IMG/VR virus record: IMGVR_UViG_3300048549_001527
Direction: 5' to 3' (one strand)
From: a virus
Lineage: Duplodnaviria > Caudoviricetes
DNA: 64,000 nt
Shown here: positions 1 through 64,000 of the stretch, piece by piece
How the letters are laid out: each line of letters starts with the position of its first letter
How positions within the stretch are numbered: the stretch's first letter is position 1
Position numbers and translations under genes: made by a program
The notes under the pieces: generated by a model
The model's database searches: none
Told to the model about the DNA's origin: nothing
What the model saw: only the letters and a program-made list of their open reading frames with translations

Positions 1-239
1 AACTCTATTTCAACAAGAGTGTCTCGACCATTAATACTGTTAATAAGTTGGTTCTTATTAATTTTACGAAATGCTTTACCGTATAAACCAAAAACGATAG
101 CGTCCAACAATGTTGACTTACCGCTACCATTTGTACCGCTGATTAAAGTTGTTCTGTTATTATTAAGCGGGATTGTTGTCCAAGAATTACCAGACGACAG
201 TAAATTTTTATAACGAACAGTTTTAAATTCAATCTTCAT
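1..239 (-). CDS. gp46: Recombination endonuclease ATPase subunit (Rad50/SbcC-like), 5' part only, runs off window
   Basis: Read manually on minus strand: MKIEFKTVRYKNLLSSGN...ISGTNGSGKSTLLDAIVFGLYGKAFR (Walker A); ATGA overlap with gp47 stop. Confidence 0.93.
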   Translation of the reverse strand, partial: MKIEFKTVRYKNLLSSGNSWTTIPLNNNRTTLISGTNGSGKSTLLDAIVFGLYGKAFRKINKNQLINSINGRDTLVEIE

Positions 240-1300
240 GCAACCTGCTGTGCCTCAATATATAAATCATCAATTAACATTTTAATATCTTTCCTATCAA
301 CCTTCGTGTCAAGAGAGTCAATATAACTATGTAGGATTTCTTTTGTATCCTTTGTTTCATCAAGGATATCTTCAACCCCTTCTGACTCTAAATTAAGACT
401 GTCCTCAATAGCTTTAACATCAGCAGCGCCTGCGTCAGTTAATTTATTAATGAACAAGTCATATATGTATGGATTGGAACGTTCTTTCACAATCACTTTA
501 ATATATGCATCTTTGATATTATCAGTATCCAAGGATGCAATTTCTTCAATAGTCATATCAGTATCGTCGTAGTCTATCTTATGATAGATTTGAAACGGAT
601 TTAAGATCCATTCCAATTCACGGGTTTCAGTATCAAGTATACGGAAACCACGACGCCCTTCGTAATCGGACCAAGTCATTTCATACGGAGCGCCAAGGTA
701 CTTAATATTGCCATACTCTGAAGGATGGTGAAAGTGTCCTGAGTAAACTTGCTCAAAATGAGTGAACACATCTTTCTGTAAACCGTGGTCGTTAATTGCG
801 CCTTTCAACATTTCAAAACCTTGAATAGCAAAGTGGCCCATACAAATGTTTGCAGTTGAGTTTTTTATTGCCGTAAGACTTGTTTCCATATTATCTTTTG
901 TAAGCCATGGAACCATAATAACACTAGTTGACCCAAATGTCAACTCAATTGGATTGTCTTGATAAATGTTGAAGTTTGAATACTCTTGAAGCAATAGGTT
1001 CATCGAGTTAACTTCGTTGGTGTTTGTATAATATACAGAATGATTTCCAACGATTGCATGATATTCAATGTTGCGATTTGATAATTGGTCAAAGAACATT
1101 TTCTTAGCTCTTGCAAGTGTAACATAATTGACATACTTGCGGCGGTCAAACGTATCACCAAGATCTAGAACAATCTTAATATCATGTTTATCTAAATACG
1201 GAAAAAATATTTCGCTGAAAAACTTTTCTTGATGATCCAAGAATACTTTAGAGTCACCTCGTACACCGAGATGCATATCTGTAATAATTGCTATTTTCAT
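236..1300 (-). CDS. gp47: Recombination endonuclease nuclease subunit (Mre11/SbcD-like)
   Basis: Metallophosphoesterase motifs TDMHLG, DLGDTFD, GNHS, GHFHH; next to gp46; start moved to 1300 (TAATG coupling with upstream ORF). Confidence 0.95.
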   Translation of the reverse strand: MKIAIITDMHLGVRGDSKVFLDHQEKFFSEIFFPYLDKHDIKIVLDLGDTFDRRKYVNYVTLARAKKMFFDQLSNRNIEYHAIVGNHSVYYTNTNEVNSMNLLLQEYSNFNIYQDNPIELTFGSTSVIMVPWLTKDNMETSLTAIKNSTANICMGHFAIQGFEMLKGAINDHGLQKDVFTHFEQVYSGHFHHPSEYGNIKYLGAPYEMTWSDYEGRRGFRILDTETRELEWILNPFQIYHKIDYDDTDMTIEEIASLDTDNIKDAYIKVIVKERSNPYIYDLFINKLTDAGAADVKAIEDSLNLESEGVEDILDETKDTKEILHSYIDSLDTKVDRKDIKMLIDDLYIEAQQVA

Positions 1301-1509
1301 TACCAAAATCCTAACGTTTTACCATTGCCACCTATAATCATAAAGCAAGTAACAATATGTAGTACTATCCAAAATGTTCTAAACCAAAGAGCCTTCATAA
1401 CATCCTTTTGAGTAATCGGAAGGTTTTCAGGTTTATCATTATCATTTAATCCTATAGGCATTCCAACAGTTCTTGCCCAGAGTTTAAACCATTTGCGCTG
1501 ACCGCTCAT
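1300..1509 (-). CDS. Hypothetical small membrane protein
   Basis: 69 aa ORF coupled to both neighbours, hydrophobic C-terminal segment. Confidence 0.7.
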   Translation of the reverse strand: MSGQRKWFKLWARTVGMPIGLNDNDKPENLPITQKDVMKALWFRTFWIVLHIVTCFMIIGGNGKTLGFW

Positions 1510-1979
1510 AAATTACCTTTATTATAGATTAACCATACTATAAACACAAAAACACTGGATGTCAATAGAAATAAGAATATTCCTGCTGTCCACTCTATAC
1601 ATTTTTCTTTAAATTCCTGCGCAGCATATACTGCTTCCTTTTGATCTTGTTTAATTTGATTTTCAATTCTAAGGATTTCTTGCCAAGCTGATGGACCGTA
1701 ATTCGATGATATAAAACTACGGAGTTCATCTCTCATATTTTCAACCTTTTTCTTTTCAGCCCAAATTTGAACAGCGTCTGCTTTAGATTTGCTACCAAGA
1801 GCTTTGTACCATTTTGGTTTTTCAGTCTTGTCTGCGGCATAATTAAAATCAGATATAGCTTTTGACCATTGGCCGAGTTGACCTGCCATGTCTTGAATGT
1901 CGCGACCAACAGAAACTGCTTTTTTGATTCCGTTGAACGCTGCAGTTGCTGCAGCAACCGCTGTAAATGGATCTACCAT
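1506..1979 (-). CDS. Hypothetical protein with C-terminal TM helix
   Basis: 157 aa ORF in operon orientation, coiled-coil-like middle, hydrophobic C-terminus. Confidence 0.75.
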   Translation of the reverse strand: MVDPFTAVAAATAAFNGIKKAVSVGRDIQDMAGQLGQWSKAISDFNYAADKTEKPKWYKALGSKSKADAVQIWAEKKKVENMRDELRSFISSNYGPSAWQEILRIENQIKQDQKEAVYAAQEFKEKCIEWTAGIFLFLLTSSVFVFIVWLIYNKGNL

Positions 1980-2066
1980 ATGATAACCTTTCTAGATCAA
2001 ACATTTTGTATATCATATGGTAATTAATATAAGTCAAGTTTTGAAAAAATTATTTATTCTCCAATA

Positions 2067-2570
2067 CTATTTTTTCTTCTCTTTATCACGAGTTAATTTG
2101 TCTTCAAAGTCTTGAACAAATGCATTCATATAATCAGCATTAGTATTTAAATTGAGAACCACTTCGTCGCCAGCGTACGTTCCGCCAGTTGCAATCATAC
2201 TTTGTGAAGATTTAAAACGAATATACATTTGCTTCTTTTCTTTTTGAATGCGCCGTAAAAACGCGTACCAAATGATTTGCGTAAAGTATGCAAATGGATT
2301 CTGCGATTTTTCAGGATTAAAGTTATTGATATATTGTAGGCAATTTTCAATGCCGTCTGATATCATATCTTCTTTGTACGAATAACCACTGAAGTTTGGT
2401 TTTGTCGCGAGTCTTGTTGCGATTTGATAAATGCATTTGCCAATGTAATCAGGTACGCGTGGTACTATTTCACCTTGGTCTTCTGCTTCGACACAATCTT
2501 TTTTGTAATTGATTAACGCTTCTAGCAGATCTTTGTTGTTTACGTAATTCCGTTTGCGAGGTTTCGCCAT
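2067..2570 (-). CDS. gp55: Late-transcription sigma factor
   Basis: NYVNNKDLL..., IATRLATKPNFSGYSYKEDMISDGIENC, NPFAYFTQI typical of gp55; upstream of 47/46 as in T4. Confidence 0.95.
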   Translation of the reverse strand: MAKPRKRNYVNNKDLLEALINYKKDCVEAEDQGEIVPRVPDYIGKCIYQIATRLATKPNFSGYSYKEDMISDGIENCLQYINNFNPEKSQNPFAYFTQIIWYAFLRRIQKEKKQMYIRFKSSQSMIATGGTYAGDEVVLNLNTNADYMNAFVQDFEDKLTRDKEKKK

Positions 2571-2604
2571 GGACGGTGTCCTCCTTTATTGTGGTTATAT
2601 TAAT

Positions 2605-2633
2605 ATAGTATTCTAAAAATACTAATATGTCAA
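2605..2633 (-). promoter_or_regulatory. Sigma70-type promoter for gp55
   Basis: TTGACA-N17-TACTAT on minus strand, AGGAGG RBS downstream. Confidence 0.75.
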
Positions 2634-3233
2634 CTACTTTTTTCTAACATCGCGTGCTGATACAAAAGATGGTTCTTCTGGATCTCGCAGCTCATATACA
2701 AAAAATTCGTTAAGTAATTCTATCCATTGATCTTTTTTGATACGATTAAGAAAAAATCCTTTGTAATGCTCTCGGTGTTCTACACCCCAAGTATCATCTT
2801 CGTAATGGTCAAATGTAGGCGGTATTTGTTTTTTATGATCTGAAAGGTCAATATGTATTCCGCCTGAGCCTTCATCGTCTATCTTATTATACATCCCAAC
2901 AAGAGTATCAAATACTTCGCCCTCAGGTATATGTTCTAAAACGGAATCACACCTGAACTGTTCTGCCATAATGTAAGAAGGCATATCGTTTCTGATATCA
3001 TCAATCACATATATATCATGTAAACGAAACGAATATTCATGTTTCTTTATCCAAACGTTTTTAGCCGTTTGAGTATATCCTGCTACAAGTAAATCTATAA
3101 ATTGTTTTGACGCGTTGTGCTTAATCGGCCTACGATCTATTCCAACATACGGAACATCTTTTGGAACTGGCCAATAAGTTTGCTTATGTTGAAATTGGCT
3201 AAGATCGTAACCGCAACCAAAGTCTATAAACAT
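2634..3233 (-). CDS. Class I SAM-dependent methyltransferase-like protein
   Basis: N-terminal IDFGCG (motif I), GID, SVLEHI. Confidence 0.55.
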   Translation of the reverse strand: MFIDFGCGYDLSQFQHKQTYWPVPKDVPYVGIDRRPIKHNASKQFIDLLVAGYTQTAKNVWIKKHEYSFRLHDIYVIDDIRNDMPSYIMAEQFRCDSVLEHIPEGEVFDTLVGMYNKIDDEGSGGIHIDLSDHKKQIPPTFDHYEDDTWGVEHREHYKGFFLNRIKKDQWIELLNEFFVYELRDPEEPSFVSARDVRKK

Positions 3234-3260
3234 TTTTTTTCCTTTTTATGAAAATATTGG

Positions 3261-3309
3261 TTGACATACTCTGGATACTGTGTATAATAGACTTATGTCT
3301 CTATAAATA
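3261..3309 (+). promoter_or_regulatory. Sigma70-like promoter plus T4 late box, both antisense to uvsW
   Basis: TTGACA(3261)-N16-TATAAT(3283) and TATAAATA(3302-3309); no plus-strand ORF follows. Confidence 0.5.
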
Positions 3310-3313
3310 ATAA

Positions 3314-4807
3314 TTAGATGTTAACTGTATATATCTTATATGGGAATTGTTCAGAACCATAAATCTCAATACGTTTACGGAAATGTTTGAGAGTATAGTT
3401 TTCAAACGATCCTACTGATAGGTCGTCAGTAATATCATACAACGTAGCTTTATCTGCGTCGTTACCTTTCCTAAGAGTCCGTCCGATTGATTGAAGTACT
3501 TTGATTTCAGATTTAGAACCAGACGCAAAGATTACGTTATCCAATTTCTTAAGGTTAACACCAGTTGAGAATACACCATACGATGCAAGAATGTCATGTT
3601 GCTTAATTGGATCATTTTCAATCATATGACGAATACGTTCACGTTCTTCACCTTTTGTTGCGCCATATATAAAATGTAGTTGACGATCGTCTCTCCGAAG
3701 GAGTGGCTCTAATATCTTACCATGTTTTTCAACCAAATCAAACAACACTAAGTTATTTTGATTTTTAAGAGACCATAACAAGTTGCGAATGAATATGTTT
3801 CTTTTTTCGTTATTAACAATAAACTCTCTTTCAGCTGGGTACTTTTTCTGAGTTTCTTTAACTTGTTTAAAAGCGTCTTTAAACTTTTTACGTGTTTCGT
3901 TATTATGAGAAAGAACAATTGCTTTGATGTTGAAATCTGCAACTGTTCCGCTTTCAATTAAATCCTTAGTATTAACAAAGCGACGAACAGGACCAAAGCA
4001 ACCTTCAAGAACAAGTTGGTGTGTTTTGCTTTCCTCAGTTTTTAGTGTACCTGTAAATCCATGTCGGTAATAACATTCGTCTAAACCTTCCATGATTTTT
4101 TGCAAAGACTTAGCTTGGAACAAGTGAGCTTCGTCTCCTAATGCAACTTTAAATTGAGAGAACCAATCCTTTGGCTGTTTAATTAGTGATTGCCAAGTAC
4201 TTATAACAATAGGAGCTGAAGTATTCTTATCGACACCTCCTTGTATTTTATAAATCAAACTAGGATCGCAACCATAGTCTTCGAAGTCACCGGCCATCTG
4301 ATGAACAAGACCAATTGTAGGAACAATGATTAAGGTTCTATGACCATAAGTTTCATAATAATGTTGTTGCATAAGATAAATGATTAATGATTTACCTGAT
4401 GAAGTTGGCGATAACGATAATGATCTGCGATCTCGTAACGCGCTAACAATATAATCGTTTTGATAATCTCGAGGCTCGAATTTACAGTTTATATCTTTAG
4501 CAATTTGATAACCATAATCATCAGGAATATCATCACCGTGTATAAGATCGTCGTCAGCATTAATAGTATAACCTCTGTCTTCACAGAATTTAATTAGGTG
4601 TTTCATCAAACCGACGTAAAGCGTTGGCCGCATAGGTTGATATAAGCGGATCCAACCATCCCACATACGATTTTTGTATGCAGGAGTAAATTGATAATTA
4701 TTTGGTCTAAATGAAAAGAATTGCTGAATCTCTTGACGAGTTCCAGGATCTGCGGTTACTTTCAAATAAACAGCATTAATCTGTTCAACATTTACAACGT
4801 CAGTCAT
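3314..4807 (-). CDS. uvsW: SF2 RNA-DNA/DNA helicase UvsW
   Basis: Walker A SPTSSGKS, DEAH box, GFTGT, STGVN, QSIGRTLR. Confidence 0.95.
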   Translation of the reverse strand: MTDVVNVEQINAVYLKVTADPGTRQEIQQFFSFRPNNYQFTPAYKNRMWDGWIRLYQPMRPTLYVGLMKHLIKFCEDRGYTINADDDLIHGDDIPDDYGYQIAKDINCKFEPRDYQNDYIVSALRDRRSLSLSPTSSGKSLIIYLMQQHYYETYGHRTLIIVPTIGLVHQMAGDFEDYGCDPSLIYKIQGGVDKNTSAPIVISTWQSLIKQPKDWFSQFKVALGDEAHLFQAKSLQKIMEGLDECYYRHGFTGTLKTEESKTHQLVLEGCFGPVRRFVNTKDLIESGTVADFNIKAIVLSHNNETRKKFKDAFKQVKETQKKYPAEREFIVNNEKRNIFIRNLLWSLKNQNNLVLFDLVEKHGKILEPLLRRDDRQLHFIYGATKGEERERIRHMIENDPIKQHDILASYGVFSTGVNLKKLDNVIFASGSKSEIKVLQSIGRTLRKGNDADKATLYDITDDLSVGSFENYTLKHFRKRIEIYGSEQFPYKIYTVNI

Positions 4808-4813
4808 ATAATC

Positions 4814-5077
4814 CTATACTTCAATATCTACGAATTCACCTTCAGTAACAGCAGGTAAAATCTTATCTCCATTTGGAGCATATCGCAATACCGCTTGTTG
4901 TCTGAGTATATTTATCTCTTCTATCCGCTCTTCGATTTCCTTAACTCGATGGCTAGCAATCTCAGCTCGAGTGGCAGCTTCAACAACACGAACACGTTCT
5001 TTTTCCAAAGGCGGTAAAATGTTTTCGCTATTAGGATACACTATCGGATGCCCATACACGTTATTAATTTCTGTCAT
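4814..5077 (-). CDS. Hypothetical protein
   Basis: 87 aa ORF coupled between uvsY and uvsW. Confidence 0.65.
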   Translation of the reverse strand: MTEINNVYGHPIVYPNSENILPPLEKERVRVVEAATRAEIASHRVKEIEERIEEINILRQQAVLRYAPNGDKILPAVTEGEFVDIEV

Positions 5078-5514
5078 TAGTATTCTCCAGCTTGAAATTT
5101 CATAATGTCAATTATATTTTTGATAATGAAATTGCGGCTATGTATTGTCTTAACGATATCTTCCAGGTAGTTTGCTCGTACCGAATGATAATCTATTTTA
5201 AGACTTAAGTTTATAACATCTTTATCGCTCTGAATATATTTATCCATATCTTGGCGAATAACTTTTTTCTGAAATGGTCGCCATCCGCGGTCATGTAGAT
5301 CTTCTTCTGCCATGGATCCATCAATCCATTCGCGCTTTGCCATTTCAAGTTCTTTATAGTCATATCGAAGCTTTTTAACTTTTAGCGCTTCCTTATAATA
5401 TAAATTATAATACTTACTATGCAATTCAGGAATTCGTTTTGATTCACCCATAAGGTTCGTTTCGTCAATCTTAGAATCTTTTGACCACAGCTCGCTGATA
5501 TCATCAGTGCTCAT
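5077..5514 (-). CDS. uvsY: Recombination mediator UvsY
   Basis: WSKDSKID, IPELHSKY, YIQSDKD, IHSRNFIIKNII; position next to uvsW. Confidence 0.9.
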   Translation of the reverse strand: MSTDDISELWSKDSKIDETNLMGESKRIPELHSKYYNLYYKEALKVKKLRYDYKELEMAKREWIDGSMAEEDLHDRGWRPFQKKVIRQDMDKYIQSDKDVINLSLKIDYHSVRANYLEDIVKTIHSRNFIIKNIIDIMKFQAGEY

Positions 5515-5540
5515 ACTATACTCCTCTAGCTTATACTGCT

Positions 5541-5569
5541 ATTCTACACTAGAATCAGTGGAATGTCAA
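5541..5569 (-). promoter_or_regulatory. Sigma70 promoter with GANTC in spacer (uvsY)
   Basis: TTGACA-ttccaCTGATTCtagtg-TAGAAT, 17 nt spacer. Confidence 0.8.
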
Positions 5570-5572
5570 CAA

Positions 5573-6064
5573 TTATAATTGAGTGATTGTGAAACCGTTA
5601 TGGCGGAATGTTACGGTTACTTCAGGGTTTACAATATCGCCAGGTGTAATATCTAAACTGATTGGAGAGATAGTAAGTGGGAAAGCATCTTTAAACCTAA
5701 ACTCAATATTTGGGTTCTTGTGGCTATTCGTCATGATAATTACAATATCTGACTTCAATCCATCTCTTGATTTCTTTAAGCGATCGAACTGCGCCAAATT
5801 TTCAGGAGTTGCAAGACCTTCCATCCAATTTAAAATTTCTATATAATTATCAAGGTTTTCATTGAGGATAAAACTCAAGTCAAGTTCAGCATATTCAAGA
5901 TGGTCAGGAACTTGATAGATATTTTTCAATGGGTTAGGAGTTGTAACCGCGGACATCGAAATCGAAGGCAAGATAGCCCGTTGTGTTGTAAATACTACAT
6001 TTGGTATTCTTTCAATAGACACCAAAAAGGATGTTGGATTCAAATAATTTGTCTGCATGTTCAT
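5573..6064 (-). CDS. gp3: Tail completion / sheath stabilizer
   Basis: Resembles T4 gp3 (N..F.VSI, LEYAELDLSFILNENL.NY.EI..WM, F.DAFP); late promoter upstream. Confidence 0.85.
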   Translation of the reverse strand: MNMQTNYLNPTSFLVSIERIPNVVFTTQRAILPSISMSAVTTPNPLKNIYQVPDHLEYAELDLSFILNENLDNYIEILNWMEGLATPENLAQFDRLKKSRDGLKSDIVIIMTNSHKNPNIEFRFKDAFPLTISPISLDITPGDIVNPEVTVTFRHNGFTITQL

Positions 6065-6071
6065 TTTCCTA

Positions 6072-6100
6072 TTTACATTCTGTCCCGAATCAGTTAGTAT
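6072..6100 (+). promoter_or_regulatory. Sigma70 promoter with GAATCAG spacer motif (topoisomerase operon)
   Basis: TTTACA-N9-GAATCAG-t-TAGTAT. Confidence 0.7.
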
Positions 6101-6103
6101 AGA

Positions 6104-6111
6104 TATTTATA
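6104..6111 (-). promoter_or_regulatory. T4 late promoter for gp3
   Basis: TATAAATA on minus strand about 40 nt upstream of gp3 start. Confidence 0.75.
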
Positions 6112-6148
6112 ATAAATAGAGTAACCGGTAACAGAAACAAGGATCTGT

Positions 6149-6214
6149 ATGGACAACGACGACATTCCGCATAAATGGGATGATCCGTGCGATGATTGTA
6201 CTCATTGGTTTTGA
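6149..6214 (+). CDS. 21-aa peptide MDNDDIPHKWDDPCDDCTHWF
   Basis: Read manually; AAGGA upstream; lies between promoter and gp39. Confidence 0.45.
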   Translation: MDNDDIPHKWDDPCDDCTHWF

Positions 6215-6239
6215 GTATACTATATAAAATGGAGTAAAT

Positions 6240-8069
6240 ATGTCTGAACAATTTAAAATCTTAACAGCTCGTCAACACGTTCGTGAACGCATTGGTATGT
6301 ACATGGGATCAAGCGCCCGTGAACCAATTGAACGTTTTATGATGGGCCAATGGGATAGAGTTGAATACGTACCAGCTTTATCAAAAATGATTGATGAAAT
6401 CTTAGATAACTCAATAGATGAAGCAATTCGCACTAATTTCAAATATGCAAATAAAATTGACGTGTCTATTAAAATGGACAACTCAATCACCGTAACAGAT
6501 AACGGACGTGGTATACCACATGAATTGGTTTATGATGAAACTACAGGAAGTAAAATATCTCAAGCGACAGCAGCATGGACGCGTGTCAACGCAGGTACAT
6601 CTTTTGACGATGAGCGAGTAACCATCGGAACGAACGGCGTAGGATCTGCGGCGACTAATTTCTTGTCTGCAAAATTTACAGGCAAAACATGGAGAGATGG
6701 TAAATGTCAAATCGTTCAGTGTACTAACGGTGCCGAGTCAATCAAAGAAAAAGTATCAGACAAAGCAGGTAACGGAACTGAAGTTTCATTCATTCCTGAT
6801 TTTGAATTATTTGAGTGTAATAGCCTAAATGAATACGATACGATTTCTTTAGTTGAAGATCGTCTTATCAGTTTGCAAATGGCCTTTCCTGAAATTACAT
6901 TTTCGTTTAATAAGAAACGGATTAAAGTTAACGATCTTAAAAAATATTCTAAAATGTTTGTAGGTGACCAACCAGCAATTATTGAAAAGTCTGATAACTT
7001 ATCATTTTTTATTGCGCATTCGTCAGATGGCTTTCGTTCAAATAGTTTTGTAAACGGTGTTAATACTCGCCAAGGCGGAACATATGTCGATTTTGTAATG
7101 AATAGCATTGTTGAAGAATTGTGCGTTATGATTAAACGTAAACATAAGATTGAAATTAATCGTAATCATTGTAAAGGTAATCTTACGTTTATTATGTTTG
7201 CTCGTAATTTTACTAATCCAAAATTTGACAGCCAAACTAAAGAGCGTCTAACAAACCCAACTGGAAATGTTAAAGAACACGCAACTGAAGCTGGTATTAA
7301 GGATGCTGTATTCTTTGCTCGCAAAATTTTAAATACTCCTGAGCTTATTGATCCTATTATCGAAGCGCAACTTGCGAGAAAGATTGCAGCTGATAAACGT
7401 GCAGCTACGCTTGCTCAAAAAGGCCTACGCCGCGTTAAGGTTGCAAAACATATTGCTGCCAACAAATCAAACGCAACTCTAAAGATCGTCGAAGGTGACT
7501 CAGCTATGGGTTTCTTACTTAAGGTTCGCGATGCTAATAAGGTTGGAGCATATCCACTTCGAGGCGTCATTATGAATACGTGGGATATGAAACCTGCTGA
7601 TGTATTGAAGAATAAAGAACTCTCCGAGCTCGTTGCGGTTTTAGGACTTGATATTACTAATCCTAATAGCGTTGACAATATGACATATGAAAGCGTTGCA
7701 ACTCTAACTGATGCTGACCATGATGGTATTGGTCATATTAGTCCATTGCTGATTGCATTCTTTTTCAAATTCTGGCCACGCCTATTAACCGAAAAACGTG
7801 TAAAGATTACTCGTACACCTATGATGATTTCAACGTTCAAAGATAAGGTTATTTGGTTTTACGATTACGATAGCGCAAACGATCATAAACAAAAAAATCC
7901 AAATTGGAAACACCGTTACATTAAGGGCCTCGGTTCATTAACTGAAAACGAATATGATAGTATTATTAACGATCCACAATATGATACTGTTACGGTCGAT
8001 GATGCAAGTATTTTTCAAATGATGTTTGGTAAAGACTCAGCATTACGTAAGGAGTATATGTTTGCATGA
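6240..8069 (+). CDS. gp39: DNA topoisomerase II large subunit (gp39+gp60 fused)
   Basis: GHKL motifs EILDNSIDE, DNGRGIP, GTNGVG; TOPRIM VEGDSA, PLRG, DADHDG, YIKGLGS. Confidence 0.96.
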   Translation: MSEQFKILTARQHVRERIGMYMGSSAREPIERFMMGQWDRVEYVPALSKMIDEILDNSIDEAIRTNFKYANKIDVSIKMDNSITVTDNGRGIPHELVYDETTGSKISQATAAWTRVNAGTSFDDERVTIGTNGVGSAATNFLSAKFTGKTWRDGKCQIVQCTNGAESIKEKVSDKAGNGTEVSFIPDFELFECNSLNEYDTISLVEDRLISLQMAFPEITFSFNKKRIKVNDLKKYSKMFVGDQPAIIEKSDNLSFFIAHSSDGFRSNSFVNGVNTRQGGTYVDFVMNSIVEELCVMIKRKHKIEINRNHCKGNLTFIMFARNFTNPKFDSQTKERLTNPTGNVKEHATEAGIKDAVFFARKILNTPELIDPIIEAQLARKIAADKRAATLAQKGLRRVKVAKHIAANKSNATLKIVEGDSAMGFLLKVRDANKVGAYPLRGVIMNTWDMKPADVLKNKELSELVAVLGLDITNPNSVDNMTYESVATLTDADHDGIGHISPLLIAFFFKFWPRLLTEKRVKITRTPMMISTFKDKVIWFYDYDSANDHKQKNPNWKHRYIKGLGSLTENEYDSIINDPQYDTVTVDDASIFQMMFGKDSALRKEYMFA

Positions 8070-8221
8070 TAGAATGGTATGATATACTAGCTGCAACCTT
8101 TTGTGCGTGGCTAATACTAAACTTTTTCTTCTTTCCATTTATCGGTCCCATTATATCATACAGTTTGTGGGAAGCTTGGAAAGTGTATTGCAATTATCGG
8201 TTGACATCTACACTCAAATAG
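8066..8221 (+). CDS. 51-aa hydrophobic membrane peptide between the topoisomerase genes
   Basis: Read manually: MIEWYDILAATFCAWLILNFFFFPFIGPIISYSLWEAWKVYCNYRLTSTLK; ATGA overlap, AAGGAG upstream. Confidence 0.55.
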   Translation: MIEWYDILAATFCAWLILNFFFFPFIGPIISYSLWEAWKVYCNYRLTSTLK

Positions 8222-8229
8222 TGTAGAAT
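8201..8229 (+). promoter_or_regulatory. Sigma70 promoter for gp52
   Basis: TTGACA-N17-TAGAAT; GAATC at 8235-8239 near the start site. Confidence 0.8.
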
Positions 8230-8253
8230 ATATAGAATCACAAAGGAAATATA

Positions 8254-9603
8254 ATGAGTATACTTGATTTTGCAAAAGCAGAAAAAGAATATCCAATTTC
8301 ATCTGTTGCGAAAAACGAATGGCTTTCGTTTGCTATGTACACAGTTGAAAGTCGTGCTATTCCAAATATGATTGACGGATTGAAACCTGTTCAGCGTTTC
8401 TACTTATATTCATCAATCCTAAATTCTAAAAACGATTTCAAAAAGGTGTCTGCGGTTGCTGGTATTATATCAGACTACGGATACAACCACGGTGAAGCAA
8501 GCGCAGCTGGTGCCGGTCAACTTATGGCTGCAGAGTGGAACAATAATGTCTGCTTAGTTGAAGGACGAGGATCGTTTGGTACTCGGTTAGTTCAAGAGCC
8601 TGGTGCAGCTCGTTATGTTTACACTCGTTTACACCAAAACTTCAAAAAGTATATTCGTGATTTAGATCTATCTCCACAACATAGCGATCCTGAACACGAA
8701 CCTCCTTCGTTTTATATTCCAGTTATTCCACTCGTGTTGACTAATGGAACTAAAGGTATCGCAACTGGTTTTGCTACAAACATATTACCTCGAAGCGCTG
8801 ATGCACTTTCTCGTGCCTGTCGCGAATATGTGACGTATGGTAATATATCCAAAAGGCTTCCAGTGTCCTTTCCGGACTTCAAAGGTACCGTAAACTATGA
8901 CAAAACTGATGATAAATACACAGTTCTTGGTTGTTTTGAAAAGAAGAGTAAAACAGTATTAGAAATAACTGAAGTACCATATGGCTTTGACAGAGAAGGC
9001 TATGTTAAGGTACTTGACAAGTTAGAGGAAGACGGAGATATCGTTTCTTATGAAGATCTTTGCGATAAATCTGGTTTTAAATTTGAAGTTAAACTAAAAC
9101 AGAACAGCTCATCAACGTGGACTAACGTAAAAATTATTTCAAAATTTAAGCTATCAAAGCCATTAACTGAAAACTTAACAGTAATTGGATTTGACGGAAA
9201 GCTGCGTGAATATAAAGACGAACGGCAACTCATCAAAGACTTTTGTGAATTTCGTATGGGTGTTCTTCAGCAGCGTATTGATTTGCGCAAGAAAGAAGCT
9301 GAAGAAGAAATGCGTTGGCTGAACGTTAAAATGCAATTCATTCAAGCAGTACTTGACAATCGTATTGAGTTTAAAAATCAAAAGAAAGCTGACGTAGCTG
9401 AGCAGATTTATAAACAAACAGATGCAGTACGCAACCTTGACGATGTTGACCGTTGTCTCCGTATTAATATACTAAGTCTTACGCAAGAAATGGTAAAAGC
9501 ATTAGAAAAAGAAATCAAAGAGGCTGAAAAGGATCTTAAGTTTTGGTCCAAGACAACACCAGCAAAACAATTCACAACAGATCTTGACGAGTTGGATTCA
9601 TAA
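8254..9603 (+). CDS. gp52: DNA topoisomerase II medium subunit
   Basis: RAIPNMIDGLKPVQR, YNHGEAS, GSFG, AARY catalytic Tyr, GIATGF. Confidence 0.96.
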   Translation: MSILDFAKAEKEYPISSVAKNEWLSFAMYTVESRAIPNMIDGLKPVQRFYLYSSILNSKNDFKKVSAVAGIISDYGYNHGEASAAGAGQLMAAEWNNNVCLVEGRGSFGTRLVQEPGAARYVYTRLHQNFKKYIRDLDLSPQHSDPEHEPPSFYIPVIPLVLTNGTKGIATGFATNILPRSADALSRACREYVTYGNISKRLPVSFPDFKGTVNYDKTDDKYTVLGCFEKKSKTVLEITEVPYGFDREGYVKVLDKLEEDGDIVSYEDLCDKSGFKFEVKLKQNSSSTWTNVKIISKFKLSKPLTENLTVIGFDGKLREYKDERQLIKDFCEFRMGVLQQRIDLRKKEAEEEMRWLNVKMQFIQAVLDNRIEFKNQKKADVAEQIYKQTDAVRNLDDVDRCLRINILSLTQEMVKALEKEIKEAEKDLKFWSKTTPAKQFTTDLDELDS

Positions 9604-10013
9604 TGTACTATGTTAGCTATGGAAAACCAAGATGGATATCTAATGAACTTATGGATAAGGCTGTATTGTTTGCATCTGACTTTCTTGAAATAGATGAGTC
9701 AGTTGAAATAGATTTTGGTGGCGAGTTTGATAACGAATGCGCTGGATATTGTGACTATGATGAAGAAGATGGTATAACATTATTTGTTAATCCAAAACTT
9801 AAAAAGAAAATGGTAATCACAACACTCTTTCACGAGTTTGTCCATGCAAAGCAATACATAAATGGTGAGCTTGAAATAGGTGAAGGCAAAGCGCCATCGC
9901 GTTGGAATGGCGAACCATTTGACGGAGATTACTATTCTTTACCGTGGGAAAAAGAAGCATACGAATTAGAAACAGTAATGTCAGACATATTTTTTAATGA
10001 AGTATTTAAATAA
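9603..10013 (+). CDS. HExxH zinc metallopeptidase-like protein
   Basis: TLFHEFVHAKQ plus PWEKEA. Confidence 0.65.
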   Translation: MYYVSYGKPRWISNELMDKAVLFASDFLEIDESVEIDFGGEFDNECAGYCDYDEEDGITLFVNPKLKKKMVITTLFHEFVHAKQYINGELEIGEGKAPSRWNGEPFDGDYYSLPWEKEAYELETVMSDIFFNEVFK

Positions 10014-10016
10014 CTA

Positions 10017-10045
10017 TTGACATTCTATCGCGAATCAGATAGTAT
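10017..10045 (+). promoter_or_regulatory. Early promoter, GAATCAG family
   Basis: TTGACA-N9-GAATCAG-a-TAGTAT. Confidence 0.85.
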
Positions 10046-10071
10046 AGTTCTATAAATGGAAGGAACTATAC

Positions 10072-10245
10072 ATGATTGAACTTATTGTAATTGCCGAACG
10101 TCTTCGTAGTTTATCTCGCCGCGCTGATAACTTTGGTAAATCGCGGCAGGAACTCCTCGAAGAAATTATTATGATTGCTGAAGATTATGAAGATCGCGCC
10201 GAGCGTCTTGAAATGGCTCAAATTGTTGAGGCTCAAGCAGTATGA
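10072..10245 (+). CDS. Hypothetical early protein (57 aa)
   Basis: Read manually (MIELIVIAERLRSLSRRADNFGKSRQ...); AAGGA RBS; directly after promoter. Confidence 0.7.
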   Translation: MIELIVIAERLRSLSRRADNFGKSRQELLEEIIMIAEDYEDRAERLEMAQIVEAQAV

Positions 10246-10448
10246 TATTTTCTACTTCATTGGTAAACACTAAAAACCATTGGGCTGTTGGTACAGAATG
10301 GCAATATGCTAAAGGTACAGTAAAAATGCATAACGAAGGTTTTAGTTGCTCATGCAAAAAGAAACCACGTAAAGCGTGTAGTCATATTCGTAACGTAAAG
10401 CTACGGCTGCATGGAACTTTTGATGAATATTATAAGGAGGCTGCGTGA
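10242..10448 (+). CDS. Small SWIM-type zinc-finger-like protein
   Basis: CSC-x7-CSH pattern (CxC..CxH). Confidence 0.55.
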   Translation: MIFSTSLVNTKNHWAVGTEWQYAKGTVKMHNEGFSCSCKKKPRKACSHIRNVKLRLHGTFDEYYKEAA

Positions 10449-10536
10449 TGGGAGCTTTTATTGGATGCAGTGTTTTCTTTATTACATTGGTAGCTGTTAC
10501 AGCTGTATACGAAACATTTTTTTAAAGGAGAAATAA

Positions 10537-11031
10537 ATGCCTAACTGGTGTATGAACGATGTTCTTATTAGTGGACCTAAAGAAAAGATTACTGATCTGT
10601 ATAATAAAATAATGGATACAGGTGGTCTTTTAGAAGTTATGTCACCTCAAGGAGAATGGGATTATAGTAATGCAGTTGATAAGTGGGGTACCAAGTGGGA
10701 TGTAGATCCTGAAAATCTTGAAATTGAATTTGAGAAAGAAGAAGGCTCAATTTCAGGTACTGTGGACAGCGCATGGAGTCCTCCTGTAGAAGCATTTAAA
10801 ACCTTTTTGAATAATAACCCAGAATGTGTTGCTGAGCTTAGATATTACGAATCAGGTATGGAATTCATTGGAATATTTGCTGATGGCAAAAATGAATATT
10901 TTGAATATGATTCAAACGATATTAATTCGTTAGACTCGATTCCTAAAGATCTTGTAGAACACTTTAATCTTGAAGAAGAACTACAAATGAACTTTGATGA
11001 AAGTGAAGAAATTTGGGAAGATGAATATTAA
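10537..11031 (+). CDS. DUF1281/YubB ferredoxin-like domain protein
   Basis: MPNWC, KWGTKWDV, SAWSPP, YYESG motifs. Confidence 0.75.
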   Translation: MPNWCMNDVLISGPKEKITDLYNKIMDTGGLLEVMSPQGEWDYSNAVDKWGTKWDVDPENLEIEFEKEEGSISGTVDSAWSPPVEAFKTFLNNNPECVAELRYYESGMEFIGIFADGKNEYFEYDSNDINSLDSIPKDLVEHFNLEEELQMNFDESEEIWEDEY

Positions 11032-11407
11032 AGTAGATAATTTAGATGATTCTTTAACAAAAGACTTTGTTAATTTTTGTTGTAAAGAGCTTAATATAAA
11101 ACCTCATAGCATTGAAGTTGTTGGCGCTGCGTATTTAGCAGGTAAAGACAGAACAGGAATGTGTATAGATCTTGACGAACAAAGCTATATAATAATGACT
11201 GCAGTTAAAGATCGTACTCTTACTGAAATATATACTACTGTTGCACATGAAATAGTTCACATCAAACAATACATGGAAAATAATCTCGGTAAATTACTCG
11301 ACAGCAACAAACCAAAATACGAAGATCGTTGGTGGGAAAAGGAAGCAAGAGAAAAAAGTTTGGTTTTTGTGAAAAAATTTGTTGACATTCTTGATAGAAT
11401 CAGATAG
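11021..11407 (+). CDS. HExxH zinc metallopeptidase-like protein, paralog of 9603-10013
   Basis: TVAHEIVHIKQ plus WWEKEA; start moved to ATG 11021. Confidence 0.65.
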   Translation: MNIKVDNLDDSLTKDFVNFCCKELNIKPHSIEVVGAAYLAGKDRTGMCIDLDEQSYIIMTAVKDRTLTEIYTTVAHEIVHIKQYMENNLGKLLDSNKPKYEDRWWEKEAREKSLVFVKKFVDILDRIR

Positions 11408-11410
11408 ATT
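11382..11410 (+). promoter_or_regulatory. Early promoter, GAATCAG family
   Basis: TTGACA-N9-GAATCAG-a-TAGATT; second GAATC beside RBS. Confidence 0.85.
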
Positions 11411-11440
11411 ATATATATCAAATGGAAAAAAGGAATCACC

Positions 11441-11665
11441 ATGAACATTACATTTTTTGAACAAACTCCTCAGCAACGTGTAATTGCTAACTTTGGCCGT
11501 AAAATGATGTGGTTTTCAGAAAGCGGAGAAAATATGAATGTGCCTTTGGCAATTCTAAACGCGTTTTCAGATGTAGGAGAGCATCTTGCAGAGACAGCTT
11601 CAACTAAAGGTTTAAACGACGCTCAGCTCTTAACTATTAAATATGCTAAAAAGGTTATGAAATAA
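11441..11665 (+). CDS. Hypothetical early protein
   Basis: 74 aa ORF with RBS after promoter. Confidence 0.7.
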   Translation: MNITFFEQTPQQRVIANFGRKMMWFSESGENMNVPLAILNAFSDVGEHLAETASTKGLNDAQLLTIKYAKKVMK

Positions 11666-11904
11666 TGTTTAAGTTTGGTAAAGATTTAGATCTCGAAGAA
11701 GAGTTTAAAGAATTTAAAGTTATTGATTGGATGTTTGACACTTTTGATGCGCAAGAGCGTGAAGAAATACAAGACATGTCACGCCAGATCGCGATGAATA
11801 AATATCTGTCTGAGTACAATTCAGATATAGATATCAGCTTTGAGTGTGATGGTTCGTCAGAGCCGTTTGATGAATGGGATTTTAGTAGTGAATATGTTGA
11901 TTGA
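11665..11904 (+). CDS. Hypothetical acidic protein
   Basis: 79 aa ORF, TAATG coupling. Confidence 0.65.
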   Translation: MFKFGKDLDLEEEFKEFKVIDWMFDTFDAQEREEIQDMSRQIAMNKYLSEYNSDIDISFECDGSSEPFDEWDFSSEYVD

Positions 11905-12008
11905 AATAATTCTTCCTAACATTGTTTTTTGGTGTGTATACGGCTGGGTTTGTTATTTACCCTACAAAATCTTTCAAAACGCAATAGACAACCATAAAGG
12001 ATATAACA

Positions 12009-12479
12009 ATGTCTAAGTTCATTATTACAGCAAGCCTATTGTTGGCTGCAACAACTGCAACCGCAGACGCAAAAACAAAAATGGTTGGTGTACAAGATTA
12101 TTACGCAACTCAAGTTATTTCTGAACCTTACTCTGTCAAGGAATGTTATACTGTAGAGACCCCGATTTATGGCAGACAGCAAGGCGGTGACGCTGGTGCT
12201 GGCGCTTTAGGCGGTATGATCCTCGGTGGCATCCTCGGCAAAGGCCTGACCGGTGATGACGGAGGCGCAGCTGCAGGAGCTGTCCTTGGCGGTATTATTG
12301 GCGCAAATGAAGCGCAAAATAGTACTAAGCGAGTCATCACCGGTTACAGGCAAGAACGTAAGTGCGATAAGGTAACAAGATACCGCGATAAAACGCGTCG
12401 TGTTTATGACTATTCAGTTGTCACCTTCAAACAAAATGGTAGAACATACGAGCTACAATTTATTGATGTAACAAAGTGA
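12009..12479 (+). CDS. Secreted glycine-zipper 2TM protein (YcfJ/SlyB-like)
   Basis: Signal peptide; GALGGMILGGILG and AAAGAVLGGIIGA repeats. Confidence 0.75.
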   Translation: MSKFIITASLLLAATTATADAKTKMVGVQDYYATQVISEPYSVKECYTVETPIYGRQQGGDAGAGALGGMILGGILGKGLTGDDGGAAAGAVLGGIIGANEAQNSTKRVITGYRQERKCDKVTRYRDKTRRVYDYSVVTFKQNGRTYELQFIDVTK

Positions 12480-12481
12480 TA

Positions 12482-12559
12482 GGTCTCTTAGCTCAGCCGG
12501 ATTAGAGCAAGTGCCTTCTAAGCACTAGGTCGTAGGTTCGAGTCCTACAGAGATCACCA
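12482..12559 (+). tRNA. tRNA-Arg(TCT)
   Basis: Cloverleaf: acceptor GGTCTCT/AGAGATC, anticodon loop CTTCTAA, GGTTCGAGTCC T-arm, encoded CCA. Confidence 0.95.
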
Positions 12560-12561
12560 AT

Positions 12562-12646
12562 ACTCGCATGTTGGAATTGGTAGACAATGAAGACTTAAAA
12601 TCTTTTGCCTTAGGGCGTACCGGTTCGAGTCCGGTTGCGAGTACCA
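12562..12646 (+). tRNA. tRNA-Leu(TAA)
   Basis: Acceptor ACTCGCA/TGCGAGT, anticodon loop CTTAAAA, long variable arm, T-arm, CCA. Confidence 0.95.
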
Positions 12647-12664
12647 AATAGAAAGAATGATTAA

Positions 12665-12853
12665 ATGTGGGCCCTTGTCTTTATATACTTTTACGATACT
12701 ATACCTTATGCCGAATTGGTAACAACTCATTCTACGATGACAGAATGTTTTTACGCCCGTGAAGCTCTTAGTGATGATGTAGGAAAGGGTGGAGGTTATT
12801 TCAAACTAGGGCAACAGGCTTTATGTATTAATTTAAATGAAAGATCAATATAA
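12665..12853 (+). CDS. Hypothetical protein
   Basis: 62 aa ORF, hydrophobic N-terminus, two Cys. Confidence 0.6.
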   Translation: MWALVFIYFYDTIPYAELVTTHSTMTECFYAREALSDDVGKGGGYFKLGQQALCINLNERSI

Positions 12854-13143
12854 TGTATAAAACAAATGATATTGTTACAGTACTAACAACCAACGGTGAA
12901 TATGTTGGAAAATTAGTATCACAAGATAACGATAAGGTGGAACTTAAAGATCCTAGGTTTGTGTCTATTAGTGACCAAGGAATGGGATTTGCAAATGGTA
13001 TTTCTATGACAGGCCACGCAAATCCAAAAGAAGTTACTCTCTATAATATTTCATGTATTATGGAAACAAACGAACAAGTACAAGATGCGTATCGTCAAAT
13101 GACAAGTGGACTTGTAACGCCAAAAACAAATCTAATTGTATAG
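12853..13143 (+). CDS. Hypothetical protein, Sm-like beta fold suspected
   Basis: DIVTVLTTNGEYVGKL pattern; coupled ORF. Confidence 0.65.
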   Translation: MYKTNDIVTVLTTNGEYVGKLVSQDNDKVELKDPRFVSISDQGMGFANGISMTGHANPKEVTLYNISCIMETNEQVQDAYRQMTSGLVTPKTNLIV

Positions 13144-13153
13144 GAGAAAGAAA

Positions 13154-13357
13154 ATGGAATTACGAGATCAAATGATAGCAGCTCTAAAAGACCACGCGCG
13201 CGCTCATATCGAAAAACATCGTATGAATGCAGAAATTTATTTGCGGAACCCAGTAGGAGTTGGCGAGCATTCAGAAGTTATGGAAGAAATTGAAAAGCAG
13301 CTTGAAGAAATGGCTAAGTATGAAGACCAATTGGACATGCTAACTAATTATTTCTAA
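13154..13357 (+). CDS. Hypothetical protein
   Basis: NPVGVGEH motif; GGAG RBS; TAATG coupling to next gene. Confidence 0.7.
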   Translation: MELRDQMIAALKDHARAHIEKHRMNAEIYLRNPVGVGEHSEVMEEIEKQLEEMAKYEDQLDMLTNYF

Positions 13358-14169
13358 TGGAGCCAAAACTAAAAGGATTTCCAAAGTGCTACGTTGTTAA
13401 CCTTGAAGAAAGTGTTGAACGTAGAGACTATATGAATTCCGAGTTTAATAGACTCGGTTTAGATGGAACCGTCCTACAATACAAAAGACTTGAAGACAGC
13501 GATTTAAAGATTGCTGGCGACCGTGACACCTTGGACATACTACCATTAGGTGCTACTACTTCTCATCTCCTGACCATTAAGTGGTGGTATGAAAATACTG
13601 ATGATGAACAAGCCGCATTCTTTGAAGACGACTGTGACTTTAGCACTATTCAACATTGGAACTTTGTTTATGAGGATTATGTTAAGGAGTTTGGCGTATT
13701 GTGGGATGGTCTCCAACTTTGCTGCATGCACGAAGGCTGGGCTGTTATGTATCCACGCCACCGCAACGGCCACGATCATGGACTTCAATGCTATGTAATT
13801 AAGCGCCATTATGCTAAAAAAATTATAGACTATTATTTTGTAAATGATAACACAATACATTTTAAAATGCCGTATGTATTAAAGAGTGAAGATAGTAAAA
13901 AGTATAAACCTACTATAGAAAATGTTGTATATGGATTAGGCACTTTCTATATTCACCCGTTATTTAATCATAACGTACCAAAATTTCCATCAACAGTTCA
14001 CGATCCAAATTCACAACATTTAAAAGATGTTGCTAATCACGCATATGGATATGTTAAACAGTGGTGGGAAACCAAAGGAGGAACTGGTAACCTTAATGAA
14101 TTATTTACTTATGAGTGGTGTTGTCCACCACCTCAAACATTTTCCCAAGTCATGCATATTGATAGGTAG
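13357..14169 (+). CDS. Glycosyltransferase family 25-like
   Basis: YVVNLEESVERR N-terminus, SHL, FFEDD. Confidence 0.75.
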   Translation: MEPKLKGFPKCYVVNLEESVERRDYMNSEFNRLGLDGTVLQYKRLEDSDLKIAGDRDTLDILPLGATTSHLLTIKWWYENTDDEQAAFFEDDCDFSTIQHWNFVYEDYVKEFGVLWDGLQLCCMHEGWAVMYPRHRNGHDHGLQCYVIKRHYAKKIIDYYFVNDNTIHFKMPYVLKSEDSKKYKPTIENVVYGLGTFYIHPLFNHNVPKFPSTVHDPNSQHLKDVANHAYGYVKQWWETKGGTGNLNELFTYEWCCPPPQTFSQVMHIDR

Positions 14170-14629
14170 TCTTGCAGGCTGTTCAATACTTTCTGAAGAA
14201 CACGATTTATCACACCCTGATTATATAAAATTAGGTGCTGAATACATAGGATATTCAGAAACAGAGCATCGCTCTGATTTGAGAAACTTTCTAAAAGTAG
14301 ATCCTGTCAACACAGAATGGTGCGCAGCGTATGTTAATGCTGTGCTTCGTGATTCTGATATCCCTGGTTCCGAAACAGTATCAGAAAATCCATATATGGC
14401 AAGAAGCTTTATGGATTTGGGATATAAAGTTAATACTCCAGAACACGGAGACATTGTTGTCTTAAAGCGAGGAGAGCCTTGGGAAGGTCATGTCGGTTTT
14501 TATCTTGACCTTAAGATTATAGGCGGAGATGTTTATTATCAAATTCTTGGCGGTAATCAAGATAACTCAGTGTCAATTCAATTATTTAGAGCTGACCGTG
14601 TTGTAGCAGTTAGAAGGTTAATACTATGA
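14027..14629 (+). CDS. TIGR02594-like NlpC/P60-CHAP peptidoglycan hydrolase, possible lipoprotein (true start likely 14095-14111)
   Basis: WCAAYV (catalytic Cys), GDIVV, GHVGFY, ILGGNQ; LAGC lipobox. Confidence 0.75.
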   Translation: MLLITHMDMLNSGGKPKEELVTLMNYLLMSGVVHHLKHFPKSCILIGSLAGCSILSEEHDLSHPDYIKLGAEYIGYSETEHRSDLRNFLKVDPVNTEWCAAYVNAVLRDSDIPGSETVSENPYMARSFMDLGYKVNTPEHGDIVVLKRGEPWEGHVGFYLDLKIIGGDVYYQILGGNQDNSVSIQLFRADRVVAVRRLIL

Positions 14630-15489
14630 AAGTATTAGTAACAGGTGCAACAGGTTATATTGGTAGTCATGTTTGCAAACAATTAAAAGAACACGGTCAT
14701 GAAGTGCACGGCTTTGATTTGAACATACACGGCGAATATAACAACGTTGAAAAGTATTGCGATAAGTTTTGGGTACAAGACCTTATGGATCATTGGCTTA
14801 TGGGTTGGGGAGACGCAGTAGTTCACCTAGCAGGCCGTAGCGTTGTTCCTCAATCACTAAAAGAACCATCAGCGTATTATCGTACTAACATAATGGGTAC
14901 AAAAAATGCTGTTGAAAAGCTCAGAACAGAAAATTTTATATTTGCAAGTACAAGTTCTGCGTTTGAAATGGCTTCTCCATACGCAAGAAGTAAGGTAGGA
15001 GCAGAAGATGTAATTAAGGAGAAAGCAGATGGGTATACTATTTTTCGCTTTTTTAACGTCAGCGGTACTGATGGTGTTAACCGCCAACTTGGTGTGGCTT
15101 CCCATCTTATCCGTGTTGCTGCTATGGTGGCTGCTGGCAAAATTCCCAATATTAAGGTCTTTGGTAACGATTATGATACTAGGGACGGTACTTGCATTCG
15201 CGATTATATACACGTTAGTGATCTTAGCCGTTCTATAATTAATGCGGTTGAAGCTGGTCCTAGCAATACTCCATACGAGTGTTTAGGTTCTCAAAGCGGT
15301 TGGACTGTACATGAAGTACTTGATACAATGGAAAGAGTTACAGGCGTTAGTATGAACCGTGAAATCGTTGGCAGGAGATTGGGCGATCAAGCTGCCGCAG
15401 TCGCGACTCCGTCAACATTATGCAAATTAACTAAAACATTAGAAGATATGTGTTTAGACCAATTTACTTTAGAAATGAATAATCCATGA
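14626..15489 (+). CDS. galE: UDP-glucose 4-epimerase / NAD-dependent epimerase
   Basis: TGATGYIG, YARSK, RFFNV, RDGTCIRDYIHVSDL. Confidence 0.9.
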   Translation: MKVLVTGATGYIGSHVCKQLKEHGHEVHGFDLNIHGEYNNVEKYCDKFWVQDLMDHWLMGWGDAVVHLAGRSVVPQSLKEPSAYYRTNIMGTKNAVEKLRTENFIFASTSSAFEMASPYARSKVGAEDVIKEKADGYTIFRFFNVSGTDGVNRQLGVASHLIRVAAMVAAGKIPNIKVFGNDYDTRDGTCIRDYIHVSDLSRSIINAVEAGPSNTPYECLGSQSGWTVHEVLDTMERVTGVSMNREIVGRRLGDQAAAVATPSTLCKLTKTLEDMCLDQFTLEMNNP

Positions 15490-16190
15490 AAATACAAAAT
15501 ATTGCCTTGTTTCCAACGAATGTAACTCACGCACAACATGAGGTTAGCAAAGAAGAACAAGATCTTTGGTTTGATTTGTATTTAAAACATTCTAATGAAG
15601 ATGGGAGAACTCATGACCTTTTAGGATATGAACAAATCCAATTAGAGCCAAGCCTAGAAGGTTTCTTTAAGCATAAAGTAATGCCGAGTGTACGTGAATA
15701 TTTCAAAACGTTAAGTGTTGACTCAAACAAGTTTAACGTCCATATAACTAAAACTTTCTTTAACGTTGTTGACGATAACGGAATCAATAAACACAACCAC
15801 GAAGAAAACCATATATCATTTACTTATTATCCATATATAAAACCAGGAAAAGAAAGAAGTATTATATTATATGATACTAAATCTTGCCATTCAAACGAAA
15901 TAAACACAAGTTGGTTTTTTCATTATGTTGATAAATGGACTGAAATGAATTGTACTAATTTTTCTATACCAGTAGGTCAAGGTTCTATGCTTATTTTTCC
16001 AAGCAATATGAACCATGATATCACAAAAGAAAAACATGAAAGTACAGTTATAAATTCGTTTAAAACTAAAGAGGATTTACTTGAAAGCCGGTTTTGTGTT
16101 GCAGGTGATATGATCATTACAAAAAAACCAGAAGCAAAAGTTTATATGAGAACTTTATCATCTCCTGAAAATTGGAAAACATTTGGTTGA
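15486..16190 (+). CDS. 2OG-Fe(II) oxygenase (TIGR02466-like)
   Basis: KHNH..HISFTYY, MLIFPSNMNH, RFCVAG. Confidence 0.7.
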   Translation: MKIQNIALFPTNVTHAQHEVSKEEQDLWFDLYLKHSNEDGRTHDLLGYEQIQLEPSLEGFFKHKVMPSVREYFKTLSVDSNKFNVHITKTFFNVVDDNGINKHNHEENHISFTYYPYIKPGKERSIILYDTKSCHSNEINTSWFFHYVDKWTEMNCTNFSIPVGQGSMLIFPSNMNHDITKEKHESTVINSFKTKEDLLESRFCVAGDMIITKKPEAKVYMRTLSSPENWKTFG

Positions 16191-16215
16191 CATTCTAAAA
16201 GAATCAGTATAAATT
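16187..16215 (+). promoter_or_regulatory. Early promoter, GAATCAG family
   Basis: TTGACA-N8-GAATCAG-ta-TAAATT. Confidence 0.75.
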
Positions 16216-16239
16216 AAATATATCTAAAGGAGAATAGAT

Positions 16240-16464
16240 ATGGATAAGCAAGCTGAAATAGCTACAGAGTTAGCAATTGATATCATGATGAACGGTTTTC
16301 ATCAGCCTTTAGTAAATGGTAAAGCTAATGTAGAAAAAATTGAAGACGAAATAGTTAAAGGTATATATGCTCGTGAAATAAAAGACGTTAATCAAGAAAC
16401 GGTTAATATGGCAGTTATGTTTGTTAACGATATAATAAAAGAGTTTGGAGAATTAGATGGGTAA
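16240..16464 (+). CDS. Hypothetical protein
   Basis: 74 aa ORF with AAGGAG RBS. Confidence 0.7.
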   Translation: MDKQAEIATELAIDIMMNGFHQPLVNGKANVEKIEDEIVKGIYAREIKDVNQETVNMAVMFVNDIIKEFGELDG

Positions 16465-17179
16465 TTATCAAATCAATCATAAAGAAGTTACCTTGGAAGG
16501 TCATACGTATTTTATTCCTTCATACGCGTTACGACGCCCTGCGGCAGAAGTAATGATAAATGGATATCGTTATGAAGCAAGGACACACGAGTTTGTTGTT
16601 GGAGTATTAAAAGATACTAAAATGTCTATGATCCATGGTGGTACGTTCTTTGGTGATATGGTTCCAAATTTTTCTGTACATTGCGAAGGTACATTATATG
16701 CCTTTGAGCCGGTATTAGAAAACTACGTTCTTACGAGACGTTGCGTTCAAGAAAACAATTTGACTAATGTTATGTTATTTAATGCAGCTATGAGTCTTGA
16801 AACTGGTTACGCGTATATGCAAACATTTGACAATGGCCACATGGGTGGCGCATCACAAATTACAGAAGATGACAATAAGAAAACACAATTAGTTAATACG
16901 ATCGCAATTGATGATTTGGCTATTAAAGAATTATCAATTATGCATTTGGATTTAGAAAACCATGAGCCTCCTGCAATCAAAGGAGCAAAGAATACAATAA
17001 TGCAAAATGAACCTATTGTAATTATGGAAGACTATTATGATAAAGCTGGTGATGTTCTTAAAGAATGGGGATACGAATATATTGGACAGCTAAAGTTCTC
17101 CCCTCACAATTGGTTAAATATATGGTCAACAGAAAAGTTTAAAGATGTCGCAACCAATAATTTACAAACACAATCATAA
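16457..17179 (+). CDS. FkbM-family methyltransferase
   Basis: HGGTFFG, YAFEPV, HLDLENHE. Confidence 0.75.
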   Translation: MGNYQINHKEVTLEGHTYFIPSYALRRPAAEVMINGYRYEARTHEFVVGVLKDTKMSMIHGGTFFGDMVPNFSVHCEGTLYAFEPVLENYVLTRRCVQENNLTNVMLFNAAMSLETGYAYMQTFDNGHMGGASQITEDDNKKTQLVNTIAIDDLAIKELSIMHLDLENHEPPAIKGAKNTIMQNEPIVIMEDYYDKAGDVLKEWGYEYIGQLKFSPHNWLNIWSTEKFKDVATNNLQTQS

Positions 17180-17256
17180 AGAGTTTTTAAAACTGCAGCG
17201 GTTTAAGAAAGAAACTCTCAAATTAAAACGAATGCGTAAAAGGGATTTGAAAGAAT

Positions 17257-17511
17257 ATGTCCTTAAAAATAATCCAGTTCATAGCTAATTACTCGAACTC
17301 AGCAAAACTGTTAGATAAGCAAATAGCAGGTAAAGATTTTGGTGTACCTATTGAAAAGGTAGACATAATGGGAAACGTTGGTTTAGCAGGTAGCTATGGT
17401 GTTAAAACATTACCGTGTTTTATACTATTAAAGGATGGTGTTGAAATTGATAGAGTTCAAGGTACAATTCCGCCGCGTTTAATAACTGAAATGATTAATC
17501 GTCATTCCTAA
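17257..17511 (+). CDS. Thioredoxin-fold protein lacking CxxC
   Basis: VDI..N..LA..YGVKTLPCFILLKDGVEIDRVQG pattern; active-site position reads YSNSA. Confidence 0.6.
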   Translation: MSLKIIQFIANYSNSAKLLDKQIAGKDFGVPIEKVDIMGNVGLAGSYGVKTLPCFILLKDGVEIDRVQGTIPPRLITEMINRHS

Positions 17512-18070
17512 AAAATATATTGCAATTTCTAACGTGATTAATGTTTCTTTTATTGCATGCTTTCTTTTGTATATCAGAACTTATCTTGTCTCTGCGGTAT
17601 CCACGCCTTTCCCACTCATCAATCCATTCTCTTTCGTGCCTTTCAGCAATATGACCATTGCCGCCTTGCCCAGGCCTTGCGGCTGAAAACAAAACGACGC
17701 GTGGATTTTTAGAAACAAGATAGTCAAATATTTCAGCATGGAATTTTTTGTCAATATGTTCCATAACTTCAATAGACACAATTGCGTCATAAGTTGGTAA
17801 TATTGGTGATGGTTCAGGATCTTTAGTTATATCCCAAACAATATTTTCACAACCTTCATTTTGAAACATATTAGGATCCATCGGGGCAGGTTCTACGCCA
17901 TGAACGATTGGAATATCGGAATTGGACATGTAATTACAATAATGCCCAATTCCGCAACCAAACTCAAAAACCGAAGTTGGTTTAAATTTATCTACAAAGG
18001 ACCTTATCATGCCATCGTCAAAGTTATTAGGATACCATTTTTTATGGTCTTCAAAAGTCCAGTGTGCCAT
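17495..18070 (-). CDS. Class I SAM-dependent methyltransferase
   Basis: FEFGCGIG, GVEP, SIEVMEHI, FSAARPGQGG.GHI. Confidence 0.8.
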   Translation of the reverse strand: MAHWTFEDHKKWYPNNFDDGMIRSFVDKFKPTSVFEFGCGIGHYCNYMSNSDIPIVHGVEPAPMDPNMFQNEGCENIVWDITKDPEPSPILPTYDAIVSIEVMEHIDKKFHAEIFDYLVSKNPRVVLFSAARPGQGGNGHIAERHEREWIDEWERRGYRRDKISSDIQKKACNKRNINHVRNCNIFFRNDD

Positions 18071-18073
18071 GGT

Positions 18074-18232
18074 TTATTCTTTACGCCAGATTGTCCATGC
18101 TCCCCAAGCAATTGCTGCATAAGCAATCATTTGAGTTAGCGGGCTGAATACAATAATGGCAGCACCAGCGGCAACCATTAAAATTCCGTCCATACTTGAA
18201 CGCTCTGTAAGTTTTGATTTTAACCAATTCAT
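18074..18232 (-). CDS. 52-aa membrane protein (holin-like size)
   Basis: Read manually: MNWLKSKLTERSSMDGILMVAAGAAIIVFSPLTQMIAYAAIAWGAWTIWRKE; ATGA overlap. Confidence 0.7.
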   Translation of the reverse strand: MNWLKSKLTERSSMDGILMVAAGAAIIVFSPLTQMIAYAAIAWGAWTIWRKE

Positions 18233-18543
18233 TTTTTGGTCTCCTTCTGTTTTATTACTTTTGCTTTAGATCCAGCTTCTAGCGTTCGCAGCCGCAATTC
18301 TAAATCATCAATTTTCTTTGTGACTTTAGGATAGCGTTTACGCCAAGCTTCAGGATCGTCTTGTAGCCAATCCCAACCAAAGCGGTCTACTAAATAATCT
18401 AAAAATGCATCAAACTTCGACATCAGATAAAGTGCTGCGTGTGTATTTCTGAACCATGCCAAAAATGCTGCGCCAATTACTGATCCGCCGATAGCTGTAT
18501 ATATCCACAGCGTATCGCCAAACATTCTAGTTAACATTTCCAT
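18229..18543 (-). CDS. Hypothetical membrane protein
   Basis: One TM helix, basic C-terminus, in operon. Confidence 0.7.
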   Translation of the reverse strand: MEMLTRMFGDTLWIYTAIGGSVIGAAFLAWFRNTHAALYLMSKFDAFLDYLVDRFGWDWLQDDPEAWRKRYPKVTKKIDDLELRLRTLEAGSKAKVIKQKETKK

Positions 18544-18735
18544 TTATTTATCCTTATGATTATGAGTTCCGTTTCCGTGCGTATGACCATGACCAACATA
18601 TGACCATATAGCCCATCCACCTAAACCAACCGGTACAGCATGTAATAATAAATGCAAGATAAAAAGTATTGTACTTATAGCATAAGTTATATGTGCTGCT
18701 TTACTGTGAAAAAAATTGTCGAATAATTTAGCCAC
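18544..18735 (-). CDS. Hypothetical membrane protein with His-rich tail
   Basis: TM segment then HGHTHGNGTHNH. Confidence 0.6.
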   Translation of the reverse strand: MAKLFDNFFHSKAAHITYAISTILFILHLLLHAVPVGLGGWAIWSYVGHGHTHGNGTHNHKDK

Positions 18736-18976
18736 CGAAAGTACTCATTATCATTGGACCAAAGGCTGTTGCAACAAAACCTAGTATTGCAATAGCTATA
18801 AGACCAAGGATAAGCCACTTTGCTTTGAAATCGTCGACTCGCATTGCAAATCCAATAACTTCGTTGTTCATTATTCTAAAACTTAAATCAAAAGTTCCTT
18901 CTGGTGTATCTTCATCTTTTAATGGTACAGGTTTTTGTAATATTTTTGGTACTTCAATTTCATCAGACATTTTCAT
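18728..18976 (-). CDS. Hypothetical membrane protein
   Basis: C-terminal TM helix, coupled ORF. Confidence 0.65.
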   Translation of the reverse strand: MKMSDEIEVPKILQKPVPLKDEDTPEGTFDLSFRIMNNEVIGFAMRVDDFKAKWLILGLIAIAILGFVATAFGPMIMSTFGG

Positions 18977-19700
18977 TTTCTTTCGTGTATTTACAATAAT
19001 GGTTCATACCGTGATCGTATGCCCCGTCGAATGGCATTCCTTTTTTAAATGCACGTAATCTTCCACGCCATTTATCTTTTGTTCTTTGCCATCTACTCAT
19101 TTTTCTAATATTACCGAAGTAGTTGATGTACCGCGGTTGCGAATGGTGTCTATATCCCATTGCAGCAAAAGGAACACAAGTGACCAAGTCGTTATTGTTA
19201 ACATGGCGGAAATGAGGTATATGAGCAAACGATTTAACAAATTTTCTAGTCCCTACTCTTGGCGACCCATATGTATATAAAGCTGTAACTTTATCGCCGA
19301 GTCGGCTTGTTGCAATTGTTGCCATTGCAGCTCCTAAAGAATGGCCGCAAATAAACAAATGTTTTCCATCTGTTTTCATTTTAGATAAAGCCTTTTCAAT
19401 GTCAGGCCATACTTTGTTTACTTCTTCTTGAAACCCGTTATGTACTAATCCGTGTCCATTGTTTGGTTTATCTGGAAAGGCGTTTAAATCTGCCTTAATA
19501 TCAGAAAACTCTTTTGGTTCGGTACCGCGAAATGCAATTGTTATTTCTTCTTTGTTTGAAATGATGTGGCATTGTGCACCGTTTACTTCAACAAACTTGT
19601 GGGCTACATAACCTAATTTTTTATATTTAGGTTTTGCCTCAGGTCCGTCTAAGTATGCAAGCTCAGCTACTTCTGCCATCTTTGCACAATTTTCTAACAT
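18963..19700 (-). CDS. Class 3 lipase (alpha/beta hydrolase)
   Basis: AFRGTE, VHNGF, GHSLG nucleophile elbow, YTYGSPRVG, NNNDLV, DH. Confidence 0.9.
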   Translation of the reverse strand: MLENCAKMAEVAELAYLDGPEAKPKYKKLGYVAHKFVEVNGAQCHIISNKEEITIAFRGTEPKEFSDIKADLNAFPDKPNNGHGLVHNGFQEEVNKVWPDIEKALSKMKTDGKHLFICGHSLGAAMATIATSRLGDKVTALYTYGSPRVGTRKFVKSFAHIPHFRHVNNNDLVTCVPFAAMGYRHHSQPRYINYFGNIRKMSRWQRTKDKWRGRLRAFKKGMPFDGAYDHGMNHYCKYTKENENV

Positions 19701-19702
19701 TG

Positions 19703-20044
19703 TTACTCCCCTGCTGCTAACATTTTTTCTAATATATCATCTTGTCTCATTTCCATGATATCTATTTGTATTTGTTGCATGTCGTGAAACGTTTCATGCC
19801 TTGCATATTTTGAAGCGATTGCTCCTGATAATTCAAGATGATTCATCTCAGTTTGCTTTTTTAATTCTTTAACTTGAATTTCTAATTTTTCCGTATTAAT
19901 TATAAGATTATTAATTTGTTCTTGCTGCTTTATACTTTCTGCAGTATTTTGTTCTTGAAAATAACCTAATGTCGCTACTTCGTTTTCCAAGTTGTTAATA
20001 GTGTTTCCCATAGCAAAAAACGTTATGAATGCTAAAATTTCCAT
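19703..20044 (-). CDS. Hypothetical coiled-coil protein
   Basis: 113 aa, hydrophobic N-terminus. Confidence 0.65.
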   Translation of the reverse strand: MEILAFITFFAMGNTINNLENEVATLGYFQEQNTAESIKQQEQINNLIINTEKLEIQVKELKKQTEMNHLELSGAIASKYARHETFHDMQQIQIDIMEMRQDDILEKMLAAGE

Positions 20045-20257
20045 TTACTTACCTTTGCTTAACAGTTTTGCTTTAATGGCTTCGCTTGGACTGACCGGAA
20101 CATCGGCCGGTCGCCGTGGCGATTCTTCCACTTTTCCATCTTTTCGTGTAGTACTGCGTCGTGGCGAATTACCAGAAATTTGAGCTCTGAGTTCTGCAAT
20201 TCTTCTTCTGATATCTCGAATTTGTTTTCTAGTACTTTCATAATAGTCATTAGTCAT
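20045..20257 (-). CDS. Hypothetical basic protein
   Basis: 70 aa ORF in operon. Confidence 0.55.
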   Translation of the reverse strand: MTNDYYESTRKQIRDIRRRIAELRAQISGNSPRRSTTRKDGKVEESPRRPADVPVSPSEAIKAKLLSKGK

Positions 20258-20369
20258 TTTTCTTGCAGCTGCATTTTATGCATACGTCATTTTGGCAATC
20301 TTTACAGTCAGGTCTATAACAATGGCAATCATGGCCGCACGACGTACATGTTCTTTTTGATTCTTGCAT
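20250..20369 (-). CDS. 39-aa Cys-rich metallothionein-like peptide
   Basis: Read manually: MQESKRTCTSCGHDCHCYRPDCKDCQNDVCIKCSCKKND (9 Cys, 2 His); AGGAG 6 nt upstream. Confidence 0.7.
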   Translation of the reverse strand: MQESKRTCTSCGHDCHCYRPDCKDCQNDVCIKCSCKKND

Positions 20370-20378
20370 GTGTATCTC

Positions 20379-21074
20379 CTATTCTGATAACGGATTATCT
20401 AATGCTTCTTGTATTGTTTCTTTGAGGTCCTTTTCTAATAATCTCATTTCACTATCAATATTAGTTTGTGTATCACGCATAGTATTACGTACGTCTTTTT
20501 CAGACGCTCTTATCGTCGCTTCAACTTCACGGATAGACGAAGTTACGTCTTTTTGAAGTTCGTTCATTTCAGTACGAATACCTTCAAGAGTACCACCAAT
20601 ACTATTTTGTGTATTCTTAATTCTTGCTTCTGAATTGTCAAGGTTAGTTGAAATTGTATCTCTTAAGTTTGCCATTGTATCTTGGTTATCTTTAAGAGTT
20701 ATTCTTAGCCTTTCTTCGAAGGCATCAAGTTTTGCGTATATATCTTTACGCAAATCTCTTACGGTGGTTTCAGCCGCAATAACCTGATCTTCTAATACTC
20801 CTATTAAATTTTCAGAACGGGCAATGTCACCTTTTAAATCGTCTTTAATATCTTGTGTATATCCTATAGCGTCTTCAAGCTTTTGTAGTTGCAATGCATT
20901 TGCTGCGGCGATTTCGTCAATGTCAATGTTTTGAACAATTTCTTTCATGTCCATATAGTCCGCATAAAATTCAAAACCGGCCCATGCGCCACCACCTAAA
21001 GTAGATAGTGCGGTTAAGACAGCAAACATTTTACCACCTTTAAACGTGGTTCCGGCAAATTCAAATTCAGCCAT
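20379..21074 (-). CDS. Membrane-anchored long coiled-coil protein
   Basis: N-terminal TM (FAVLTALSTLGGGAWAGF) followed by heptad-rich region. Confidence 0.75.
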   Translation of the reverse strand: MAEFEFAGTTFKGGKMFAVLTALSTLGGGAWAGFEFYADYMDMKEIVQNIDIDEIAAANALQLQKLEDAIGYTQDIKDDLKGDIARSENLIGVLEDQVIAAETTVRDLRKDIYAKLDAFEERLRITLKDNQDTMANLRDTISTNLDNSEARIKNTQNSIGGTLEGIRTEMNELQKDVTSSIREVEATIRASEKDVRNTMRDTQTNIDSEMRLLEKDLKETIQEALDNPLSE

Positions 21075-21077
21075 ATA

Positions 21078-21488
21078 TTACTCCTCGAAAGATAATTCTT
21101 TCAACTGCTGAAGCTCTCTTCTTAAACGTTCTAATTCCAGCGATTTTAACTGTAATTCCATTTCATATAATCTATTACAATCAATTCTTTCTTTAGGTCT
21201 TGCGCCGAGTGGTATAACAATCCTTGCATATACACCAACGTTATCAACTCTCCTATCATTAACATATCGATTCACATCATCATAATAACCGCCGTCAATA
21301 AGACCAGTTACACCGAGCTCAAGTTGTGTAGCCGATCCGATGGCATTAGAACAATCTAAATCACCAGCCCTAAATTTATCGGATTGGTAATTACCTGGTG
21401 CACTCGGTAATGCCAAACTTACCGAACCAGAGTCTGCGTTTACTGTTGTCGTAAACAACATTAAACACAATGAAATAATATAACGCAT
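21078..21488 (-). CDS. Secreted hypothetical protein
   Basis: Signal peptide (..TTTVNA/DS), two Cys, C-terminal coiled coil. Confidence 0.75.
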   Translation of the reverse strand: MRYIISLCLMLFTTTVNADSGSVSLALPSAPGNYQSDKFRAGDLDCSNAIGSATQLELGVTGLIDGGYYDDVNRYVNDRRVDNVGVYARIVIPLGARPKERIDCNRLYEMELQLKSLELERLRRELQQLKELSFEE

Positions 21489-21495
21489 AATGTTC

Positions 21496-21870
21496 TCACT
21501 TTAATTTGGAGCATATCCTTGATTTTACTCCGGTTGATAGTACATCATCCCTCAAAAGTTTAGAGGTAGTACATATATATACAGCCTTAGCTTTGTGTTC
21601 ACTTTTGATATAAACCTCAAATTGTTTCTTTTCTAAATAACCAAGCTTTATAACTTTATCTTGTGAAGCAAACGGAAGTGCCTCCCAATATTTATCAAAG
21701 ACTTCTATTTCGTAATACTCTACATCTGTTCTTCTATTCCATATATCCATAGTTGTCACCAACACACCATCTACGTACGCAGGTCGTAACTCAGGGTATG
21801 TTGGCGTCAATTCGTGTGATGTAACCGCAGTACTTATTAACACAAAAATCAAACTCACTAGGTATTTCAT
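21496..21870 (-). CDS. Secreted beta-rich protein, possibly chaperone-like
   Basis: Signal peptide (..TAVTS/HE), alternating beta pattern, two Cys. Confidence 0.7.
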   Translation of the reverse strand: MKYLVSLIFVLISTAVTSHELTPTYPELRPAYVDGVLVTTMDIWNRRTDVEYYEIEVFDKYWEALPFASQDKVIKLGYLEKKQFEVYIKSEHKAKAVYICTTSKLLRDDVLSTGVKSRICSKLK

Positions 21871-21909
21871 TTTTAATCCTTCACTTTACTCTTTACGCAA
21901 ATTAACACC

Positions 21910-22413
21910 TTAGTCTGCGATACACTCTGCAACAACATTAGCTTTATATTCACCACCTGGTAGTGATTTGCCTACGCCATACTTTGCTTCTGATTCAACT
22001 TGAAACCAAGTAGACCCAGCTACACTAAGATCGTATTCAGTGTGATTATCGTATTCAATTTTAGCTGCTTCATATCCTGACATATTAGTATCTGATGTAT
22101 TAGATACTGTAACTTCGCCATCCCACGTTACTGAGTCACTAAGACTCGGTGCGGAAGTAAACGATGTTGGCCAGGAAATTTTAGCGGTATAGTAGTCTGC
22201 AATAGCAACGTCATAGCGTACAACTGGATAAACACCGCCGTCCGCTGGGATTGTGCTCAATTCGTCTGGTGTAGGGTTACCATAAACCCCAGCTGTGTCT
22301 GTAAAAATTGAGCATTTTGACGCAACGTTACCGGTGATTGGAGTTTCTGCTGCGCCTACAGATCCGCCTAGCATAATAGCTGCTACGCTACTAAATATTA
22401 GATGTTTGAACAT
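21910..22413 (-). CDS. Secreted pilin-like (chaperone-usher subunit-like) protein
   Basis: Start reassigned to 22413 (AAGGAG RBS); signal peptide, ITGNVASKC N-terminus, PGGEYKANVVAEC C-terminus. Confidence 0.55.
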   Translation of the reverse strand: MFKHLIFSSVAAIMLGGSVGAAETPITGNVASKCSIFTDTAGVYGNPTPDELSTIPADGGVYPVVRYDVAIADYYTAKISWPTSFTSAPSLSDSVTWDGEVTVSNTSDTNMSGYEAAKIEYDNHTEYDLSVAGSTWFQVESEAKYGVGKSLPGGEYKANVVAECIAD

Positions 22414-22423
22414 ATATTTCTCC

Positions 22424-23323
22424 TTATCGTTCATATTGAGAGCGTACCATAGATTTATGATTAGCATCAGATGCCAAGTTTCTCATCGCTCTTCGGTTGT
22501 CTGGATAACTAGATGAAGGCAATACTAAAGTATCTTCGTATATACCTCCAGGAATAGTTATTTCATAATATGGTACAATCTTTGGATTTAACGATAAATC
22601 AGCTAAGATTTTTTGTTGCGCGGTACTATCGACTAATTTGTCAATATTATTATTACCGCCAAGCTGTTCTTCCAAATCATCCTCTACTTCATTATTGGTT
22701 GTTTGTTCTATTTCTTCTTCGTCTTCTACATTTGCTTCACGGTTCAATTCAGCCTGAACCCATTCATCATAATAAGGATCTCCAATTGACGGTGGAACGG
22801 CAAGTGAAGCTAAATATTCTTGTAATGCTGTCGAATATCCAGGACAACTTGGATCTGATAATGGTGAAAGACATTTATAACTATCATCTACCACCATCTT
22901 ATAATTATAAACCACAAATGGATCCGTAACCGTACCTTCTCCTTCAACACTTATTTCTCCATCTCCCCACCTAGAAGAATCTGTATATCCAAATCTAAAA
23001 AATTTTCTTACAGACCCACCTGGGTTACCACTCCAATCATCTGTTTCTTCAAAAATATTTTGCCCAGGATTTGCAAGGTCTTCGTTTGAAATTGTAACCT
23101 TTGCGTCTGCCTCAGGATCTTTTACCATTGTATATTGATAAGCTAAACCATTTACTTCTACTGTAATATAAGGTGAAGCTGAATCAGGTAATACATTTTT
23201 CATTGCCCACGCTAAAGCATCCGCTGCGGCGTTATTTGTTGAATGATACGTTGTATCAGAGTAACAATAAGAGGAGGAGGCCGCCAACAATGCCACCGCC
23301 GAACAAAGTAGACTTAGTCTCAT
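22424..23323 (-). CDS. Secreted acidic hypothetical protein
   Basis: Signal peptide, C..PLSDPSCPGY motif, acidic tract. Confidence 0.75.
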   Translation of the reverse strand: MRLSLLCSAVALLAASSSYCYSDTTYHSTNNAAADALAWAMKNVLPDSASPYITVEVNGLAYQYTMVKDPEADAKVTISNEDLANPGQNIFEETDDWSGNPGGSVRKFFRFGYTDSSRWGDGEISVEGEGTVTDPFVVYNYKMVVDDSYKCLSPLSDPSCPGYSTALQEYLASLAVPPSIGDPYYDEWVQAELNREANVEDEEEIEQTTNNEVEDDLEEQLGGNNNIDKLVDSTAQQKILADLSLNPKIVPYYEITIPGGIYEDTLVLPSSSYPDNRRAMRNLASDANHKSMVRSQYER

Positions 23324-23828
23324 CGTTCATATCCTTTATTATATTACTTTGCGGATCTTCAGGTTGTTCATCGCGATTTGCTATCCATGCTGCTTTAGCT
23401 GCGTCCCCAATCATACCATCATAAGGGCAAGGTGTTCCTGCATCCATCATAGCGTTAAATACGCGAGGATCTTGGCACATCACTGAAACCGCAGCAACTT
23501 TCATTCCCATATCATATAATGTTTTAGCGTTCTTTAACTTTTCACAATTCATATCACGAACCATCTTGGCACCTGATATACCCAATATTTGTGTTTGGAC
23601 TGCGCCGGAAACTCCAACTGTACATAAGTCTGAGTTAGCTGAATTAATCGAAGGGGCGATCGCCGACGGCGGTGGAGAATTAACTGTAGTCTCCGATGTA
23701 CTATTACTATTGATAGTACTTTCTGTTGTACTTTCTGTAACTATTGGCTCTGCCTCCACTGCGGTTGTTCCAATGAAAGGTATAAATAATAAAAACAGAA
23801 AGAGTAAATGTTTAGTCATAATGTTCAT
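23256..23828 (-). CDS. Secreted, C-terminally anchored hypothetical protein
   Basis: Signal peptide, Ser/Thr-rich linker, four Cys, terminal GGLLLLLLL. Confidence 0.75.
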   Translation of the reverse strand: MNIMTKHLLFLFLLFIPFIGTTAVEAEPIVTESTTESTINSNSTSETTVNSPPPSAIAPSINSANSDLCTVGVSGAVQTQILGISGAKMVRDMNCEKLKNAKTLYDMGMKVAAVSVMCQDPRVFNAMMDAGTPCPYDGMIGDAAKAAWIANRDEQPEDPQSNIIKDMNDETKSTLFGGGIVGGLLLLLLL

Positions 23829-23871
23829 CCCATATTAGTAATGATAAAAGCATACTTTACTCTATTATATA

Positions 23872-23879
23872 TATTTATA
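23872..23879 (-). promoter_or_regulatory. T4 late promoter for the 23828-17495 operon
   Basis: TATAAATA on minus strand about 45 nt upstream of first ORF. Confidence 0.75.
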
Positions 23880-23933
23880 AGTTTTTTAAGAGTGTCAAAG
23901 TTTTGACACATAATATAATTTGACAGTTGCAAA

Positions 23934-25262
23934 ATGAAAACAATCGTTAACAAAATAAAAATTTGGACGTGGGATATAGCTGTTTGCCCGGTGCACAAGA
24001 CGGCAATGTGGTATGGACCAGAGTCTCAAAAATTTGGCGAATCTTTGGATCAAGTTAAAACAATTTGGTATGATAAAAAAATACGAGAACAGTTTTTTAA
24101 ATATTTTGCAGACGAACAAGACGAAGAATGTTATGGAGAATTTAGACCTTCATACAAAATAATAAATCAAGATGTAGTCAACGATAACGATATAAATCTT
24201 ATAATTTTACCAGGTGATGATACTCGTACTTTAGCTGAAATTCCTGGGTTATTATTAAAAAATCAAGACTTAATAAACTTTGCAAATAACAATAATGTTA
24301 CGATAGTTATAGCATGGATATTCGAGCATATATCGTTAAATCCTGATTACTATATAGGTAATCCTGATTTTAAAAATTTCTTTTTAGAATTTGATAAATT
24401 GTGTGAACAGTTACCACCAAGCAAATTTCAATGGCTGTTAAATTCATACGATACAAACCACAAACATCTTGATATTGGAACACACCTTGAAAAATATAAA
24501 CCATATGTAACACACATTGATTGTTTTGATAAGATTTCTCATTTTCCATATATTCAGTGGGATCCGTATGCAAATCATGAATACAAGTTATCAGTGCCAG
24601 TTGGAATGATAGACGGAAGGTGGCTACGTTTAGACTTAATTGCTGAATTGATTGAAAGAAACATATTATGGCAAGATGACGTAATACATACGCAAAACGT
24701 ACCAAACCCAGAAGCATCTATTAAAAAATATTTAGAAAATCCAGACCCAGTATTAAAACAATCTGTACACGATACTGTAAACCGCGTAGGTCCTGAAAAT
24801 GTTTTTAAACACCGTATTTTAAATGATAATGGCGAAGATATTAAAACGAGTTGGATGAAAGTTGCAACAGGACAATTTTGGTATAGGACTCCACCGCAAT
24901 TTATAGATTCGCAATTTCAAGTTGTAATTGAATCAAGAACTCATATACCATCAATTACTGAAAAAATTTATAGGCCATTAATGCTAGGGCAACCTTTTCT
25001 GTGGATTGGTGCGTCAGGTATAAAAACATATTTGGAAAGTAAAGGATATAAGTTTTATCCATGGATTGACTATTCGTTTGACGCGGAGCATAACCAATTA
25101 TATCGCTTTAACATGGTAATGGATGAAGTAGAAAGATTGTATCATACTGATTTGTCGCAGTATTTAATTGACAGCGATGAGATAAATATACATAATATAA
25201 AGGCATTTAGATATAATGAAAATGATATATCTGATATGGAAAGGTTTTTAAATGATTTATAA
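23934..25262 (+). CDS. Hypothetical protein, glycosyltransferase-like C-terminus
   Basis: VVIES...ITEKIYRPLMLGQPFLWIG...YSFD pattern. Confidence 0.6.
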   Translation: MKTIVNKIKIWTWDIAVCPVHKTAMWYGPESQKFGESLDQVKTIWYDKKIREQFFKYFADEQDEECYGEFRPSYKIINQDVVNDNDINLIILPGDDTRTLAEIPGLLLKNQDLINFANNNNVTIVIAWIFEHISLNPDYYIGNPDFKNFFLEFDKLCEQLPPSKFQWLLNSYDTNHKHLDIGTHLEKYKPYVTHIDCFDKISHFPYIQWDPYANHEYKLSVPVGMIDGRWLRLDLIAELIERNILWQDDVIHTQNVPNPEASIKKYLENPDPVLKQSVHDTVNRVGPENVFKHRILNDNGEDIKTSWMKVATGQFWYRTPPQFIDSQFQVVIESRTHIPSITEKIYRPLMLGQPFLWIGASGIKTYLESKGYKFYPWIDYSFDAEHNQLYRFNMVMDEVERLYHTDLSQYLIDSDEINIHNIKAFRYNENDISDMERFLNDL

Positions 25263-25797
25263 AATAAAACTAAGACATGATTTTTCAACCTTTTTGAATG
25301 CTGATTACGAAAAACACAAAGGTAGTTGTATAAGTTACCAAGTTCGCGAACAAGAAGATATTCATAAAACATTTGGTGGATTTCCGGAAAGTTACTCCAA
25401 AGAAAACACAAAGATCCAACAACTATGGTTTGATCCTATTGATGTAGACTTTGAAGAGCTTGGCAATAAATTAAAGATTGAGCCAGTTACAATAAGTACG
25501 ATATTGCAACCGCCTGGGAATACTATTACAATGCATAGGGACACGTTTTTTAAAATAAATAAATTGTTTCCTGATGATAAACGTAAAAAGGTAAGAGCTA
25601 ATATTTACTTAGAAGATTGGGCTCCCGGCCATTTTATAAATTATCAAGATCATTACAAAAAATGGCAAACAAGTACTCATTGGAAAGCTGGTGATGGGTT
25701 TGTTTGGGATAGTGATCATTTACACCTTAGCGCAAATGCTGGCTTAACGCCAAAATATACTTTACAGATTAGTGGATTTTATAATGGAAGGGAATAA
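25252..25797 (+). CDS. HxD..H non-heme Fe oxygenase (cupin)
   Basis: ITMHRD, HLHLSANAG, YTLQISG. Confidence 0.7.
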   Translation: MIYKIKLRHDFSTFLNADYEKHKGSCISYQVREQEDIHKTFGGFPESYSKENTKIQQLWFDPIDVDFEELGNKLKIEPVTISTILQPPGNTITMHRDTFFKINKLFPDDKRKKVRANIYLEDWAPGHFINYQDHYKKWQTSTHWKAGDGFVWDSDHLHLSANAGLTPKYTLQISGFYNGRE

Positions 25798-25799
25798 CT

Positions 25800-26063
25800 A
25801 TGAGCAAACCAATTAATGAATTAGAAGGTTGGGTATTTGAATATTTAAAAAATGAAACAGGTGAAGATTTAACAAGAGAACACTTGATTAGTAATTATAT
25901 TGATTCTTTAGACGTAATGAATATTGTTATGGAAGCCGAAGACGTATTTTATCCAGGAAAAGAAATTCCTGATAACGTAGTTAGAGAATGGATACAAAAC
26001 ATGGGTACCATTGGTGAATTCATCGATAATGTACATTCTTATGCAGTAAGACTTCAAACTTAA
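25800..26063 (+). CDS. Acyl/peptidyl carrier protein-like
   Basis: 87 aa, acidic, IDSLDVMNIVMEAEDVF phosphopantetheine motif, TIGEFID C-terminal helix. Confidence 0.75.
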   Translation: MSKPINELEGWVFEYLKNETGEDLTREHLISNYIDSLDVMNIVMEAEDVFYPGKEIPDNVVREWIQNMGTIGEFIDNVHSYAVRLQT

Positions 26064-26121
26064 AATAAATATATGGCGATAATCGCATTCCGATAACAAT
26101 TATAATAAATGAGGAAATAAA

Positions 26122-26604
26122 ATGAGCCATCAAAACGAATATGACGTGACTGTCGTTAAAGTAGTCGACGGTGATACTGTAGATGTAGATATTGATCTAG
26201 GTTTTGGTATTTGCCTAAAAGATGAAAGGGTACGCATCATGGGTATTGATACACCTGAGTCAAGAACGTCAGACCGTGTAGAAAAACTATTCGGTAAAGC
26301 ATCAAGTAAAAGACTCGGCGAGCTTTTAGAAAAAGACGCAAAACTTATCACAACTGAAAACAAACATGGCGAGGATATGAAAGGCAAATTTGGTCGTATC
26401 CTTGGTGATTTCAGAGCAGCCGATGGGCGTTTAATAACAGAAATCATGGCTGAAGAAGGACACTGCGTTCCGTATTTTGGTGGATCAAAAGAAGACACTC
26501 AAGCAGCTCATATGGCCAATCGTGAACGTTTACTCGCTGAAGGATTAGTTAATCGTGAAGATTACGATAAGATGGTTATTGCAGAAGCCAACGAAAAAAA
26601 ATAA
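26122..26604 (+). CDS. Thermonuclease (SNase-like)
   Basis: VVKVVDGDT, RVRIMGIDTPE, GKFGRILG. Confidence 0.88.
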   Translation: MSHQNEYDVTVVKVVDGDTVDVDIDLGFGICLKDERVRIMGIDTPESRTSDRVEKLFGKASSKRLGELLEKDAKLITTENKHGEDMKGKFGRILGDFRAADGRLITEIMAEEGHCVPYFGGSKEDTQAAHMANRERLLAEGLVNREDYDKMVIAEANEKK

Positions 26605-26626
26605 TTCGTTTTCACTAAAAAAGTTG

Positions 26627-26655
26627 TTGACATTTGGTTTAGAATCAGTTATATT
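26627..26655 (+). promoter_or_regulatory. Early promoter, GAATCAG family
   Basis: TTGACA-N9-GAATCAG-t-TATATT. Confidence 0.85.
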
Positions 26656-26686
26656 GTTTATATAAGGTAAACAAAGGAACAACCAA

Positions 26687-26917
26687 ATGTCAACAATTAC
26701 ACATCTTCCAAACGGTTCAATGATTAAAGCTGATGTTGTCGAGAGCTTTCAAAAAGCAATCCGCAACGATTTTAACTTGCGCCCTGGTTTTGGTTCAACA
26801 GATTTTTGGAATTTTGTTGAGTCTGATATGTATATGGATCTTGCTGGAATTTACGCTTCAACATACATCGACGAATGCTTTGAAGCATTGGCTGATCTTG
26901 AAATGGAGACAGTATAA
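26687..26917 (+). CDS. Hypothetical early protein
   Basis: 76 aa, RBS, after promoter. Confidence 0.7.
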   Translation: MSTITHLPNGSMIKADVVESFQKAIRNDFNLRPGFGSTDFWNFVESDMYMDLAGIYASTYIDECFEALADLEMETV

Positions 26918-27156
26918 TGGAACCTTGGATTCAAGAAACTCGCAATGGCTTTGAAATGGCTGAAGAAGAAATTAATCGTATTGAAGCTCGGCCTGCCCAA
27001 GGTGAACAGTCTTGCATGGTTCAGTCTGATATGAAACAGTGGGCTCTTAAAAAGGGTCTGTGGCCATCCGAACCATATAAGAATATGATTGTTCTGCACG
27101 CAATTGACCGTGGTTGGTTACAAGAAAACTTTACTGGAATGGAGATCGTAGAATGA
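26917..27156 (+). CDS. Hypothetical early protein
   Basis: 79 aa, TAATG coupling. Confidence 0.7.
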   Translation: MEPWIQETRNGFEMAEEEINRIEARPAQGEQSCMVQSDMKQWALKKGLWPSEPYKNMIVLHAIDRGWLQENFTGMEIVE

Positions 27157-27395
27157 ATAGTGTTGAAAATCCTTACATGGAAGACGTAATTGTAACTGAA
27201 GGATTACCACGCCACGGGTCGCCTCAAGATCGCGGTAGTGCAGATGCTTATTACCATCGTCCTTATGATCCTCATTACTATGTTGGTGATTCTATTACTT
27301 CGGAAAGAGTAGAAAAAGACAATATGACTGTTGGTGAAATTGAGGCTTATAAATACGGTTATGATAATGAAGACGATCGTAAGGATTGGGGATGA
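27153..27395 (+). CDS. Hypothetical early protein
   Basis: HGSPQDRGSADAYYHRPYDPHYY motif; start at ATGA overlap 27153. Confidence 0.75.
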   Translation: MNSVENPYMEDVIVTEGLPRHGSPQDRGSADAYYHRPYDPHYYVGDSITSERVEKDNMTVGEIEAYKYGYDNEDDRKDWG

Positions 27396-27501
27396 TTTAT
27401 TGTATTAACGGCAAACGCTTTGATTGTGTTCTTGACGCCATAGAATACAGAGATATTCTTGATGCTCATTATATTAAAGTGGTATGGAAGCAAATTAACT
27501 A

Positions 27502-27530
27502 TTGACATTCTGTTTAGAATCAGTTATATT
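27502..27530 (+). promoter_or_regulatory. Early promoter, GAATCAG family
   Basis: TTGACA-N9-GAATCAG-t-TATATT; second GAATCAG beside RBS. Confidence 0.85.
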
Positions 27531-27561
27531 AGTTATATCAAATGGAAAAAAGGAATCAGTT

Positions 27562-27693
27562 ATGGAACAGTTTATCACATTAGGCGGCATCATCTTTCTT
27601 AGTGGTGTTATTGGATATATTCTTGGTAACCGCTCTGGTTGGGCAAGCGCTAAAGAAATTTATGGAAAAGATAATCCATATGTAGATGTATAA
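27562..27693 (+). CDS. 43-aa membrane peptide
   Basis: MEQFITLGGIIFLSGVIGYILG...; AAGGA RBS. Confidence 0.65.
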   Translation: MEQFITLGGIIFLSGVIGYILGNRSGWASAKEIYGKDNPYVDV

Positions 27694-27916
27694 GGACTAC
27701 TTTACTCAGCGTCCGTGTAGAGGGAACCGGACCTAGAAGCACTTGGAAGAAATCGACTTACAAATGACGACGGTGCTATCTAACAATCGTATTAGATAGT
27801 AAATATAGCGAAACTAGTAAGTTAGATCCAATTGGTTTCAATCAAACTAGAGCGGCAATGTCAATAAGGCCGTGCGGAGAGATTGGAGATACTAGGGGCG
27901 TTGAGTAAAGTAGTTT
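27694..27916 (+). ncRNA. Candidate structured ncRNA (about 223 nt), family unknown
   Basis: 21-bp end-to-end helix 27694-27714 / 27896-27916 (17 Watson-Crick + 4 GU), internal hairpins, no ORF, ends 4 nt before tRNA-Pro. Confidence 0.7.
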
Positions 27917-27920
27917 ATCA

Positions 27921-27997
27921 CTCGGTGTAGCTTAGCTTGGTAAAGCGCCTGGTTTGGGACCAGGAGACCGTAGGTTCAAATCCTACTTCCGAGACCA
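27921..27997 (+). tRNA. tRNA-Pro(TGG)
   Basis: Anticodon stem CCTGG/CCAGG with loop TTTGGGA, T-arm GTAGG-TTCAAAT-CCTAC, CCA; one mismatch in acceptor stem. Confidence 0.92.
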
Positions 27998-28001
27998 AAG
28001 G

Positions 28002-28177
28002 ATAATGAGGAAAACCCGACTAGCAGGTAAGAACTCATTATACTAAACCCTATATGTGGTTCGAGGCGCGTCGGACATATAGGTCGGTAAAAAGCACTGG
28101 TACCGTAAAAAAACCCAGTCGGTTGTTGCATACGTCAAATGCAAATAAGGGGAGAGGCACTGCAGAAAGCCTCTCCC
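28002..28177 (+). ncRNA. Candidate structured ncRNA with H-type pseudoknot
   Basis: Four hairpins of 6-9 bp plus pseudoknot (CGGTA/TACCG, ACTGG/CCAGT); no ORF. Confidence 0.6.
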
Positions 28178-28204
28178 TCGAAAACTATACAAGGATAAAA
28201 TATT

Positions 28205-28978
28205 ATGTTTTGGAAAAAGAATCCAGTAATTAAATTTCATATACCGGATGATATGAATATAAAGCCATATCACCCTGTACCGGCTGATCGTAGTATTCCG
28301 GAATGGTTTGTAAAGACACCAAAAGGTTGCCCAGCAGGAAAGCTACCAAAAGGCCAAGATCCAAATAAAGATTCTACAATTAAAACATGTATGCCTGTTC
28401 TTGATGCAATGACTGGAGGATATGTTGTAAAATCTCCAGTAGATATGAACATAAGAGCTTGGAAAGAAGATGGTGACGTTCATTTTGGTTGTGAATGGGC
28501 TAAAAGCGGTATGTCAACACATGATTTTATTAATTTTCATGGTACATGGCAATTAGGAAAACACTCATTATTTGATAAAACACCACCAGACGCAGTTGCT
28601 CTAAAACTTATTACTTGGTTTTGTATTGAAACACCACCTGGATATAGTATCTTGGTTAATAGCCATCACAATAACGATCATTTAAAAGATCTAGGAATAG
28701 AATTTATGACTGGTATTATAGACTCAGACAAATATACATTAGAAATTAATTTTCCATTTATATTTACAAATTTTTCTAAAGAAGGTGTATTTGTACCACA
28801 AGGTACTCCACTTTTACAATTATTTCCATTTAAAAGAGAAGCCTGGAACCATGAAATTATTAGCATGATCCCAGGCGACGAGTTTAGTAAAAAACGCCAC
28901 CGCAACATTACTGCATTACAGAGTATGTTTCGCGCTGGCTATCGTAAAAATTTTCGTTCTGTCAAAAAGTTTAAATAA
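28205..28978 (+). CDS. Hypothetical protein (beta-rich, cupin/dUTPase-like suspected)
   Basis: TIKTCMPVLDAMTGGY, ETPPGYS, GIIDSD, GTPLLQLFPFKR. Confidence 0.7.
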   Translation: MFWKKNPVIKFHIPDDMNIKPYHPVPADRSIPEWFVKTPKGCPAGKLPKGQDPNKDSTIKTCMPVLDAMTGGYVVKSPVDMNIRAWKEDGDVHFGCEWAKSGMSTHDFINFHGTWQLGKHSLFDKTPPDAVALKLITWFCIETPPGYSILVNSHHNNDHLKDLGIEFMTGIIDSDKYTLEINFPFIFTNFSKEGVFVPQGTPLLQLFPFKREAWNHEIISMIPGDEFSKKRHRNITALQSMFRAGYRKNFRSVKKFK

Positions 28979-29329
28979 TTAGTCGTCGCTACTTCCGCCG
29001 CGGCCTTTCAATGCATCAGCACCAAAGAAGGCTGAAACTAAGACTGCAATTGAAGCAAAATATGTTGGGGCAATATCTGCAATTAATTGTGCAGCAGTAT
29101 CTAATCCTAACCAGGATGTTAACATTATCCCAATTGGATAAAGTAAAAGACCGAATAGAGCAAACCACGCCATTTTACGTATGGCATCGCGTTGTGCATC
29201 GGCATCTTCCATTTCTAGCATTTTACGCTGCATATCGAGTTCTTCATTAGTGATCACTCCATCGCCATTATAATCCGCTGCTTTTGGATCATATTTAGAT
29301 GGCGCAGCTGCTTTTTTCTTACCTGCCAT
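28979..29329 (-). CDS. Two-TM membrane protein with EF-hand-like loop (holin-like candidate)
   Basis: DYNGDGVITNEE loop, two hydrophobic helices, late promoter upstream. Confidence 0.6.
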   Translation of the reverse strand: MAGKKKAAAPSKYDPKAADYNGDGVITNEELDMQRKMLEMEDADAQRDAIRKMAWFALFGLLLYPIGIMLTSWLGLDTAAQLIADIAPTYFASIAVLVSAFFGADALKGRGGSSDD

Positions 29330-29378
29330 TTCATTCTCCTATAAAATTTTGAATTGCATGACAAATAACTCACGTTTT

Positions 29379-29390
29379 TATTTATAAATA
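29379..29390. promoter_or_regulatory. Overlapping bidirectional late promoters
   Basis: TATTTATAAATA contains TATAAATA on both strands, between divergent genes. Confidence 0.75.
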
Positions 29391-29403
29391 AAGAAAAGGA
29401 GGT

Positions 29404-29607
29404 TTGTTTTTGTATATAACACCCTGTGTATCAGTATGCCAAGTTGACGCTTTTACTGGTGTTTGCATTGGTTGTAAAAGAACGCAAAAGCAAATAAATC
29501 GCTGGAACGATTATACAGATGACCAACGTATGGAAGTAATGAAGTCGTTGGGTTACGGAAAACGTATGAGCAAAGAAGAGCGATTACGAAGGTATGATCG
29601 CGGATAA
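29404..29607 (+). CDS. DUF1289-family Cys-rich protein
   Basis: TPCVSVC...CIGCKRT..QI..W pattern. Confidence 0.8.
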   Translation: MFLYITPCVSVCQVDAFTGVCIGCKRTQKQINRWNDYTDDQRMEVMKSLGYGKRMSKEERLRRYDRG

Positions 29608-29640
29608 ATAAAACGTAGCCTAGTCGAATTATAGGAGGAG

Positions 29641-29829
29641 ATGAAAATGGCATTACAAACAGACGGTACAACTCGCATTACAAATGCTGGCGAGCTAGCA
29701 AATATTTCAGGAACGGACTCAGTTTCTGATGCTGCAATCAATACTGCTATTAAAAACCAAAACAATGTTCTAAGAATTTATAACGCTGCGGGTACTGAAG
29801 TTAAAACTTTATTCTGCGCTCAAAACTAA
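29641..29829 (+). CDS. Short virion fibre-associated protein, copy A
   Basis: Paralog of 30840-31025; Thr/Ala/Asn-rich. Confidence 0.65.
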   Translation: MKMALQTDGTTRITNAGELANISGTDSVSDAAINTAIKNQNNVLRIYNAAGTEVKTLFCAQN

Positions 29830-29841
29830 AAGGTTTTTAAC

Positions 29842-30816
29842 ATGACAGTTAGGGCACCGGCGTATTTAGACACGTCCAATACTTTTATCACATATGTATA
29901 CTCTGCTAATTCCGTTCAAATGGAAAGCGTTTATAATTATGCGGCATATCGTTATACTACTAGTACAGCTGTAGAATTATCTGTTGTTTCATCTGGCGGT
30001 AATCTTGGAAATATGACTGACAGAAGAAAGCAAGCGGGTGATGCTGGATCTAATTCTGGAGCAGGACAAACATTTCCAACAGAAGCAGTTACTGATGATA
30101 TTAGCAATGTTGATACTACAGCTGCAACTATTTCCCAAACCGTTAATGTGACTAGTGAGCCAACATACACCGATGAAAACTACGCGTTTCCTGCATATGT
30201 TACCGCATCAGGTAATTTGCAGAATATGACCAAAGCTGACTTTTATGACACATACATATATCCAACAATTACTAGAATGACTGCTGGCGGATCTGGGGCC
30301 GACGCCGATAGAACTGGTACTTATATTATTAGTACCTTAAGTTCCATCACAGGGGCGCAATTGGTTTCAGCTACTCCTGTATTTACGGATACCCGTGCAA
30401 ATGCTGCAAGCTACACGGCTGCAGGTATTGCAGAAAATAACGACCAGCCTGTTGACATCAACGATTATTATTTACATCAAATTGTTCAAGTGCAACTAGC
30501 ACCAGCTGAAATTCCATTTTATATTAACAGTAGTGGTGAAATGAGACAATATAGTACAACTGCCTGGCGAAATATGTTAAGAGATCATTTAAAATATGTA
30601 GCATCTTCTGTTACTCCTTATAGAATACGCTATAATATTAACGGCGGCGGAAACAACTGTGGTACTGGTATGGCTGATACATATTTGTCTGGTACATCGG
30701 CTCAAGGTTACACTACAAGGTTTGACTCGGCCACAACTACATATTATGCTCAGGAATTTCCGAATGGTACACCAGCAACAAGAATAACATATTATTTAAG
30801 AATAACCGCGGATTGA
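29842..30816 (+). CDS. Virion structural / fibre-like protein, copy A
   Basis: Thr/Ser/Gly-rich, ends YYAQEFPNGTP..TYYLRIT; paralog of 31035-31982. Confidence 0.6.
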   Translation: MTVRAPAYLDTSNTFITYVYSANSVQMESVYNYAAYRYTTSTAVELSVVSSGGNLGNMTDRRKQAGDAGSNSGAGQTFPTEAVTDDISNVDTTAATISQTVNVTSEPTYTDENYAFPAYVTASGNLQNMTKADFYDTYIYPTITRMTAGGSGADADRTGTYIISTLSSITGAQLVSATPVFTDTRANAASYTAAGIAENNDQPVDINDYYLHQIVQVQLAPAEIPFYINSSGEMRQYSTTAWRNMLRDHLKYVASSVTPYRIRYNINGGGNNCGTGMADTYLSGTSAQGYTTRFDSATTTYYAQEFPNGTPATRITYYLRITAD

Positions 30817-30839
30817 TAAATATCTGATAGGAGAAAAAC

Positions 30840-31025
30840 ATGGCAATTAAAGTAGGAACTGACACGGTTATCACCGACCTTAAAGCGCTCAACGGTATAA
30901 CTGGAACAGATGATACAACACAAACAGCAATTAATAATGCAATAGTAGCTGTTGATAATAAGCTCGTTATTAAAGATGCAACAGGTACGGCTGTAAAAAC
31001 AATTTATGGCGGACAATCCGCGTAA
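30840..31025 (+). CDS. Short virion fibre-associated protein, copy B
   Basis: Aligns to 29641-29829 (I.GTD....AIN.AI....N.L.I..A.GT.VKT). Confidence 0.65.
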   Translation: MAIKVGTDTVITDLKALNGITGTDDTTQTAINNAIVAVDNKLVIKDATGTAVKTIYGGQSA

Positions 31026-31034
31026 GGAAAAATC

Positions 31035-31982
31035 ATGGCGGCTAGATCACCATTATATTACAGTGGCGGAGAAATATTAACCGCGACTAATCTTGACACA
31101 GTCGTGGATCAAGTTGTGCGAGCATATGGCCAAAACCCAGGTGTTACGCTTACAGTTGTTTCATCAGGCGGCGATGCAAAATTTGAAATGACTGATACGA
31201 GATACAAAGCAGGCGCGGTTTCAGTCGGCGATGGAGCATATCTTCCAGCAGGACAAACACCTGATATTGAGGCTATAGAAACAACCGCTTCAAATATTAC
31301 AGAAACCGCCGCTTCAGTTACCCAACCCGCTGCTTCTTCTAATCCAAGATCGTTTCCTGTGTATTATAATAATGCCGGCGAAATACAAGCTATGACTGAA
31401 ACTGATTTTATTGATACGTTCATTAAGCCTGCCTTGGACGAAATTGTTGCAAATAATAGTGCAGGCGAATATTTCGTTTCAACTTTGTCTACTATTACCG
31501 GTGCAACAAGAGTTTCAGCTACTCCAATATTTGTTGATACTCGTGCTGATGAAACTTTATATGATGATGTTGGTATTACAGGCGAGACTTTAGATCAGCC
31601 TGAAACAGTAAATTCATATTACTTATTTCAAAGAGATGCAGGTGACACTCAATATGGAGAAACAGGTTGGGTAGATCTTATGTATATTGACACAGATGGT
31701 AGCTTAAGAGTATATAGCGACTCTGATATTTCTGCATTATTTGGTGATTATGTTAGGTATGCGGCTTCAAATACAGTAGGCGCTAGACTTTCTTATAGTA
31801 TTAATGGATCAGGTACAACAAAAGGTACTGGCATGATTGATACCGTTTTGGATGGAACTTCGGCAGAAGGTTATACAGAGGGTGACGTTGATCCAGATAC
31901 AAATTACTACTATGCTCAGGAATTTCCAAACGGCGAGCCTACAGCTTTAACTACATATTATTTAAAACTTACAACATACTAA
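31035..31982 (+). CDS. Virion structural / fibre-like protein, copy B
   Basis: Shares VVSSGG, MTD.R..AG, VSATP.F.DTRA, YYAQEFPNG with copy A. Confidence 0.6.
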   Translation: MAARSPLYYSGGEILTATNLDTVVDQVVRAYGQNPGVTLTVVSSGGDAKFEMTDTRYKAGAVSVGDGAYLPAGQTPDIEAIETTASNITETAASVTQPAASSNPRSFPVYYNNAGEIQAMTETDFIDTFIKPALDEIVANNSAGEYFVSTLSTITGATRVSATPIFVDTRADETLYDDVGITGETLDQPETVNSYYLFQRDAGDTQYGETGWVDLMYIDTDGSLRVYSDSDISALFGDYVRYAASNTVGARLSYSINGSGTTKGTGMIDTVLDGTSAEGYTEGDVDPDTNYYYAQEFPNGEPTALTTYYLKLTTY

Positions 31983-31996
31983 AAGGTGATTATACA

Positions 31997-32662
31997 ATGG
32001 CAATTTTTTCAGGCCGCATTGAAGATGCGCACTACATTAACGAAAAATACGATACAATAGAAATACTCTTTAAATCCGACGATCCTGAAGACACTAAACT
32101 TTATAAACATATTATTGAAGCAGATCCTAAATCTAAGGATTTTCAAGAATTACAAGCTGATGGTTGGGGTGATAAAGAATTATTAGATGCAACCGCAGAA
32201 TTTAAAAGACAACACGCAGCTACTTTCAATAATGCAGTTCAACAAAGAGCGAGCGCAATTGCTCGTGAAATGATTGGTTTAAACAATCTTAAAAGAGAAC
32301 GAGATACGTTAGAAAAAGAACGAGATAAAGTTAAAAACGATATTGAGCGACACCACGGCTGGCTTGAAGAAAAAAGAACCCTTATCAAAAAGAGTGATGA
32401 AAAGATTGACGAGCAGCAGGAAGAGTTAGCATACACTGAAAGCAAAATTAAAAAAACAGAGTTTCATGTTGATAATGCCTTACTTGAAATTGTTATGAAT
32501 CATAACGAACAAGGCGACGAACTATTTAAATTCAAACTTTGGGCTTTGGAGCAAGAATTTGTAAAATCAGCTCCAAAGGAAGTTAAATCAAAGATCCGTA
32601 GAGTAAAACGTATTACACAAGGAATTGCAATATTAGACGAGTTGATTGAGACAAACGAATAA
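31997..32662 (+). CDS. Hypothetical coiled-coil protein
   Basis: 221 aa, charged heptads. Confidence 0.75.
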   Translation: MAIFSGRIEDAHYINEKYDTIEILFKSDDPEDTKLYKHIIEADPKSKDFQELQADGWGDKELLDATAEFKRQHAATFNNAVQQRASAIAREMIGLNNLKRERDTLEKERDKVKNDIERHHGWLEEKRTLIKKSDEKIDEQQEELAYTESKIKKTEFHVDNALLEIVMNHNEQGDELFKFKLWALEQEFVKSAPKEVKSKIRRVKRITQGIAILDELIETNE

Positions 32663-33861
32663 TGAAATGCATGGTTCCTGAAACGGGCATTACAATTAAT
32701 CCAATAGGCGAAATGGTTTTATGCTGTGCCGGTGATAATGTTGCGGTTTCTCACATTAAAGATATTGATAACTTATCAGACTTTTTTAATGGTCCAATAT
32801 ATGATAAGTTAAGAAAAGATTTCAAAGAACAAAACTTTCCAAAACAATGTGATGTATGCTGGCGTCATTATAACGCAGGTCGTATTGCGCGATTTGATTC
32901 CTATAATCGTTTTAATTTTCCAACATATGAAGAAGATCTTGCGTCTGACGTAATACCAATTCGTTTTCTTGAAATTACAACAAGTAATATCTGTAACCAA
33001 ATGTGCGTTACTTGCTCAGGTAAGTATTCTTCAAAGTGGGCGCCATACGAACAGATGGCAGTTGATTATGGTTTAGATTGGAGAAACGAAAACCATAAAT
33101 TCCATACTGAAACATATAAGATGACAACGGCTGATGTTGACAAAGTACTTGAAATTGTTCCTGGGTTGCAACACTTAACTATTAAAGGTGGCGAACCTTT
33201 TGCAGATCAGAACAATATAAAAATATTAAGAAAGCTTGCAGACACAAATCCAAATTGCCGCGTTGAGATTTGTACTAATATGCAATTAGTAACAAACACA
33301 GTCATTGAATTATTACATCGCATTAATGAGGTTCATATACAAGCAAGTATAGACGGTGTTGGAGAAATATACGATTGGATTCGTGGTGGTAATTTTGCTA
33401 AGACCGCTAATAATATTAAAAGATATCACGCGCATTCAGGTCGCAAAGTGGTAATCGTATCAACCGTTTCAGTATATAATTGGATGCACTTACCTGAACT
33501 TATTGATTATTGGAGAGACGTAGATGGTGTTGATAGAATTAGTATGGCAAATATGGTAACGTTTCCAAAGTATTGCTCTCCTTTATATTTGTATAATCAT
33601 CATATTGAAGAAGGCTTAAACAAATTCTTTGAATATTTGGACAGTAAATATACAAAATCAAATGATTCTTTATATCATAGTGATAAGCTATTGGTAAGCG
33701 GTATTAACAATATGCTTAGTGTTAAGCCAGATTTTGAGGCAGATGAAAAACCAAGGTGGCAGGAACGCATGGTAAAGTGGATTGACTATTGTCATGTGGC
33801 GCGAGAAAATAACGAAGACATTTGGGAATTGGCTCCTTACTTACAGGAATATAGAAAATGA
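32662..33861 (+). CDS. Radical SAM enzyme with N-terminal Twitch/SPASM-like domain
   Basis: CNQMCVTC, GGEPF, TN; N-terminal C..LCC..CDVC. Confidence 0.9.
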   Translation: MKCMVPETGITINPIGEMVLCCAGDNVAVSHIKDIDNLSDFFNGPIYDKLRKDFKEQNFPKQCDVCWRHYNAGRIARFDSYNRFNFPTYEEDLASDVIPIRFLEITTSNICNQMCVTCSGKYSSKWAPYEQMAVDYGLDWRNENHKFHTETYKMTTADVDKVLEIVPGLQHLTIKGGEPFADQNNIKILRKLADTNPNCRVEICTNMQLVTNTVIELLHRINEVHIQASIDGVGEIYDWIRGGNFAKTANNIKRYHAHSGRKVVIVSTVSVYNWMHLPELIDYWRDVDGVDRISMANMVTFPKYCSPLYLYNHHIEEGLNKFFEYLDSKYTKSNDSLYHSDKLLVSGINNMLSVKPDFEADEKPRWQERMVKWIDYCHVARENNEDIWELAPYLQEYRK

Positions 33862-35024
33862 AATACGTAGATGTTGTAAATAAGTATAGATCTGATAACT
33901 TTCCAGATATGTATAAGCCTATAACTTGCTGGTCTCCATTTCAAGCTATGCATATTAATAAAAAAGGGGATGTTCGATCGTGTCCTTTTCAAATGAAAAA
34001 AGGAAGTGATAGATATTTTACTCGTGAAGACGGAACGACATACAGAGGTGAAAATATCGCAATTGAAACTTGGTCACCTGAAAAAAGCTTGCTTGATATA
34101 TGGAATGGCAAACCTTTTGAAGCTATGAGATTAGAATCTATGGAAGGTAGCCTACATGATTTTTGTCTTTATTGTATAAACCAATGTAAACAAGATAAGC
34201 CTCCTAGTAGCTTAGATTTTGATTGGGTTGGCGGCGAAAGAAGTATTTCTCACGAATATCCACGAGAAATAGAATTAGAACTTTCAAATAGTTGCAATTA
34301 TCATTGTGCATTTTGCAGTCCTTTTCATTCATCTCAACATATGGAAGCAATGGGATTACAGGATGATCCAAGATTTAAAAGCGTTTTTGACGATACAGAA
34401 ATTAAAGAAGCTTTTATTGAAGATTTAAGAAGTATTATTCATAACATTTATAGGCTTAACTTTACAGGTGGCGAGCCATTTGCACAAAGGGTTGTATATG
34501 ATATTCTTAAAATGATTGATGAAGAACAGCCTGAAAATTTAGGCGTTCATTTTACAACTAATGGTAGTATTATGAATGGCGCCGTTCGCAAAATAGCTCA
34601 AAGAAATAATGTAAGATTTACAGTATCATTAGACTCATTAGATCCAGAAACATATCCTCAATTAAGAATTAACGGTAATTTAGAAAACGTTTTAAATAAT
34701 ATCGAAACACTTAGACAAACCCAAGCCTACATCGGTTGTTCCTTTGTGATAAGTAAGATGAACGTTAGGGAATTGCCTAATATTATTTCATGGTGTAACG
34801 AAAAACAAATTGAATTTTCTTATCATCTTATTGTTCCGATGATGAACGAAAAAAAGTTTAGAGATATTGTTTATCCTCAATCGGTTGAACTTCAATCAAA
34901 AGAATATATACAAGAACTTAAAAGTTATTTAGGAAATGCTGAAATTTATATGAATAAGAAAAATGATTACTTGTCGAATAAAAACTTGACTATGTTTAAA
35001 CAATATATTGAAAGATTAAAATGA
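33858..35024 (+). CDS. Radical SAM enzyme with N-terminal Twitch/SPASM-like domain
   Basis: CNYHCAFC, GGEPF, TTNG, VSLDS; N-terminal CWSPF..SCP..CLYC. Confidence 0.9.
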   Translation: MKYVDVVNKYRSDNFPDMYKPITCWSPFQAMHINKKGDVRSCPFQMKKGSDRYFTREDGTTYRGENIAIETWSPEKSLLDIWNGKPFEAMRLESMEGSLHDFCLYCINQCKQDKPPSSLDFDWVGGERSISHEYPREIELELSNSCNYHCAFCSPFHSSQHMEAMGLQDDPRFKSVFDDTEIKEAFIEDLRSIIHNIYRLNFTGGEPFAQRVVYDILKMIDEEQPENLGVHFTTNGSIMNGAVRKIAQRNNVRFTVSLDSLDPETYPQLRINGNLENVLNNIETLRQTQAYIGCSFVISKMNVRELPNIISWCNEKQIEFSYHLIVPMMNEKKFRDIVYPQSVELQSKEYIQELKSYLGNAEIYMNKKNDYLSNKNLTMFKQYIERLK

Positions 35025-36121
35025 TTAAAAATTGGGATAAGTTTCAGGCGAGACGAAGAATACCTGAAGAACATAAAATGATTGGTTGTTATGCTGCATT
35101 CAATCATATGAGAATTTCAAAAGACGCTTCAGTGCATCCGTGTTGTTTTAATAACAAAAGACATAATTGGTTGCATGACGGTAGTTTAAAGGAATATTGG
35201 TTTAATGGATTAAACGTAGAATACCAAGATGCATTTTTAAATCAAGAACTACATGAAGGATGTCAAATTTGTTTGCAGAGAATTGAAGCAGACTCTCATC
35301 CTGCCATTGTTGAATATGATTACAATATGGGAGATGATAGATTAGAATACGCAATGAATTCTGGTAATTATCCTAAAATTATTGAATTTGAAATATCAGA
35401 TTTGTGCAATTTAGAATGTGAGATGTGCCATGCAGGATTATCATCAAAATTGAGAATGGGAAGAGATAAGCATTTAGTTTCTAAACATCCATACTATCGC
35501 CAAACAAATGAGTTTGATAAAGAAGAAAATATGAATGAGTTAATTGAGCAACTAAAAGAATTTATCCCTCATCTTGAAGAAATTAGATTTGTTGGTGGAG
35601 AGCCTTTCGCCCATAAAGGTATGTTTAAATTAGCAAAAGTTATTTCAGAAATTAACCCATCTGTTGTATTAAGGGTTTGTACTAATGGCACAATATTCAA
35701 TAAGCAAGTAAAAAGCATATGTGAAAATAATAATTTAAAAGTAACTATCTCTTGTGATACCGTTATAGAAGAAGAATATAAGCAAATTAGAATTGGCGCA
35801 AACTACAAAAATACATATGATAATATTCAAAAATTTAAAGAAGCAATTGGTACTGAAAATGTAACAATTAACGCGACATTTATGTCAGTAAATGCCGAAA
35901 ATATGGATAAATTTTTTGAGTATGCTATTGAAAATGGTTTTAATACATTTATTAATGTCTATGTTAGAGAATGGAGAGAGCATACAAAGGATTGGAGAAT
36001 TGAAACCATGTCCGATGAGGTTAAACGATCTGCATTAAATAAAATGAAAGAACTTTTAAATAAAACCAACAAGTCTAATCACGTGGCTGAAATTAATAAA
36101 GTTATAGGATTGTTGAGTTGA
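35021..36121 (+). CDS. Radical SAM enzyme with N-terminal Twitch/SPASM-like domain
   Basis: CNLECEMC, GGEPF, TNG; N-terminal CYAAF..PCC..CQIC. Confidence 0.9.
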   Translation: MIKNWDKFQARRRIPEEHKMIGCYAAFNHMRISKDASVHPCCFNNKRHNWLHDGSLKEYWFNGLNVEYQDAFLNQELHEGCQICLQRIEADSHPAIVEYDYNMGDDRLEYAMNSGNYPKIIEFEISDLCNLECEMCHAGLSSKLRMGRDKHLVSKHPYYRQTNEFDKEENMNELIEQLKEFIPHLEEIRFVGGEPFAHKGMFKLAKVISEINPSVVLRVCTNGTIFNKQVKSICENNNLKVTISCDTVIEEEYKQIRIGANYKNTYDNIQKFKEAIGTENVTINATFMSVNAENMDKFFEYAIENGFNTFINVYVREWREHTKDWRIETMSDEVKRSALNKMKELLNKTNKSNHVAEINKVIGLLS

Positions 36122-37185
36122 AACCGTGCTATTGGCCTGATCATGGAGCTGTTATAGATTCGCAGGGGTTTATCAAGCCGTGTTGCATGATGGGCGGTTA
36201 TGAGATGTTAAATAATAATCACAACGTTTTAGATGGTATACATATAGACCATACTGATTCTATAAATGAATATTTTTATAGTGATTTTTTAATCTATTTA
36301 AGAAAAAGTTTACAAGAAAACAACATTGAAGGCACACCAGAATGCCATAATTGTAAGCTGCAAATAGAAAATAACGTAGGTCGGCATTTTCAGCAATCAT
36401 ACGAGTATTCAGACTATGCGATGGATGGATCTATTAAATTTTTAGAAATTACCACGAGTAATATATGCAATCAAACATGCGTTACGTGTAACAGCTATTT
36501 TAGTTCTAAGTGGGAAACAATAGAACAACTGTTTAATGATAAATTTCAAAAACGAAAACAGTTTAATTTGTCCAATGATGCAATGGATAAAATTATTAAA
36601 GTTTTACCTGAGCTAAAAGTTCTTAATATAAAAGGTGGAGAACCTTTCGCTGATATTAGAAACGCAAAAATTTTGGAAAAATTAGTAGAAGTAAATCCAG
36701 ATTGCCAGGTTTGGATATTATCAAACGCGTCTATTATTTCTAATAGATTTATAAAAGTACTAAAAAGAATTAAAAACTTAAGCTTAACTGCTAGCTTAGA
36801 TCATATTGGTAAAAAATATGAGTGGATACGAAGTACTCCTTTTGACCAGACTCTATATACACTTAAAAGAATATATGAAGAAACTGGTATCAGATTTAGT
36901 GTTTCGCCTACAATATCATATTTTAATATATTAGATATGGAAGAAATTAAAAGCTTTTACGAAGATTTTGAGTATACAAAATGGCATATTCAAAATTATA
37001 ATGATTACAATTTTGTTCGTTGGCCAGCTGAGATGGATTGTCTTAATACGAGAACTCAAGAAGAGTTAGACTCTATAGATCGCGGACTAATATCTAAGTT
37101 TAATCCTCATAAATATAACGAGTTACAAAATAAAATTAATATTATGAATGAAATAAGAGGATTTGATTGGTCAGATGAATTATAA
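36118..37185 (+). CDS. Radical SAM enzyme with N-terminal Twitch/SPASM-like domain
   Basis: CNQTCVTC, GGEPF; N-terminal CYWP..PCC..CHNC. Confidence 0.9.
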   Translation: MKPCYWPDHGAVIDSQGFIKPCCMMGGYEMLNNNHNVLDGIHIDHTDSINEYFYSDFLIYLRKSLQENNIEGTPECHNCKLQIENNVGRHFQQSYEYSDYAMDGSIKFLEITTSNICNQTCVTCNSYFSSKWETIEQLFNDKFQKRKQFNLSNDAMDKIIKVLPELKVLNIKGGEPFADIRNAKILEKLVEVNPDCQVWILSNASIISNRFIKVLKRIKNLSLTASLDHIGKKYEWIRSTPFDQTLYTLKRIYEETGIRFSVSPTISYFNILDMEEIKSFYEDFEYTKWHIQNYNDYNFVRWPAEMDCLNTRTQEELDSIDRGLISKFNPHKYNELQNKINIMNEIRGFDWSDEL

Positions 37186-38359
37186 GAGATGGCAATGGCA
37201 TAACTTAACGTTTGACGTTGAACTTACTACGCACTGTAATCTCAAGTGCCCACAGTGTTCAAGGACAGATCATAGGAATAATTTAAATAAGATGGAGTGG
37301 TTACCGCTTACGTCTGTTAGCCTAAAAGATTTCATGAAATGGTTTCCTCCGACTATTATACAATCAATTGGGTGTATTCATTTTTCAGGAACTTACGGCG
37401 ATCCTGGGATGTGTAAAGATCTAATGGATATTGTTAAGTATCTTGCGTTAGAAGGTACTTGCCGTATTTCTATAAATACAAATGGATCCATGAGAGATGA
37501 AGAGTTTTGGTTTAACCTTGCGGCTTGGGGTGGTTCAAGACTTCAACTTATATTTGATGTTGACGGTATTGACCAAGAAATGCATAGCTTTTATCGCCGA
37601 GGATCCGATCTCAATAAAGTATTAGATGCAATAGAAGTAACCTCAGGTACTGATGCAAATATCAAAGTACTTACTGTTTTATTTAAACACAATCAAGACT
37701 ATCTTGAAGATATTCGTAATATGGTTAACGAACGCGTACAAAAGCCAATTAAGTTTGATGAAGTAGAAGGAAATAACTTTCAGCATACTGGATCTAAATA
37801 TGAATTTTTAAACGAGAATGGCGAGACTGAAATTCTTGAGCAGGTTACACGACAAGATAGAGAACAAGGATTAGAACGTAGAACTCGTCGAGTACGTGAT
37901 CATCGCCATAAAGATATTGTTACCAATATTAAATCAAATGAATCTAATTTATTACCTATTGAGGATAAACCTATTATACCACAGGTAGTTGAGCCTGTCA
38001 AACAAAAAACGAAAGAATACGAAATAAATTGTTTAGCTGTTGGCGAGAATAATATCAAAGTACAAGCAAGTGGTATGGTATCGCCATGCTGTTATCTTTC
38101 AACATCGTTAGAGCGAGCTGCTATCTACCAAAAAGATCAAGACACTCAATATATGATTACGTCAACTGGCAAACATGCTGATCCCAAACATCCATTAATG
38201 CAAGAATATGTTGACAATTGGAAAGATTTTAATTTACATTATAGTAGTATCTATGATATAATGGAATCAACGTGGTTTAAAGAAAAGCTTCCTGAGCATT
38301 GGGAAACTCCTGAAACGGCTTGCCACGCTTGTGTTAAAGTATGCGGAAAATTAAAATGA
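37163..38359 (+). CDS. Radical SAM enzyme with C-terminal SPASM domain
   Basis: CNLKCPQC, GTYGDP, TNGS; C-terminal C..PCCY..CHACVKVC. Confidence 0.9.
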   Translation: MIGQMNYKRWQWHNLTFDVELTTHCNLKCPQCSRTDHRNNLNKMEWLPLTSVSLKDFMKWFPPTIIQSIGCIHFSGTYGDPGMCKDLMDIVKYLALEGTCRISINTNGSMRDEEFWFNLAAWGGSRLQLIFDVDGIDQEMHSFYRRGSDLNKVLDAIEVTSGTDANIKVLTVLFKHNQDYLEDIRNMVNERVQKPIKFDEVEGNNFQHTGSKYEFLNENGETEILEQVTRQDREQGLERRTRRVRDHRHKDIVTNIKSNESNLLPIEDKPIIPQVVEPVKQKTKEYEINCLAVGENNIKVQASGMVSPCCYLSTSLERAAIYQKDQDTQYMITSTGKHADPKHPLMQEYVDNWKDFNLHYSSIYDIMESTWFKEKLPEHWETPETACHACVKVCGKLK

Positions 38360-38964
38360 ATATTATATTTGTAAAGCACGGAGATAAGTACCACGCAGGT
38401 CATGTAAATCGACTTTATTCTCAGCTTGTTCAATATTACCCAAATGCAAAATTTCATTGTTATACAGAATACCCACAAGGTATTGATGAACAAGTAAATA
38501 TCATTTGGTGTTTTAACAAGCCATCATTAAAGTATTGGTGGAACAAGCTTGCGCTGTTCAGTGAAGATCTTCCTGTAGAAGGTAAGTGTTTGTTCTTTGA
38601 TTTGGATATGGATATTAAAAGAGATCCGTCTGAGTTTATTACATGGAAAGGTCTAACAGTCATACGTGATTATTGGAAAGACGATTTGTATATGGCTCCG
38701 CATGCTTATGATGTACACATAAATAGTTCTGTAATTACATGGACTGCTGGTGAACAGCGCGATGTATGGGAACACTTTTTAGAAAATAAAGATTACTTTA
38801 TGCGTAAGTATAAAGGTATAGACAGATTTATTGTTCACGAAAAGGTACCACACAATACGTTTGAACAAGGCTTAGTGAATAGTGTTAAATCACCTGCAAC
38901 ATGGGATGCGCCAATTGATATGTATAATGGATTGAAATATGAGTTACCGCGAAAATCTTTATAA
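38356..38964 (+). CDS. GT-A glycosyltransferase-like protein
   Basis: VKHGDKY..HVNRL, WWNKL.LF, FFDLD (DxD), INSSV. Confidence 0.7.
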   Translation: MNIIFVKHGDKYHAGHVNRLYSQLVQYYPNAKFHCYTEYPQGIDEQVNIIWCFNKPSLKYWWNKLALFSEDLPVEGKCLFFDLDMDIKRDPSEFITWKGLTVIRDYWKDDLYMAPHAYDVHINSSVITWTAGEQRDVWEHFLENKDYFMRKYKGIDRFIVHEKVPHNTFEQGLVNSVKSPATWDAPIDMYNGLKYELPRKSL

Positions 38965-39607
38965 AAATGCGCTTAAAATAATAGAGCAAATATACCAACA
39001 AAGTAAATACGATCCTTCCGTGGATCTTTATAGAAGCTTTGATGTTATGAATGCTGTTAACGATCCACAACTTGATAGTAAAGAATGGCTTGTTAATAAT
39101 CTCCTCCCATTCATTAATAAAAAAAGATTTTGGCCTGATACGAATGGCGAACTAAAAGACATTTTAGTTATGGGCAGCTGGTATAGTGTTATTGGGATGA
39201 TATTAAAAAATCATATAAGTCCTGATGTTAAAATACATAATGTAGATATGGATCCATTGTGTGAAGAATATTCCCATAAACTAATAAATGGTGATTACGA
39301 AAACATATGGCCTATTACTGACGACGCAATGGAATACTATTTTGAAAGAACAGATCATTTTCAGCTCATTATCAATACAAGTTGCGAGCATATGGAAAAG
39401 GATGATATTCAATTGGTATTAAGACAAAAGCCTTATAATACCTTAATATGTTTTCAAAGCAATAACTATCATGCAGAACCTGAACATATTAATACTCACG
39501 ACAGCTTAGATTCGTTTGTAAAAGAGTTAAATTTAAATGCAGTATATTGGAAAGGCGAACTAAAACCGTCTAAAGATTACACAAGATATATGGTAATTGG
39601 AAAATGA
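38939..39607 (+). CDS. SAM-dependent methyltransferase-like protein
   Basis: LVMGSWY, VDMDP, INTSCEHM, QSNNY. Confidence 0.65.
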   Translation: MSYRENLYKNALKIIEQIYQQSKYDPSVDLYRSFDVMNAVNDPQLDSKEWLVNNLLPFINKKRFWPDTNGELKDILVMGSWYSVIGMILKNHISPDVKIHNVDMDPLCEEYSHKLINGDYENIWPITDDAMEYYFERTDHFQLIINTSCEHMEKDDIQLVLRQKPYNTLICFQSNNYHAEPEHINTHDSLDSFVKELNLNAVYWKGELKPSKDYTRYMVIGK

Positions 39608-41349
39608 AAAGAGTAATTTTTAGTTGTTACGATGAAATTGACGATATGGTCCATGACGAGGAACGTCATTGGATTTTTATGGCAAACGAACAGTCAGTAG
39701 AAGAATACTTTGATAGATTAGTTGAAAACAAAAAAGAGTATTGCGAAAAGATCGGTGTTGATTGGATTTTTTATCGCAACGAAATAAAAGACTTTGACGT
39801 TAAAGATGAAATGCAATTTACAAAGGTCAACTTATATAAACACCACTTGTTTGCTAAACTTGCAGAAGAATACGATGAAGTTATGTATGTTGATATGGAT
39901 GTGGTATTTAATACAGACCTAAATGTATTTGATGAATTGGATTTATCAAAAGGTATTGCAGTTAAAGATATGGATAATGAAATTCAATCAAAAGAAGTTA
40001 ATGAAGTTTTATATTCTTCTGTTGGTATGCGAAATCCGACTCTTAAATACCATATTACAAAAGACCTTTTAGATGGCGGAGATAATCACGTCATAAACAC
40101 TGGCATTATGATTGGTAAAAGCAAGCATATTAAACAAATTAAATATGTTGAAAGAATGCAAGAAGCTTACTCCAAAATACAAGAGATTAGACTTTACGAA
40201 CCCGAAGATCCTGATAATAAAGACGATAGAAATTTAGCATACTTAAGAATAAACTATTATGCTAACAACGAGTCTATCTTTTCGTATATCCTTGAAAAAT
40301 ACAAAGTACCGTATCAAATCATGGATGATAAGTGGCATTGGATTGTAGATCACAGACCTAACGATAGTAAAATAGAAGATGTAAATATAATTCATTTTAT
40401 CAATAAAAAATTTAATGCATTCTTTAACGATAAAACGACTGCTATATATTCAATACATATAGATATTCCTGATGATAAACTCGATGACCCTGTTGGTCCT
40501 GACGACGATAAAGTAAATAAAAGTAAAAGAACTAAGGATCGTCTTGGAAAATATAAAGATAGGTTAATTGAAAACCATAAGTGGTATGCAAAAGAAACAG
40601 GTTCCGAATATATTCATTTTGGGCGTGATGAACAATACGAAGAATTTTTTAATAGATTTCCTGATCTTTCAGAATACGATGTGGTTAATTTGTATAAGGT
40701 TTGGTTACTTGATAAATTAACACACGAATATGATTTAGTTTTGTATGTTGATCTTGACGTTTATTTTGCAAAACCATATAATATTTTTAATTATGTACCT
40801 GCTAGTACAACTTTTTGTTGTCAGGTTCAAACAGCAAGAAACGCAGGCGTTCGTAAAACAAGTAATGAATATTATAAATGGTATAACTTTGATTTTAGGA
40901 GTCCGCATAGTAAATTTTGGAACGCCCACGCTATGCTTGAAGAAGAAGGCTATGAACCTGACCAATACATTTTTAATACCGGTATCATGGCGGCCAGTCG
41001 TGCTGTTATGGAACAAATAGATTACTTCAGCGATATTGATGATGTTATTGAATTGATGAAAGATTTAAAGGAAGACGAGTTTTCAATGTATCTTCCTCAA
41101 ATTCGCTCCGCGTTTGGTTATGATAATGAAACTATTATGGCATATAAAACTAAAAAGAATAATGTTAAGCTATATCCATTACCAAAACGTTGGCACCACA
41201 AACATTTATATAGAAACCTAAAATCGTTTACATATGATACTAAAGAGCATGGAATGTCAAAGCGTGAATTGCAAACAGAAATAGCAGTTGAAGATATCGC
41301 AATGATCCACCTTATATCGAAAAATTTTGAATTAGTGTTTGATAAATAA
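39604..41349 (+). CDS. Tandem two-domain nucleotide-diphospho-sugar transferase
   Basis: Two repeats, each with NLYK, YVDxDV, NTGIM and NE.I motifs. Confidence 0.75.
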   Translation: MKRVIFSCYDEIDDMVHDEERHWIFMANEQSVEEYFDRLVENKKEYCEKIGVDWIFYRNEIKDFDVKDEMQFTKVNLYKHHLFAKLAEEYDEVMYVDMDVVFNTDLNVFDELDLSKGIAVKDMDNEIQSKEVNEVLYSSVGMRNPTLKYHITKDLLDGGDNHVINTGIMIGKSKHIKQIKYVERMQEAYSKIQEIRLYEPEDPDNKDDRNLAYLRINYYANNESIFSYILEKYKVPYQIMDDKWHWIVDHRPNDSKIEDVNIIHFINKKFNAFFNDKTTAIYSIHIDIPDDKLDDPVGPDDDKVNKSKRTKDRLGKYKDRLIENHKWYAKETGSEYIHFGRDEQYEEFFNRFPDLSEYDVVNLYKVWLLDKLTHEYDLVLYVDLDVYFAKPYNIFNYVPASTTFCCQVQTARNAGVRKTSNEYYKWYNFDFRSPHSKFWNAHAMLEEEGYEPDQYIFNTGIMAASRAVMEQIDYFSDIDDVIELMKDLKEDEFSMYLPQIRSAFGYDNETIMAYKTKKNNVKLYPLPKRWHHKHLYRNLKSFTYDTKEHGMSKRELQTEIAVEDIAMIHLISKNFELVFDK

Positions 41350-41375
41350 ATAACGTATAAACAATCGATTGGTAT

Positions 41376-41933
41376 TTGATGTCACTTGAAATAATAGATA
41401 TATTACATGATAAAGATACTTTATTTGAAGTAACAGATAGAGCTGCTGAGATTCACCCAGAAAATTTTAAAACCTTTAGAGATAGAGTAAATGGATACAG
41501 TCATTTCTTTGCAGTAAAATTAGAAGGGGAAATTGTTGCTATATCTGGAATATGGCGATACAAATATTGGCCAGATAATTATTTTAGAGTTGGTGATAGA
41601 AGTTTTTATTTTCCGTCCATACGTCAGTACAATCTAGGTAATCCGTACTATAAACCTAATAAAGCCATTAGCAGCCAAATTTTAATGCCAATGCAAACAG
41701 AAATAGTATTAAAACAAGGTGGAATTCCATTTTATAGTATGCTAAATCATATTAATGCTTTAAAAAGATCTGTTAATATTCAAAATGAAGTGGTAAAAAA
41801 CAAGTATAAAGTTATAGATGGTTTATATTGGACTTGTCCATCTAGTCCAAATAAAAATGAAAAAAGTTGTTGGCAAAACATAGCTACGTTAGAAGGGTTT
41901 AAAAATGATTTTAAATTACCAAGACTTTATTAA
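41376..41933 (+). CDS. Hypothetical protein, GNAT-like suspected
   Basis: FFAVKLEGEIVAISGI strand pattern; assignment weak. Confidence 0.5.
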   Translation: MMSLEIIDILHDKDTLFEVTDRAAEIHPENFKTFRDRVNGYSHFFAVKLEGEIVAISGIWRYKYWPDNYFRVGDRSFYFPSIRQYNLGNPYYKPNKAISSQILMPMQTEIVLKQGGIPFYSMLNHINALKRSVNIQNEVVKNKYKVIDGLYWTCPSSPNKNEKSCWQNIATLEGFKNDFKLPRLY

Positions 41934-42420
41934 TCATATAGAATTAAAATATGATAAAGAAGCTTTGATTAAAGAATTCGATTCAACTGAGCTAGTTCCT
42001 TATACACCTAGTCGCCAAACCAAAGGTGAAACGTGGTTTTCTTATCAACCAGATTGGCTGACAAGGACCATTGATGATTATCGTTTCCTTCCTGAAATGG
42101 ATAAGATTAGAGAGTATATTGCTTCTGTCTATGGTTTTGAACCTGTTGGTAAAATGTTTCAGTTATCTGAAAATATTGAAATACCACCACACAAAGATAT
42201 GGGTCATAGAGCTTGTATTAATATAGTTCTTTCTGAAGATCCTGCTCCAGTGTATTATAAAGACTTTGGAGAAATAACTTATACGTGTGCTATATTAAAC
42301 GTTGCACGAAGACATGGTGTTAAATCTGGCCCAAAAAGAAAAATGATTAAATTTCAATTAGGTAATCTATTTTATAGTGAAGCTGTAGGGATATGGAACA
42401 CAAAGCACTCTATCACATAA
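41905..42420 (+). CDS. HxD..H Fe(II) hydroxylase (AspH/JmjC-like)
   Basis: IPPHKD, CINIVL, NVARRHGV. Confidence 0.75.
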   Translation: MILNYQDFINHIELKYDKEALIKEFDSTELVPYTPSRQTKGETWFSYQPDWLTRTIDDYRFLPEMDKIREYIASVYGFEPVGKMFQLSENIEIPPHKDMGHRACINIVLSEDPAPVYYKDFGEITYTCAILNVARRHGVKSGPKRKMIKFQLGNLFYSEAVGIWNTKHSIT

Positions 42421-42872
42421 ACTTTCCAATTTCAAAAGAACTATTACTTAATGAAGCCATGTCTTTTGATGATTATCAACCTTATCATGATGCAAAGAAT
42501 AATCGCTATTTGGATGATTGGTTGCAAAAACATACAAATGAAGGTTTGGCTTGGGACTTAGCACAGAAATATAAAACTGATCTTGATCTTAGTGACATAC
42601 GACCAAGATATTATATTCAGAAAAGTGGCTTTACTCTCCCTTGGCATAAAGATAGAGGAACTGGGTGCAGCTTTAACTTTGTTCTTGATGGAACATCATC
42701 AATTAGTTTTCGAGATGGCGACTTCTATTATAAGTCAGCAATATTAAACACTCAAGTAGAACACGCAGTATTCCAAACAGAAAAAGACACTGACCGAGTG
42801 CTTCTCAAATTCAGTGTCTTTGATTTATCTTTTGATGAAGTTGTAAAGAGATATCAGGTTAAGTATATGTAA
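42393..42872 (+). CDS. HxD..H Fe(II) hydroxylase (AspH/JmjC-like)
   Basis: LPWHKD, SFNFVL, NTQVEHAV, RVLLKFS. Confidence 0.75.
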   Translation: MEHKALYHINFPISKELLLNEAMSFDDYQPYHDAKNNRYLDDWLQKHTNEGLAWDLAQKYKTDLDLSDIRPRYYIQKSGFTLPWHKDRGTGCSFNFVLDGTSSISFRDGDFYYKSAILNTQVEHAVFQTEKDTDRVLLKFSVFDLSFDEVVKRYQVKYM

Positions 42873-43164
42873 TATCTACAGTAAAGCCAGCTTGTTCCCA
42901 AGCAGCTTTAGCAGTATCATAAAATGCTTTTACTTGATCACTATGAACTGCATCATAGGTTCTTGTGACATTAATAGTATTATTATTTGAGAAATCACGA
43001 GACCAACTTTCTGGCTGAAGAGTTTCCCAAATAAATTCCCACATTGCAACATCATCAACTTCAATGGAGTTAATCAAAACTTCAGAAGTTGCGGATATCA
43101 TATCATCCTCTTGTGCATAAGTTTCTGATGATGCAATAATTATTGTCTGTGTTTCTGTTGTCAT
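42859..43164 (-). CDS. Hypothetical acidic protein with its own late promoter
   Basis: 101 aa, AAGGAG RBS, TATAAATA at 43183-43190 (minus). Confidence 0.7.
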   Translation of the reverse strand: MTTETQTIIIASSETYAQEDDMISATSEVLINSIEVDDVAMWEFIWETLQPESWSRDFSNNNTINVTRTYDAVHSDQVKAFYDTAKAAWEQAGFTVDITYT

Positions 43165-43236
43165 CGATAATCTCCTTTTGATTATTTATAACAATTGTTG
43201 CTGTCTTTAAATTAATATCATAATATACTGCTTCCA

Positions 43237-43824
43237 TTATAAATCATCCTGTCCATTAATGCATAGAATTAATCGAATATCATCTGTACCACCAATATTC
43301 CAGGCACTATGCAAACAACCTGGATTTACAAACCAAGCACTACCATCTGCTTTTAAATGTCTGACTTCTGGTATTTCATCAGTCTTACTTTTCACTGCAG
43401 TCATAGCCCAAGGATTTGTTTTGAGTGGAATATAAACTCGAATACTATAGTTTGTATCATAATCAATATGTGGAAGAATCATAGCACCTGGTTCTTTTAC
43501 GATCAGTCTGCTACGAGTGATTGGTGACTTAAACATACCAATCACTTCTTCAACATATGTTCCTTTGTATTCTGGTAAGATTTCACCATAGCATCTCTCA
43601 TCTTCATTACCATTACTAAGATACGTCAGCTCACCTTTGACTCCAGTAACTGGTGTTTGCTTATACTTGTCATTCAGATAAGGACTACCACAGACCTCAC
43701 TAATTGAATCTTGTTCATGATGGAAGTTTTCAAAACACTTTAAGAGACGATCTACATCAACTTGAACGTGTTCTATTTTTTTAAAATTTGGAAGCTCATG
43801 TCTTCTCTTAAGTGTGGTGGTCAT
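43237..43824 (-). CDS. Aspartyl/asparaginyl beta-hydroxylase-like oxygenase
   Basis: ILPHID, RVYIPL.TN, GCLHSAWNIG, IRLI. Confidence 0.8.
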   Translation of the reverse strand: MTTTLKRRHELPNFKKIEHVQVDVDRLLKCFENFHHEQDSISEVCGSPYLNDKYKQTPVTGVKGELTYLSNGNEDERCYGEILPEYKGTYVEEVIGMFKSPITRSRLIVKEPGAMILPHIDYDTNYSIRVYIPLKTNPWAMTAVKSKTDEIPEVRHLKADGSAWFVNPGCLHSAWNIGGTDDIRLILCINGQDDL

Positions 43825-44356
43825 AATGATTTCCTTCAAAAGGTGCAAAAATATTTATCCACCATTTATTAGTTGGTCCATTTTCGTCATGTCCAAAAAA
43901 GTTTATTAGACCGAAACTAACAAATGATATGGGTAAAAGTGCTGCTAAGTAAAGCAGAACGATTGGATTTATCAAATACGCTATTAAATAAGTTACCAAT
44001 AAAATAATCCACATAAACTTGTGTAAAAACATTGCTCTAGGATTTTTGTATAAAGATTTTATAAATTTTCTAGGAATAGACTTTACTCTAAACGTTGAAA
44101 ACAAAACTGTTATCGCTCCTTTATGTTTTGGGCTGTGAGGGTCTAATTCAGTATCAGAATAAGCATGATGCATTCTATGCATAGCAGCCCAAGTCAACGG
44201 AGATCTTGCGCAACATAGCAATCCAATGTACAAAACAAAAAATTCTAAAATAGGATTTAATTTTAGTTCATTGTGCGATAAACATCTATGATAACCGATA
44301 GTTAATCCTATAGCAGCCATTATCCAATAAAATACGTACAACATTATCAAACTCAT
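43808..44356 (-). CDS. Compact membrane fatty-acid desaturase (delta-9-like)
   Basis: His boxes GYHRCLSH, HRMHHAYSD..DPHSP, NHYDHH; start reassigned to 44356. Confidence 0.85.
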   Translation of the reverse strand: MSLIMLYVFYWIMAAIGLTIGYHRCLSHNELKLNPILEFFVLYIGLLCCARSPLTWAAMHRMHHAYSDTELDPHSPKHKGAITVLFSTFRVKSIPRKFIKSLYKNPRAMFLHKFMWIILLVTYLIAYLINPIVLLYLAALLPISFVSFGLINFFGHDENGPTNKWWINIFAPFEGNHYDHHT

Positions 44357-45066
44357 TTTAACACCTCGTAAGCATTGACCTGAAGAGCAAAAAAGAAAGT
44401 ATATACTCTTTCCGCAGTCGAGTAAGCGTGATGCCATTTTGCTGTATCAGCCAGATATAATCTGCCTTTTTCAACGTTTTCTTCTTCTATATATTCTTGT
44501 TTTTCTTCATCCCAAAAACAAAAATGATTATTTTCTGGATCGTTAGTTCCCCATATTCTCAAATTTGCAGGAGGAATAGTTACATCAATGTGTGGTTTGA
44601 AATGTGCCCCCGTGTTCCATTTTAATATAGTACAACGTGCTAACATTCCGTCAAATATTTGCATAGGATCTAAAGATTTCATATTTTTCATTATTTCATT
44701 TGGATATTTGAAATCTGTATCAAACAATGGGTTGTCTGGATGTTCTAAACACCACACATCCATTGGCCAATTAACTGGACTTGGTTTCATATCAATTGGA
44801 TTTTCAAGGTCTGTAAGTCCAAGAGAATACCTTTCTAAGTCAGTATGAGTAGGTCCAAATTGCTCGAATAAATGGTCGTATCTTTTTATCTCTTCTTCAA
44901 ATAAATCACAATCAATTTTTATATCCAAAGGAACAAGATTTTTAGTGTGAATTTCTCTATACTTTTCTTCAGGTAATCTATCTCGAGATAAAGAAAGATT
45001 TCTAAAATGTTCCCATTCCGGCCAGTTTGATAGTTTATCATAATTAGATCCAGGTTCATAATTCAT
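44353..45066 (-). CDS. HxD..H Fe(II) hydroxylase
   Basis: FKPHID, DTAKWHHAYS, YTFF. Confidence 0.7.
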   Translation of the reverse strand: MNYEPGSNYDKLSNWPEWEHFRNLSLSRDRLPEEKYREIHTKNLVPLDIKIDCDLFEEEIKRYDHLFEQFGPTHTDLERYSLGLTDLENPIDMKPSPVNWPMDVWCLEHPDNPLFDTDFKYPNEIMKNMKSLDPMQIFDGMLARCTILKWNTGAHFKPHIDVTIPPANLRIWGTNDPENNHFCFWDEEKQEYIEEENVEKGRLYLADTAKWHHAYSTAERVYTFFFALQVNAYEVLK

Positions 45067-45599
45067 AGTAAAACTCCAACCAAATGAATTCTTTCTGATC
45101 TACTACCATTAAAGGCTGCATGCATTTTTTCTGTATTAGTAATCCACCACTCATTATAAGGAATATGAAATACCTCATTTTCTATTACCATCTTGCAGGA
45201 TTGATCTGTTTTTATTGGGTAATGCAATCTTTTACTAACATCTTTATGCCAACTAGTACAAGCAAAAGGAACACTGCGCATTAGTCTTAATCTTCCTATT
45301 GTGTATCGATCATTTAGAAGATTAAAAACTTCTTCGAAAATTGTTCCTCTAAAAACATCACACAGAACAATAAAATCTTCATCGTATAGCGGATGTTCAA
45401 ATTTTGGTAAACGAACTATGTTTCCTGCTTTATCTTTAACTACTTTATCCCAATTGTAATATAAGCTTTTACATCCTATAGTCCAGTCATGAGATTTTCC
45501 TCCCGGAGCATTCAAGCAAATTTGGTTAAGATTCCAATTTACCAAACCTTTTGATATGAGCTGTCTTAACTCGTCTTCTAAATTTTCAAAAATTGGCAA
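45063..45599 (-). CDS. Aspartyl/asparaginyl beta-hydroxylase-like oxygenase
   Basis: TSWHKD, RLHYPIKT, NTEKMHAAFNG, RIHLV. Confidence 0.8.
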   Translation of the reverse strand: MPIFENLEDELRQLISKGLVNWNLNQICLNAPGGKSHDWTIGCKSLYYNWDKVVKDKAGNIVRLPKFEHPLYDEDFIVLCDVFRGTIFEEVFNLLNDRYTIGRLRLMRSVPFACTSWHKDVSKRLHYPIKTDQSCKMVIENEVFHIPYNEWWITNTEKMHAAFNGSRSERIHLVGVLL

Positions 45600-45622
45600 G
45601 TCGTTTAATTTAGAAAAGTGTT

Positions 45623-46225
45623 CTATTTTGAAACTCCTTCCAATTGTTTATATGCCCAGATTTTTTCTCTGCATTGCCAACATTCTTTGCATTCATTAAT
45701 AGTATTTGTAAGGCAACTCATTGTATTTGATAAATCTATATTTAACTTATTTGCTAGATCTATAATGTGATATTTATATAAATGAAGAAAAGGCGCGATT
45801 AGTTTATCGTTATTTTGTATTCTCCAAGGTCTGTAAGGAGCACCGTCTTTTAAATCTGGAAAATAATGACTCGGTGGAGTATGATTTATTCCAATGTATA
45901 ATTGATCATATTTACTTTGAATGGAAGCAATGGCTTCTTTTATCCTCAAATCTGGATTTAAAGTAGTTTCTTTAAATCTATGAACTTTTTGATTTGTTAA
46001 GGACTCTACTCGAGATGGATTGTCGAATCCATCTTTTCTATCTATAGTGTACACATCTGGATTATACGACTTAATTAAATTATATAAAACTAAACTATCT
46101 ATACCGCCTGACATCATAAGAGCAATTTTTCCAGCAGGAGATATAGTAACTAATCTTCTATCCCAAGTTGGACCGACTTTATGCATGGTTTTTATATTTG
46201 GAATAGTTTCACCAACTTTAATCAT
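45623..46225 (-). CDS. QueC-like PP-loop ATPase
   Basis: MSGGIDS PP-loop; C-terminal SC..ECKECWQC zinc site. Confidence 0.75.
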   Translation of the reverse strand: MIKVGETIPNIKTMHKVGPTWDRRLVTISPAGKIALMMSGGIDSLVLYNLIKSYNPDVYTIDRKDGFDNPSRVESLTNQKVHRFKETTLNPDLRIKEAIASIQSKYDQLYIGINHTPPSHYFPDLKDGAPYRPWRIQNNDKLIAPFLHLYKYHIIDLANKLNIDLSNTMSCLTNTINECKECWQCREKIWAYKQLEGVSK

Positions 46226-46278
46226 ATTACGAAACACCTTTTACTTTTGCGACCATACTAAAAAATAATGTATACGTA

Positions 46279-46286
46279 TATTTATA
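46279..46286 (-). promoter_or_regulatory. T4 late promoter for the hydroxylase/desaturase operon
   Basis: TATAAATA on minus strand upstream of the QueC-like gene. Confidence 0.7.
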
Positions 46287-46299
46287 CGAAAAAAAACAG

Positions 46300-46333
46300 T
46301 TGACATATCGTTTTGCCTGTGGTATACTGATTC
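46300..46333 (+). promoter_or_regulatory. Early promoter with GANTC directly after the -10 box
   Basis: TTGACA-N17-TATACT-GATTC, extended TGn. Confidence 0.85.
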
Positions 46334-46354
46334 TATAAACAGAAAGGATACAAG

Positions 46355-46534
46355 ATGAAAATGTGGAAAAGATTTTACGAAATAACAGTTACATCTTCTG
46401 AAGGAAAACTTCTACATAAGTCAGAAGAATATTCCGGATATTCAACATCTGAAGAACTAATGTATCTTGATAAGCAATATCCTGGTTGTAAAGTTGAAGC
46501 TGAGTTCAAAGAATATGAAATTAATTCAAATTAA
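46355..46534 (+). CDS. Hypothetical early protein (59 aa)
   Basis: Read manually (MKMWKRFYEITVTSSEG...); AAGGA RBS. Confidence 0.6.
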   Translation: MKMWKRFYEITVTSSEGKLLHKSEEYSGYSTSEELMYLDKQYPGCKVEAEFKEYEINSN

Positions 46535-46537
46535 CTA

Positions 46538-46566
46538 TTGACATTTCGTTTAGAATCAGTTATATT
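46538..46566 (+). promoter_or_regulatory. Early promoter, GAATCAG family
   Basis: TTGACA-N9-GAATCAG-t-TATATT; second GAATCAG beside RBS. Confidence 0.85.
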
Positions 46567-46597
46567 AATAGTATAACAAAATGAAAAGGAATCAGTA

Positions 46598-47005
46598 ATG
46601 GCTTTTACATACTCAGACGATTGTATCTCAGATCTTCATAAAGAAGTTTACGGCTACCGTCCTCGCGGTGCTTTCTTCGATGATTGGTCTAACTGTACTC
46701 CTGCTGAAAAGCAAAAGACGTGGGATGAATATTGCCGTGCTCTTGAAATTCAAATGGCTGAAACCAAATCTCAGGAAGAGCAAGACGTCGCCAAGTTTGA
46801 AGCTCGAGTTCAAGACGTAATTGGTCTTGGCGCCAACGACCGTAAAACAGCGCTTAGCTGGATTACTGGTTCTGAAACCTTTTATCACTCTCAAGATGTT
46901 GAACATTTTGTGTGGGAGCAAGGAATTTTGTTTACTCAATACGGTAAGCAGTTAGTTAAAGATCTTTTGAAGATCGTTGAATATAAGGAATATGATTATG
47001 CTTAA
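46598..47005 (+). CDS. Hypothetical early protein
   Basis: SDLHKEVYGYRPRG motif; RBS. Confidence 0.8.
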   Translation: MAFTYSDDCISDLHKEVYGYRPRGAFFDDWSNCTPAEKQKTWDEYCRALEIQMAETKSQEEQDVAKFEARVQDVIGLGANDRKTALSWITGSETFYHSQDVEHFVWEQGILFTQYGKQLVKDLLKIVEYKEYDYA

Positions 47006-47171
47006 TAAGTACTTTAGAATTGAAGCTTTTTCTTTTGAAGATGGCGAATACAAGTTGCAAGAGTTCGCAACTGGTTTTGCTCATAAGCAAGCCGCTGATT
47101 ACTTTCGTCGCCTGCATGATACTAATGAATTTGCTAAGATCACTATGAAACCTGTAAAGGCAGCTGCGTAA
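46998..47171 (+). CDS. Hypothetical early protein
   Basis: RBS-supported start 46998. Confidence 0.6.
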   Translation: MLNKYFRIEAFSFEDGEYKLQEFATGFAHKQAADYFRRLHDTNEFAKITMKPVKAAA

Positions 47172-47301
47172 TGACTGAAAGATTAATATACGGAACTGCA
47201 ATTGCAATTGCTCTTGTGTTATGTGGATGGTATATAATCCACATTTGGTCTGATTGTTTAAACGAAAACTCAGTGTTTACTTGTATGCGGATGCTTAATA
47301 A

Positions 47302-47553
47302 ATGACAAAGCTAACAAACCCTCTCGAGATTTCAGAATACAAACAGCGTTGGATGCGAGAAGGATCGCATTCAGTTCAAATCCATAGTGATCTTCGTAAC
47401 AAAGCGTTAGACTATTGTAAAGTTCAAATGTTCAGACAACAGTGGGTTCATAGGAAGTATACAGATGTATATGAAGATACATTCTTTTTTGAGCAATTGC
47501 TTGACGCAAAAGCTTTTGCAAATTATTTTAAAGAATGGGTAATTAACGATTGA
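47302..47553 (+). CDS. Hypothetical protein
   Basis: 83 aa ORF, YTDVYEDTFFFE motif. Confidence 0.7.
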   Translation: MTKLTNPLEISEYKQRWMREGSHSVQIHSDLRNKALDYCKVQMFRQQWVHRKYTDVYEDTFFFEQLLDAKAFANYFKEWVIND

Positions 47554-47578
47554 CATTCGTTATGAAATAGTATAGAGT
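47550..47578 (+). promoter_or_regulatory. Early promoter, variant without spacer GANTC
   Basis: TTGACA-N17-TAGAGT; spacer has GAAATAG; GAATC beside RBS. Confidence 0.7.
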
Positions 47579-47604
47579 AATTTTACAACAAAAGGAATCA
47601 CTCT

Positions 47605-47799
47605 ATGACACTATACACTAAAAAATCCGAAATTCTTTTTAACTATCTTGTACTTCCTCACTGGGAAAACCGTGAGGATTTTGGTCTTGTACATCTTGAC
47701 ACCAATGAAACAATCTATGAAGGTACCTGTTTTGAGTGCTGGACTTATCTTGCTAAAATCCAACCAAAGTGTCGTTGGTTACAAAAATATGTGAAATAA
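47605..47799 (+). CDS. Hypothetical early protein
   Basis: 64 aa, RBS. Confidence 0.65.
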   Translation: MTLYTKKSEILFNYLVLPHWENREDFGLVHLDTNETIYEGTCFECWTYLAKIQPKCRWLQKYVK

Positions 47800-47802
47800 C
47801 TA

Positions 47803-47831
47803 TTGACATTCCGTCGCGAATCAGATATATT
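47803..47831 (+). promoter_or_regulatory. Early promoter, GAATCAG family
   Basis: TTGACA-N9-GAATCAG-a-TATATT. Confidence 0.85.
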
Positions 47832-47860
47832 GTATATATCAAATGAAAAGGAACTATATC

Positions 47861-48142
47861 ATGGCTTATGTAACTTACAAAAATCGCTCATCATCAGACT
47901 ATCGTTTTACTTGTAAATCTCTTGATGATCCTGAGATTGCAAATCTTAAAGAAATACTTGTTAACCGCAACAGCTTCATTAAACGTGCCCGCAAACAAAC
48001 GGGTATGATGAGTTTTTATGGGAAACAAAAAACACAAGGACTTCGTATTCGTCCTCGTGGTCCTCGTCCGTCTCAGTGGGCAAAAGATACGCCTTGGGAA
48101 AACGCTACTCATTATGACGTTTACATCCGGGATTATTCATAA
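47861..48142 (+). CDS. Hypothetical basic early protein
   Basis: RBS-supported start 47861. Confidence 0.7.
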   Translation: MAYVTYKNRSSSDYRFTCKSLDDPEIANLKEILVNRNSFIKRARKQTGMMSFYGKQKTQGLRIRPRGPRPSQWAKDTPWENATHYDVYIRDYS

Positions 48143-48300
48143 TGGATTATAAAGATCTTGTAAAAAAGTTTGTCTCTGAAGGCGGTTCCATTACAAAGTG
48201 TGAACCGTCAAAGAAACGTTTCAAAACATTCCGCGGCAAGGCGGGAGCCTACAATCGTGGTGCTAAGAAAATCAATTTGCAGGATAAAGGTATTGCATAA
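48142..48300 (+). CDS. Hypothetical basic protein (52 aa)
   Basis: Read manually (MDYKDLVKKFVSEGGSITKC...); TAATG coupling at both ends. Confidence 0.65.
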   Translation: MDYKDLVKKFVSEGGSITKCEPSKKRFKTFRGKAGAYNRGAKKINLQDKGIA

Positions 48301-48833
48301 TGTGTAAATCTGCTATTAAAAATCTCGCATCTTTACTTCGCACTGAAGTCTTCGACAAAATTGATTCCTATTGGACTGAGGCTGAAACTTATAGTATTAT
48401 TGAACTCAGAGATTTAGGTAGCGGATATTACGACGAAGATCGTTATCAAGTTAATCATATTGTTGCTCCTAAAAGGAGCGGTAGATCTATTGATGCAAAT
48501 AGTGCCAAAGGCGTATACATTTGGTATCACGGAGATCAGATTATGTATGTTGGTAAAACAGACGCGCCTTCAACGAGTATTCACAAACGGCAATATGCCC
48601 ACTCGCGTAGCTTTACAACACCACACGAAAGACACGAATCTTCAGGACGTAAATATCGCGAGTTTTTAAAAGAAAATAATTTACATTCTATGGATATTGT
48701 GATAAAATATATTAATACTGATAAGTTTGATATTGAAGGTATGGCAGAACTCATTGAAACTGCAACTATTAATAATTATCAGCCATTACTTAATCGTGAA
48801 ATTAAAGGGAGAGGCCAGAGAGAATGCTATTAA
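48300..48833 (+). CDS. GIY-YIG-like nuclease
   Basis: KGVYIW..IMYVGKT, later H/R, E..I...QPLLN. Confidence 0.7.
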   Translation: MCKSAIKNLASLLRTEVFDKIDSYWTEAETYSIIELRDLGSGYYDEDRYQVNHIVAPKRSGRSIDANSAKGVYIWYHGDQIMYVGKTDAPSTSIHKRQYAHSRSFTTPHERHESSGRKYREFLKENNLHSMDIVIKYINTDKFDIEGMAELIETATINNYQPLLNREIKGRGQRECY

Positions 48834-49378
48834 TCATTGAAGGTATGGATCGCTGTGGTAAATCCACATTGGTACAAAACCTACGTAAAAAATATTTTAA
48901 AAATCCAAACATAATGGCTCACCATTCATCTTCTCCTCCTGACTTTGAAGATCCTAATGGTTGGGAAAAAGAACATTATGAGTCTTTGTTCATTGCATCT
49001 AAACGACTTGTAAATCAAATGAATTATGATATTATCTTTGACCGTTTCCATCTCGGTGCAATCGTCTATGGCGAAAAGTATCGTGCTGCAGACGGTAAAG
49101 ACATTTATGAATTAGATCGAAGGTTTCTTAGCGGATATAAAAATGCCGCTCTAATTTTGTTGACTGATACTACTGACGGTATTATGTCTCGTGATGATGG
49201 CGATAGCCTTGAACAAAGTAAAGAAGATTTCTTATATAGTCGTAACGCGTTTTTGACTGCGTTCAACGAGTCAAGCTGTAAACATAAACTAAGCATAAAT
49301 ATAACAAAGAACGGTGGAGTGGGTAACACATATGATACCGTTGTAAATTTTTTAGATGGAGTTCGTAATGAGAATTGA
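48824..49378 (+). CDS. Thymidylate-kinase-like dNMP kinase
   Basis: IIEGMDRCGKST P-loop, FDRFHLG. Confidence 0.85.
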   Translation: MLLIIEGMDRCGKSTLVQNLRKKYFKNPNIMAHHSSSPPDFEDPNGWEKEHYESLFIASKRLVNQMNYDIIFDRFHLGAIVYGEKYRAADGKDIYELDRRFLSGYKNAALILLTDTTDGIMSRDDGDSLEQSKEDFLYSRNAFLTAFNESSCKHKLSINITKNGGVGNTYDTVVNFLDGVRNEN

Positions 49379-50066
49379 TAGTGTACATGACATTCGTGAG
49401 TTCTTTAAAGGCGAGCTAGCCGACGAAGCATTTACAATTGATAAGACAGGCCAACGGACTATTGAATTAATTGGCGCAAACTTTCTTGCAACAGAACCTG
49501 CAATCTTTGGTGAACCAAGTCAAGCTTATATTAACTCTGAGCTTGCTTGGTATGAGTCGCAATCAACAAACATTAATGATATCTATGGACCATCCAAACC
49601 TGCTCCTGCCGCATGGCAATATTCAGCAGATCCACACGGTAATATTAATTCCAATTATGGTCATTTAGTATTCTCTAAAAAATATCATAACCAATTCCAA
49701 AATGCTTTTGATGAACTATGGAGTAACCCTGATAGCCGTCGTGCTCAAATGATTTACAATCGTCCATCTATTTGGGTTGAGTTTGACGAAGGTGGTAAGT
49801 CTGACTTTATTTGTACTAATGCACAAACGTTTTATATCCGCGATGGCATTCTGATGATGGTGTCACAAATGCGTTCTAACGACGCAATCTTTGGCTATAA
49901 AAACGACTATGCTTGGGCTCAATATCTTATGGATAAGTTTGTTGCTCAATGGAACCAACAATGTAAACTTCCTGGCAATAAGCACTTTACTATTGATAAA
50001 GGTATGCTTACATGGCAAGCTATGAATTTGCACGTGTATGAGCGCCACTTTGACTTGGTTGTATAA
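49368..50066 (+). CDS. gp42: dCMP hydroxymethylase (thymidylate synthase fold)
   Basis: Colinear with T4 gp42: DKTG..TIE.IGA.F, EL.WY, INSNYG, NPDSRR, DF.CTN, MRSND, NDYAW (Asp implies dCMP specificity), LHVY.RHF. Confidence 0.9.
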   Translation: MRIDSVHDIREFFKGELADEAFTIDKTGQRTIELIGANFLATEPAIFGEPSQAYINSELAWYESQSTNINDIYGPSKPAPAAWQYSADPHGNINSNYGHLVFSKKYHNQFQNAFDELWSNPDSRRAQMIYNRPSIWVEFDEGGKSDFICTNAQTFYIRDGILMMVSQMRSNDAIFGYKNDYAWAQYLMDKFVAQWNQQCKLPGNKHFTIDKGMLTWQAMNLHVYERHFDLVV

Positions 50067-50071
50067 ATAAC

Positions 50072-50323
50072 ATGAGTAAACTAATTCTTATTTCTGATAT
50101 TATTGAGACGCGGCTTCGTAAAGAAAAAGAAATTGAATATTATCAGAAGCAACTTGAAAAAATACAAAACAAAATGTTCTTCCTCAAAAAGGATCTTGAT
50201 ATCACAACATTAATTATTGACATGATTGAAAAAGAAAAGGTTGTTGATTTTAAAGAACAGATGGAGGACAAAACTATTATGTTAGGAAACAATAATGTGG
50301 ACAAAACCAAGACTGAAAACTAG
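50072..50323 (+). CDS. Hypothetical coiled-coil protein
   Basis: 83 aa; TATAAATA at 50062-50069 just upstream. Confidence 0.7.
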   Translation: MSKLILISDIIETRLRKEKEIEYYQKQLEKIQNKMFFLKKDLDITTLIIDMIEKEKVVDFKEQMEDKTIMLGNNNVDKTKTEN

Positions 50324-50576
50324 GCTAAAAGAAGGTAAATTTCTTGTAACTTGGAATAAAAGTTCTAAGACTAATGCAAACACACCTAGCACAACAAGGT
50401 CGTGTGAAGTTACATTAAAGCCAGAATTAATTCCAGAAGATAAACGCCATCGTTTACCTAATCCCCCGGCAACTGCAGATTACAGAGTTGGTGTATGGGA
50501 TTGCGAATTAAATGTATGGCATGTCGATGGAATACCGGCAACAAGAGTTATATCTGTTGTAGAAGTAACCGATTAA
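50295..50576 (+). CDS. Hypothetical protein, WYL_2/Sm-like suspected
   Basis: LK.G...VT..K..R....TL.PELIP..VWD pattern. Confidence 0.55.
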   Translation: MWTKPRLKTRLKEGKFLVTWNKSSKTNANTPSTTRSCEVTLKPELIPEDKRHRLPNPPATADYRVGVWDCELNVWHVDGIPATRVISVVEVTD

Positions 50577-50594
50577 AAACTGAAAGATTATATT

Positions 50595-51104
50595 ATGGAA
50601 GAACGTGAGCCTTACGAGGCATACATGCGTAGGCGCAATTTAGAAGAAGACACCCGTGAATTAAAATGGGATAACCGCTTTATGGAATTGGCTAAAACAA
50701 TTTCAGGATGGAGCAAAGATCCTTCGAGTAAAATTGGTGCAGTGGCAGTAAACGATGAACGCCGCATACTTGCGACTGGATATAACGGTTTCCCAAAAGG
50801 CATTGAAGATAGTCAAGAAAGACTAAACGATAGAGAACAAAAATATCCGCTTATTGTTCACGCTGAAACAAACGCGTTGATGAATGCGCTTTATGCTGGT
50901 GTTTCTTTAAAAAATGCAACAATGTACGTTCATGGATTACCCGTGTGTCCTGACTGTACTAAGCTTATTATTCAAGCAGGCATTCGTAGAATTGTTATTA
51001 ACAAATTCGTAATGAATACTCCAGAAAAATGGGTTGAGCTATGGAATAGCAAATCAGGACCTATGTTTAAAGAGGCAGGCGTATTGGTAACACAGCTTGG
51101 CTAA
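50595..51104 (+). CDS. cd: dCMP deaminase
   Basis: SKDPSSKIGA, TGYNGFP, HAETNA, PVCPDC. Confidence 0.93.
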   Translation: MEEREPYEAYMRRRNLEEDTRELKWDNRFMELAKTISGWSKDPSSKIGAVAVNDERRILATGYNGFPKGIEDSQERLNDREQKYPLIVHAETNALMNALYAGVSLKNATMYVHGLPVCPDCTKLIIQAGIRRIVINKFVMNTPEKWVELWNSKSGPMFKEAGVLVTQLG

Positions 51105-51759
51105 TAATTTAACTGATATATATGTTGGCGTTAAGAAAAACGATCCTAATCGTAAAAAGAATGACTTTTATCCAACTCCGCCTCTTGCCACATATGTATT
51201 GTGCAAGTATGGTAATCCTCCACAAAATTTAATTGAACCTTGTGCCGGTCGAGGTAACATAACAAGAGAATTAGTTCGTAACGGTCATAATGTTATATCG
51301 TATGACTTAAATGATTATAGTGATAAATTAGTACCTATTAAAACTACAGTTGATGCTATGGAATTACAAAAGCTTGATGGCTTTGATGGTGTAGTTACCA
51401 ATCCCCCATATCATAAAGACTTGCCGCGGAAGATGGCGGAAAAATGGATAAAAGAATATGATTACGTCGCAATGTTTTTAAGACTAACTTTCTTTGAAGG
51501 AAAAAAACGAAATAAACTATTTACAAACTACCCGCCTAGTGATATAATATTTTTATCAGATCGAGTTAGATTTGATTCTAATATTGTAGAACCAATTGAA
51601 AAGAAAGATCAGATCGGCGGCATGATTGCATATGCTTGGTTCATTTGGAACAAAAAGTATCCGCAAGGATTAACTAAAATGCGTTGGGCAATGCTTGAAG
51701 ATGAATATGACGAGTGGAGATTAAATTATGATAAATGTAGTAATACCGGCAGCAGGTGA
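51097..51759 (+). CDS. Amino (N6-adenine / N4-cytosine) DNA methyltransferase
   Basis: DFYPTP, EPCAGRG (motif I), TNPPY (motif IV). Confidence 0.85.
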   Translation: MANNLTDIYVGVKKNDPNRKKNDFYPTPPLATYVLCKYGNPPQNLIEPCAGRGNITRELVRNGHNVISYDLNDYSDKLVPIKTTVDAMELQKLDGFDGVVTNPPYHKDLPRKMAEKWIKEYDYVAMFLRLTFFEGKKRNKLFTNYPPSDIIFLSDRVRFDSNIVEPIEKKDQIGGMIAYAWFIWNKKYPQGLTKMRWAMLEDEYDEWRLNYDKCSNTGSR

Positions 51760-53203
51760 GGCAACAAGATTAAAGCCATTAACTGCAAATTGCTCGAAGG
51801 CAATGATACGCGTACACGGTAAACCTACTATTGAATATATTATTGAGTCAGTTCATAATAACGGCGCTGTAGTTAATCAAATCATTATAGTTGATGGCAA
51901 GCATGACGATATTCGTGAGTGGGTTGCAAAATCAAAATATAATAATATTAAATGTGTAAAACAAGGATCTCTTAACGGTCCTCGTGATGCTATTGATGTT
52001 GGTATTAACAGTTTAGAAAATCCTACGTATCCTTTAGTTGTATGGCTAGGGGATGCAATTATTCTTGAAGAAGAACTACCTTTAGGCACTGACTTTTTAT
52101 TAACCAAAGAAGTTGAAGATCACTTTGCTTGGTGTATGTGGGATGGTAAAAAATACTTTAATAAACCAAAAGAAAATATTGAACAAGCTTCAGCTCTAGT
52201 AGGTCTATACAGTTTCAGTAGAGGATACGAAGCATATCACGCTTTTCACTACTCAAAAGGTTATGACATATCAGATGCTTTGGAGTTATATGAAGAACAC
52301 GCTTCATTTAATAATATCAACACGGAAAAATGGTATGACATCGGCGACATATCTTCATATCACAAAACTTGCGCAACTCTACTAACATTCAAAGCTCGTG
52401 AATTTAATTCGTTTGAATACAATTCAGATCTTAATATGATTACTAAATGGCCGCAGTCTGATAATAAATTTGCCGTTAAGACTATTATGAATGAAAAGAA
52501 TTGGTATGAAAATCTGAGCCCACTGCAAAATATGTTTGTTCCTAAAATTTTGCCAGATCCATATGCACTAACAATGTCATATGAGTCTGGTATTTTGCTA
52601 TCTGATTTGTTTATGCATGAGGATCTAAGCCCGTCTACTATTGAATACTTAATTGAAAAGGTATTCATTATAATGAACAAGTACTTCCATAAAAAAGCAA
52701 CACTTGAATTTGTCGCAGACTTTTGGGATAACGCTGAAAAAATGTGGATTGATAAAACCAAAAATCGTGGCGCTGATGATTATTATCTTGATGTTGCAGA
52801 GCGCTGTCTTAGTAGAGCTCGCCCAGTTTCAGGTATGCACGGTGATTTGCATTTCGGTAATATTCTTTATAATCCATATAACGATAGCATTACCTTGTTA
52901 GATCCGCGTGGCTCTTATGGAGATCATGTTGGTTGCGGCGGAGATTGGATGTATGATATGTGCAAATTGTCACACGACCTTTTCCATGGATATAATGAAT
53001 TAGTTTCCGGGCATAAATACCCTCAGACAGTACGTGAAACCTTTGGCCGATTGGTACTTAAATATTACCCTGACGCATATGATGATATTATTGACGGCGG
53101 CGCTTTGTTAATTGCAACTTGTTTGCCATTACATTACGACTGTGAAGAACGCCAACAAAGAATGAGAGATTATATTAATGAATACGCAAACCTTAGTAGT
53201 TGA
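51728..53203 (+). CDS. Sugar nucleotidyltransferase fused to APH/choline-kinase-like domain
   Basis: VIPAAGEATRLKPLT..SKAM, WLGD; HGDLHFGNIL and LLDPRG kinase motifs. Confidence 0.85.
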   Translation: MINVVIPAAGEATRLKPLTANCSKAMIRVHGKPTIEYIIESVHNNGAVVNQIIIVDGKHDDIREWVAKSKYNNIKCVKQGSLNGPRDAIDVGINSLENPTYPLVVWLGDAIILEEELPLGTDFLLTKEVEDHFAWCMWDGKKYFNKPKENIEQASALVGLYSFSRGYEAYHAFHYSKGYDISDALELYEEHASFNNINTEKWYDIGDISSYHKTCATLLTFKAREFNSFEYNSDLNMITKWPQSDNKFAVKTIMNEKNWYENLSPLQNMFVPKILPDPYALTMSYESGILLSDLFMHEDLSPSTIEYLIEKVFIIMNKYFHKKATLEFVADFWDNAEKMWIDKTKNRGADDYYLDVAERCLSRARPVSGMHGDLHFGNILYNPYNDSITLLDPRGSYGDHVGCGGDWMYDMCKLSHDLFHGYNELVSGHKYPQTVRETFGRLVLKYYPDAYDDIIDGGALLIATCLPLHYDCEERQQRMRDYINEYANLSS

Positions 53204-53537
53204 TATTGATGACACGATTTGTACTCCGTTGCATGGCAGATCTGAATCTGAAGTTAAGTACGGAATGGCAAATCCTAATCGCCCAATGATTGCAAGTTTA
53301 CAAAAAGCAAAGAAAAACGGATATCGCATTGTACTTCATACCGCGCGACGAATGCTTACTCACGATGGTGACATAAATAAAATCATTAATGACGTCGGAA
53401 AAATAACCACAGACTGGTTGGATAAGTACGAAGTACCTTATGATGAAATTGTGTGGGGTAAACCACACGGTGTTTATTACATTGATGATAAAGCAATGAC
53501 TCCTGAAGAGTTCGTTAAGATGATGGAATGGAAGTGA
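53178..53537 (+). CDS. HAD-family phosphatase (capsule-biosynthesis type)
   Basis: DIDDTI, HTAR, GKP, YIDDKA. Confidence 0.88.
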   Translation: MNTQTLVVDIDDTICTPLHGRSESEVKYGMANPNRPMIASLQKAKKNGYRIVLHTARRMLTHDGDINKIINDVGKITTDWLDKYEVPYDEIVWGKPHGVYYIDDKAMTPEEFVKMMEWK

Positions 53538-53539
53538 TT

Positions 53540-54784
53540 ATGAAAAACATTGGTTTCGCAAAGATTGGTAAATCTATTAAATTTAAAACTAACAAGTACT
53601 CTCCCATTGGTGGAGATAATGAAGCGTCTTGCACTATACGAGCAATGGCAAACAACAACCCAGACAAAACGTTTTACCTAATTGGTCGTTCTGACTTTGG
53701 TGCATTGTCTGATACTGAACGTTTAGATTTGTTCCCATATGATAATGTAATTGACTGTTGGCACGGCGTTCCTTTGGCAATGTCAGAAACATATTATAAT
53801 CATATTATTAATTATTTTAAAGACATTGAGCTTGACTTTTCTGTTATGATGATTGGGCAAATTAGTAATGTTACAATCCCAGATAAAATTTGGAAAGTAC
53901 GTGAAAGTCAACAAGACGGCAAACCTGCTGCAACTCTTGATATGACTAAGTGGTACACAACTCCTATTACCAAATGGCTAAACGAAAGTAAGCCACGATG
54001 GATAGAAATTGTTAACGATCCACGATATGTTATCAAACAACCACGTGATGTATTTCATATGCCTTTCCGTTCTCTTGGACAATACGATTATGATTATGAA
54101 ACATTTTCTATTACTGATTACGAAAACCAAGAAAGATTAGTACGGGTTGTTCATTCTGAATATGCAGGAATGGAAACTGCTTTTTGCGGCGATTATGAAT
54201 ACACTGAACAAGTAAACACGGATCGTAACACAGACTTTATGGTTGTACTTAATGAAGGCAAACCGTCACGCTATAACTTACTTAAAAGCTGGGTACTTGA
54301 TAAATTTGATAACGTTGATATATACGGTAAGTGGCTCGACGAACGTGCTGAAAGCGACGAAAGGTTTAAAGGATCATTACATATCAATGAGATCCAAGAT
54401 AAACTACAGGATGTTAAGTTTACATTTATCATTCCAATTAAAGAAGGTTGGACCACATCAAAATATATTGAAATGATTCACGCTGGTGTTATTCCTTTCC
54501 TTCATCCAACTTATGACGACCAAGGTCATTTGCCTATTCCTAACTTTCTTAGACCTAAAACGCCTGAAGAATTTTATACAAATATGCAAAGACTAATTGA
54601 CAACCCAACAGAATACGAAACGGTTCTCAATGGATTGCGTAAAGCAATTCTTAAACCAGAATATTATGATGGTAGCTTTATTAATGACAATATTATGAAA
54701 GCTGCTGACGAAAATTATAAAAGACCTGACATGTTGCAGTTTACAAAGAAAAAAGCTGCGACACTTGAAGACTTTTTTGCATAG
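53540..54784 (+). CDS. GT-B glycosyltransferase resembling T4 beta-glucosyltransferase
   Basis: Colinear resemblance to Bgt (N-terminal K.IKFKT..E, NDPR, R..L..W..VDIYG, T.KYIE); C-terminal KKAATLEDFFA. Confidence 0.7.
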   Translation: MKNIGFAKIGKSIKFKTNKYSPIGGDNEASCTIRAMANNNPDKTFYLIGRSDFGALSDTERLDLFPYDNVIDCWHGVPLAMSETYYNHIINYFKDIELDFSVMMIGQISNVTIPDKIWKVRESQQDGKPAATLDMTKWYTTPITKWLNESKPRWIEIVNDPRYVIKQPRDVFHMPFRSLGQYDYDYETFSITDYENQERLVRVVHSEYAGMETAFCGDYEYTEQVNTDRNTDFMVVLNEGKPSRYNLLKSWVLDKFDNVDIYGKWLDERAESDERFKGSLHINEIQDKLQDVKFTFIIPIKEGWTTSKYIEMIHAGVIPFLHPTYDDQGHLPIPNFLRPKTPEEFYTNMQRLIDNPTEYETVLNGLRKAILKPEYYDGSFINDNIMKAADENYKRPDMLQFTKKKAATLEDFFA

Positions 54785-54794
54785 AGGATATAAA

Positions 54795-56006
54795 ATGAGC
54801 GAAATTACATGGGCCCCAATTATTCCACTAATCGGTGGACAAATGCTAGGAGCAGAAAAAGCTTTTGGAAAACCACCTGAAGCTATCTATTCATACGCGG
54901 ACTTTGAAGGAAACGATAGTCATTATGTTAACTATCAGCAAAACGTCAAAGGGCGTGACGTACAATATAAAATGATACCTGAAAGTTCAAGTCGACATAT
55001 AAGTGTTATTTCAGGCACACCACCTTGTGCGGCATTATCACAACTTAACACTGGTAAAACCGAAGCGGCAAAAGGTGCAAAATGCGAAAAGAACGAATGG
55101 ATGTACGAAGTCTTTAAAGAAGGCATTAACCGATTTTCAGCTAAAGCTATTGTTGTTGAAAACGCTCCTGCACTGTTTACTAAAAAAGGTAAAGAAGTAG
55201 CTGATAATTTGTTTGACATTTGCTCAAAAGCAGGGTATAGTTTAACTCTATATAAAACATCTACAAAATATCATGGTATCCCACAAGCTAGAGATCGTTG
55301 TTTTGCCATTGGTTGGAATTCAGAAACCGCTCCTATTATGAATTGGTACAAACGGCCTCGTAAAAAGTTTCACGAATATCTTTCGGATTTAACAGACGAT
55401 ATTCAACAAATGGATATTTTGTGTAACAAAAAACTTGATGAAGAACCTTACTATCAATACATCAAGTCACTTACAAACGAAGATCCTCGTAAGGTAATTA
55501 TGGAAAGCGGACAGATTACGGCATTTAACTATATTAATAAAAGTGGTAAATTGCCTGCTTGTAATAAATGGATGCATGATACAAATAACGAACGCGGTAT
55601 CAAAGTATCAGACCATGCTGTTAAAAAGTTTGCAATGGGTAAAGGTATTTGGGATAGCTCAACACACGTCTTTGGAGATTGTATGAATGCAGTTATCGGT
55701 CGTAACCTTGCAGATACAATTCATCCAAAGTTTGATCGTTCTTTAACTATTCGTGAAGCGTTGTATCTTATGGGTTTCCCTCATGACTTTGAGCTTGTTG
55801 GCGGATTACCTAAAATGAATCATATTGCTCAAAACGTTCCTGTTCCAACATCAAGAGATATTCATACTGAAATCGGTAAGTTTATTCGTGGCGAGTTAAC
55901 GATGTCAGATACTAATTACCATCGTCAAGATAACCATAACGAACGGATGTGGTCTGATCCGGGTGGGAAAAACAACCAAGCAACACTTGAGGAGTTCATG
56001 GCTTGA
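54795..56006 (+). CDS. C5 cytosine methyltransferase-fold protein with atypical motif I
   Basis: GTPPC (IV), VENAP (VI), GIPQARDR (VIII), RSLTIREA..LMGFP (IX), QNVP (X); motif I reads IPLIGG. Confidence 0.8.
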   Translation: MSEITWAPIIPLIGGQMLGAEKAFGKPPEAIYSYADFEGNDSHYVNYQQNVKGRDVQYKMIPESSSRHISVISGTPPCAALSQLNTGKTEAAKGAKCEKNEWMYEVFKEGINRFSAKAIVVENAPALFTKKGKEVADNLFDICSKAGYSLTLYKTSTKYHGIPQARDRCFAIGWNSETAPIMNWYKRPRKKFHEYLSDLTDDIQQMDILCNKKLDEEPYYQYIKSLTNEDPRKVIMESGQITAFNYINKSGKLPACNKWMHDTNNERGIKVSDHAVKKFAMGKGIWDSSTHVFGDCMNAVIGRNLADTIHPKFDRSLTIREALYLMGFPHDFELVGGLPKMNHIAQNVPVPTSRDIHTEIGKFIRGELTMSDTNYHRQDNHNERMWSDPGGKNNQATLEEFMA

Positions 56007-56638
56007 AACACGACTTTATTATAGATTTTGAGACATTCGGCAAGGATGCTCAAAAGTGCGCAGTGATTGACTGTTCGGTGATGGTATTCAGTTGGGATAA
56101 AATGATTTCAGCTGATCCATATACTCTTGCAGATATATCAAAAACAAAACGATTTAAACTATCCGTGGTAGATCAAGTTAAAAATTATGGATGGGAAATT
56201 GATAAAGGAACAGTTACATGGTGGGAATCCTTAGGACCTGAAGTTCGTAGGAACATTAAACCACTTCCAACTGATTTAACTGTTGCTGATTTTACCAAGC
56301 AATTTCATGACTTTTTAATTGACTCGCCAAAGATTAGTAAATGGTGGTCTAGGTCAAATACATTTGACCCGATTATTCTTGGTCGTTTATTTCAATCACA
56401 AGATAAACTATTACATATGGAAGAGTACTTAAAGTATTGGGCAGTCCGCGATACACGTACTTATATTGATGCAAAGTTTGATTTTAAGCAAAAGAATGGG
56501 TTTATTCCATTTGCTGACGAACAGCGTTGGGAACAGATGTTTAAAGCTCACGACAGCTCGTGGGATATTTTAGCAGATGTATTACGCATGCAAGCAATTC
56601 GTAGGGCTGAGGAAGATTTAGAACAGGTGACAACATGA
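56003..56638 (+). CDS. dexA: Exonuclease A (DEDD)
   Basis: DFIIDFET.G, AVID, TVTWW, FDP.IL, RDTRT, AHDS.WD as in T4 DexA. Confidence 0.85.
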   Translation: MKHDFIIDFETFGKDAQKCAVIDCSVMVFSWDKMISADPYTLADISKTKRFKLSVVDQVKNYGWEIDKGTVTWWESLGPEVRRNIKPLPTDLTVADFTKQFHDFLIDSPKISKWWSRSNTFDPIILGRLFQSQDKLLHMEEYLKYWAVRDTRTYIDAKFDFKQKNGFIPFADEQRWEQMFKAHDSSWDILADVLRMQAIRRAEEDLEQVTT

Positions 56639-57528
56639 ATTTAAACGTAACTATTGAAGACTTACAACAATATAAAATCTTTGTTGGTACACCAATGTAT
56701 GGTGGACAATGCGCAGGCTTATTCACAAAGGCTTGTAACGATCTTGCTATGTTGTGTACGGCTAATAAAATTCCAATTAAGTTTTATTATCTTTTTAATG
56801 AAAGTTTGGTACAAAGAGCTCGTAACTATATTGTTGATGAATTCCTACGCTCAGACTCAACGCATTTAATGTTTATTGATTCCGACATTGGTTTCAATCC
56901 AAGAGATGTTATTTCACTTATGGCAATATATCATTCAGATCCTGATAAGTATGACATTTTGACCGGACCTTATCCTAAAAAGACTATTGCGTGGGAAAAA
57001 GTTCATATGGCCGCAAAGGCAGGTAAAGGCGATGAAAATCCTTTTGAGCTTAACGAATTTACTGGAGACTTTGTATTTAATCCAGTAGGTGGAGTTACTA
57101 GTTTTAAAATGGATGCACCACTTGAAGTTGGTGAAGCAGGTACAGGATTTATGTTAATACCTCGTAAAGTATTTGAAGATTACCGAGCTGCATACCCTGA
57201 ATTGTCATATAAGCCAGACCACGCAAGAACTGAAAACTTTGACGGAGAACGTGATATTACAGCATTCTTTGATTGTATAATTGATCCAAAAACACGGCGG
57301 TATTTGTCTGAGGATTACTTCTTTTGTCAAAAGGCAAGAGCAATACAAAAAAGAGTTTGGATGTGTCCATGGATGAGAATGACTCATGTTGGTTCTTATA
57401 TGTTTAACGGTAATATGTCTGCTCTTGGATCTTTAGGAGCGTCTCCAACCGCAAATAAACAAAGCAATTCTAAGAACTATAAAAAACCATTGACAAAAAC
57501 CAAAAAACGTAATAAAATAAACAAATGA
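56635..57528 (+). CDS. GT-A-like hypothetical protein
   Basis: VGTPMYGG, ESLVQRARN, HLMFIDSDIGF, YLSEDYFFC. Confidence 0.7.
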   Translation: MNLNVTIEDLQQYKIFVGTPMYGGQCAGLFTKACNDLAMLCTANKIPIKFYYLFNESLVQRARNYIVDEFLRSDSTHLMFIDSDIGFNPRDVISLMAIYHSDPDKYDILTGPYPKKTIAWEKVHMAAKAGKGDENPFELNEFTGDFVFNPVGGVTSFKMDAPLEVGEAGTGFMLIPRKVFEDYRAAYPELSYKPDHARTENFDGERDITAFFDCIIDPKTRRYLSEDYFFCQKARAIQKRVWMCPWMRMTHVGSYMFNGNMSALGSLGASPTANKQSNSKNYKKPLTKTKKRNKINK

Positions 57529-57550
57529 TGATTAACCTAGGAGCTATATA

Positions 57551-58216
57551 ATGAAATTTTCTGAACGCACTCTTACTATTCTTAAGAGTTTCTCTACTAT
57601 CAACAAATCAATCCAAATGAAGCAAGGGAATACCCTTCGTACCATTACACCTGAAAAAACACTGATTGCATCCGCAACAATCCCAGATCAGTTTCCATCA
57701 GAAGCATGTATTTACGATTTGTCAAGATTTTTATCAATTTTGTCACTTCATACTGCGCCAGACGTAGAGTTTCATGATAAATACTTTGTAATCACAGAAG
57801 GTAAACAGCGTACTCGTTACGCCTTTGCCGACGTTTCCATGATACACGCAGCGCCTGAAAAAACCATTGAATTGCCGTCGGCTGATGTGGTTGTTGATGT
57901 ATCTTGGAATGATTTGCAATCTGTTCAAAAAGCGGCAGGTGTTCTTCAGTTTAATGAAGTTGCATTTGTTGGCCAGGATGGAAAGTGTTACTTAAAGGCC
58001 ATTGATAGTTCGTCTGCGGCAGCGGATGACTACGGTGTAGAAATTGGCGATACTGCCGATGAGTTTAAAATTATTATTAAAACTGATAATTTGAAGCTCT
58101 TACCTCAAGATTACAGAGTTACGCTGTCAAGTAAAGGTATCTCTGAATTTAAAGGTGAAGACGTCACGTATTTCGTGGCTATTGATACAAAGTCGACTTA
58201 TAAGAAAGGATCCTAA
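57551..58216 (+). CDS. gp45: Sliding clamp
   Basis: MKFS..TL.ILKSFSTIN.SI, IYDL..FL, NLKLLP.DY.V, Y.VA. Confidence 0.95.
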   Translation: MKFSERTLTILKSFSTINKSIQMKQGNTLRTITPEKTLIASATIPDQFPSEACIYDLSRFLSILSLHTAPDVEFHDKYFVITEGKQRTRYAFADVSMIHAAPEKTIELPSADVVVDVSWNDLQSVQKAAGVLQFNEVAFVGQDGKCYLKAIDSSSAAADDYGVEIGDTADEFKIIIKTDNLKLLPQDYRVTLSSKGISEFKGEDVTYFVAIDTKSTYKKGS

Positions 58217-58218
58217 TT

Positions 58219-58476
58219 ATGGATGAAAATCAACAACCTGAAAATCCAGGTGGAATTAACCTACAAGATATGGCAACAGTTGTTCAAATCATTGACATTG
58301 CCTCGCGTCGTGGTGCTTTTGAAGGCCGTGAACTGCAAGGTGTTGGCATGCTTCGGAATAAAATTGAAGCGTTCTTACGTGCACAACAGCAACAGCCTGA
58401 AGGTATGATGCCGCCACCTGACGCAGCAGCAGATGTCCCTCAAGATGCACCACTTGCAGATAAAGTGACAAACTAA
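58219..58476 (+). CDS. Hypothetical protein
   Basis: IIDIASRRGAF.G.E..VG.LR motif; between gp45 and gp44. Confidence 0.75.
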   Translation: MDENQQPENPGGINLQDMATVVQIIDIASRRGAFEGRELQGVGMLRNKIEAFLRAQQQQPEGMMPPPDAAADVPQDAPLADKVTN

Positions 58477-58544
58477 TTGTTGAAACGAACGCGGGCAATC
58501 GTTGTAAAACAAACCCGCACCTTATTTTATATTATGGAGACAAT

Positions 58545-59498
58545 ATGTCTATTGATGCTAAACAAAATGAAGTGCTCTGGGTTGAGCGCTATCGGCCGCA
58601 ACTTATCGCGGATACTATACTTCCTGAAAAAACTAAATCTATGTTCACAAAGTTTGTTACGGATAACAGCGTACCAAACTTATTGCTAACTGGCGGCCCA
58701 GGCGTTGGCAAAACTACAATTGCGAAAGCAATGCTCGAAGAACTCGGCTGTGATTATATTGTAAAGAACGGCTCTTTGAATGTTAACATCGATACTCTTC
58801 GTTATGATATATCAACATATGCCTCTGCTGTATCGCTACAAGGTGGTCGCAAATATGTAATCTTTGACGAAGCTGATTACCTTAATGCTGCAAATGTTCA
58901 ACCAGCTTTGCGTAATTTTATTGAAGAATATTCTTCAAACTGTGGCTTTATTTTTACTTGTAACTTTAAGAATAGAATTATTCAGCCATTACGTTCTCGG
59001 TTGTCTGAAGTTGACTTTACAATTGAAACATCTGACCGTCCTAAACTTGCAATGCAGTTTATGAAACGAGTTACGCAAATCCTCGAACAAGAACAAGTAG
59101 AATATGACCAATCTGTTGTTGCAAAGGTTATTCAAAAACACTTCCCTGATTTCCGTCGTGTACTAACTGAACTGCAATCCTACTCAGCATCAGGTAAAAT
59201 TGACGAAGGTATCTTTATCAATTTGAAGCAAGAGTCCATGGATGAATTGTTTCGTTTGTTAAAAGCTAAAGACTTTACTAATATGCGTAAATGGGTTGCA
59301 AAGAATAGCGATCAAGATATGAATGAAATGTTCCGTCGCATTTATGATATGGGATCTGATAAAGTTTTAATGAAATCATTACCTGGGTTTGTTGTAACTC
59401 TGGCAGATTATATGTATAAGGCAAACTTTGTTGCAGATCTTGAAGTCAATATGGTTGCATTCTTAACTGAAGTAATGATTGAAGCCGAATATAAATGA
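58545..59498 (+). CDS. gp44: Clamp loader large subunit
   Basis: LWVERYRP, GGPGVGKTT, FDEAD, SRC-like PLRSR, FPDFR. Confidence 0.96.
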   Translation: MSIDAKQNEVLWVERYRPQLIADTILPEKTKSMFTKFVTDNSVPNLLLTGGPGVGKTTIAKAMLEELGCDYIVKNGSLNVNIDTLRYDISTYASAVSLQGGRKYVIFDEADYLNAANVQPALRNFIEEYSSNCGFIFTCNFKNRIIQPLRSRLSEVDFTIETSDRPKLAMQFMKRVTQILEQEQVEYDQSVVAKVIQKHFPDFRRVLTELQSYSASGKIDEGIFINLKQESMDELFRLLKAKDFTNMRKWVAKNSDQDMNEMFRRIYDMGSDKVLMKSLPGFVVTLADYMYKANFVADLEVNMVAFLTEVMIEAEYK

Positions 59499-59701
59499 GT
59501 GAATGGATAAAAAAACTAATAGGTGTCCACACTTGTTTCAATTGTGAAAAATATATTGATAAGAAAGATATATACAATGTAGATCTTGATACGCTTGATG
59601 GAGTACTACACCTAAAGCTATGCCCAACTTGTGCTAAAGATTTTGATGATATGATGAAAGAATTGGAGGAAGTAATTGCCGAAAGAGATAACACCATTTG
59701 A
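59495..59701 (+). CDS. Hypothetical Zn-ribbon protein
   Basis: CFNC..CPTC. Confidence 0.6.
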   Translation: MSEWIKKLIGVHTCFNCEKYIDKKDIYNVDLDTLDGVLHLKLCPTCAKDFDDMMKELEEVIAERDNTI

Positions 59702-60092
59702 TTTTATGAATGCAGTATCCTTTACTAAAGAGGATCTGATTGGTAACCACGAAAACCCAGACCAAGCTGAAAAGCTATATGTTCCTTACATGGTCAATCG
59801 TGGCTTTGCAAACTTTGAAGATACCATACTCCATGCAAACGAATTGAATCAACGTGCTCATTTATTTGACCGTGCTCAATTTGACTATTATCGTGGAGCA
59901 TTACGTAAACGTAAACGTTTTTCAAAATGGCCAAAAGCTGATAAAAACATAGACTTAGACGCTATTCAGGAAGTGTATCAATGTAATAGAACCATAGCAA
60001 AGCTTTACCTTAAGGCGTTAACAGTTGAAGATTTAAAGACTATCCATACGAAGCTTGAGACAGGCGGTGTTGGCACCAAATCAAAGAAATGA
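59676..60092 (+). CDS. gp62: Clamp loader small subunit
   Basis: PFDF..A, YVPYMVNRG, NE.N, KRKRFSKW, ETGG; TTG start with GGAGG. Confidence 0.9.
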   Translation: MPKEITPFDFMNAVSFTKEDLIGNHENPDQAEKLYVPYMVNRGFANFEDTILHANELNQRAHLFDRAQFDYYRGALRKRKRFSKWPKADKNIDLDAIQEVYQCNRTIAKLYLKALTVEDLKTIHTKLETGGVGTKSKK

Positions 60093-60154
60093 TAAATATT
60101 GAGAATCGCAATTGAGCGTTCAGTGATAATAATAATAAAAAAGGTGCTGTCGTT

Positions 60155-60562
60155 ATGCAATCTGAAGAAAACATTTTTAAAGGTGTTGGTATTGAGGTAT
60201 CCCTCCCAACACAGGATAGTTTTTTAAAAATTAAAGAAACTCTCACGCGTATTGGTATTTCATCCCGCAAAGAAAAGAAGCTGTATCAGTCTTGCCATAT
60301 ATTACACAAGCAAGGTCGATATTCAATTTTACACTTTAAAGAACTATTTATTTTAGATGGTAAAAAAGATACATTTGCTGATGAAGACAAAGCAAGGCGT
60401 AACACAATTGTTAACCTACTTGAAGAATGGGGATTAGTTAATGTTATTGACACAGATAACGCACAAGACCCAATTGCCCCATTAAACCAAATTAAAATAT
60501 TATCTCATAAAGAAAAAGGTAATTGGATATTAGAGGCAAAATATAACATAGGAAAAAAATAA
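60155..60562 (+). CDS. regA: Translational repressor RegA
   Basis: FLKIKETLTRIGI, LYQSCHILHKQGRY.I.HFKELF.LDG. Confidence 0.96.
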   Translation: MQSEENIFKGVGIEVSLPTQDSFLKIKETLTRIGISSRKEKKLYQSCHILHKQGRYSILHFKELFILDGKKDTFADEDKARRNTIVNLLEEWGLVNVIDTDNAQDPIAPLNQIKILSHKEKGNWILEAKYNIGKK

Positions 60563-60565
60563 ATT

Positions 60566-61075
60566 ATGAATGTATATAAAGTGAATGAAAATGCTGAGTT
60601 GCCGGCATATGCAACAGATGGCTCAGCTTGTTTTGATATTAAAGCATGTTTTAAACGTGGTGATAAACTTTTAGCCTATAATAATTGGAATAAAGAAACA
60701 CACGTGGCGGTTAAAGGTGTTGGGCGAGTTGCTGACGCGTTTCAAATTCCCCCGGATACTAGAGTCTTAATACCAACTGGCCTCGTGTTTGATATACCTG
60801 AAAACCACGTAATGAAAATGTACGTACGTTCAGGCGTTGCACTAAAAAAAGGATTGACATTAGCAAATAATGTTGGTATAATAGATTCAGACTATGTGGA
60901 ACAGACTTTCATTATGATGATTAATCAAACTGATAGTCTTGTTATGATTGAAAACGGTGAGAGACTGGCGCAGTGTCTTATTGAAAAGACTACAAAAATT
61001 GAAATTAATGAAACTGCTGAACCAATTGTTTCTAAGACAGATCGTGATGGAGGTTTTGGTAGTACAGGAGATTAA
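60566..61075 (+). CDS. dut: Trimeric dUTPase
   Basis: ATDGSACFD, RSGVA, GIIDSDY, ERLAQ, RDGGFGSTG. Confidence 0.95.
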   Translation: MNVYKVNENAELPAYATDGSACFDIKACFKRGDKLLAYNNWNKETHVAVKGVGRVADAFQIPPDTRVLIPTGLVFDIPENHVMKMYVRSGVALKKGLTLANNVGIIDSDYVEQTFIMMINQTDSLVMIENGERLAQCLIEKTTKIEINETAEPIVSKTDRDGGFGSTGD

Positions 61076-61076
61076 A

Positions 61077-61412
61077 ATGTTAAAATACATTACTTTAGGA
61101 CTACTTGCTGCGAGCTCTGCTGTGGCACAAGAACAAGGTGATATCACACGACATCCTTGTGGATCGTTTGAAGAAGCTGGAGCAATTTTAAAATCAACAG
61201 GGCAAGATATGCTTTGGAAAGGCCGCGGCACAACATTCCATATTAGCGGTGAGCAACAAACACCTGAAGTGGTATTCCATGTTAATCAGAAAACCGGTGC
61301 ATGGAGTTTAGTATCGTTATATCCAGGAAACATAGCTTGTTTAGTAATGGCGGGATGGGGGTTTGAGCCTTATTCAATTCCAACAAAAAAAATTGAAAAA
61401 AAATCCCCATAA
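61077..61412 (+). CDS. Secreted hypothetical protein
   Basis: GGAG RBS; signal peptide MLKYITLGLLAASSAVA; two Cys. Confidence 0.7.
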   Translation: MLKYITLGLLAASSAVAQEQGDITRHPCGSFEEAGAILKSTGQDMLWKGRGTTFHISGEQQTPEVVFHVNQKTGAWSLVSLYPGNIACLVMAGWGFEPYSIPTKKIEKKSP

Positions 61413-61450
61413 CTATTGACATTTAACTAAAAAGTATTATATATAGATAG

Positions 61451-61508
61451 TAGACGCTCAACAGAGGTCTATTAAAATTAACTCGCTTATTTAAGGAGAA
61501 CAAAAATG
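61451..61508 (+). promoter_or_regulatory. ROSE-like RNA thermometer in the hsp20 5' UTR
   Basis: Hairpin 61451-61471, then CUCGCUU(61482-88)/AAGGAG(61493-98) SD-sequestering hairpin with bulged G (UYGCU motif). Confidence 0.7.
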
Positions 61509-61964
61509 ACTAGAACTAAATTTAATGCGGCAGCGCTAAACGATCCATTGTTTATCGGATTTGACAGAATGTTAGAAAGAATGAATTCTGTTGATACAGT
61601 GCATCGCAACACGTCCAATTATCCCCCATATAATATTGTAAAAGTAGACGAAGATAATTTTACTATAGAACTGGCATTAGCTGGTTTTAAAGATGAAGAT
61701 ATTGACGTTACACTAAAAGATGGAGTATTATATGTTGAAGGTAACCAAGGTGATAACGATGAAAAAACATATTTGCATCGTGGGCTATCGGCTCGTTCCT
61801 TCCGTAGATCTTTTACAATAGCTGATACCATTGTTGTTAATGGAGCAGATTTTGTAAATGGCATTCTAACCATTTCGTTAGAAAATGTAATTCCTGAAGA
61901 AAAGAAACCTCGAAAGATTGCTATCAACAACGGAAATCATAAGGCTGAACTTCTCAACGGGTAA
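61506..61964 (+). CDS. hsp20: Small heat-shock protein (Hsp20/IbpA-like)
   Basis: NYPPYNIVK, IELALAGF, YLHRGL..RSFRR.F, NGIL.I.LE..IPEEKKPR.I.I. Confidence 0.96.
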   Translation: MTRTKFNAAALNDPLFIGFDRMLERMNSVDTVHRNTSNYPPYNIVKVDEDNFTIELALAGFKDEDIDVTLKDGVLYVEGNQGDNDEKTYLHRGLSARSFRRSFTIADTIVVNGADFVNGILTISLENVIPEEKKPRKIAINNGNHKAELLNG

Positions 61965-61970
61965 GTACTA

Positions 61971-62003
61971 TTGACAAAATAATAAACTATGTTATATTGA
62001 TTC
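61971..62003 (+). promoter_or_regulatory. Sigma70 promoter with GANTC after the -10 box
   Basis: TTGACA-N16-(TGt)TATATT-GATTC. Confidence 0.65.
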
Positions 62004-62011
62004 TAATAACG

Positions 62012-62039
62012 GTCAAACCCTATACTGGGTTTGACTTTT
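62012..62039 (+). terminator. Perfect 9-bp inverted repeat with short U-tract (terminator, attenuator or operator)
   Basis: GTCAAACCC-TATACT-GGGTTTGAC-TTTT. Confidence 0.5.
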
Positions 62040-62058
62040 AACACACACGGAGAGTAAT

Positions 62059-62418
62059 ATGAAAAAGGTAAAACCCATTGGATGGGCAACCACATTGACT
62101 GAAATTGCAAGTATTCCTAAAGATATGTGGGATAGCGTAATGACAGTAGAAAAATCCCCACTACAAAATTTAGACCCTATGGTAGGACACATGATCTTTC
62201 AGTGTCTATTCTTTATTTGGTCTGGTATTTTTGCATTAATGGTAGGAAGTTATTTGGCATTTGGAATTAGTGCTGCGTTTCACCTATTGCTTATTAGCGG
62301 TATTACAATTACAGTTGTGACATTTCGTCAAGCAGAAAACAATCCCGAGTCTCTTAACAATCTTTTAAAATCAGGTCGTAAATATAATGGCCGTGCAAAT
62401 GGTGGTGAGCATGAGTGA
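62059..62418 (+). CDS. Hypothetical two-TM membrane protein
   Basis: SPLQNLDPMVGHMIFQCLFFIWSGIF; two His in TM helices. Confidence 0.75.
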   Translation: MKKVKPIGWATTLTEIASIPKDMWDSVMTVEKSPLQNLDPMVGHMIFQCLFFIWSGIFALMVGSYLAFGISAAFHLLLISGITITVVTFRQAENNPESLNNLLKSGRKYNGRANGGEHE

Positions 62419-62569
62419 GCAAACACAATATTGCACAACCAAAGGCTTAGGCTGGGCATTCTTGATTATTATTATTATGATGGTAGGTTTACCTATTCTT
62501 GGTTCAGCAATTGCTTACCCAGATAATTGTAAGCAATCTATTCTTATTCCGTGTATAGGTTTAGAGTAA
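62411..62569 (+). CDS. Small membrane protein
   Basis: One TM helix flanked by three Cys. Confidence 0.6.
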   Translation: MSEQTQYCTTKGLGWAFLIIIIMMVGLPILGSAIAYPDNCKQSILIPCIGLE

Positions 62570-62748
62570 TGCATATTGTTAGAAAAAAATCTGGTGAAAT
62601 AATTGCAATCGCATCACGTTTAGAAGATGCGATTTCAATTGCAGATGGTGCAAAAGTTGATAAAGAAGATTATGTTGTTCAAGAGTCAACTGACCAACAA
62701 GAACTCGCAGAAGTTTATCGTTCTTATTATGGGACAAGATCACTATGA
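62569..62748 (+). CDS. Hypothetical protein
   Basis: TAATG / ATGA coupling. Confidence 0.6.
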   Translation: MHIVRKKSGEIIAIASRLEDAISIADGAKVDKEDYVVQESTDQQELAEVYRSYYGTRSL

Positions 62749-62951
62749 CTGATGATGAAGTACGTGCAGCCGCTCAGAAAGAAGCGGAAAAAACCTTTGA
62801 TGGCTTCATCTTATGGTCTAAACGAACTACCTATGCTTCGATTGCATTTTTATTGATTGTAGCATCGTGTAACTTTGGGGTAGAGGACGACACCTATCCT
62901 GCCTATAATGGCGAACAATATAATCCGTCCAATCTTAATGTAAAGAAATAA
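62745..62951 (+). CDS. aa3-type cytochrome c oxidase subunit IV-like protein
   Basis: EAEKTFDGFILWSKRTTYASIAFLLIVASCN resembles Paracoccus/Rhodobacter subunit IV ([30 protein letters not shown]). Confidence 0.65.
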   Translation: MTDDEVRAAAQKEAEKTFDGFILWSKRTTYASIAFLLIVASCNFGVEDDTYPAYNGEQYNPSNLNVKK

Positions 62952-62966
62952 AGATAGGAAACAAAT

Positions 62967-63395
62967 ATGAAAAATTTAATTACCGCTAGTATTATGGCGC
63001 TTTTTGCAACAACGGCATATGCTGAAGATATGACTGTTGAAATGTTGAACAAACGTGATGATGGCGCTAAGATGGTATATAGTGAAGATATCGCACGTAT
63101 TGACGTAGGTGATACAATCACATGGGTACCAACATCAAAAGGTCACAATGTAGAATTTATTGCGGGCCCAGACGGATGGAAAGCACCAAAGAAATCAAAA
63201 CTTAACAAAGAAGTGGCGATTACATTTGATACACCAGGCGTATATCTATATCAGTGTTCGCCACACAAAACAATGGGCATGATTGCCATTGTGGTTGTAG
63301 GTAAGCCAGAAGGTGAAGCTAAAGATCGTTTGAAAGATGTCAAAGTAAAAGGCAAGTCAAAGAAGAAGTTCAAAGAGTTACTGGCTGATCTATAA
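62967..63395 (+). CDS. paz: Pseudoazurin (type 1 blue copper protein)
   Basis: Signal peptide; VEMLNK, GDTITWVPTSKGHNVE, YQCSPHKTMGM with all four Cu ligands (His, Cys, His, Met). Confidence 0.9.
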   Translation: MKNLITASIMALFATTAYAEDMTVEMLNKRDDGAKMVYSEDIARIDVGDTITWVPTSKGHNVEFIAGPDGWKAPKKSKLNKEVAITFDTPGVYLYQCSPHKTMGMIAIVVVGKPEGEAKDRLKDVKVKGKSKKKFKELLADL

Positions 63396-63685
63396 TGTGT
63401 CCAGCATGTTACATTAACGGACTTCTGTTGCTTATATTTGGAGCAACAGGGGCGCAATTAGCCAGCAACCCTTGGATTATTGCACTCAGTACAGTGCTTA
63501 CTATTGGCGGCTTTTGGTGGATGTGGCGAGCATACAAACGCAGCAAAGGCAAAGGCGGACTAAAAAAGAATCTTAAGATTACGGCTTTGGTTTTATTTGC
63601 ATTTGCGGCAGGCTATGTTACGGCAGCATATCAAACACATGAGTATTGGCAAGAAGCATATGGTGCTGAGGATCATTTAGAATGA
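63395..63685 (+). CDS. Three-TM membrane protein with N-terminal CPAC
   Basis: MCPACY, three hydrophobic helices; TAATG coupling to pseudoazurin. Confidence 0.7.
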   Translation: MCPACYINGLLLLIFGATGAQLASNPWIIALSTVLTIGGFWWMWRAYKRSKGKGGLKKNLKITALVLFAFAAGYVTAAYQTHEYWQEAYGAEDHLE

Positions 63686-63695
63686 GCAAGCCGAA

Positions 63696-64000
63696 ATGAA
63701 AAGTTTAGTTGATAAAATACCAGAGTTTTGTATGAGCCATTGGTTACTTCGTATTCCATTGGCCATCGTATTCCTTCAACAGGGCCTTGATAAATGGCCC
63801 GTTGATGCTGGAACAGCAGAGTCCTTTGCACTACCACTAATTGTTTGGGTCTTTGTTGTTTATGGTGAAATTGGTTCAGGAGTCGGATTACTCGTTGGCG
63901 GAGTACTTGCCAATTGGTTTAAAGAATTGGGCGATCTAACTACGCGGTTTAGTGGTATTACAATCTGTAGTATTATGACAGGCGTTATTTGGATCGGCGA
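63696..64000 (+). CDS. DoxX-family membrane protein, partial (runs off window)
   Basis: Read manually: WLLRIPLAIVFLQQGLDKW...LIVWVFVVYGEIGSGVGLLVG...TRFSG. Confidence 0.75.
   Translation, partial: MKSLVDKIPEFCMSHWLLRIPLAIVFLQQGLDKWPVDAGTAESFALPLIVWVFVVYGEIGSGVGLLVGGVLANWFKELGDLTTRFSGITICSIMTGVIWIG

Follow-up and report, generated by a model that had tools for sequence, protein, structure and literature searches.

GcrA-box-like word conserved in the early promoters of an uncultured marine T4-like phage

The GcrA/CcrM promoters of Caulobacter crescentus, such as PcsM and PmipZ, have a sigma-70 core with one asymmetric 7-bp box, TGATTC(G/T), in the spacer (PMC4647560, PMC5887438, PMC9976885), and further boxes lie just past the start site. 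The GcrA consensus is YGAKTCK; the best site is TGATTCG, TGAGTCG ranks high and AGATTCA ranks lowest (PMC4647560). GcrA contacts all seven base pairs in the major groove (PMC5887438). Upstream boxes sit in the -35/-10 spacer, where GcrA fits without steric clash at -20 ± 1 (PMC9976885), and reported GcrA sites cluster at -20, -30, +8 and +18, so that a box is expected at -20 ± 1, -30 ± 2 or +5 to +30. Phages of Alphaproteobacteria meet the GcrA/CcrM module: phiCbK-like Caulobacter phages encode GcrA homologs (Gill 2012, as cited in PMC4647560), pelagiphages are GANTC-depleted, and methylated GANTC has been reported in the genomes of marine tailed phages (PMC9516812). The early promoters of T4-type phages and the PeSL cassettes offer a second comparison, being strong sigma-70 promoters in near-identical repeated cassettes with short leaders and small orphan ORFs, common to otherwise unrelated contexts (PMC2839356, PMC4122927, PMC1524935). 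Extended -10 (TGn) promoters carry extra information directly 5' of the -10 box. In the T4 middle promoters a short asymmetric box at -30 replaces the -35 element and is served by MotA, which acts through sigma; both MotA and AsiA are phage-encoded and are synthesized once infection has begun.

The window analyzed here is a stretch of 64,000 nt (IMGVR_UViG_3300048549_001527) and comes from a T4-like phage, marine and uncultured, with a genome of about 210 kb. A sequence-only reading of this DNA had picked out seven promoters of the form TTKACA-N9-GAATCAG-N-TAnnnT. All seven are present, on the plus strand, whereas 100 dinucleotide-preserving shuffles gave none. The promoter at 6072-6100 (TTTACA-N9-GAATCAG-t-TAGTAT) lies 5' of a gp39-like topoisomerase subunit gene (6240-8069), and that at 10017-10045 (TTGACA-N9-GAATCAG-a-TAGTAT) is followed by a small ORF. 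Both read TGATTCG on the lower strand, as does the promoter at 47803-47831, which has a 99-aa ORF downstream. The -10 box is TAGATT at 11382-11410 and TATATT at 26627-26655 (76-aa ORF downstream) and 27502-27530; the seventh promoter is at 46538-46566. All have sigma-70-type elements (TTGACA, or TTTACA at 6072, N17 and TAnnnT).

The variants described in that reading were likewise found. At 16187-16215 (plus strand) the spacing is N8 (TTGACA-N8-GAATCAG-ta-TAAATT), with the box centered at -19, and at 5541-5569 on the minus strand, 5' of a uvsY-like gene, the word is inverted (TTGACA-N7-GATTC-N5-TAGAAT; TGATTCT on the top strand). GATTC directly follows the -10 box in the plus-strand promoters at 46300-46333 (TTGACA-N17-TATACT) and 61971-62003 (TTGACA-N16-TATATT; 5' of a respiratory gene cassette), where TGATTCT overlaps the last T of that box. 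Read on the TGATTC strand, each of the eleven sites is TGATTC(T/G), and TGATTCG is confined to the three named above. A second GAATC near the ribosome-binding site, claimed for several promoters, was located in four places: 11433-11437, beside the ribosome-binding site of a 74-aa ORF; 27553-27559 and 46589-46595, both full GAATCAG words, the former in the leader; and 47595. The leader copies read GGAATCA, giving TGATTCC on the lower strand and breaking the last K of YGAKTCK. An extra plus-strand promoter at 8201-8239, 5' of a gp52-like topoisomerase subunit gene, has no spacer box but carries aGAATCA 5 nt past the -10 box (TTGACA-N17-TAGAAT-atata-GAATCA). A further promoter-associated site, at 60854 (TATAAT-aGATTCAg), falls outside the GcrA consensus.

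These phages have two classes of sigma-70-type early promoter, A and B. The class A core combines a perfect -35 element, a 17-bp spacer, a sub-optimal -10 box (TATATT, TAGATT or TAGTAT) and (A/C)GAATCAG at -21 to -14. Class A promoters lie about 30 nt 5' of small orphan ORFs with no assigned function (median length 75-118 aa), with 22-38 nt between the -10 box and the ATG, and the repeated unit is the whole stretch that begins near -45 and runs to the start codon. The sigma-70 consensus, A/T-rich upstream region, short leader and small early ORFs are those of T4-type early promoters, from which the phage promoters differ by the extra invariant 8-bp word in the spacer. We know of no such spacer word described for the early promoters of T4, RB49 or KVP40. 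A PeSL identity was rejected, as the 60-nt stretches preceding 12 promoters gave no stem-loop or terminator on folding (z-scores -1.3 to +1.0). A MotA-dependent middle promoter was also rejected, since the -35 element (TTGACA) is perfect. The view that the phage does without a MotA/AsiA system held in that neither protein (families PF09114 and PF09010) was found in three complete relatives, in searches run without a positive control. TATAAT is the -10 box in 1 of 40 class A promoters, and none has TG at -15/-14; the corresponding figures for class B in the same phages are 12 and 26 of 70. The weak -10 box and missing TG make class A look helper-assisted, although with its perfect -35 element and 17-bp spacer it may need no activator.

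GAATCAG marks 11-13 promoters per complete genome of the relatives. A set of 45 distinct promoters was gathered independently of the word. Of these, 44 have GAATCAG as the heptamer at one and the same position, GAATCGG being the sole close variant, and exact copies outnumber those with one mismatch by 40 to 1. The base 5' of the heptamer is A in 34, C in 9, G in 2 and T in none. As A or C precedes the heptamer in 43 of the 45, the lower strand reads TGATTC(T/G), that is, YGAKTCK, with TGATTCG in 9. The spacer positions adjoining the word are variable (0.2-0.4 bits), and free neighbors around a fixed word look like selection rather than recent copying. The word also persists where gp52 identity between the phages has dropped to 75-79%, and more distant phages have the N8 version. 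We conclude that GAATCAG is a real, selected promoter element under strong purifying selection.

Any reading by GcrA depends on an alphaproteobacterial host, and on this point the genome agrees. Judged from the pseudoazurin tree and PF07835, the phage most likely infects a bacterium of the Rhodobacteraceae. The closest cellular relatives of the pseudoazurin gene (62967-63395, plus strand) are Rhodobacteraceae genes; it shares 64-67% identity with genes on Rhodobacteraceae/Ascidiaceihabitans contigs of 50% GC, next to which the tree places it, and 78 of the best 80 genome matches bear alphaproteobacterial names. The aa3-type cytochrome oxidase subunit IV-like peptide (PF07835, COX4_pro_2; 62745-62951, plus strand) belongs to a kind of gene found in Alphaproteobacteria: among 14 control genomes the family occurs only in Caulobacter, and it is present in 57 of the 151 genomes drawn from the class of the candidate hosts. 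Used as a protein query, the peptide gave no match in the candidate hosts, but the family model did match there. A Hellea MAG and a Rhodobacteraceae MAG both include phage contigs in their bins, which is a weak hint of host. The sequencing runs containing this phage are all seawater, marine or freshwater metagenomes and so name no host, and protein atlas look-ups gave a taxonomy no finer than Pseudomonadota or Viruses. The phage collection held no isolated relative (best protein identities 42-55%, to T4-like phages of many hosts) and no match to the promoter cassette.

A CcrM-family methylase gene is present in all five candidate hosts and GcrA in three of the five. The one candidate-host GcrA examined retains, within residues 1-45, every DNA contact named in PMC5887438, and thus has the same DNA-contact residues as the Caulobacter protein. 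A perfect TTGACA combined with YGAKTCK at any spacing gave 0-5 matches in the candidate host genomes, not above control, and is uninformative on the geometry that the host prefers. The complete phage relatives themselves gave no gcrA, ccrM or motA homolog, the CcrM-family search covering the complete genomes of two close relatives. The best tblastn hit for a hidden GcrA-like domain in the phage (E-value 0.5) lay inside a putative metallopeptidase-like ORF and was rejected. Unlike the case of phiCbK-like phages, the link to the host module would run through promoter sites in cis.

The sequence-only reading had matched the motif (duplexes TTTAGAATCAGT and TTTAGAATCAGTTA) to the published GcrA site, and this match stands (PMC4647560). 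YGAKTCK is matched by 76% of GANTC sites in promoter windows, against 29% elsewhere and 25% by chance. The GAATC of the phage box is oriented as is the GAATC of PcsM, and the minus-strand promoter at 5541-5569 has the PcsM spacing in the opposite orientation. Smaller GANTC clusters surround the promoters at -4/-3, +2 to +4, +12 and +18 to +20. With the -10 box set at -12 to -7, however, the box centers at -18 in 30 of 33 spacer sites, and at -19 in the other three, as also in relatives further removed, rather than at the published -20 ± 1. The central base of the word is always A apart from a single GACTC variant, though GcrA and CcrM would take GACTC.

Recruitment of host GcrA at class A promoters is the leading reading, and we hold it tentatively. 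In its favor are the motif, the location of the box in the spacer, and the presence of CcrM and GcrA in the candidate host lineage. GcrA bound to sigma-70 region 2 would contact TGATTC(G/T) in the spacer through its small DNA-binding domain and aid open-complex formation. About a dozen immediate-early genes would thus be wired to GcrA-loaded host RNA polymerase, and early expression would be tied to the replicative phase of the host. The adenine mark, if present, would come from host CcrM or from a phage NPPY methylase. The points that fit less well are the -18/-19 center, the near-exclusive use of GAATC and the presence, in sister lineages, of TGn extended -10 promoters in place of the word. 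The reading is weakened further by the TGATTCC leader copies, by the site at 60854, which is the lowest-ranked GcrA word AGATTCA, and by an invariant G at -14 that lies outside the GcrA heptamer.

The chemistry of the viral DNA also bears on GcrA binding. The window encodes a T4 gp42-type dCMP hydroxymethylase (49356-50066, plus strand; E-value 8.7e-57 to PDB 1B49), accompanied in the phage by glycosyltransferases. The gp42-type enzyme indicates that the DNA is probably 5-hydroxymethylcytosine-based and, together with the glycosyltransferases, that both cytosines of the site are probably C5-substituted in the major groove that GcrA reads, which counts against the GcrA reading. Modified cytosines may hinder CcrM too. 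Within the cytosine-modification gene cluster lies a gene for a small N6-adenine-methylase-like protein (51097-51759, plus strand; motifs FYPTP, EPCAGRG and TNPPY), which is a possible phage-encoded writer of an adenine mark. A search of NCBIfam gave no family for it, PDB matches were insignificant (E-value 0.16 or worse), and the homologs listed, at least 120, are all from metagenome or sequencing-run assemblies with no informative name. With no CcrM-family gene in the complete relatives, methylation of packaged DNA is uncertain. In an extended version of the GcrA reading, the phage would use GcrA as its immediate-early activator and its own methylase, adapted to hydroxymethylcytosine DNA, would mark the packaged genome, so that early expression in the next cell would need both the mark from the prior infection and a GcrA-rich, replicative host. 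We consider this full scheme improbable.

Alternatively, the word may be the site of another protein, either a phage early or virion-borne factor for shut-off or boost or some host factor other than GcrA, in which case the resemblance to the GcrA box would be coincidental. An invariant 8-bp spacer word with copies past the -10 box and in leaders is operator-like, and a perfect -35 element with a 17-bp spacer calls for shut-off more than for help. AsiA, the early shut-off factor of T4, was not found in the complete relatives, the element is confined to particular lineages, like phage regulators in general, and the fixed -18 position and strict central A suit a dedicated binder better than GcrA. 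However, the word is asymmetric and lacks dyad symmetry, as expected of a site for a monomer, and phage repressors are mostly dimers. The phage ORFs tested include no DNA-binding family, and the weak -10 boxes suit activation over repression. The chance that an arbitrary heptamer would match YGAKTCK is estimated at about 0.1-0.3% per alignment, and the host comes out alphaproteobacterial on independent grounds. On balance a non-GcrA binder seems somewhat unlikely.

A quite unlikely explanation is that host RNA polymerase reads the word directly, through sigma region 3 or the beta-prime zipper, so that in this lineage the word would replace the extended -10 (TGn) element. The word occupies -20 to -14, exactly where AACTGTG or AACTATG stands in sister lineages of its clade, with the TG of an extended -10 element at -15/-14. 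Its position relative to the -10 box is fixed, its G at -14 is invariant, and class A has neither TG nor a consensus -10 box. The phage promoters differ from TGn promoters in having AG at -15/-14 (44 of 45; GG in the other) together with five further invariant bases upstream. Known contacts between polymerase and the spacer are loosely specified and involve 2-4 bases, fewer than the 8 invariant bases seen here. Moreover, the word occurs near promoters at other distances and in both orientations, which a fixed contact cannot explain.

A further alternative is that GAWTC would be the target of the phage NPPY methylase, or of a restriction-modification system of the host directed at GAWTC, with the promoter copies acting by methylation without GcrA. 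A proposed check for GANTC enrichment gave a divided answer: GANTC as a whole is under-represented in the window (130 sites versus 201 ± 14 in shuffles), but GAATCAG is in surplus (16 versus 8.4 expected), and the surplus is located in promoters. Only one pentamer is more strongly depleted than GAATC/GATTC (observed/expected 0.62-0.64), whereas GAGTC/GACTC is not depleted (1.04-1.19). GANTC-type words are also depleted in some phage lineages, pelagiphages among them, but here only GAWTC is, and the depletion tracks the lineages that use the word. Six-base palindromes are likewise avoided, as in restriction avoidance, which weakens GAWTC depletion as proof of genome-wide reading of the word. 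Caulobacter phage Cr30 was dropped as a comparator, its first 50 kb having no TTGACA-N17-TAnnnT promoter; GANTC is frequent there (251 sites). An ortholog of the methylase is present in G001, G002 and L313-L315, all with GAATC-type or GATTC-type promoters, and absent from G004 and G008, which have neither, but this co-occurrence is confounded by shared descent. The methylase gene sits among those for cytosine modification, which counts against this alternative. Restriction avoidance would delete promoter copies, not fix them, and we regard this explanation as very unlikely.

That the word is functionless and merely carried in a promoter cassette spreading PeSL-like by duplication or recombination is highly improbable: the entire unit is repeated, and some metatranscriptome contigs share with the 46538 locus only the 64-nt cassette 46531-46594, with both flanks different, but the word stays constant amid varying neighbors and across divergent and N8-type phages, near-exact copies are scarce, and no stem-loops lie upstream. 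Note that metatranscriptome contigs on 45900-48900 cover 46323-47305, those starting inside the promoter being read-through or DNA.

Returning to the GcrA reading, the phage promoters share with those of Caulobacter the sigma-70 core, the asymmetric spacer box and further boxes shortly past the start site. They differ in the position of the box, its fixed central base and the probably modified viral cytosines, and their methylation and dependence on GcrA are predictions from sequence. If GcrA does read the boxes, this would be, as far as we know, the first virus whose earliest genes are known to be wired to an m6A reader of the host that rides on RNA polymerase; the literature found contains no report of such an arrangement. 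It would provide a route coupling infection to the cell cycle in abundant marine Rhodobacteraceae, and natural, strong and compact promoters on which to test the -18 versus the -20 position and the effect of cytosine modification. Even without GcrA, the 8-bp invariant word defines a discrete early promoter class and gives a handle on a factor at work in widespread uncultured phages.

All eleven GANTC-bearing promoters claimed by the sequence-only reading are present as described. Seven sites in the window have the form TTKACA-N9-GAATCAG-N-TAnnnT (class A), for which 100 shuffles gave zero matches. The promoter at 16187 is an N8 variant, that at 5569 (minus strand) reads TTGACA-N7-GATTC-N5-TAGAAT, and at 46300 and 61971 TGATTCT overlaps the end of the -10 box. 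In a second recurrent cassette type, TAnnnT-GATTCTATAAGGTAAAAC, the -10 box shares its final T with TGATTCT (window 46300-46345 and 61971-62010; 49169 and 61651 in the complete relative genome G001; 192837 in another, G002; 4825 and 5944 in contig L315). It fits the GcrA consensus YGAKTCK on the top strand, but its place, -7 to -1, is outside the positions reported for GcrA boxes. The -10 boxes of class A are TATATT, TAGATT or TAGTAT, with TATAAT in 1 of 40 and TG at -15/-14 never seen; in class B, the promoters of the same phages without the word, TATAAT occurs in 12 and TG in 26 out of 70. Small ORFs (median 75-118 aa) stand at a fixed short distance downstream of class A, and those tested gave no Pfam family matches; class B additionally drives larger, known genes. 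The 64-nt promoter cassette at 46531-46594 is the sole match to this locus of two sizes of long contig from metatranscriptomes (7.5 kb and 4.4 kb) and both flanks differ; the cassette is common to different gene contexts. Separately, the C5-methylase-fold gene contains a promoter-like site, TTGACATTTGC...AAAG..GG-N-TATAGT, which is kept in all relatives examined (window 55213-55241; G001 40870; G002 141170; L192 2264; L313 15213; L314 14165).

The window (35% G+C) encodes a T4-type set of proteins for replication and recombination: UvsW, UvsY, two topoisomerase subunits (gp39-like and gp52-like), gp45, gp44, gp62, RegA and a dUTPase-family protein. No close isolated phage was found; the best tblastn identities, 42-55%, are scattered over T4-like phages of Vibrio, Aeromonas, Methylophilales, Sinorhizobium, Stenotrophomonas and cyanobacteria. 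Near letter-for-letter copies of window DNA occur in metagenomes, mostly seawater, of 18 studies, and IMG/VR holds many relatives, among them G001 (201 kb) and G002 (221 kb). A 136-aa ORF (9603-10013) that follows the gp52-like gene and precedes promoter 10017 gave weak SprT-like/DUF6782 metallopeptidase matches (E 7e-5), and two of five consecutive ORFs at 32662-38359 were scanned (32662-33861 and 33858-35024) and match Radical_SAM and SPASM.

Promoters were collected from sequences chosen independently of the word, namely the window, G001 and G002 together with 78 loci retrieved for their gp52 similarity. Among them are 45 distinct promoters of the form TTGACA-N9-GAATC-N3-TAnnnT; the heptamer is GAATCAG in 44 and GAATCGG in one, preceded by A in 34, C in 9, G in 2 and T in none. 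G001 has 13 promoters of this form and G002 has 11, with no alternative GANTC variants at the word's position in either genome. Word-adjacent spacer positions carry only 0.2-0.4 bits against an invariant word (143 instances), and the lineage's cassette-like promoters hold 40 exact copies versus one with a single mismatch. Given the invariant word, its variable neighbours and this 40:1 ratio, eight consecutive base pairs are under purifying selection, and recent copying is not the cause. The word ranges over relatives with gp52 identity of at least 75%, and in the next group it is shifted by one base. Remoter members of the clade have AACTGTG, AACTATG or AAGTTTG at its position, a TGn extended -10 with a perfect TATAAT. 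Other relatives with the cytosine-modification gene cluster have TTGACA-N8-GAATC(A/G)G-N2-TATTCT and TAnnnT-GATTCTATAAGG.

GcrA, the alphaproteobacterial sigma70 cofactor, prefers TGATTCG and more broadly YGAKTCK (Haakonsen et al., PMC4647560), and its monomeric domain contacts all seven base pairs in the major groove (Wu et al., PMC5887438). The lower strand of the phage word reads TGATTC(T/G) in 43 of the 45 promoters, nine of them TGATTCG. The flank polymorphism is an A/C transversion with the transition partner G rare, as the K requirement in YGAKTCK predicts, and the word, having no dyad symmetry, suggests that its reader is monomeric. The window, G001 and G002 together have 101 TTGACA-N17-TAnnnT sites, around which GANTC is 2.9-fold denser than genome-wide and 76% of copies fit YGAKTCK, versus 29% elsewhere and 25% by chance. 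GANTC centres relative to the predicted start lie at -18 (n=30), -19 (n=2), -4/-3 (n=12), +2 to +4 (n=5), +12 (n=2) and +18 to +20 (n=8). Published GcrA boxes peak upstream at -20 and -30 and downstream at +8 and +18, and the GAATC box of PcsM spans -22 to -18 (PMC9976885). On predicted start sites, the main phage cluster is 2 bp nearer the -10 box than the PcsM box and 1 bp beyond the range called free of steric clash for GcrA.

The motif enrichment that the sequence-only reading proposed to check is seen around promoters; overall, GANTC is rarer than expected (130 in the window versus 201 ± 14). Among pentamers, GAATC/GATTC ranks second by depletion in the window, G001 and G002 (observed/expected 0.62-0.64, z -5 to -10), where GAGTC/GACTC shows no depletion (1.04-1.19). 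Across lineages the depletion tracks use of the word (0.62, 0.77, 0.86, 1.00), which fits a word that is 'read'. Six-base palindromes are also avoided and GAWTC is recognised by type II restriction enzymes, so restriction avoidance is a rival cause; whichever applies, the depletion affects GAWTC, not GANTC. The top depleted pentamer in the three sequences is GATCA/TGATC (0.55-0.73), with GATC itself not depleted in the window (0.97); the most depleted hexamer in G001, GATCAG/CTGATC (23 versus 67 expected), is one base short of GAATCAG, and G002 avoids many six-base palindromes (TGATCA 0.07, AACGTT 0.31, TGTACA 0.25).

Promoter 61971 stands upstream of a respiratory gene cassette (62745-63998) whose products are a peptide resembling subunit IV of aa3 oxidase, a DoxX-family protein and a pseudoazurin that bears a signal peptide. 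This last protein (62967-63395) is a genuine pseudoazurin, with top PDB match 3TU6, an entry of that name. With one genome per prokaryote species, all but two of its best 80 matches bear alphaproteobacterial names; the closest among the matches listed (64-67% identity) are on 48-50% G+C Rhodobacteraceae/Ascidiaceihabitans contigs, beside whose genes the phage clade is placed with moderate support (SH-aLRT 84). The adjoining 68-aa peptide scores above the Pfam cut-off for PF07835, aa3 oxidase subunit IV (26 bits), a family found among 14 control genomes only in Caulobacter; in a sample of 151 genomes of the candidate host's class, 57 had it. Tree and PF07835 point to Alphaproteobacteria, as the sequence-only reading supposed, and the phage host is probably an alphaproteobacterium; the refuting condition of a host outside that class therefore fails. 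A CcrM-family methylase is present in 5/5 candidate host genomes and GcrA in 3/5 (genomes incomplete). One such GcrA is near-identical to the Caulobacter protein over residues 1-45, with all named DNA contacts kept, and this host evidence, independent of the word, suggests a GcrA sharing the Caulobacter reading head. The window's tRNA genes Arg(TCT), Leu(TAA) and Pro(TGG) (12482-12646, 27921-27997 and 13400-13486) read A-ending codons, suggesting a host G+C above the phage's; a minus-strand tRNA-Asn(ATT) call within an ORF is doubtful. Phage-clade contigs deposited in alphaproteobacterial MAGs (L201 in Rhodobacteraceae bacterium Water_Bin34, 35% G+C; L192-L195 of P0029 in a Hellea sp. MAG) are mis-binned, could mislead annotation and give a weak hint of the host.

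Of the homologs that the sequence-only reading proposed to seek, GcrA and CcrM-family genes were found neither in G001 and G002 nor in G003, a complete but unrelated phage genome included through one pattern match. Searches of all three for AsiA and MotA, run without a positive control, found neither, and tblastn with host GcrA gave nothing significant. Among the window's products are a small adenine-methylase-like protein with an NPPY motif, orthologs of which travel with the cytosine-modification cluster, and a clear T4 gp42-type dCMP hydroxymethylase (E 8.7e-57 to PDB 1B49). Owing to the latter, the DNA is probably hydroxymethylcytosine-based, and it may be glycosylated. Each GAATC would then bear a C5 substituent on both of its cytosines, in the groove read by GcrA, the strongest mechanistic objection to GcrA reading. 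The substituent could hinder CcrM as well.

The proposal that early promoters recruit host GcrA instead of a MotA/AsiA system stands in part; it is the leading reading, though somewhat less likely than not. The YGAKTCK match, which an arbitrary invariant heptamer would show by chance in an estimated 0.1-0.3% of cases, and a probable alphaproteobacterial host with the same GcrA reading head speak for it; the 1-2 bp offset of the box (on predicted start sites), a central base that does not vary, cytosines that are probably modified and the putative nature of site methylation speak against it. Binding of the word by another dedicated protein is on the unlikely side. Direct contact by RNA polymerase is improbable: the specificity would be unusual, and it would leave unexplained why the word also occurs at other spacings and in either orientation. 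A methylase- or restriction-related role without GcrA is more improbable still. That the word has no function is very hard to credit, and pure hitch-hiking is unlikely.

Neither GcrA boxes nor T4-type early promoter cassettes are new. Phage-encoded GcrA homologs are on record (Gill 2012, as cited in PMC4647560), as is GANTC depletion in pelagiphages (PMC9516812); phage early promoters with a GcrA-type box at a fixed place were not found in the literature searched. The promoter word is a lineage-specific element, and class A promoters may, we tentatively suggest, use it to recruit host GcrA.

What the first reader, a model, noticed from the sequence alone, without database searches (positions are those of the whole stretch)
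27694..27916. About 223-nt ncRNA closed by a 21-bp helix, immediately upstream of tRNA-Pro
Seen: GGACTACTTTACTCAGCGTCC pairs fully with GGGCGTTGAGTAAAGTAGTTT (4 GU pairs, which suggests RNA-level selection). Internal stems include AGCAC/GTGCT, GCTATCTAA/TTAGATAGT, TCCAAT/ATTGGA and CGGC/GCCG (some mutually exclusive). It starts right after a stop codon and ends 4 nt before the tRNA, so RNase P cleavage would free its 3' end. Established: T4 tRNA clusters include stable non-tRNA species of unknown function. Inference: a stable early RNA, for example a protein or anti-defence decoy or a 6S-like RNAP ligand. I cannot assign it to a family by eye.
Basis: partly seen in the sequence, partly recalled or inferred. 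Interest (0 to 1): 0.7.

Follow-up and report, generated by a model that had tools for sequence, protein, structure and literature searches.

The report
Self-pairing phage RNA beside tRNA-Pro
The 223-base stretch is a real gene for a folded non-coding RNA of an uncatalogued family carried by many marine T4-like phages; one of its loops looks built to pair two copies together, as in the giant phage RNAs recently shown to form RNA-only assemblies, but its job is still unknown.

Summary
Window 27694-27916 (+) folds far better than shuffles (z -5.6) and is closed by a 21-bp helix with 4 G-U pairs. It matches no Rfam family. It is not an orphan: a covariance model built here finds 108 distinct members (139-224 nt) in marine phage and metagenome contigs, and none in 185,579 prokaryote genomes. 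The consensus is a four-way junction. P1 is a 21-22-bp closing helix rich in compensatory changes. P2 is a short hairpin whose loop always carries a 4-nt palindrome (CCGG here; GGCC, GAUC or GUAC elsewhere). P3 is a variable expansion, longest in this window. P4 is a conserved arm with a 12-nt loop whose last nine bases never vary. Palindrome switching of this kind is the signature that cryo-EM linked to symmetric kissing loops in OLE and GOLLD, so a homodimer or larger assembly is the best reading. In 18 contexts a tRNA starts 1-6 nt after P1, which supports 3' end formation by RNase P. Where an ORF follows instead, the 3' arm of P1 carries its Shine-Dalgarno sequence. The 6S-like and decoy ideas have no support. 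T4 rnaC and rnaD are analogues by position only. This scan had already found the family on other DNA (e1-5379391). Function remains unknown.

The parts
27502..27530 (+). Sigma-70-type promoter (TTGACA, 17 nt, TATATT) that probably drives the unit: small ORF, this RNA, tRNA-Pro, second RNA
   Evidence: 11 of 12 consensus matches, the best site in 27000-28400. In relative L017, and in a contig of run X1, the same promoter region is joined almost directly to the RNA with the small ORF missing.
27563..27693 (+). 43-codon ORF directly upstream; its stop codon abuts the RNA
   Evidence: Called as a 43-aa gene in relatives L001, L004, L008 and L010. Its 3' end is identical in all of them. It is absent in L017.
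27694..27916 (+). The RNA gene, a member of an uncatalogued marine T4-like-phage RNA family (model R1)
   Evidence: R1 scores 131 bits, E 7e-24, over the full model length. MFE z -5.59. No Rfam hit.
27694..27714 (+). P1, 5' arm of the 21-bp closing helix
   Evidence: Pairs with 27896-27916. In 89 distinct members helix 1 is 99.2% paired and 11 of its 21 pairs show changes on both sides.
27715..27742 (+). P2: 4-bp base (27715-27718/27739-27742), internal loop, 3-bp stem (27721-27723/27732-27734) and 8-nt loop 27724-27731
   Evidence: The 4-bp register is 94.9% paired, with 3 pairs changed on both sides.
27727..27730 (+). CCGG, the self-complementary tetranucleotide in the P2 loop; proposed symmetric kissing contact with a second copy
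   Evidence: Alignment columns 36-39 are self-complementary in 89 of 89 distinct members while switching among GGCC, CCGG, GAUC and GUAC, with 3 wobble variants. Adjacent bases cannot pair within one chain.
27743..27831 (+). P3, variable expansion arm, 89 nt here (the longest class), closed by UUGGA/UCCAA
   Evidence: Absent, about 14 nt, or about 55 nt in other members. The same insert occurs only in L037/L071 and L167, with no substitutions. The internal fold comes from the single-sequence MFE only.
27832..27895 (+). P4, the conserved core arm: four stacked helices with internal loops
   Evidence: Helices 5-8 are 99-100% paired. Compensatory changes occur at pairs 27841/27883 and 27847/27877.
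27857..27868 (+). 12-nt P4 terminal loop AAUGUCAAUAAG; candidate binding or docking surface
   Evidence: A search pattern that left the loop free (N12) recovered 69 viral contigs. Only loop positions 2-3 vary and GUCAAUAAG is invariant.
27896..27916 (+). P1, 3' arm
   Evidence: See the 5' arm. In members followed by an ORF this arm carries GGAG. Here it reads AAGUAG and a tRNA follows.
27921..27997 (+). tRNA-Pro(UGG), 4 nt after P1; its 5' maturation would free the RNA's 3' end
   Evidence: ARAGORN and Rfam tRNA at 65 bits. The same arrangement is seen in L001, L017, L024 and L075.
27998..28190 (+). Second structured RNA after the tRNA (not the finding itself); the same unit probably transcribes both
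   Evidence: Nearly invariant in relatives whose flanking protein is only 61% identical. It also lies directly upstream of a family member in L072.

Best explanation
Window 27694-27916 encodes a stable non-coding RNA. It belongs to a large, uncatalogued family of marine T4-like phages. SHOWN: the family exists, with 108 distinct members. Covariation supports a four-way junction fold with no unpaired junction bases in this copy: P1, a 21-bp closing helix; P2, a hairpin with a palindromic loop; P3, a variable arm; and P4, a conserved arm with a near-invariant 12-nt loop. The signal is RNA-level and strand-specific, and the family was not found in cellular genomes. INFERRED from anatomy: the RNA is transcribed from the promoter at 27502-27530 together with a 43-codon ORF, tRNA-Pro and a second conserved RNA. 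Its 3' end is made when RNase P cuts the 5' end of the tRNA that starts 4 nt after P1. Its 5' end comes from an endonuclease cut at the foot of P1, or from the transcription start in variants that lack the ORF. The long P1 then protects both ends. INFERRED from covariation and published precedent: two copies dock through the CCGG of the P2 loop in a symmetric 4-bp kissing contact. This gives a homodimer or, with a second contact such as the invariant P4 loop, a larger RNA-only or RNA-protein assembly, as in GOLLD, ROOL, OLE and manA RNAs. The biological task of that assembly during infection is not known. I favour a trans-acting scaffold or sequestering particle over a cis-regulator.
For: Fold: z -5.59 on the plus strand against -3.76 on the minus strand. 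Family: the 21-mer of the P4 hairpin is exact in 50 IMG/VR contigs. A loop-free pattern finds 69. Model R1 scores the window at 131 bits. In all there are 108 distinct elements. Covariation on 89 distinct sequences: 98.2% of cells paired against 90.6% in shuffles and 39-44% with slid partners; 22 pairs changed on both sides; 0 of 500 shuffles reach any measure. Kissing loop: columns 36/39 read GC 74, CG 12, UG 2, GU 1 and columns 37/38 read GC 45, AU 25, CG 14, UA 5, never unpaired. The same palindrome switching (GGCC to GAUC or AGCU) was used, together with cryo-EM structures, to support the symmetric intermolecular kissing loops OLE L9.3 and GOLLD L21a (PMC12286853). In two loci with tandem RNAs of this design the two palindromes differ (GGCC and CCGG in L075; GAUC and CCGG in L028), which would keep the RNAs from cross-pairing. 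Processing: 18 of 106 distinct contexts have a same-strand tRNA 1-6 nt after P1, with four identities (Asn, Pro, Trp, Thr). Transcription: 11/12 promoter at 27502-27530; in L017 that promoter region runs almost straight into the RNA, and L024 has its own TTGACA-17-TATATT site just before P1. RNA libraries: contigs identical to 27720-27899 (X5), 27721-27892 (X3) and 27732-27864 (X4) occur in metatranscriptomes of three studies. Phage-only: 0 hits in 185,579 prokaryote genomes. Neighbouring genes are T4-type: topoisomerase II, NrdA.
Against: No experiment shows a discrete transcript, its ends or a dimer. The RNA-library evidence is contigs only, which cannot show strand, ends or level and may include DNA carry-over. 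A 4-bp kissing contact alone is weak, and a second interface is only guessed. The P4 loop is near-invariant, so covariation says nothing about its partner. All members were collected with patterns from P4, so P4 conservation is partly ascertained; the N12 pattern lifts this bias only for the loop. The shuffle control does not correct for relatedness, although the slid-partner control does. In about 40% of contexts an ORF starts within 12 nt and uses the P1 3' arm as its ribosome site, so a cis role cannot be excluded.
Confidence: 0.55

Rival explanations
1. Chiefly a cis-acting processing and translation-control element. The 21-22-bp P1 would be an RNase III-type cleavage site or insulator that separates tRNA and mRNA segments of a polycistronic transcript. 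It would hide the ribosome-binding site of the next gene until it is cut or opened.
For: P1 length is held at 21-22 bp while its sequence changes. GGAG lies in the last 12 nt of the 3' arm in 31 of 42 contexts with an ORF start within 12 nt, against 4 of 64 other contexts (Fisher p 2e-13, not corrected for relatedness). The 5' arm changes in step: C-G in place of A-U at alignment pair 6/228.
Against: A processing stem does not need P2, P4 or an invariant 12-nt loop, which are the most conserved parts. In this window and 17 other contexts a tRNA follows, and in others a terminator-like hairpin follows. The downstream genes share no function: a 68-aa unknown, a MazG-like enzyme, small membrane proteins. 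A perfect 21-bp helix cannot act as a ligand-driven switch.
Confidence: 0.15
2. A catalytic or ligand-sensing RNA: a new self-cleaving ribozyme that frees itself from the transcript, or a riboswitch.
For: The multi-helix junction has many invariant bases in internal loops and at the junction. It sits in polycistronic transcripts where self-processing would be useful.
Against: No match to any ribozyme or riboswitch family in Rfam even at E<=10. There is no consistent downstream gene class. P1 is too long and stable for switching. No conserved candidate cleavage site was identified.
Confidence: 0.07
3. One reading: a 6S-like ligand of RNA polymerase, or a decoy for a host protein or defence system.
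For: Probable early expression from a strong sigma-70-type promoter. The invariant P4 loop could be a protein-binding site. Its reverse complement resembles a -35 region (TATTGACATT at 27500-27509), which I rate as probably coincidental.
Against: 6S RNA and other protein-sponge families give no hit. The shape is a four-way junction, not a rod with a central bubble. No conserved neighbouring protein is present in this window: the 68-aa ORF common elsewhere is absent.
Confidence: 0.08
4. A DNA-level feature: an inverted-repeat mobile element (MITE-like), a recombination site or an insertion scar. The palindromes would be protein or methylase sites.
For: Three contigs share an identical 190-nt interior but differ in the outer P1 arms and in flanking genes, so the interior moves as a cassette. 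At the same slot before tRNA-Pro, relatives L004, L008, L009 and L010 carry a different spacer. GGCC, CCGG, GATC and GTAC are classic restriction and methylation sites.
Against: Many conserved G-U pairs, for example U-G in 88 of 89 at pair 20/214, would be mismatches in DNA and on the other strand. The plus strand folds better than the minus strand. The arms vary with compensation while the interior is conserved, the opposite of a transposon's inverted repeats. A DNA-binding protein would hold one site constant, not swap among four palindromes. These 4-mers are neither avoided nor enriched in the window.
Confidence: 0.03

Closest known systems
GOLLD (RF01998), ROOL (RF03087) and OLE RNAs
   Same: GOLLD and ROOL are carried by phages and prophages, often beside tRNA genes, and their function is unknown. 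Covariation in which a loop tetranucleotide switches between palindromes marks symmetric intermolecular kissing loops, confirmed by cryo-EM for OLE L9.3 and GOLLD L21a (PMC12286853). This RNA shows the same signature in P2.
   Different: No sequence or structure match to their Rfam models. This RNA is far smaller: 139-224 nt against about 580-800+ nt. It is a simple four-way junction closed by a 21-bp helix. It is found only in marine T4-like phage contigs. Oligomerisation is untested.
manA RNA (RF01745) of T4-like cyanophages and Photobacterium
   Same: A short (<200 nt) structured RNA of marine T4-like phages. A 2026 preprint reports that it forms RNA-only decamers and a 60-mer cage (bioRxiv 10.64898/2026.07.01.735769).
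   Different: Not a member: no manA hit at E<=10. The architecture differs. manA is described as a 5'-UTR element, whereas this RNA most often precedes a tRNA, a small ORF or a terminator.
Phage T4 stable RNAs rnaC (species 1, 139 nt) and rnaD (species 2, 119 nt)
   Same: Small stable RNAs of unknown function encoded next to tRNA genes in a T4-type phage (annotation of NC_000866). From established T4 knowledge, they are co-transcribed and processed with the tRNAs.
   Different: Model R1 finds nothing in the T4 tRNA region: best 10.5 bits, and not at rnaC or rnaD. rnaC folds with a tRNA-like T arm. Neither has a 21-bp closing helix or a palindromic loop of this type. They are analogues by position, not homologues.
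HIV-1 dimerisation initiation site and phi29 pRNA (recalled from the literature, not tested here)
   Same: In HIV-1 a hairpin loop carries a short palindrome flanked by purines and drives homodimerisation. In phi29 pRNA 4-nt loop-loop pairs build a multimer. Here the loop layout is two bases, a 4-nt palindrome, then A.
   Different: Unrelated sequences and biology. pRNA (RF00044) gives no hit. The resemblance is mechanistic only.

Membership tests
Uncatalogued marine-phage RNA family defined here by model R1 (same family as scan note e1-5379391) | Full-length match to the covariance model built from 35 members | tested here: met
   131.3 bits, E 7e-24, model positions 1-155 of 155. The window was one of the 35 seed sequences, so this match is partly by construction. 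Independent members found later score 115-177 bits.
Uncatalogued marine-phage RNA family defined here by model R1 | 21-22-bp closing helix P1 with a conserved inner part (ACGUC / GGCGU) | tested here: met
   27694-27714 pairs with 27896-27916. Family helix 1 is 99.2% paired.
Uncatalogued marine-phage RNA family defined here by model R1 | P2 hairpin loop with a self-complementary tetranucleotide at fixed loop positions followed by a purine | tested here: met
   CCGG at 27727-27730 followed by A27731. All 89 distinct members are self-complementary at these columns.
Uncatalogued marine-phage RNA family defined here by model R1 | P4 hairpin GCGGC/GCCGU with a 12-nt loop ending in GUCAAUAAG | tested here: met
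   27852-27873 is identical to the majority form.
Any Rfam 15 family (including 6S RF00013, GOLLD, ROOL, OLE, manA, wcaG, Y RNA, pRNA, tmRNA, ribozymes, riboswitches) | Score at or above the family's gathering threshold | tested here: not met
   Only tRNA is called in the window. At E<=10 nothing overlaps 27694-27916.
T4 rnaC / rnaD stable RNAs | Sequence and structure homology | tested here: not met
   R1 run with filters off on T4 69500-74500 gives no hit at rnaC or rnaD. The predicted folds differ.
T4 rnaC / rnaD stable RNAs | Encoded within or next to the phage tRNA cluster on the same strand | tested here: met
   4 nt upstream of tRNA-Pro. T4 layout.
RNAs with symmetric kissing-loop homo-oligomerisation (OLE L9.3 / GOLLD L21a type) | Loop tetranucleotide that stays palindromic while its sequence switches among members | tested here: met
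   GGCC, CCGG, GAUC and GUAC at the same columns, 100% self-complementary. Criterion as stated in PMC12286853.
RNAs with symmetric kissing-loop homo-oligomerisation (OLE L9.3 / GOLLD L21a type) | Physical dimer or multimer of the purified RNA | not testable with these tools
   Needs native gel, SEC-MALS or cryo-EM.
Riboswitch or other cis-regulatory leader | Consistent position upstream of genes of one functional class, with an alternative (switchable) P1 | tested here: not met
   Downstream features are tRNAs (18), diverse small ORFs (42) or others (46). P1 is a perfect 21-bp helix.

The most novel reading that the evidence does not exclude
P1 plus P2 form a reusable chassis: an end-protecting, processable 21-bp stem plus a palindromic docking loop. 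Marine T4-like phages fit this chassis with interchangeable cargo domains. These include P4 with its invariant loop here, and other domains in the tandem partners of L075 and L028. The identity of the palindrome (CCGG, GGCC, GAUC, GUAC) acts as an address code. Each RNA species, or each phage lineage in a mixed infection, then pairs only with itself. The dimers are building blocks of a larger RNA-only assembly made early in infection, a small-RNA counterpart of the GOLLD, ROOL and manA cages.
Probability: 0.3. Interest if true: 0.8.

Novelty: new variant of a known kind. Interest (0 to 1): 0.6.

Why it matters
Phage-borne structured RNAs beside tRNA genes (GOLLD, ROOL, manA, T4 rnaC and rnaD) are a long-standing puzzle. 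In 2025-2026 several were shown to build RNA-only dimers and cages, but no function is known. This family adds a small, abundant and simple example of 140-224 nt. It has a clean four-way junction, a clear covariation signature for self-pairing, an invariant loop that points to a partner, and natural length variants. That makes it a tractable object for cryo-EM, SHAPE and partner hunts. The dual use of the closing helix as a ribosome-binding site, and the abutment to tRNAs, also give testable links between RNA processing, tRNA supply and translation control in the most abundant ocean myophages.

Tried and rejected
1. blastn of the element against 50,697 GenBank phage records found no match. Only the tRNA of the 4-kb neighbourhood matches cultured phages.

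2. No whole genome is held for this window.

3. The search for related loci with the downstream 257-aa protein found nothing in IMG/VR, and the exact P1 arm is absent there. The route that worked was protein homologues, then encoding contigs, then a conserved 21-mer.

4. The 17-mer anchor from the downstream RNA gave 7 loci, of which 5 were chance matches. About a quarter of the metagenome pattern hits were also chance and were removed with the model.

5. The genome-contig scan gave 0 hits. A second, looser scan was not spent.

6. The supplements of the IMG/VR catalogue of 10,006 candidate structured RNAs (PMC10690425) are not held, so I could not check whether this family is listed there under a number.

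7. Sequencing runs gave Logan contigs only. They cannot give ends, strand or abundance, and parts of the stretch without cover say nothing.

8. The 68-aa ORF (MRTVHYVG...) that follows many members has no Pfam or PHROG match and no homologue in this window, so I dropped it as an obligate partner.

9. The reverse complement of the P4 loop matches TATTGACATT in the -35 region of the unit's own promoter. I rate this as probable chance. There is no usable antisense promoter.

10. The four palindromes are neither avoided nor enriched in the window, so that test was uninformative.

11. The RNAalifold register for the base of P2 (2 bp) was replaced by a 4-bp register that explains the GUAU/AUAC variant.

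12. No structure or complex prediction was run, because the tools offered are for proteins.

Full report
**The observation.** Window 27694-27916 on the plus strand lies between the stop codon of a 43-codon ORF (27563-27693) and tRNA-Pro(UGG) at 27921-27997. Its two ends pair base for base: 27694-27714 with 27896-27916, 21 bp including 4 G-U pairs. The minimum free energy is -73.2 kcal/mol against -48.8 +/- 4.4 for 200 dinucleotide-preserving shuffles. That gives z -5.59, and no shuffle folds as well. The opposite strand gives only z -3.76.

**Known families.** Rfam 15 calls only tRNAs in the window at gathering thresholds. At E<=10 nothing overlaps the element. It is therefore not 6S, GOLLD, ROOL, OLE, manA, wcaG, Y RNA, pRNA, or any catalogued ribozyme or riboswitch. 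The window comes from a divergent T4-like phage: the topoisomerase II subunits gp39 and gp52 are about 42% identical to those of cultured relatives. The element has no blastn match among 50,697 GenBank phage records.

**Finding relatives.** Homologues of the downstream 257-aa protein led to syntenic contigs. In L001 (protein 87% identical) the slot before tRNA-Pro holds a shorter copy of the element. Its closing helix differs by compensatory changes. In the L004, L008, L009 and L010 group (61% identical) the slot holds a different structured spacer of about 155 nt. The roughly 200 nt after the tRNA are almost invariant in all of these contigs.

A 21-mer shared by the window and L001, the P4 hairpin, is exact in 50 IMG/VR contigs. 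A pattern that leaves the hairpin loop free finds 69. The same pattern finds nothing in one genome each of 185,579 prokaryote species.

I built a covariance model, R1, from 35 distinct sequences (155 positions, 44 pairs). It scores the window at 131 bits (E 7e-24) and separates true members from chance pattern hits. In all there are 108 distinct elements of 139-224 nt, and the window belongs to the longest class. Neighbouring genes in these contigs are T4-type: topoisomerase II and NrdA.

**Structure.** RNAalifold and explicit pair counts agree on a four-way junction. On 89 distinct sequences 98.2% of cells form standard pairs. The figure is 90.6% in column shuffles and 39-44% when partners are slid by 1-3 columns. 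Twenty-two pairs change on both sides, and none of 500 shuffles reaches any of the five measures. In window coordinates the arms are as follows.

- **P1**, 27694-27714 with 27896-27916. Eleven of its 21 pairs show compensatory changes, and its length is held at 21-22 bp.
- **P2**, 27715-27742. It has a 4-bp base, an internal loop, a 3-bp stem and an 8-nt loop.
- **P3**, 27743-27831. In other members it is absent, a tetraloop hairpin of about 14 nt, or a branched arm of about 55 nt. It is 89 nt only here and in L037/L071 and L167.
- **P4**, 27832-27895. It consists of four stacked helices with internal loops and ends in the 12-nt loop AAUGUCAAUAAG (27857-27868).

In this copy no junction base is left unpaired. 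When the search pattern left the P4 loop free, only loop positions 2-3 varied and GUCAAUAAG was invariant. Conserved G-U pairs (for example U-G in 88 of 89 at one P1 pair) and the strand asymmetry place the selection at the RNA level, on this strand.

**The P2 loop.** At fixed loop positions (alignment columns 36-39; window 27727-27730, CCGG) every one of the 89 distinct members carries a self-complementary tetranucleotide. The outer pair reads G-C 74, C-G 12, U-G 2, G-U 1. The inner pair reads G-C 45, A-U 25, C-G 14, U-A 5. The sequence therefore switches among GGCC, CCGG, GAUC and GUAC, with three wobble variants, and is always followed by a purine.

Adjacent bases cannot pair within one chain, so the covariation must reflect pairing between two chains or a DNA palindrome. 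Kretsch et al. used exactly this signature, loop tetranucleotides switching between GGCC, GAUC and AGCU, as evolutionary support for the symmetric kissing loops OLE L9.3 and GOLLD L21a seen in their cryo-EM structures (PMC12286853). A DNA-level reading is unlikely, because a DNA-binding protein would hold one site constant and the surrounding stem is not a perfect inverted repeat.

Two contigs carry a second, shorter RNA directly after the family member: L075:418-531 and L028:5890-5995. Both have the same P1 and P2 design but a different third domain, and both fold well (z -6.0 and -4.4). In both pairs the two palindromes differ (GGCC with CCGG; GAUC with CCGG), so the two RNAs would not cross-pair.

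**Context and processing.** Among 106 distinct contexts, 18 have a same-strand tRNA starting 1-6 nt after P1 (Asn, Pro, Trp, Thr). In 42 an ORF starts within 12 nt, and 46 have something else, including terminator-like hairpins.

Where an ORF follows, the 3' arm of P1 carries GGAG in 31 of 42 cases, against 4 of 64 otherwise (Fisher p 2e-13, not corrected for relatedness). The 5' arm changes in step with it. The closing helix therefore doubles as the ribosome-binding site of the next gene. This implies that translation of that gene depends on cutting or opening P1. That secondary cis role is not relevant to this window, where a tRNA follows.

The best promoter-like site in the neighbourhood is TTGACA-17-TATATT at 27502-27530, with 11 of 12 matches. 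In L017, and in a contig of run X1, the same promoter region is joined almost directly to the RNA with the small ORF missing. L024 has its own consensus promoter just before P1.

Contigs from metatranscriptome libraries of three studies match the interior of the element exactly: 27720-27899, 27721-27892 and 27732-27864. This is compatible with expression, but contigs cannot show ends, strand or level.

**Mosaic evolution.** The window, L037 and L167 share an identical 190-nt interior, yet their outer P1 arms differ at many positions, mostly with compensation, and they sit in different gene contexts. Members with the same P1 carry different P2 palindromes, for example L053 and L054. The parts are shuffled between phages while each part is held tightly.

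**Comparison with known systems.** The nearest known kind is the set of phage RNAs found beside tRNA genes that assemble without protein. GOLLD, ROOL and OLE are described in PMC12286853. The manA RNA of T4-like cyanophages is reported to form decamers and a 60-mer cage (bioRxiv 10.64898/2026.07.01.735769). This RNA is not a member of any of them. It is much smaller and has a different, simpler architecture.

T4 rnaC and rnaD share only their position next to tRNA genes. R1 finds nothing there, and their predicted folds differ. The ncRNAs usually listed for T4-like cyanophages (wcaG, manA, glnA, PhotoRC-II, CfrI; PMC9964418) are all Rfam families and do not match.

The family may be among the 8,495 unnamed IMG/VR candidates of Fremin et al. 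(PMC10690425). I could not check this because the supplements are not held. Within this scan the family was already reported on other DNA: a 195-nt member (L024) shares 14 of 61 short words with the stretch of note e1-5379391, about as many as it shares with this window. That note's reading, a loop with a self-complementary four-letter word, gave me the lead. I re-derived it here on independent sequences.

**Verdict.** This is a real, strongly conserved phage RNA gene, and the longest-arm variant of a widespread but uncatalogued family. The most likely mechanism has four steps: co-transcription with tRNA-Pro, release by RNase P, protection of the ends by P1, and self-pairing through the CCGG loop into a dimer or larger particle. 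The invariant P4 loop would then be presented to an unknown partner. The function of that particle is unknown. The 6S-like and decoy readings have no support. A cis role in processing or translation is a real secondary possibility in other contexts.

Noticed in passing
window 27998-28190 (+): The stretch after tRNA-Pro is a second structured RNA. It is almost invariant in relatives whose flanking protein is only 61% identical. It has a hairpin loop ACGUCAA that shares GUCAA with the invariant P4 loop of the first RNA, and an invariant GGUACC. In L072 its 3' part lies directly upstream of a family member, and in contig L018/L078 both RNAs occur apart.
   Followed up: partly
L004:2564-2720, L008:2564-2720, L010:2564-2720, L009:166-322: At the same slot (small ORF stop to tRNA-Pro) these relatives carry a different spacer of about 155 nt with several hairpins, two of them fully palindromic (CCACUUAAGUGG and UAAAGAUCUUUA). 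Model R1 does not hit it. The slot seems to accept different RNA modules.
   Followed up: partly
L031:701-907, L037:4084-4290, L091:731-925 and about 35 other loci: A 64-68-aa ORF beginning MRTVHYVG follows the RNA in many contigs, and its Shine-Dalgarno sequence lies inside the 3' arm of P1. It has no Pfam or PHROG family and no homologue in this window.
   Followed up: partly
L075:418-531 (-) and L028:5890-5995 (-): Shorter RNAs (114 and about 95 nt) lie in tandem after a family member. They have the same P1 and palindromic P2 (CCGG) but a different third domain, which suggests a shared chassis with exchangeable cargo.
   Followed up: partly
window 27857-27866 versus 27500-27509: The P4 loop bases AAUGUCAAUA are exactly complementary to TATTGACATT, the -35 region of the unit's own promoter. 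This is probably chance (a 10-mer match is expected about 0.4 times in 64 kb on both strands), but the hexamer is the -35 consensus.
   Followed up: no
window 13400-13486 (-): ARAGORN calls a tRNA-Asn with the unusual anticodon AUU on the minus strand, inside a plus-strand ORF (13357-14169). Rfam's tRNA model does not call it, so it is probably a false positive.
   Followed up: no
window 27694-27916, L037:3856-4079, L167:261-484: Three contigs with different flanking genes share a 190-nt interior without a single substitution, while the outer 15 bp of P1 differ at many positions. The interior appears to have been exchanged recently between phages.
   Followed up: partly
window 28205-28978 (+): The downstream 257-aa protein belongs to phrog_7084 / DUF6065 (PF19541 in relatives). 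Its nearest annotated relatives among cultured viruses are in haloarchaeal tailed viruses, at 26-31% identity.
   Followed up: no

Follow-up and report, generated by a model that had tools for sequence, protein, structure and literature searches.

A predicted late radical SAM and glycosyltransferase-like gene cassette linked to the fibre-tip module of marine T4-like phages, with a possible role in carbohydrate tailoring

Organization of the Locus

The window analysed here, a 64,000-nucleotide stretch of DNA from a tailed phage (IMG/VR record IMGVR_UViG_3300048549_001527), carries five consecutive radical SAM (rSAM) genes on the plus strand, whose open reading frames (ORFs) occupy positions 32662-38359. 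They lie among the following features.

29383-29390, plus strand: T4-type late promoter motif TATAAATA, read directly, heading the cassette
29404-29607, plus strand: small Cys-rich DUF1289 protein, 67 aa (Pfam PF06945, E 2.2e-17)
29641-29829, plus strand: s1, 62-aa fibre-tip stub, relatives 25-54% identical
29842-30816, plus strand: F1, globular and beta-prism-like, from a family restricted to viruses
30840-31025, plus strand: s2, 61 aa, s1 paralogue (42% identity)
31035-31982, plus strand: F2, F1 paralogue (38% full-length identity)
31997-32662, plus strand: cc, 221-aa coiled-coil-like protein, directly 5' of R1
32662-33861, plus strand: R1, N-terminal-twitch rSAM enzyme (NF033640, 206 bits; passes the cut-off of 170)
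33858-35024, plus strand: R2, N-terminal-twitch rSAM enzyme (NF033640 top match, 145 bits; below 170)
35021-36121, plus strand: R3, N-terminal-twitch rSAM enzyme (NF033640 top match, 164 bits; below 170)
36118-37185, plus strand: R4, N-terminal-twitch rSAM enzyme, TTG start (NF033640 top match, 155 bits; below 170)
37163-38359, plus strand: R5, rSAM enzyme of usual domain order with a Cys-rich C-terminal tail, TTG start
38341-38964, plus strand: g6, glycosyltransferase-like (phrog_1962 'glycosyltransferase', E 2.1e-10)
38939-39607, plus strand: g7, methyltransferase-like (lead only)
39604-41349, plus strand: g8, two tandem GT8-like glycosyltransferase domains, halves 28% identical
41376-42872, plus strand: three overlapping ORFs of 185, 171 and 159 aa that extend the operon
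43237-46237, minus strand: convergent arm with two Asp/Asn-beta-hydroxylase-like proteins, a membrane fatty-acid-desaturase-like protein, a QueC-like PP-loop protein and one further ORF

The original prediction of five translationally coupled CxxxCxxC enzymes proved correct. Each of R1-R5 matches Pfam Radical_SAM (38-66 bits, cut-off 29.5) and has a single CxxxCxxC motif (residues 111, 146, 129, 117 and 25, respectively), and the genes overlap by 4, 4, 4 and 23 nt from R1/R2 to R4/R5. The cc gene overlaps R1 by 1 nt. As had been remarked, no obvious terminator precedes the rSAM genes: we saw no intergenic terminator-like site on the plus strand across 29400-42900. The array recurs in near-identical form in seawater metagenomes from at least 17 studies, which excludes an assembly artefact.

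An N-Terminal Twitch Module in Four of the Enzymes

The top NCBIfam match for R1-R4 is NF033640 ('N_Twi_rSAM'), to which all four align across almost their full length. Pfam SPASM is matched at the N-terminus of R1, R2 and R4. The N-terminal cysteines of R1 (C3, C21, C63 and C66) are invariant across 18 diverse homologues, and the rSAM and twitch cysteines are intact across all members. A profile built from these N-terminal sequences aligns with the twitch that BtrN carries at its C-terminus (4m7t/4m7s, E 2e-6); thus, the circular permutation proposed earlier for a Twitch-like Cys cluster in four of the enzymes is real. The fifth had been credited with a C-terminal SPASM domain. R5 indeed carries its core (residues 20-187) ahead of a tail with six cysteines (290, 309, 310, 387, 390 and 394), but its SPASM score of 18.2 bits lies below the cut-off of 21.5, so this label is only loosely valid. 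An R5 orthologue that is 92-94% identical occurs in locus L025. With pairwise identities of 23-31%, R1-R4 are old paralogues.

Membership in NF033640 gives these genes a name but no explanation. Our literature search found no paper reporting a reaction or substrate for any member of the family, which weakens a sugar-tailoring interpretation. Structural comparison likewise counts against it, since peptide- and sugar-acting enzymes rank level among the neighbours of the R1 core (model pLDDT 88.3): SkfB (Z 14.3), BlsE (14.0), SuiB (13.8) and DesII (13.7). In this comparison CteB, SkfB and SuiB rank high for the rSAMs, and tetraether lipid synthase appears among their matches.

The Fibre-Tip Module and Its Late Motif

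The 61-62-aa ORFs had been put forward as candidate RiPP-like substrates, a role that we reject. Long repeat-rich fibre proteins of 216-1308 aa, encoded ahead of F in five related loci (L029, L030, L032, L034 and L035) and in Pelagibacter phage Mosig (Mosig_00098), end in the same C-terminal motif as these ORFs, and some of these proteins belong to phages without any rSAM. The short ORFs are thus recognisable from their sequence as truncated fibre C-termini. The motif is strongly conserved in both s and the fibre proteins.

The description of the F genes as fibre-like is also rejected. F1 yields a confident globular model with a three-fold pseudo-repeat (pLDDT 89.7, pTM 0.84), and across 719 clusters F is nearly always a stand-alone protein of 300-330 aa. 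More than 1400 homologues exist, without a Pfam domain. F1 has only weak structural matches, to C-terminal beta-prism (MABP-like) domains (8b6v, Z 6.5; 2qp2, Z 6.2; 3tow, Z 4.8); this fold reveals no function, which counts against F as an acceptor on the virion. Ser and Thr make up 23% of F1 (21-23% for F1 and F2), and F2 is 41% identical to Mosig_00097. Homologues of cc (24-45% identity) sit between F and the enzymes in relatives; family searches and the protein atlas gave no match for cc itself.

In each of the 16 related loci where the promoter region is included, the motif TATAAATA lies 38-40 nt 5' of the small ORF or just 5' of a DUF1289 gene inserted there. The inserted gene occupies the same place in L019, L020 and L023 and is absent from most relatives. 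Window-wide the motif is not enriched (12 found versus 10.5 expected). A late promoter at 29383 and late expression had both been proposed; the motif is read at that position, and its conservation supports a predicted late timing of the cassette.

A Conserved Cassette with Exchangeable rSAM Genes

More than 25 marine phage contigs share the cassette, and Mosig has it in part; the order is late motif, small fibre-tip stub, F of about 320 aa, coiled-coil protein, zero to five rSAMs, glycosyltransferase-like, methyltransferase-like and double GT8-like genes. The proposed link between the enzymes and the virion-tip module is supported by an F homologue in 22/22 loci found with R1 that hold enough upstream DNA, although these loci (L002-L027) were retrieved using R1 and the related loci are phylogenetically non-independent. 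Both the glycosyltransferase-like and the methyltransferase-like gene are present in all five F-found loci with enough downstream DNA. A comparison with 50,697 deposited phage genomes gave Mosig as the only match for F and likewise for the double GT8 gene. F and the glycosyltransferase genes stay linked behind giant tail proteins (L021, L029, L034 and Mosig) or among replication genes, as in the window, where topoisomerase II and clamp loader genes surround the cassette. Vibrio phage KVP40 carries an N-twitch-like rSAM away from its fibre genes, which counts against a tip-linked cassette.

R1-R4 form four phage orthogroups (support 1.0 each), and the repertoires found are {R1}, {R1,R3}, {R1,R3,R3'}, {R1,R2,R4} and {R1,R2,R3,R5}, with the full five in the window. 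Loci L004 and L008 are closely similar (s 90%, F 78%, cc 84%, R1 95%, g6 90% and g8 87% identity), yet between R1 and g6 the former has R2 and R4 and the latter R3. Conversely, L004 and L020 have the same rSAM set at 67-77% identity, while F is only 32% identical. Hence, otherwise near-identical cassettes exchange their rSAM sets, and the sets show no co-variation with s or F. Cassettes in L029 and L034 have no rSAM at all, which makes the rSAMs add-ons to a glycosyltransferase/methyltransferase core.

These patterns bear on the possibility that the rSAMs modify protein directly, in RiPP-like fashion, by installing cross-links, epimerisations or C-methylations in F, the fibre C-terminal motif or s. 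Peptide maturases are common among SPASM/twitch enzymes and rank high among the structural neighbours, the s/fibre motif is strongly conserved, cc-R1 adjacency is kept in most loci, and the nearby Asp/Asn-beta-hydroxylase-like genes could hydroxylate protein. However, s-type motifs and F persist in L029 and L034 without any rSAM, and the repertoire shifts while s and F remain 78-90% identical but is constant while F falls to 32%. Moreover, Pfam and NCBIfam scans detected no PqqD/RRE domain, s2 has no Cys and s1 one, and the bacterial arrays have polysaccharide neighbours (see below). We therefore consider direct peptide modification, as originally suggested, unlikely.

Downstream and Flanking Genes

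The enzymes had been described as followed by glycosyltransferases and a methyltransferase. Of these genes, g6 is glycosyltransferase-like, with homologues 40-89% identical that adjoin F or rSAMs in relatives, and g8 is a double GT8-like protein with an invariant DxD (D97-x-D99); the methyltransferase-like g7 is a lead only, from atlas viral clusters of which some are named methyltransferase. PF01501 matches 6 of 12 members of the g8 family (best E 8.6e-7), and atlas viral clusters with GT8 include g8 relatives, but the N-terminal half of the window's own g8, at 19.9 bits, stays below the cut-off of 24.3. That the assignments of the window's own g6 and g8 are sub-threshold counts against the sugar reading, as does the lack of a sugar-nucleotide synthesis gene within the cassette itself. 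In favour of the proposed cassette, its plus-strand proteins have no TM segments, and a flippase, polymerase or priming transferase is absent.

The 185-, 171- and 159-aa ORFs have no match in Pfam, NCBIfam or PHROG. An HKD...H pattern read in the two shorter ones suggests a candidate Fe(II) facial triad. The convergent arm, which matches PF05118 (E 4e-7 and 2.7e-6), PF00487 (E 8e-9) and PF06508 (E 7e-10), is tied to the rSAM operon by position only and is not conserved together with the cassette in relatives; its desaturase-like protein has four TM-like segments. In bacteria these hydroxylase and desaturase families modify lipid or protein, a further point against sugar tailoring.

The window also encodes a dCMP hydroxymethylase (49356-50066; matching T4 gp42 structures at E 9e-57), kept near the cassette in close relatives. 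It is conceivable that the enzymes tailor a sugar attached to hydroxymethylcytosine in phage DNA, and phage DNA hypermodification is known to involve both enzyme types, glycosyltransferases as well as rSAMs (PMC5889632). However, no hydroxymethylase homologue was found in Mosig, which has F and g6/g7/g8 homologues, or in KVP40 with its N-twitch-like rSAMs. Furthermore, the cassette is headed by a late motif and bound to fibre-tip genes, whereas DNA-modification genes of T4-type phages are early. This is the least likely explanation that we considered.

Bacterial Relatives

Bacterial N-twitch rSAMs also occur in arrays, with up to nine in one Chitinophagales locus, and they lie within cell-surface polysaccharide clusters. 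Their neighbours include GDSL/SGNH proteins (8), AsnB-type EPS amidotransferases (4; top NCBIfam match 'XrtA/PEP-CTERM system amidotransferase', E 2e-153), sugar epimerases/dehydratases, and GT2, GT1 and DXD glycosyltransferases. A Bdellovibrio cluster (L039) combines UDP-glucose dehydrogenase, an epimerase, an N-twitch rSAM, three more rSAMs, a glycosyltransferase and a g7 homologue (E 7.6e-12). No RiPP hallmark is present among the 25 commonest neighbour families.

In Bdellovibrio a fatty-acid hydroxylase gene lies directly 5' of the N-twitch rSAM, and genes of the FA_hydroxylase, UbiA and GDSL families are found repeatedly beside bacterial members. Together with the desaturase-like gene in the window and the match to tetraether lipid synthase, this could mean that the product of the array is a lipid, a glycolipid or another small molecule, made or edited independently of virion or receptor. 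We find this very unlikely: the rSAMs lack TM segments and are soluble, their immediate conserved phage partners are glycosyltransferase and methyltransferase rather than lipid genes, and the desaturase arm does not travel with the cassette.

A Tentative Model for Sugar Tailoring

We tentatively propose, at somewhat less than even odds, that the five rSAMs belong to a late modular carbohydrate-tailoring cassette that travels with the host-recognition tip module of marine T4-like phages, with the virion as the favoured target. Its core consists of a fibre protein or C-terminal stub, F, the coiled-coil protein, glycosyltransferase-like and methyltransferase-like proteins and GT8-like glycosyltransferase(s), into which zero to five rSAM enzymes are inserted. 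Each N-terminal-twitch enzyme might use SAM cleavage to take a hydrogen atom from a nucleotide sugar or nascent glycan and thereby install one edit. By analogy with BtrN and BlsE, twitch enzymes that act on sugars, this could be an oxidation, an epimerisation, a deoxygenation, a decarboxylation or the formation of a C-C bond. Soluble glycosyltransferases would then transfer the edited product to a cytoplasmic acceptor; our favoured candidate on the progeny virion is F, as a tip protein rich in Ser and Thr, or else the fibre tip. A late assembly line decorating fibres or their glycans had been envisaged; its late motif and tip linkage stand, direct modification of fibre or peptide is not supported, and of the two substrates glycans fit better.

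In this model the cassette would probably decorate the virion, but remodelling of the host envelope is a serious rival, which we judge rather unlikely. Here, the same sugar chemistry would alter a host glycan (LPS core, O-chain or EPS) that is the receptor of the neighbouring tip protein, thereby blocking superinfection or keeping progeny from sticking to debris; receptor-binding and receptor-editing genes would co-travel because they must match. A study of pelagimyophages prefers host O-chain modification for their GT8-rich host recognition cluster, and notes rSAM cassettes (PMC7029224). The polysaccharide context of the bacterial relatives is compatible with such a role, and a tip that binds glycan or membrane would be in keeping with the weak resemblance of F to beta-prism domains. 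GT8 is a family of LPS-core transferases, and the convergent arm has Asp/Asn-beta-hydroxylase-like (LpxO/OlsC family) and desaturase-like proteins of families that modify lipids in bacteria. However, the late promoter motif is conserved, whereas exclusion functions are usually early. Also, the plus-strand operon has no membrane-associated transferase, flippase or lipid-carrier enzyme, TM segments being absent from every plus-strand cassette protein, and the coupling of F to glycosyltransferase genes is tight across genome rearrangements, for which enzyme and substrate is the simpler explanation.

Comparison with Known Systems

R1-R4 share with NF033640 members a four-Cys module placed N-terminal to the CxxxCxxC core and the tendency of bacterial members to form tandem arrays, although R1 alone passes the curated cut-off. 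The rSAM/SPASM RiPP maturases SkfB, SuiB, CteB and PqqE resemble them in combining an rSAM core with an auxiliary Fe-S module and provide top structural matches. In R1-R4, however, that module is N-terminal with Cys for one cluster, no RRE was detected, and the candidate precursors are fibre C-termini that do not co-vary with the rSAM sets.

Two enzymes with carbohydrate-type substrates offer further parallels. BtrN, the butirosin 2-deoxy-scyllo-inosamine dehydrogenase and founding twitch enzyme, has a homologous twitch with a common Cys spacing (C-x17-C ... C-x2-C), and BlsE, a cytosylglucuronate decarboxylase, ranks near the top in the structural comparison of the rSAM core. In both, the twitch is C-terminal rather than N-terminal, core identity is about 17-19%, and neither substrate has a connection with phage biology; peptide maturases rank equally in the structural comparison.

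Virus-encoded virion glycosylation is known for mycobacteriophage capsids and tails, PBCV-1 capsid glycans with the GT-GT-methyltransferase A064R, and mimivirus fibril glycans. We know of no radical SAM enzyme employed in these systems. The cassette would resemble them in soluble viral glycosyltransferases and a methyltransferase that sit beside structural genes and are late.

Finally, a 2020 paper by Zaragoza-Solas et al. (PMC7029224) mentions rSAM cassettes descriptively within the host recognition cluster of pelagimyophages and cyanomyophages. It favours host O-chain modification and contains no description of the late motif, of the fibre-stub ORFs, or of the N-twitch and F families. Mosig, L021, L029 and L034 resemble this arrangement in carrying the cassette behind VrlC-like giant proteins, whereas that of the window lies among replication genes and not between VrlC and gp14.

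Genomic setting and conserved gene order

The window, with a GC content of ~35%, comes from a marine T4-like phage and encodes homologues of a gp47-like nuclease, a helicase, topoisomerase II, a clamp loader and dCMP hydroxymethylase. A megablast of the cassette against deposited phages gave no match, and the window has no near-identical relative on deposit. Searches of viral contigs with R1, the first of five radical SAM (rSAM) genes (R1-R5), and with the 324-aa F1, one of two paralogous proteins (F1 and F2), yielded 34 loci. Pelagibacter phage Mosig was found in deposited genomes, and the window proteins were mapped on Mosig and these loci. The features at the head and centre of the cassette are as follows.

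28979-29329, minus strand: protein of 116 aa that carries an EF-hand-like loop (DYNGDGVITNEELD) plus two TM-like segments
29379-29386, minus strand: second TATAAATA, overlapping the plus-strand motif; the 116-aa protein is read divergently from it
29383-29390, plus strand: late motif TATAAATA, head of the cassette
29404-29607, plus strand: four-Cys mini-protein of the DUF1289 family (PF06945, E 2e-17); its gene comes first after the late motif
32662-38359, plus strand: R1-R5 array, five ORFs with overlaps of 4, 4, 4 and 23 nt
37471-37478, plus strand: further exact TATAAATA within the R5 coding sequence, ~870 nt before g6

The recurring order begins with either a short ORF (s, 60-70 aa) or a long fibre protein, followed by F, a coiled-coil protein (cc), zero to five rSAMs, a GT-like gene (g6, phrog_1962), a methyltransferase-like gene (g7), and g8, a position held by one double or two single GT8-like genes. 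An F homologue is present in 22/22 R1-retrieved loci with sufficient upstream DNA, and g6 and g7 are present in 5/5 F-retrieved loci with sufficient downstream DNA. Two relatives, L029 and L034, carry zero rSAM genes in 10 kb of flank, and the window has the largest rSAM set among the sampled relatives. The constant presence of R1 was dropped as evidence, since L002-L027 had been fished with R1. In Mosig, L021, L029 and L034 the cassette lies behind giant VrlC-like tail proteins, and in the window it sits among the gp47-like, helicase, topoisomerase II and clamp loader genes; it is kept together across both settings.

Among 50,697 deposited phage genomes, Mosig is the only match for F and likewise for g8. 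Mosig, whose host is HTCC1062, is the one carrier of the core cassette in culture; its F homologue is Mosig_00097 and its fibre protein Mosig_00098. The N-terminal half of the window g8 scores 19.9 bits on PF01501 (cut-off 24.3), a model that matches 6 of 12 g8 family members (best E 8.6e-7), and a DxD motif is invariant in the family. Sequence or profile searches of the PDB with g6 and g8 found no match, and an atlas search with cc returned nothing usable (score 0.75). The 116-aa EF-hand-like protein is 59-98% conserved directly beside the cassette in relatives. Among the loci compared, the DUF1289 gene occurs only in the window, L019, L020 and L023; one might speculate that its product assists the rSAM enzymes as a small metal or Fe-S protein.

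A family of N-terminal-twitch radical SAM enzymes

Each of R1-R5 contains one CxxxCxxC motif and scores 37.7-65.5 bits on PF04055 (Radical_SAM), above the gathering score of 29.5, which by the combination of motif and score places all five in the radical SAM superfamily. The motif lies at residues 111-146 in R1-R4, and the N-terminal 70-110 residues of these proteins have the cysteine pattern C-x17-C(C) ... C-x2-C. This four-Cys module (C3, C21, C63, C66 in R1 numbering) is invariant across 18 sequences and stands ahead of the CxxxCxxC core, as in NF033640 (N_Twi_rSAM, "twitch domain-containing radical SAM protein"). The original prediction had described it as a circularly permuted twitch, and this reading proved correct, because a profile of the N-terminal region matches the C-terminal twitch domain of BtrN (E 2e-6). 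With a curated whole-protein cut-off of 170 bits, R1 is the sole formal member of NF033640 (206.3 bits). The same model is the top match of R2 (144.6 bits), R3 (163.9) and R4 (155.2), all under 170, and by these sequence scores the three are best classed as relatives of the family rather than formal members.

R5 is not a member (42.7 bits) and has the ordinary domain order, with a Cys-rich tail at its C-terminus. This tail has six Cys (C-x18-CC ... C-x2-C-x3-C) as against the seven-Cys SPASM motif, and R5 reaches 18.2 bits on the SPASM model PF13186 (21.5 required), with no single stretch passing. Membership of MoaA or another cofactor-synthesis family, a kind of grouping that the original prediction had named as counter-evidence, was rejected: MoaA models gave only 50-79 bits against cut-offs of 231-325.

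R1-R4 represent four old orthogroups (support 1.0 each, 23-31% identity between groups), and R1 and R4 group with Bdellovibrionales sequences (support 0.95). The array recurs almost letter for letter in seawater metagenomes from at least 17 studies. A literature search found no functional study of NF033640 or of N-terminal-twitch enzymes.

Bacterial N-twitch rSAMs, examined in 65 loci, likewise occur in arrays of up to nine genes. Their neighbours encode GDSL/SGNH proteins, EPS-type AsnB amidotransferases, UDP-glucose dehydrogenase, sugar epimerases/dehydratases, and GT1, GT2 and DXD glycosyltransferases; polysaccharide genes are the setting of the bacterial relatives. The largest bacterial array in this analysis, in a Chitinophagales MAG (L037), has nine N-terminal-twitch rSAM genes in 17 kb, interspersed with paralogous GDSL/SGNH proteins. 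In Bdellovibrio sp. HCB2-146 (L039, 4700-16300), UDP-glucose dehydrogenase, an epimerase, a fatty-acid hydroxylase and an N-twitch rSAM are clustered with three other rSAMs, an SDR, a GT and a homologue of the phage g7. Of the cellular loci, this one most resembles the enzyme set of the phage.

Predicted late transcription

A TATAAATA motif upstream of the first gene, as in T4-type late units, is kept in 16/16 loci. It lies 38-40 nt ahead of the s gene in 13 related loci, and directly ahead of the inserted DUF1289 gene in the window and three other loci. Across the window TATAAATA is found 12 times with 10.5 expected, which is not significant, so only its positional conservation counts; the exact copy inside the R5 coding sequence may be due to chance. 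Two relatives carry an insertion between cc and R1.

L004 9234-9956 and L008 9230-9952, minus strand: 240-aa gene between cc and R1

In L008, R1 has a TATAAATA of its own ~30 nt ahead, after the minus-strand gene that splits cc from R1. No convincing intergenic terminator was found in the plus-strand run 29400-42900. Both a late-type motif at 29383 and the lack of an obvious terminator, as originally predicted, are borne out, and the conserved placement of the motif together with the uninterrupted run makes late co-transcription of the cassette a prediction well supported by comparison. No RNA dataset carrying the whole array was listed. Four RNA-labelled runs gave short contigs only, with 90-99% identity to parts of F1/F2, R1 and g8, and these indicate neither transcription nor timing because such libraries can hold DNA.

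F and the small ORFs, a proposed fibre-tip module

The genes upstream of the array had been called fibre-like. A model of F1 from a 30-sequence alignment (pLDDT 89.7, pTM 0.84) is instead globular, with three helix-plus-sheet repeats, and F1 as modelled is not a fibre. A profile search of 1.8 billion proteins with F returned 719 clusters, nearly all of them stand-alone proteins of 300-330 aa. With F1 as the query, Foldseek searches of PDB and BFVD gave nothing under E 0.09, and AlphaFold DB clusters and the ESM atlas gave only uncharacterised members of its own virus-only family. A wide structural search (VIA) had best Z scores of 6.5 and 6.2 to C-terminal beta-prism domains (MABP-like) found in two MACPF proteins; this relationship is not convincing, as Z values up to 6.5 fall in the range common by chance.

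The 61-62-aa ORFs s1 and s2 are genuine genes and are conserved. Their C-terminal motif forms the extreme C-terminus of repeat-rich fibre proteins (216-1308 aa) that directly precede F in L029, L030, L032, L034, L035 and Mosig, and for this reason s is, judging from its homology, a minimal fibre-tip stub. The suggestion that these ORFs are RiPP-like substrates fails, as they are homologous to fibre C-termini and are present also without any rSAM. In T-even phages gp38 is encoded just after the distal end of the fibre. F has a like position, and from this positional analogy we infer that it may be a tip-associated protein. The predicted complex of F1 with s1 scored 0.31 (mark 0.32), a value that counts neither for nor against contact between them.

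Carbohydrate or peptide substrate

Four lines of evidence indicate that the rSAM substrate is probably carbohydrate rather than peptide. The GT/methyltransferase core exists without rSAMs, and the rSAM enzymes are add-ons to it. The rSAM orthogroups are also shuffled between phages: all other cassette genes of L004 and L008 are 78-95% identical, yet one has R2 and R4 and the other R3, while L004 and L020 retain the same set of rSAM orthogroups with F down to 32% identity. A maturase that recognises a peptide should change along with that peptide, and this shuffling therefore counts against a peptide. Direct RiPP-like peptide modification, as first envisaged, finds no backing in a dedicated precursor, the rSAM sets varying independently of s and F, or in a recognition domain, with no PqqD/RRE family at E <= 0.01 in ten operon proteins, a search that divergent RREs could escape. 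The fourth line is the polysaccharide-gene setting of the bacterial relatives. BtrN, the closest solved relative of the twitch module, acts on a sugar-like substrate. Peptide- and sugar-acting rSAMs rank level as structural neighbours of the R1 core, a ranking that is uninformative on substrate.

Target of the product

Assignment of the target is the weakest step. The virion is favoured because the motif is late, because the cassette stays tightly coupled to F through rearrangements, because all plus-strand cassette proteins are soluble, with no export or lipid-carrier enzymes among them, and because F is Ser/Thr-rich. The main rival to this assignment is remodelling of the host envelope, which has already been proposed for pelagimyophage GT8 genes (PMC7029224) and with which two gene types of the convergent minus-strand arm (43237-46237), hydroxylase-like (LpxO/OlsC family) and desaturase-like, are consistent.

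A third possibility is a role in DNA-sugar modification. Three further features of the window are listed here.

13357-15489, plus strand: second sugar set, with a glucosyltransferase (phrog_2835), a TIGR02594-family protein and a GalE-like UDP-glucose 4-epimerase
45623-46237, minus strand: QueC-like gene; a QueC-like protein is also encoded in an island of Vibrio phage KVP40
49356-50066, plus strand: dCMP hydroxymethylase, matching T4 gp42 structures (E 9e-57)

The window's phage probably has hydroxymethylcytosine DNA, judging by this hydroxymethylase. The second sugar set, at a distance from the cassette, may provide or consume nucleotide sugars, whether for DNA or for the cassette. A DNA-sugar role for the cassette is nonetheless unlikely, because Mosig, with F and GT homologues, and Vibrio phage KVP40, with an N-twitch-like rSAM, carry the relevant genes without a dCMP hydroxymethylase homologue; the genes do not depend on an hmC pathway in the same genome. 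The KVP40 island (134-145 kb) comprises the N-twitch-like rSAM, two more rSAMs, the QueC-like protein and a GT1-type protein, and it adjoins NAD salvage genes, away from the fibre genes.

For a virion target, we tentatively suggest, as a possibility that we rate below even chances, that in marine T4-like phages the receptor-binding tip, with F on the fibre C-terminus, would carry a glycan coat, the sugars of which have been edited by N-terminal-twitch rSAM enzymes that are interchangeable. Orthogroup swaps between near-identical phages would then alter virion surface chemistry, much like serotype.

Significance and comparison with known systems

N-terminal-twitch rSAMs are a large catalogued family, with the reaction of none on record. 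Phages mix and match sets of them in a compact soluble cassette with a candidate acceptor and transferases, a small expressible system for working out rSAM chemistry, in which the natural swap of R2 and R4 for R3 between near-identical cassettes is a ready-made comparison. A product located on either the virion tip or the host receptor would be relevant to the way in which abundant ocean phages, SAR11 phages among them, tune host recognition, and would help account for the variability of "host recognition" islands. If the tip-glycan reading is true, the NF033640 family would gain its first function, radical-SAM tailoring of a virion glycan would be seen for the first time, and T4-like marine phages would have their first case of virion glycosylation.

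The family name NF033640 is already on record, and the host-recognition islands of pelagimyophages have been described as containing "radical SAM cassettes" as well as GT8 genes (PMC7029224). New here are an rSAM set larger than in any sampled relative, the conservation of the late motif, the recognition that s is a fibre-tip stub and that F is a globular stand-alone family tied to the GT core, a core cassette free of rSAMs and the natural orthogroup swap. The enzymes differ from BtrN-type twitch sugar dehydrogenases in that the twitch is C-terminal in BtrN and N-terminal in R1-R4. In content, the cassette matches the host recognition cluster of pelagimyophages and cyanomyophages, with its fibre genes, GT8 glycosyltransferases and variable rSAM cassettes (PMC7029224), but that cluster lies between VrlC and gp14, whereas the window cassette lies among replication genes. 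By its gene content, the cassette appears akin to virus-encoded glycan-decoration clusters, with a predicted chemistry.
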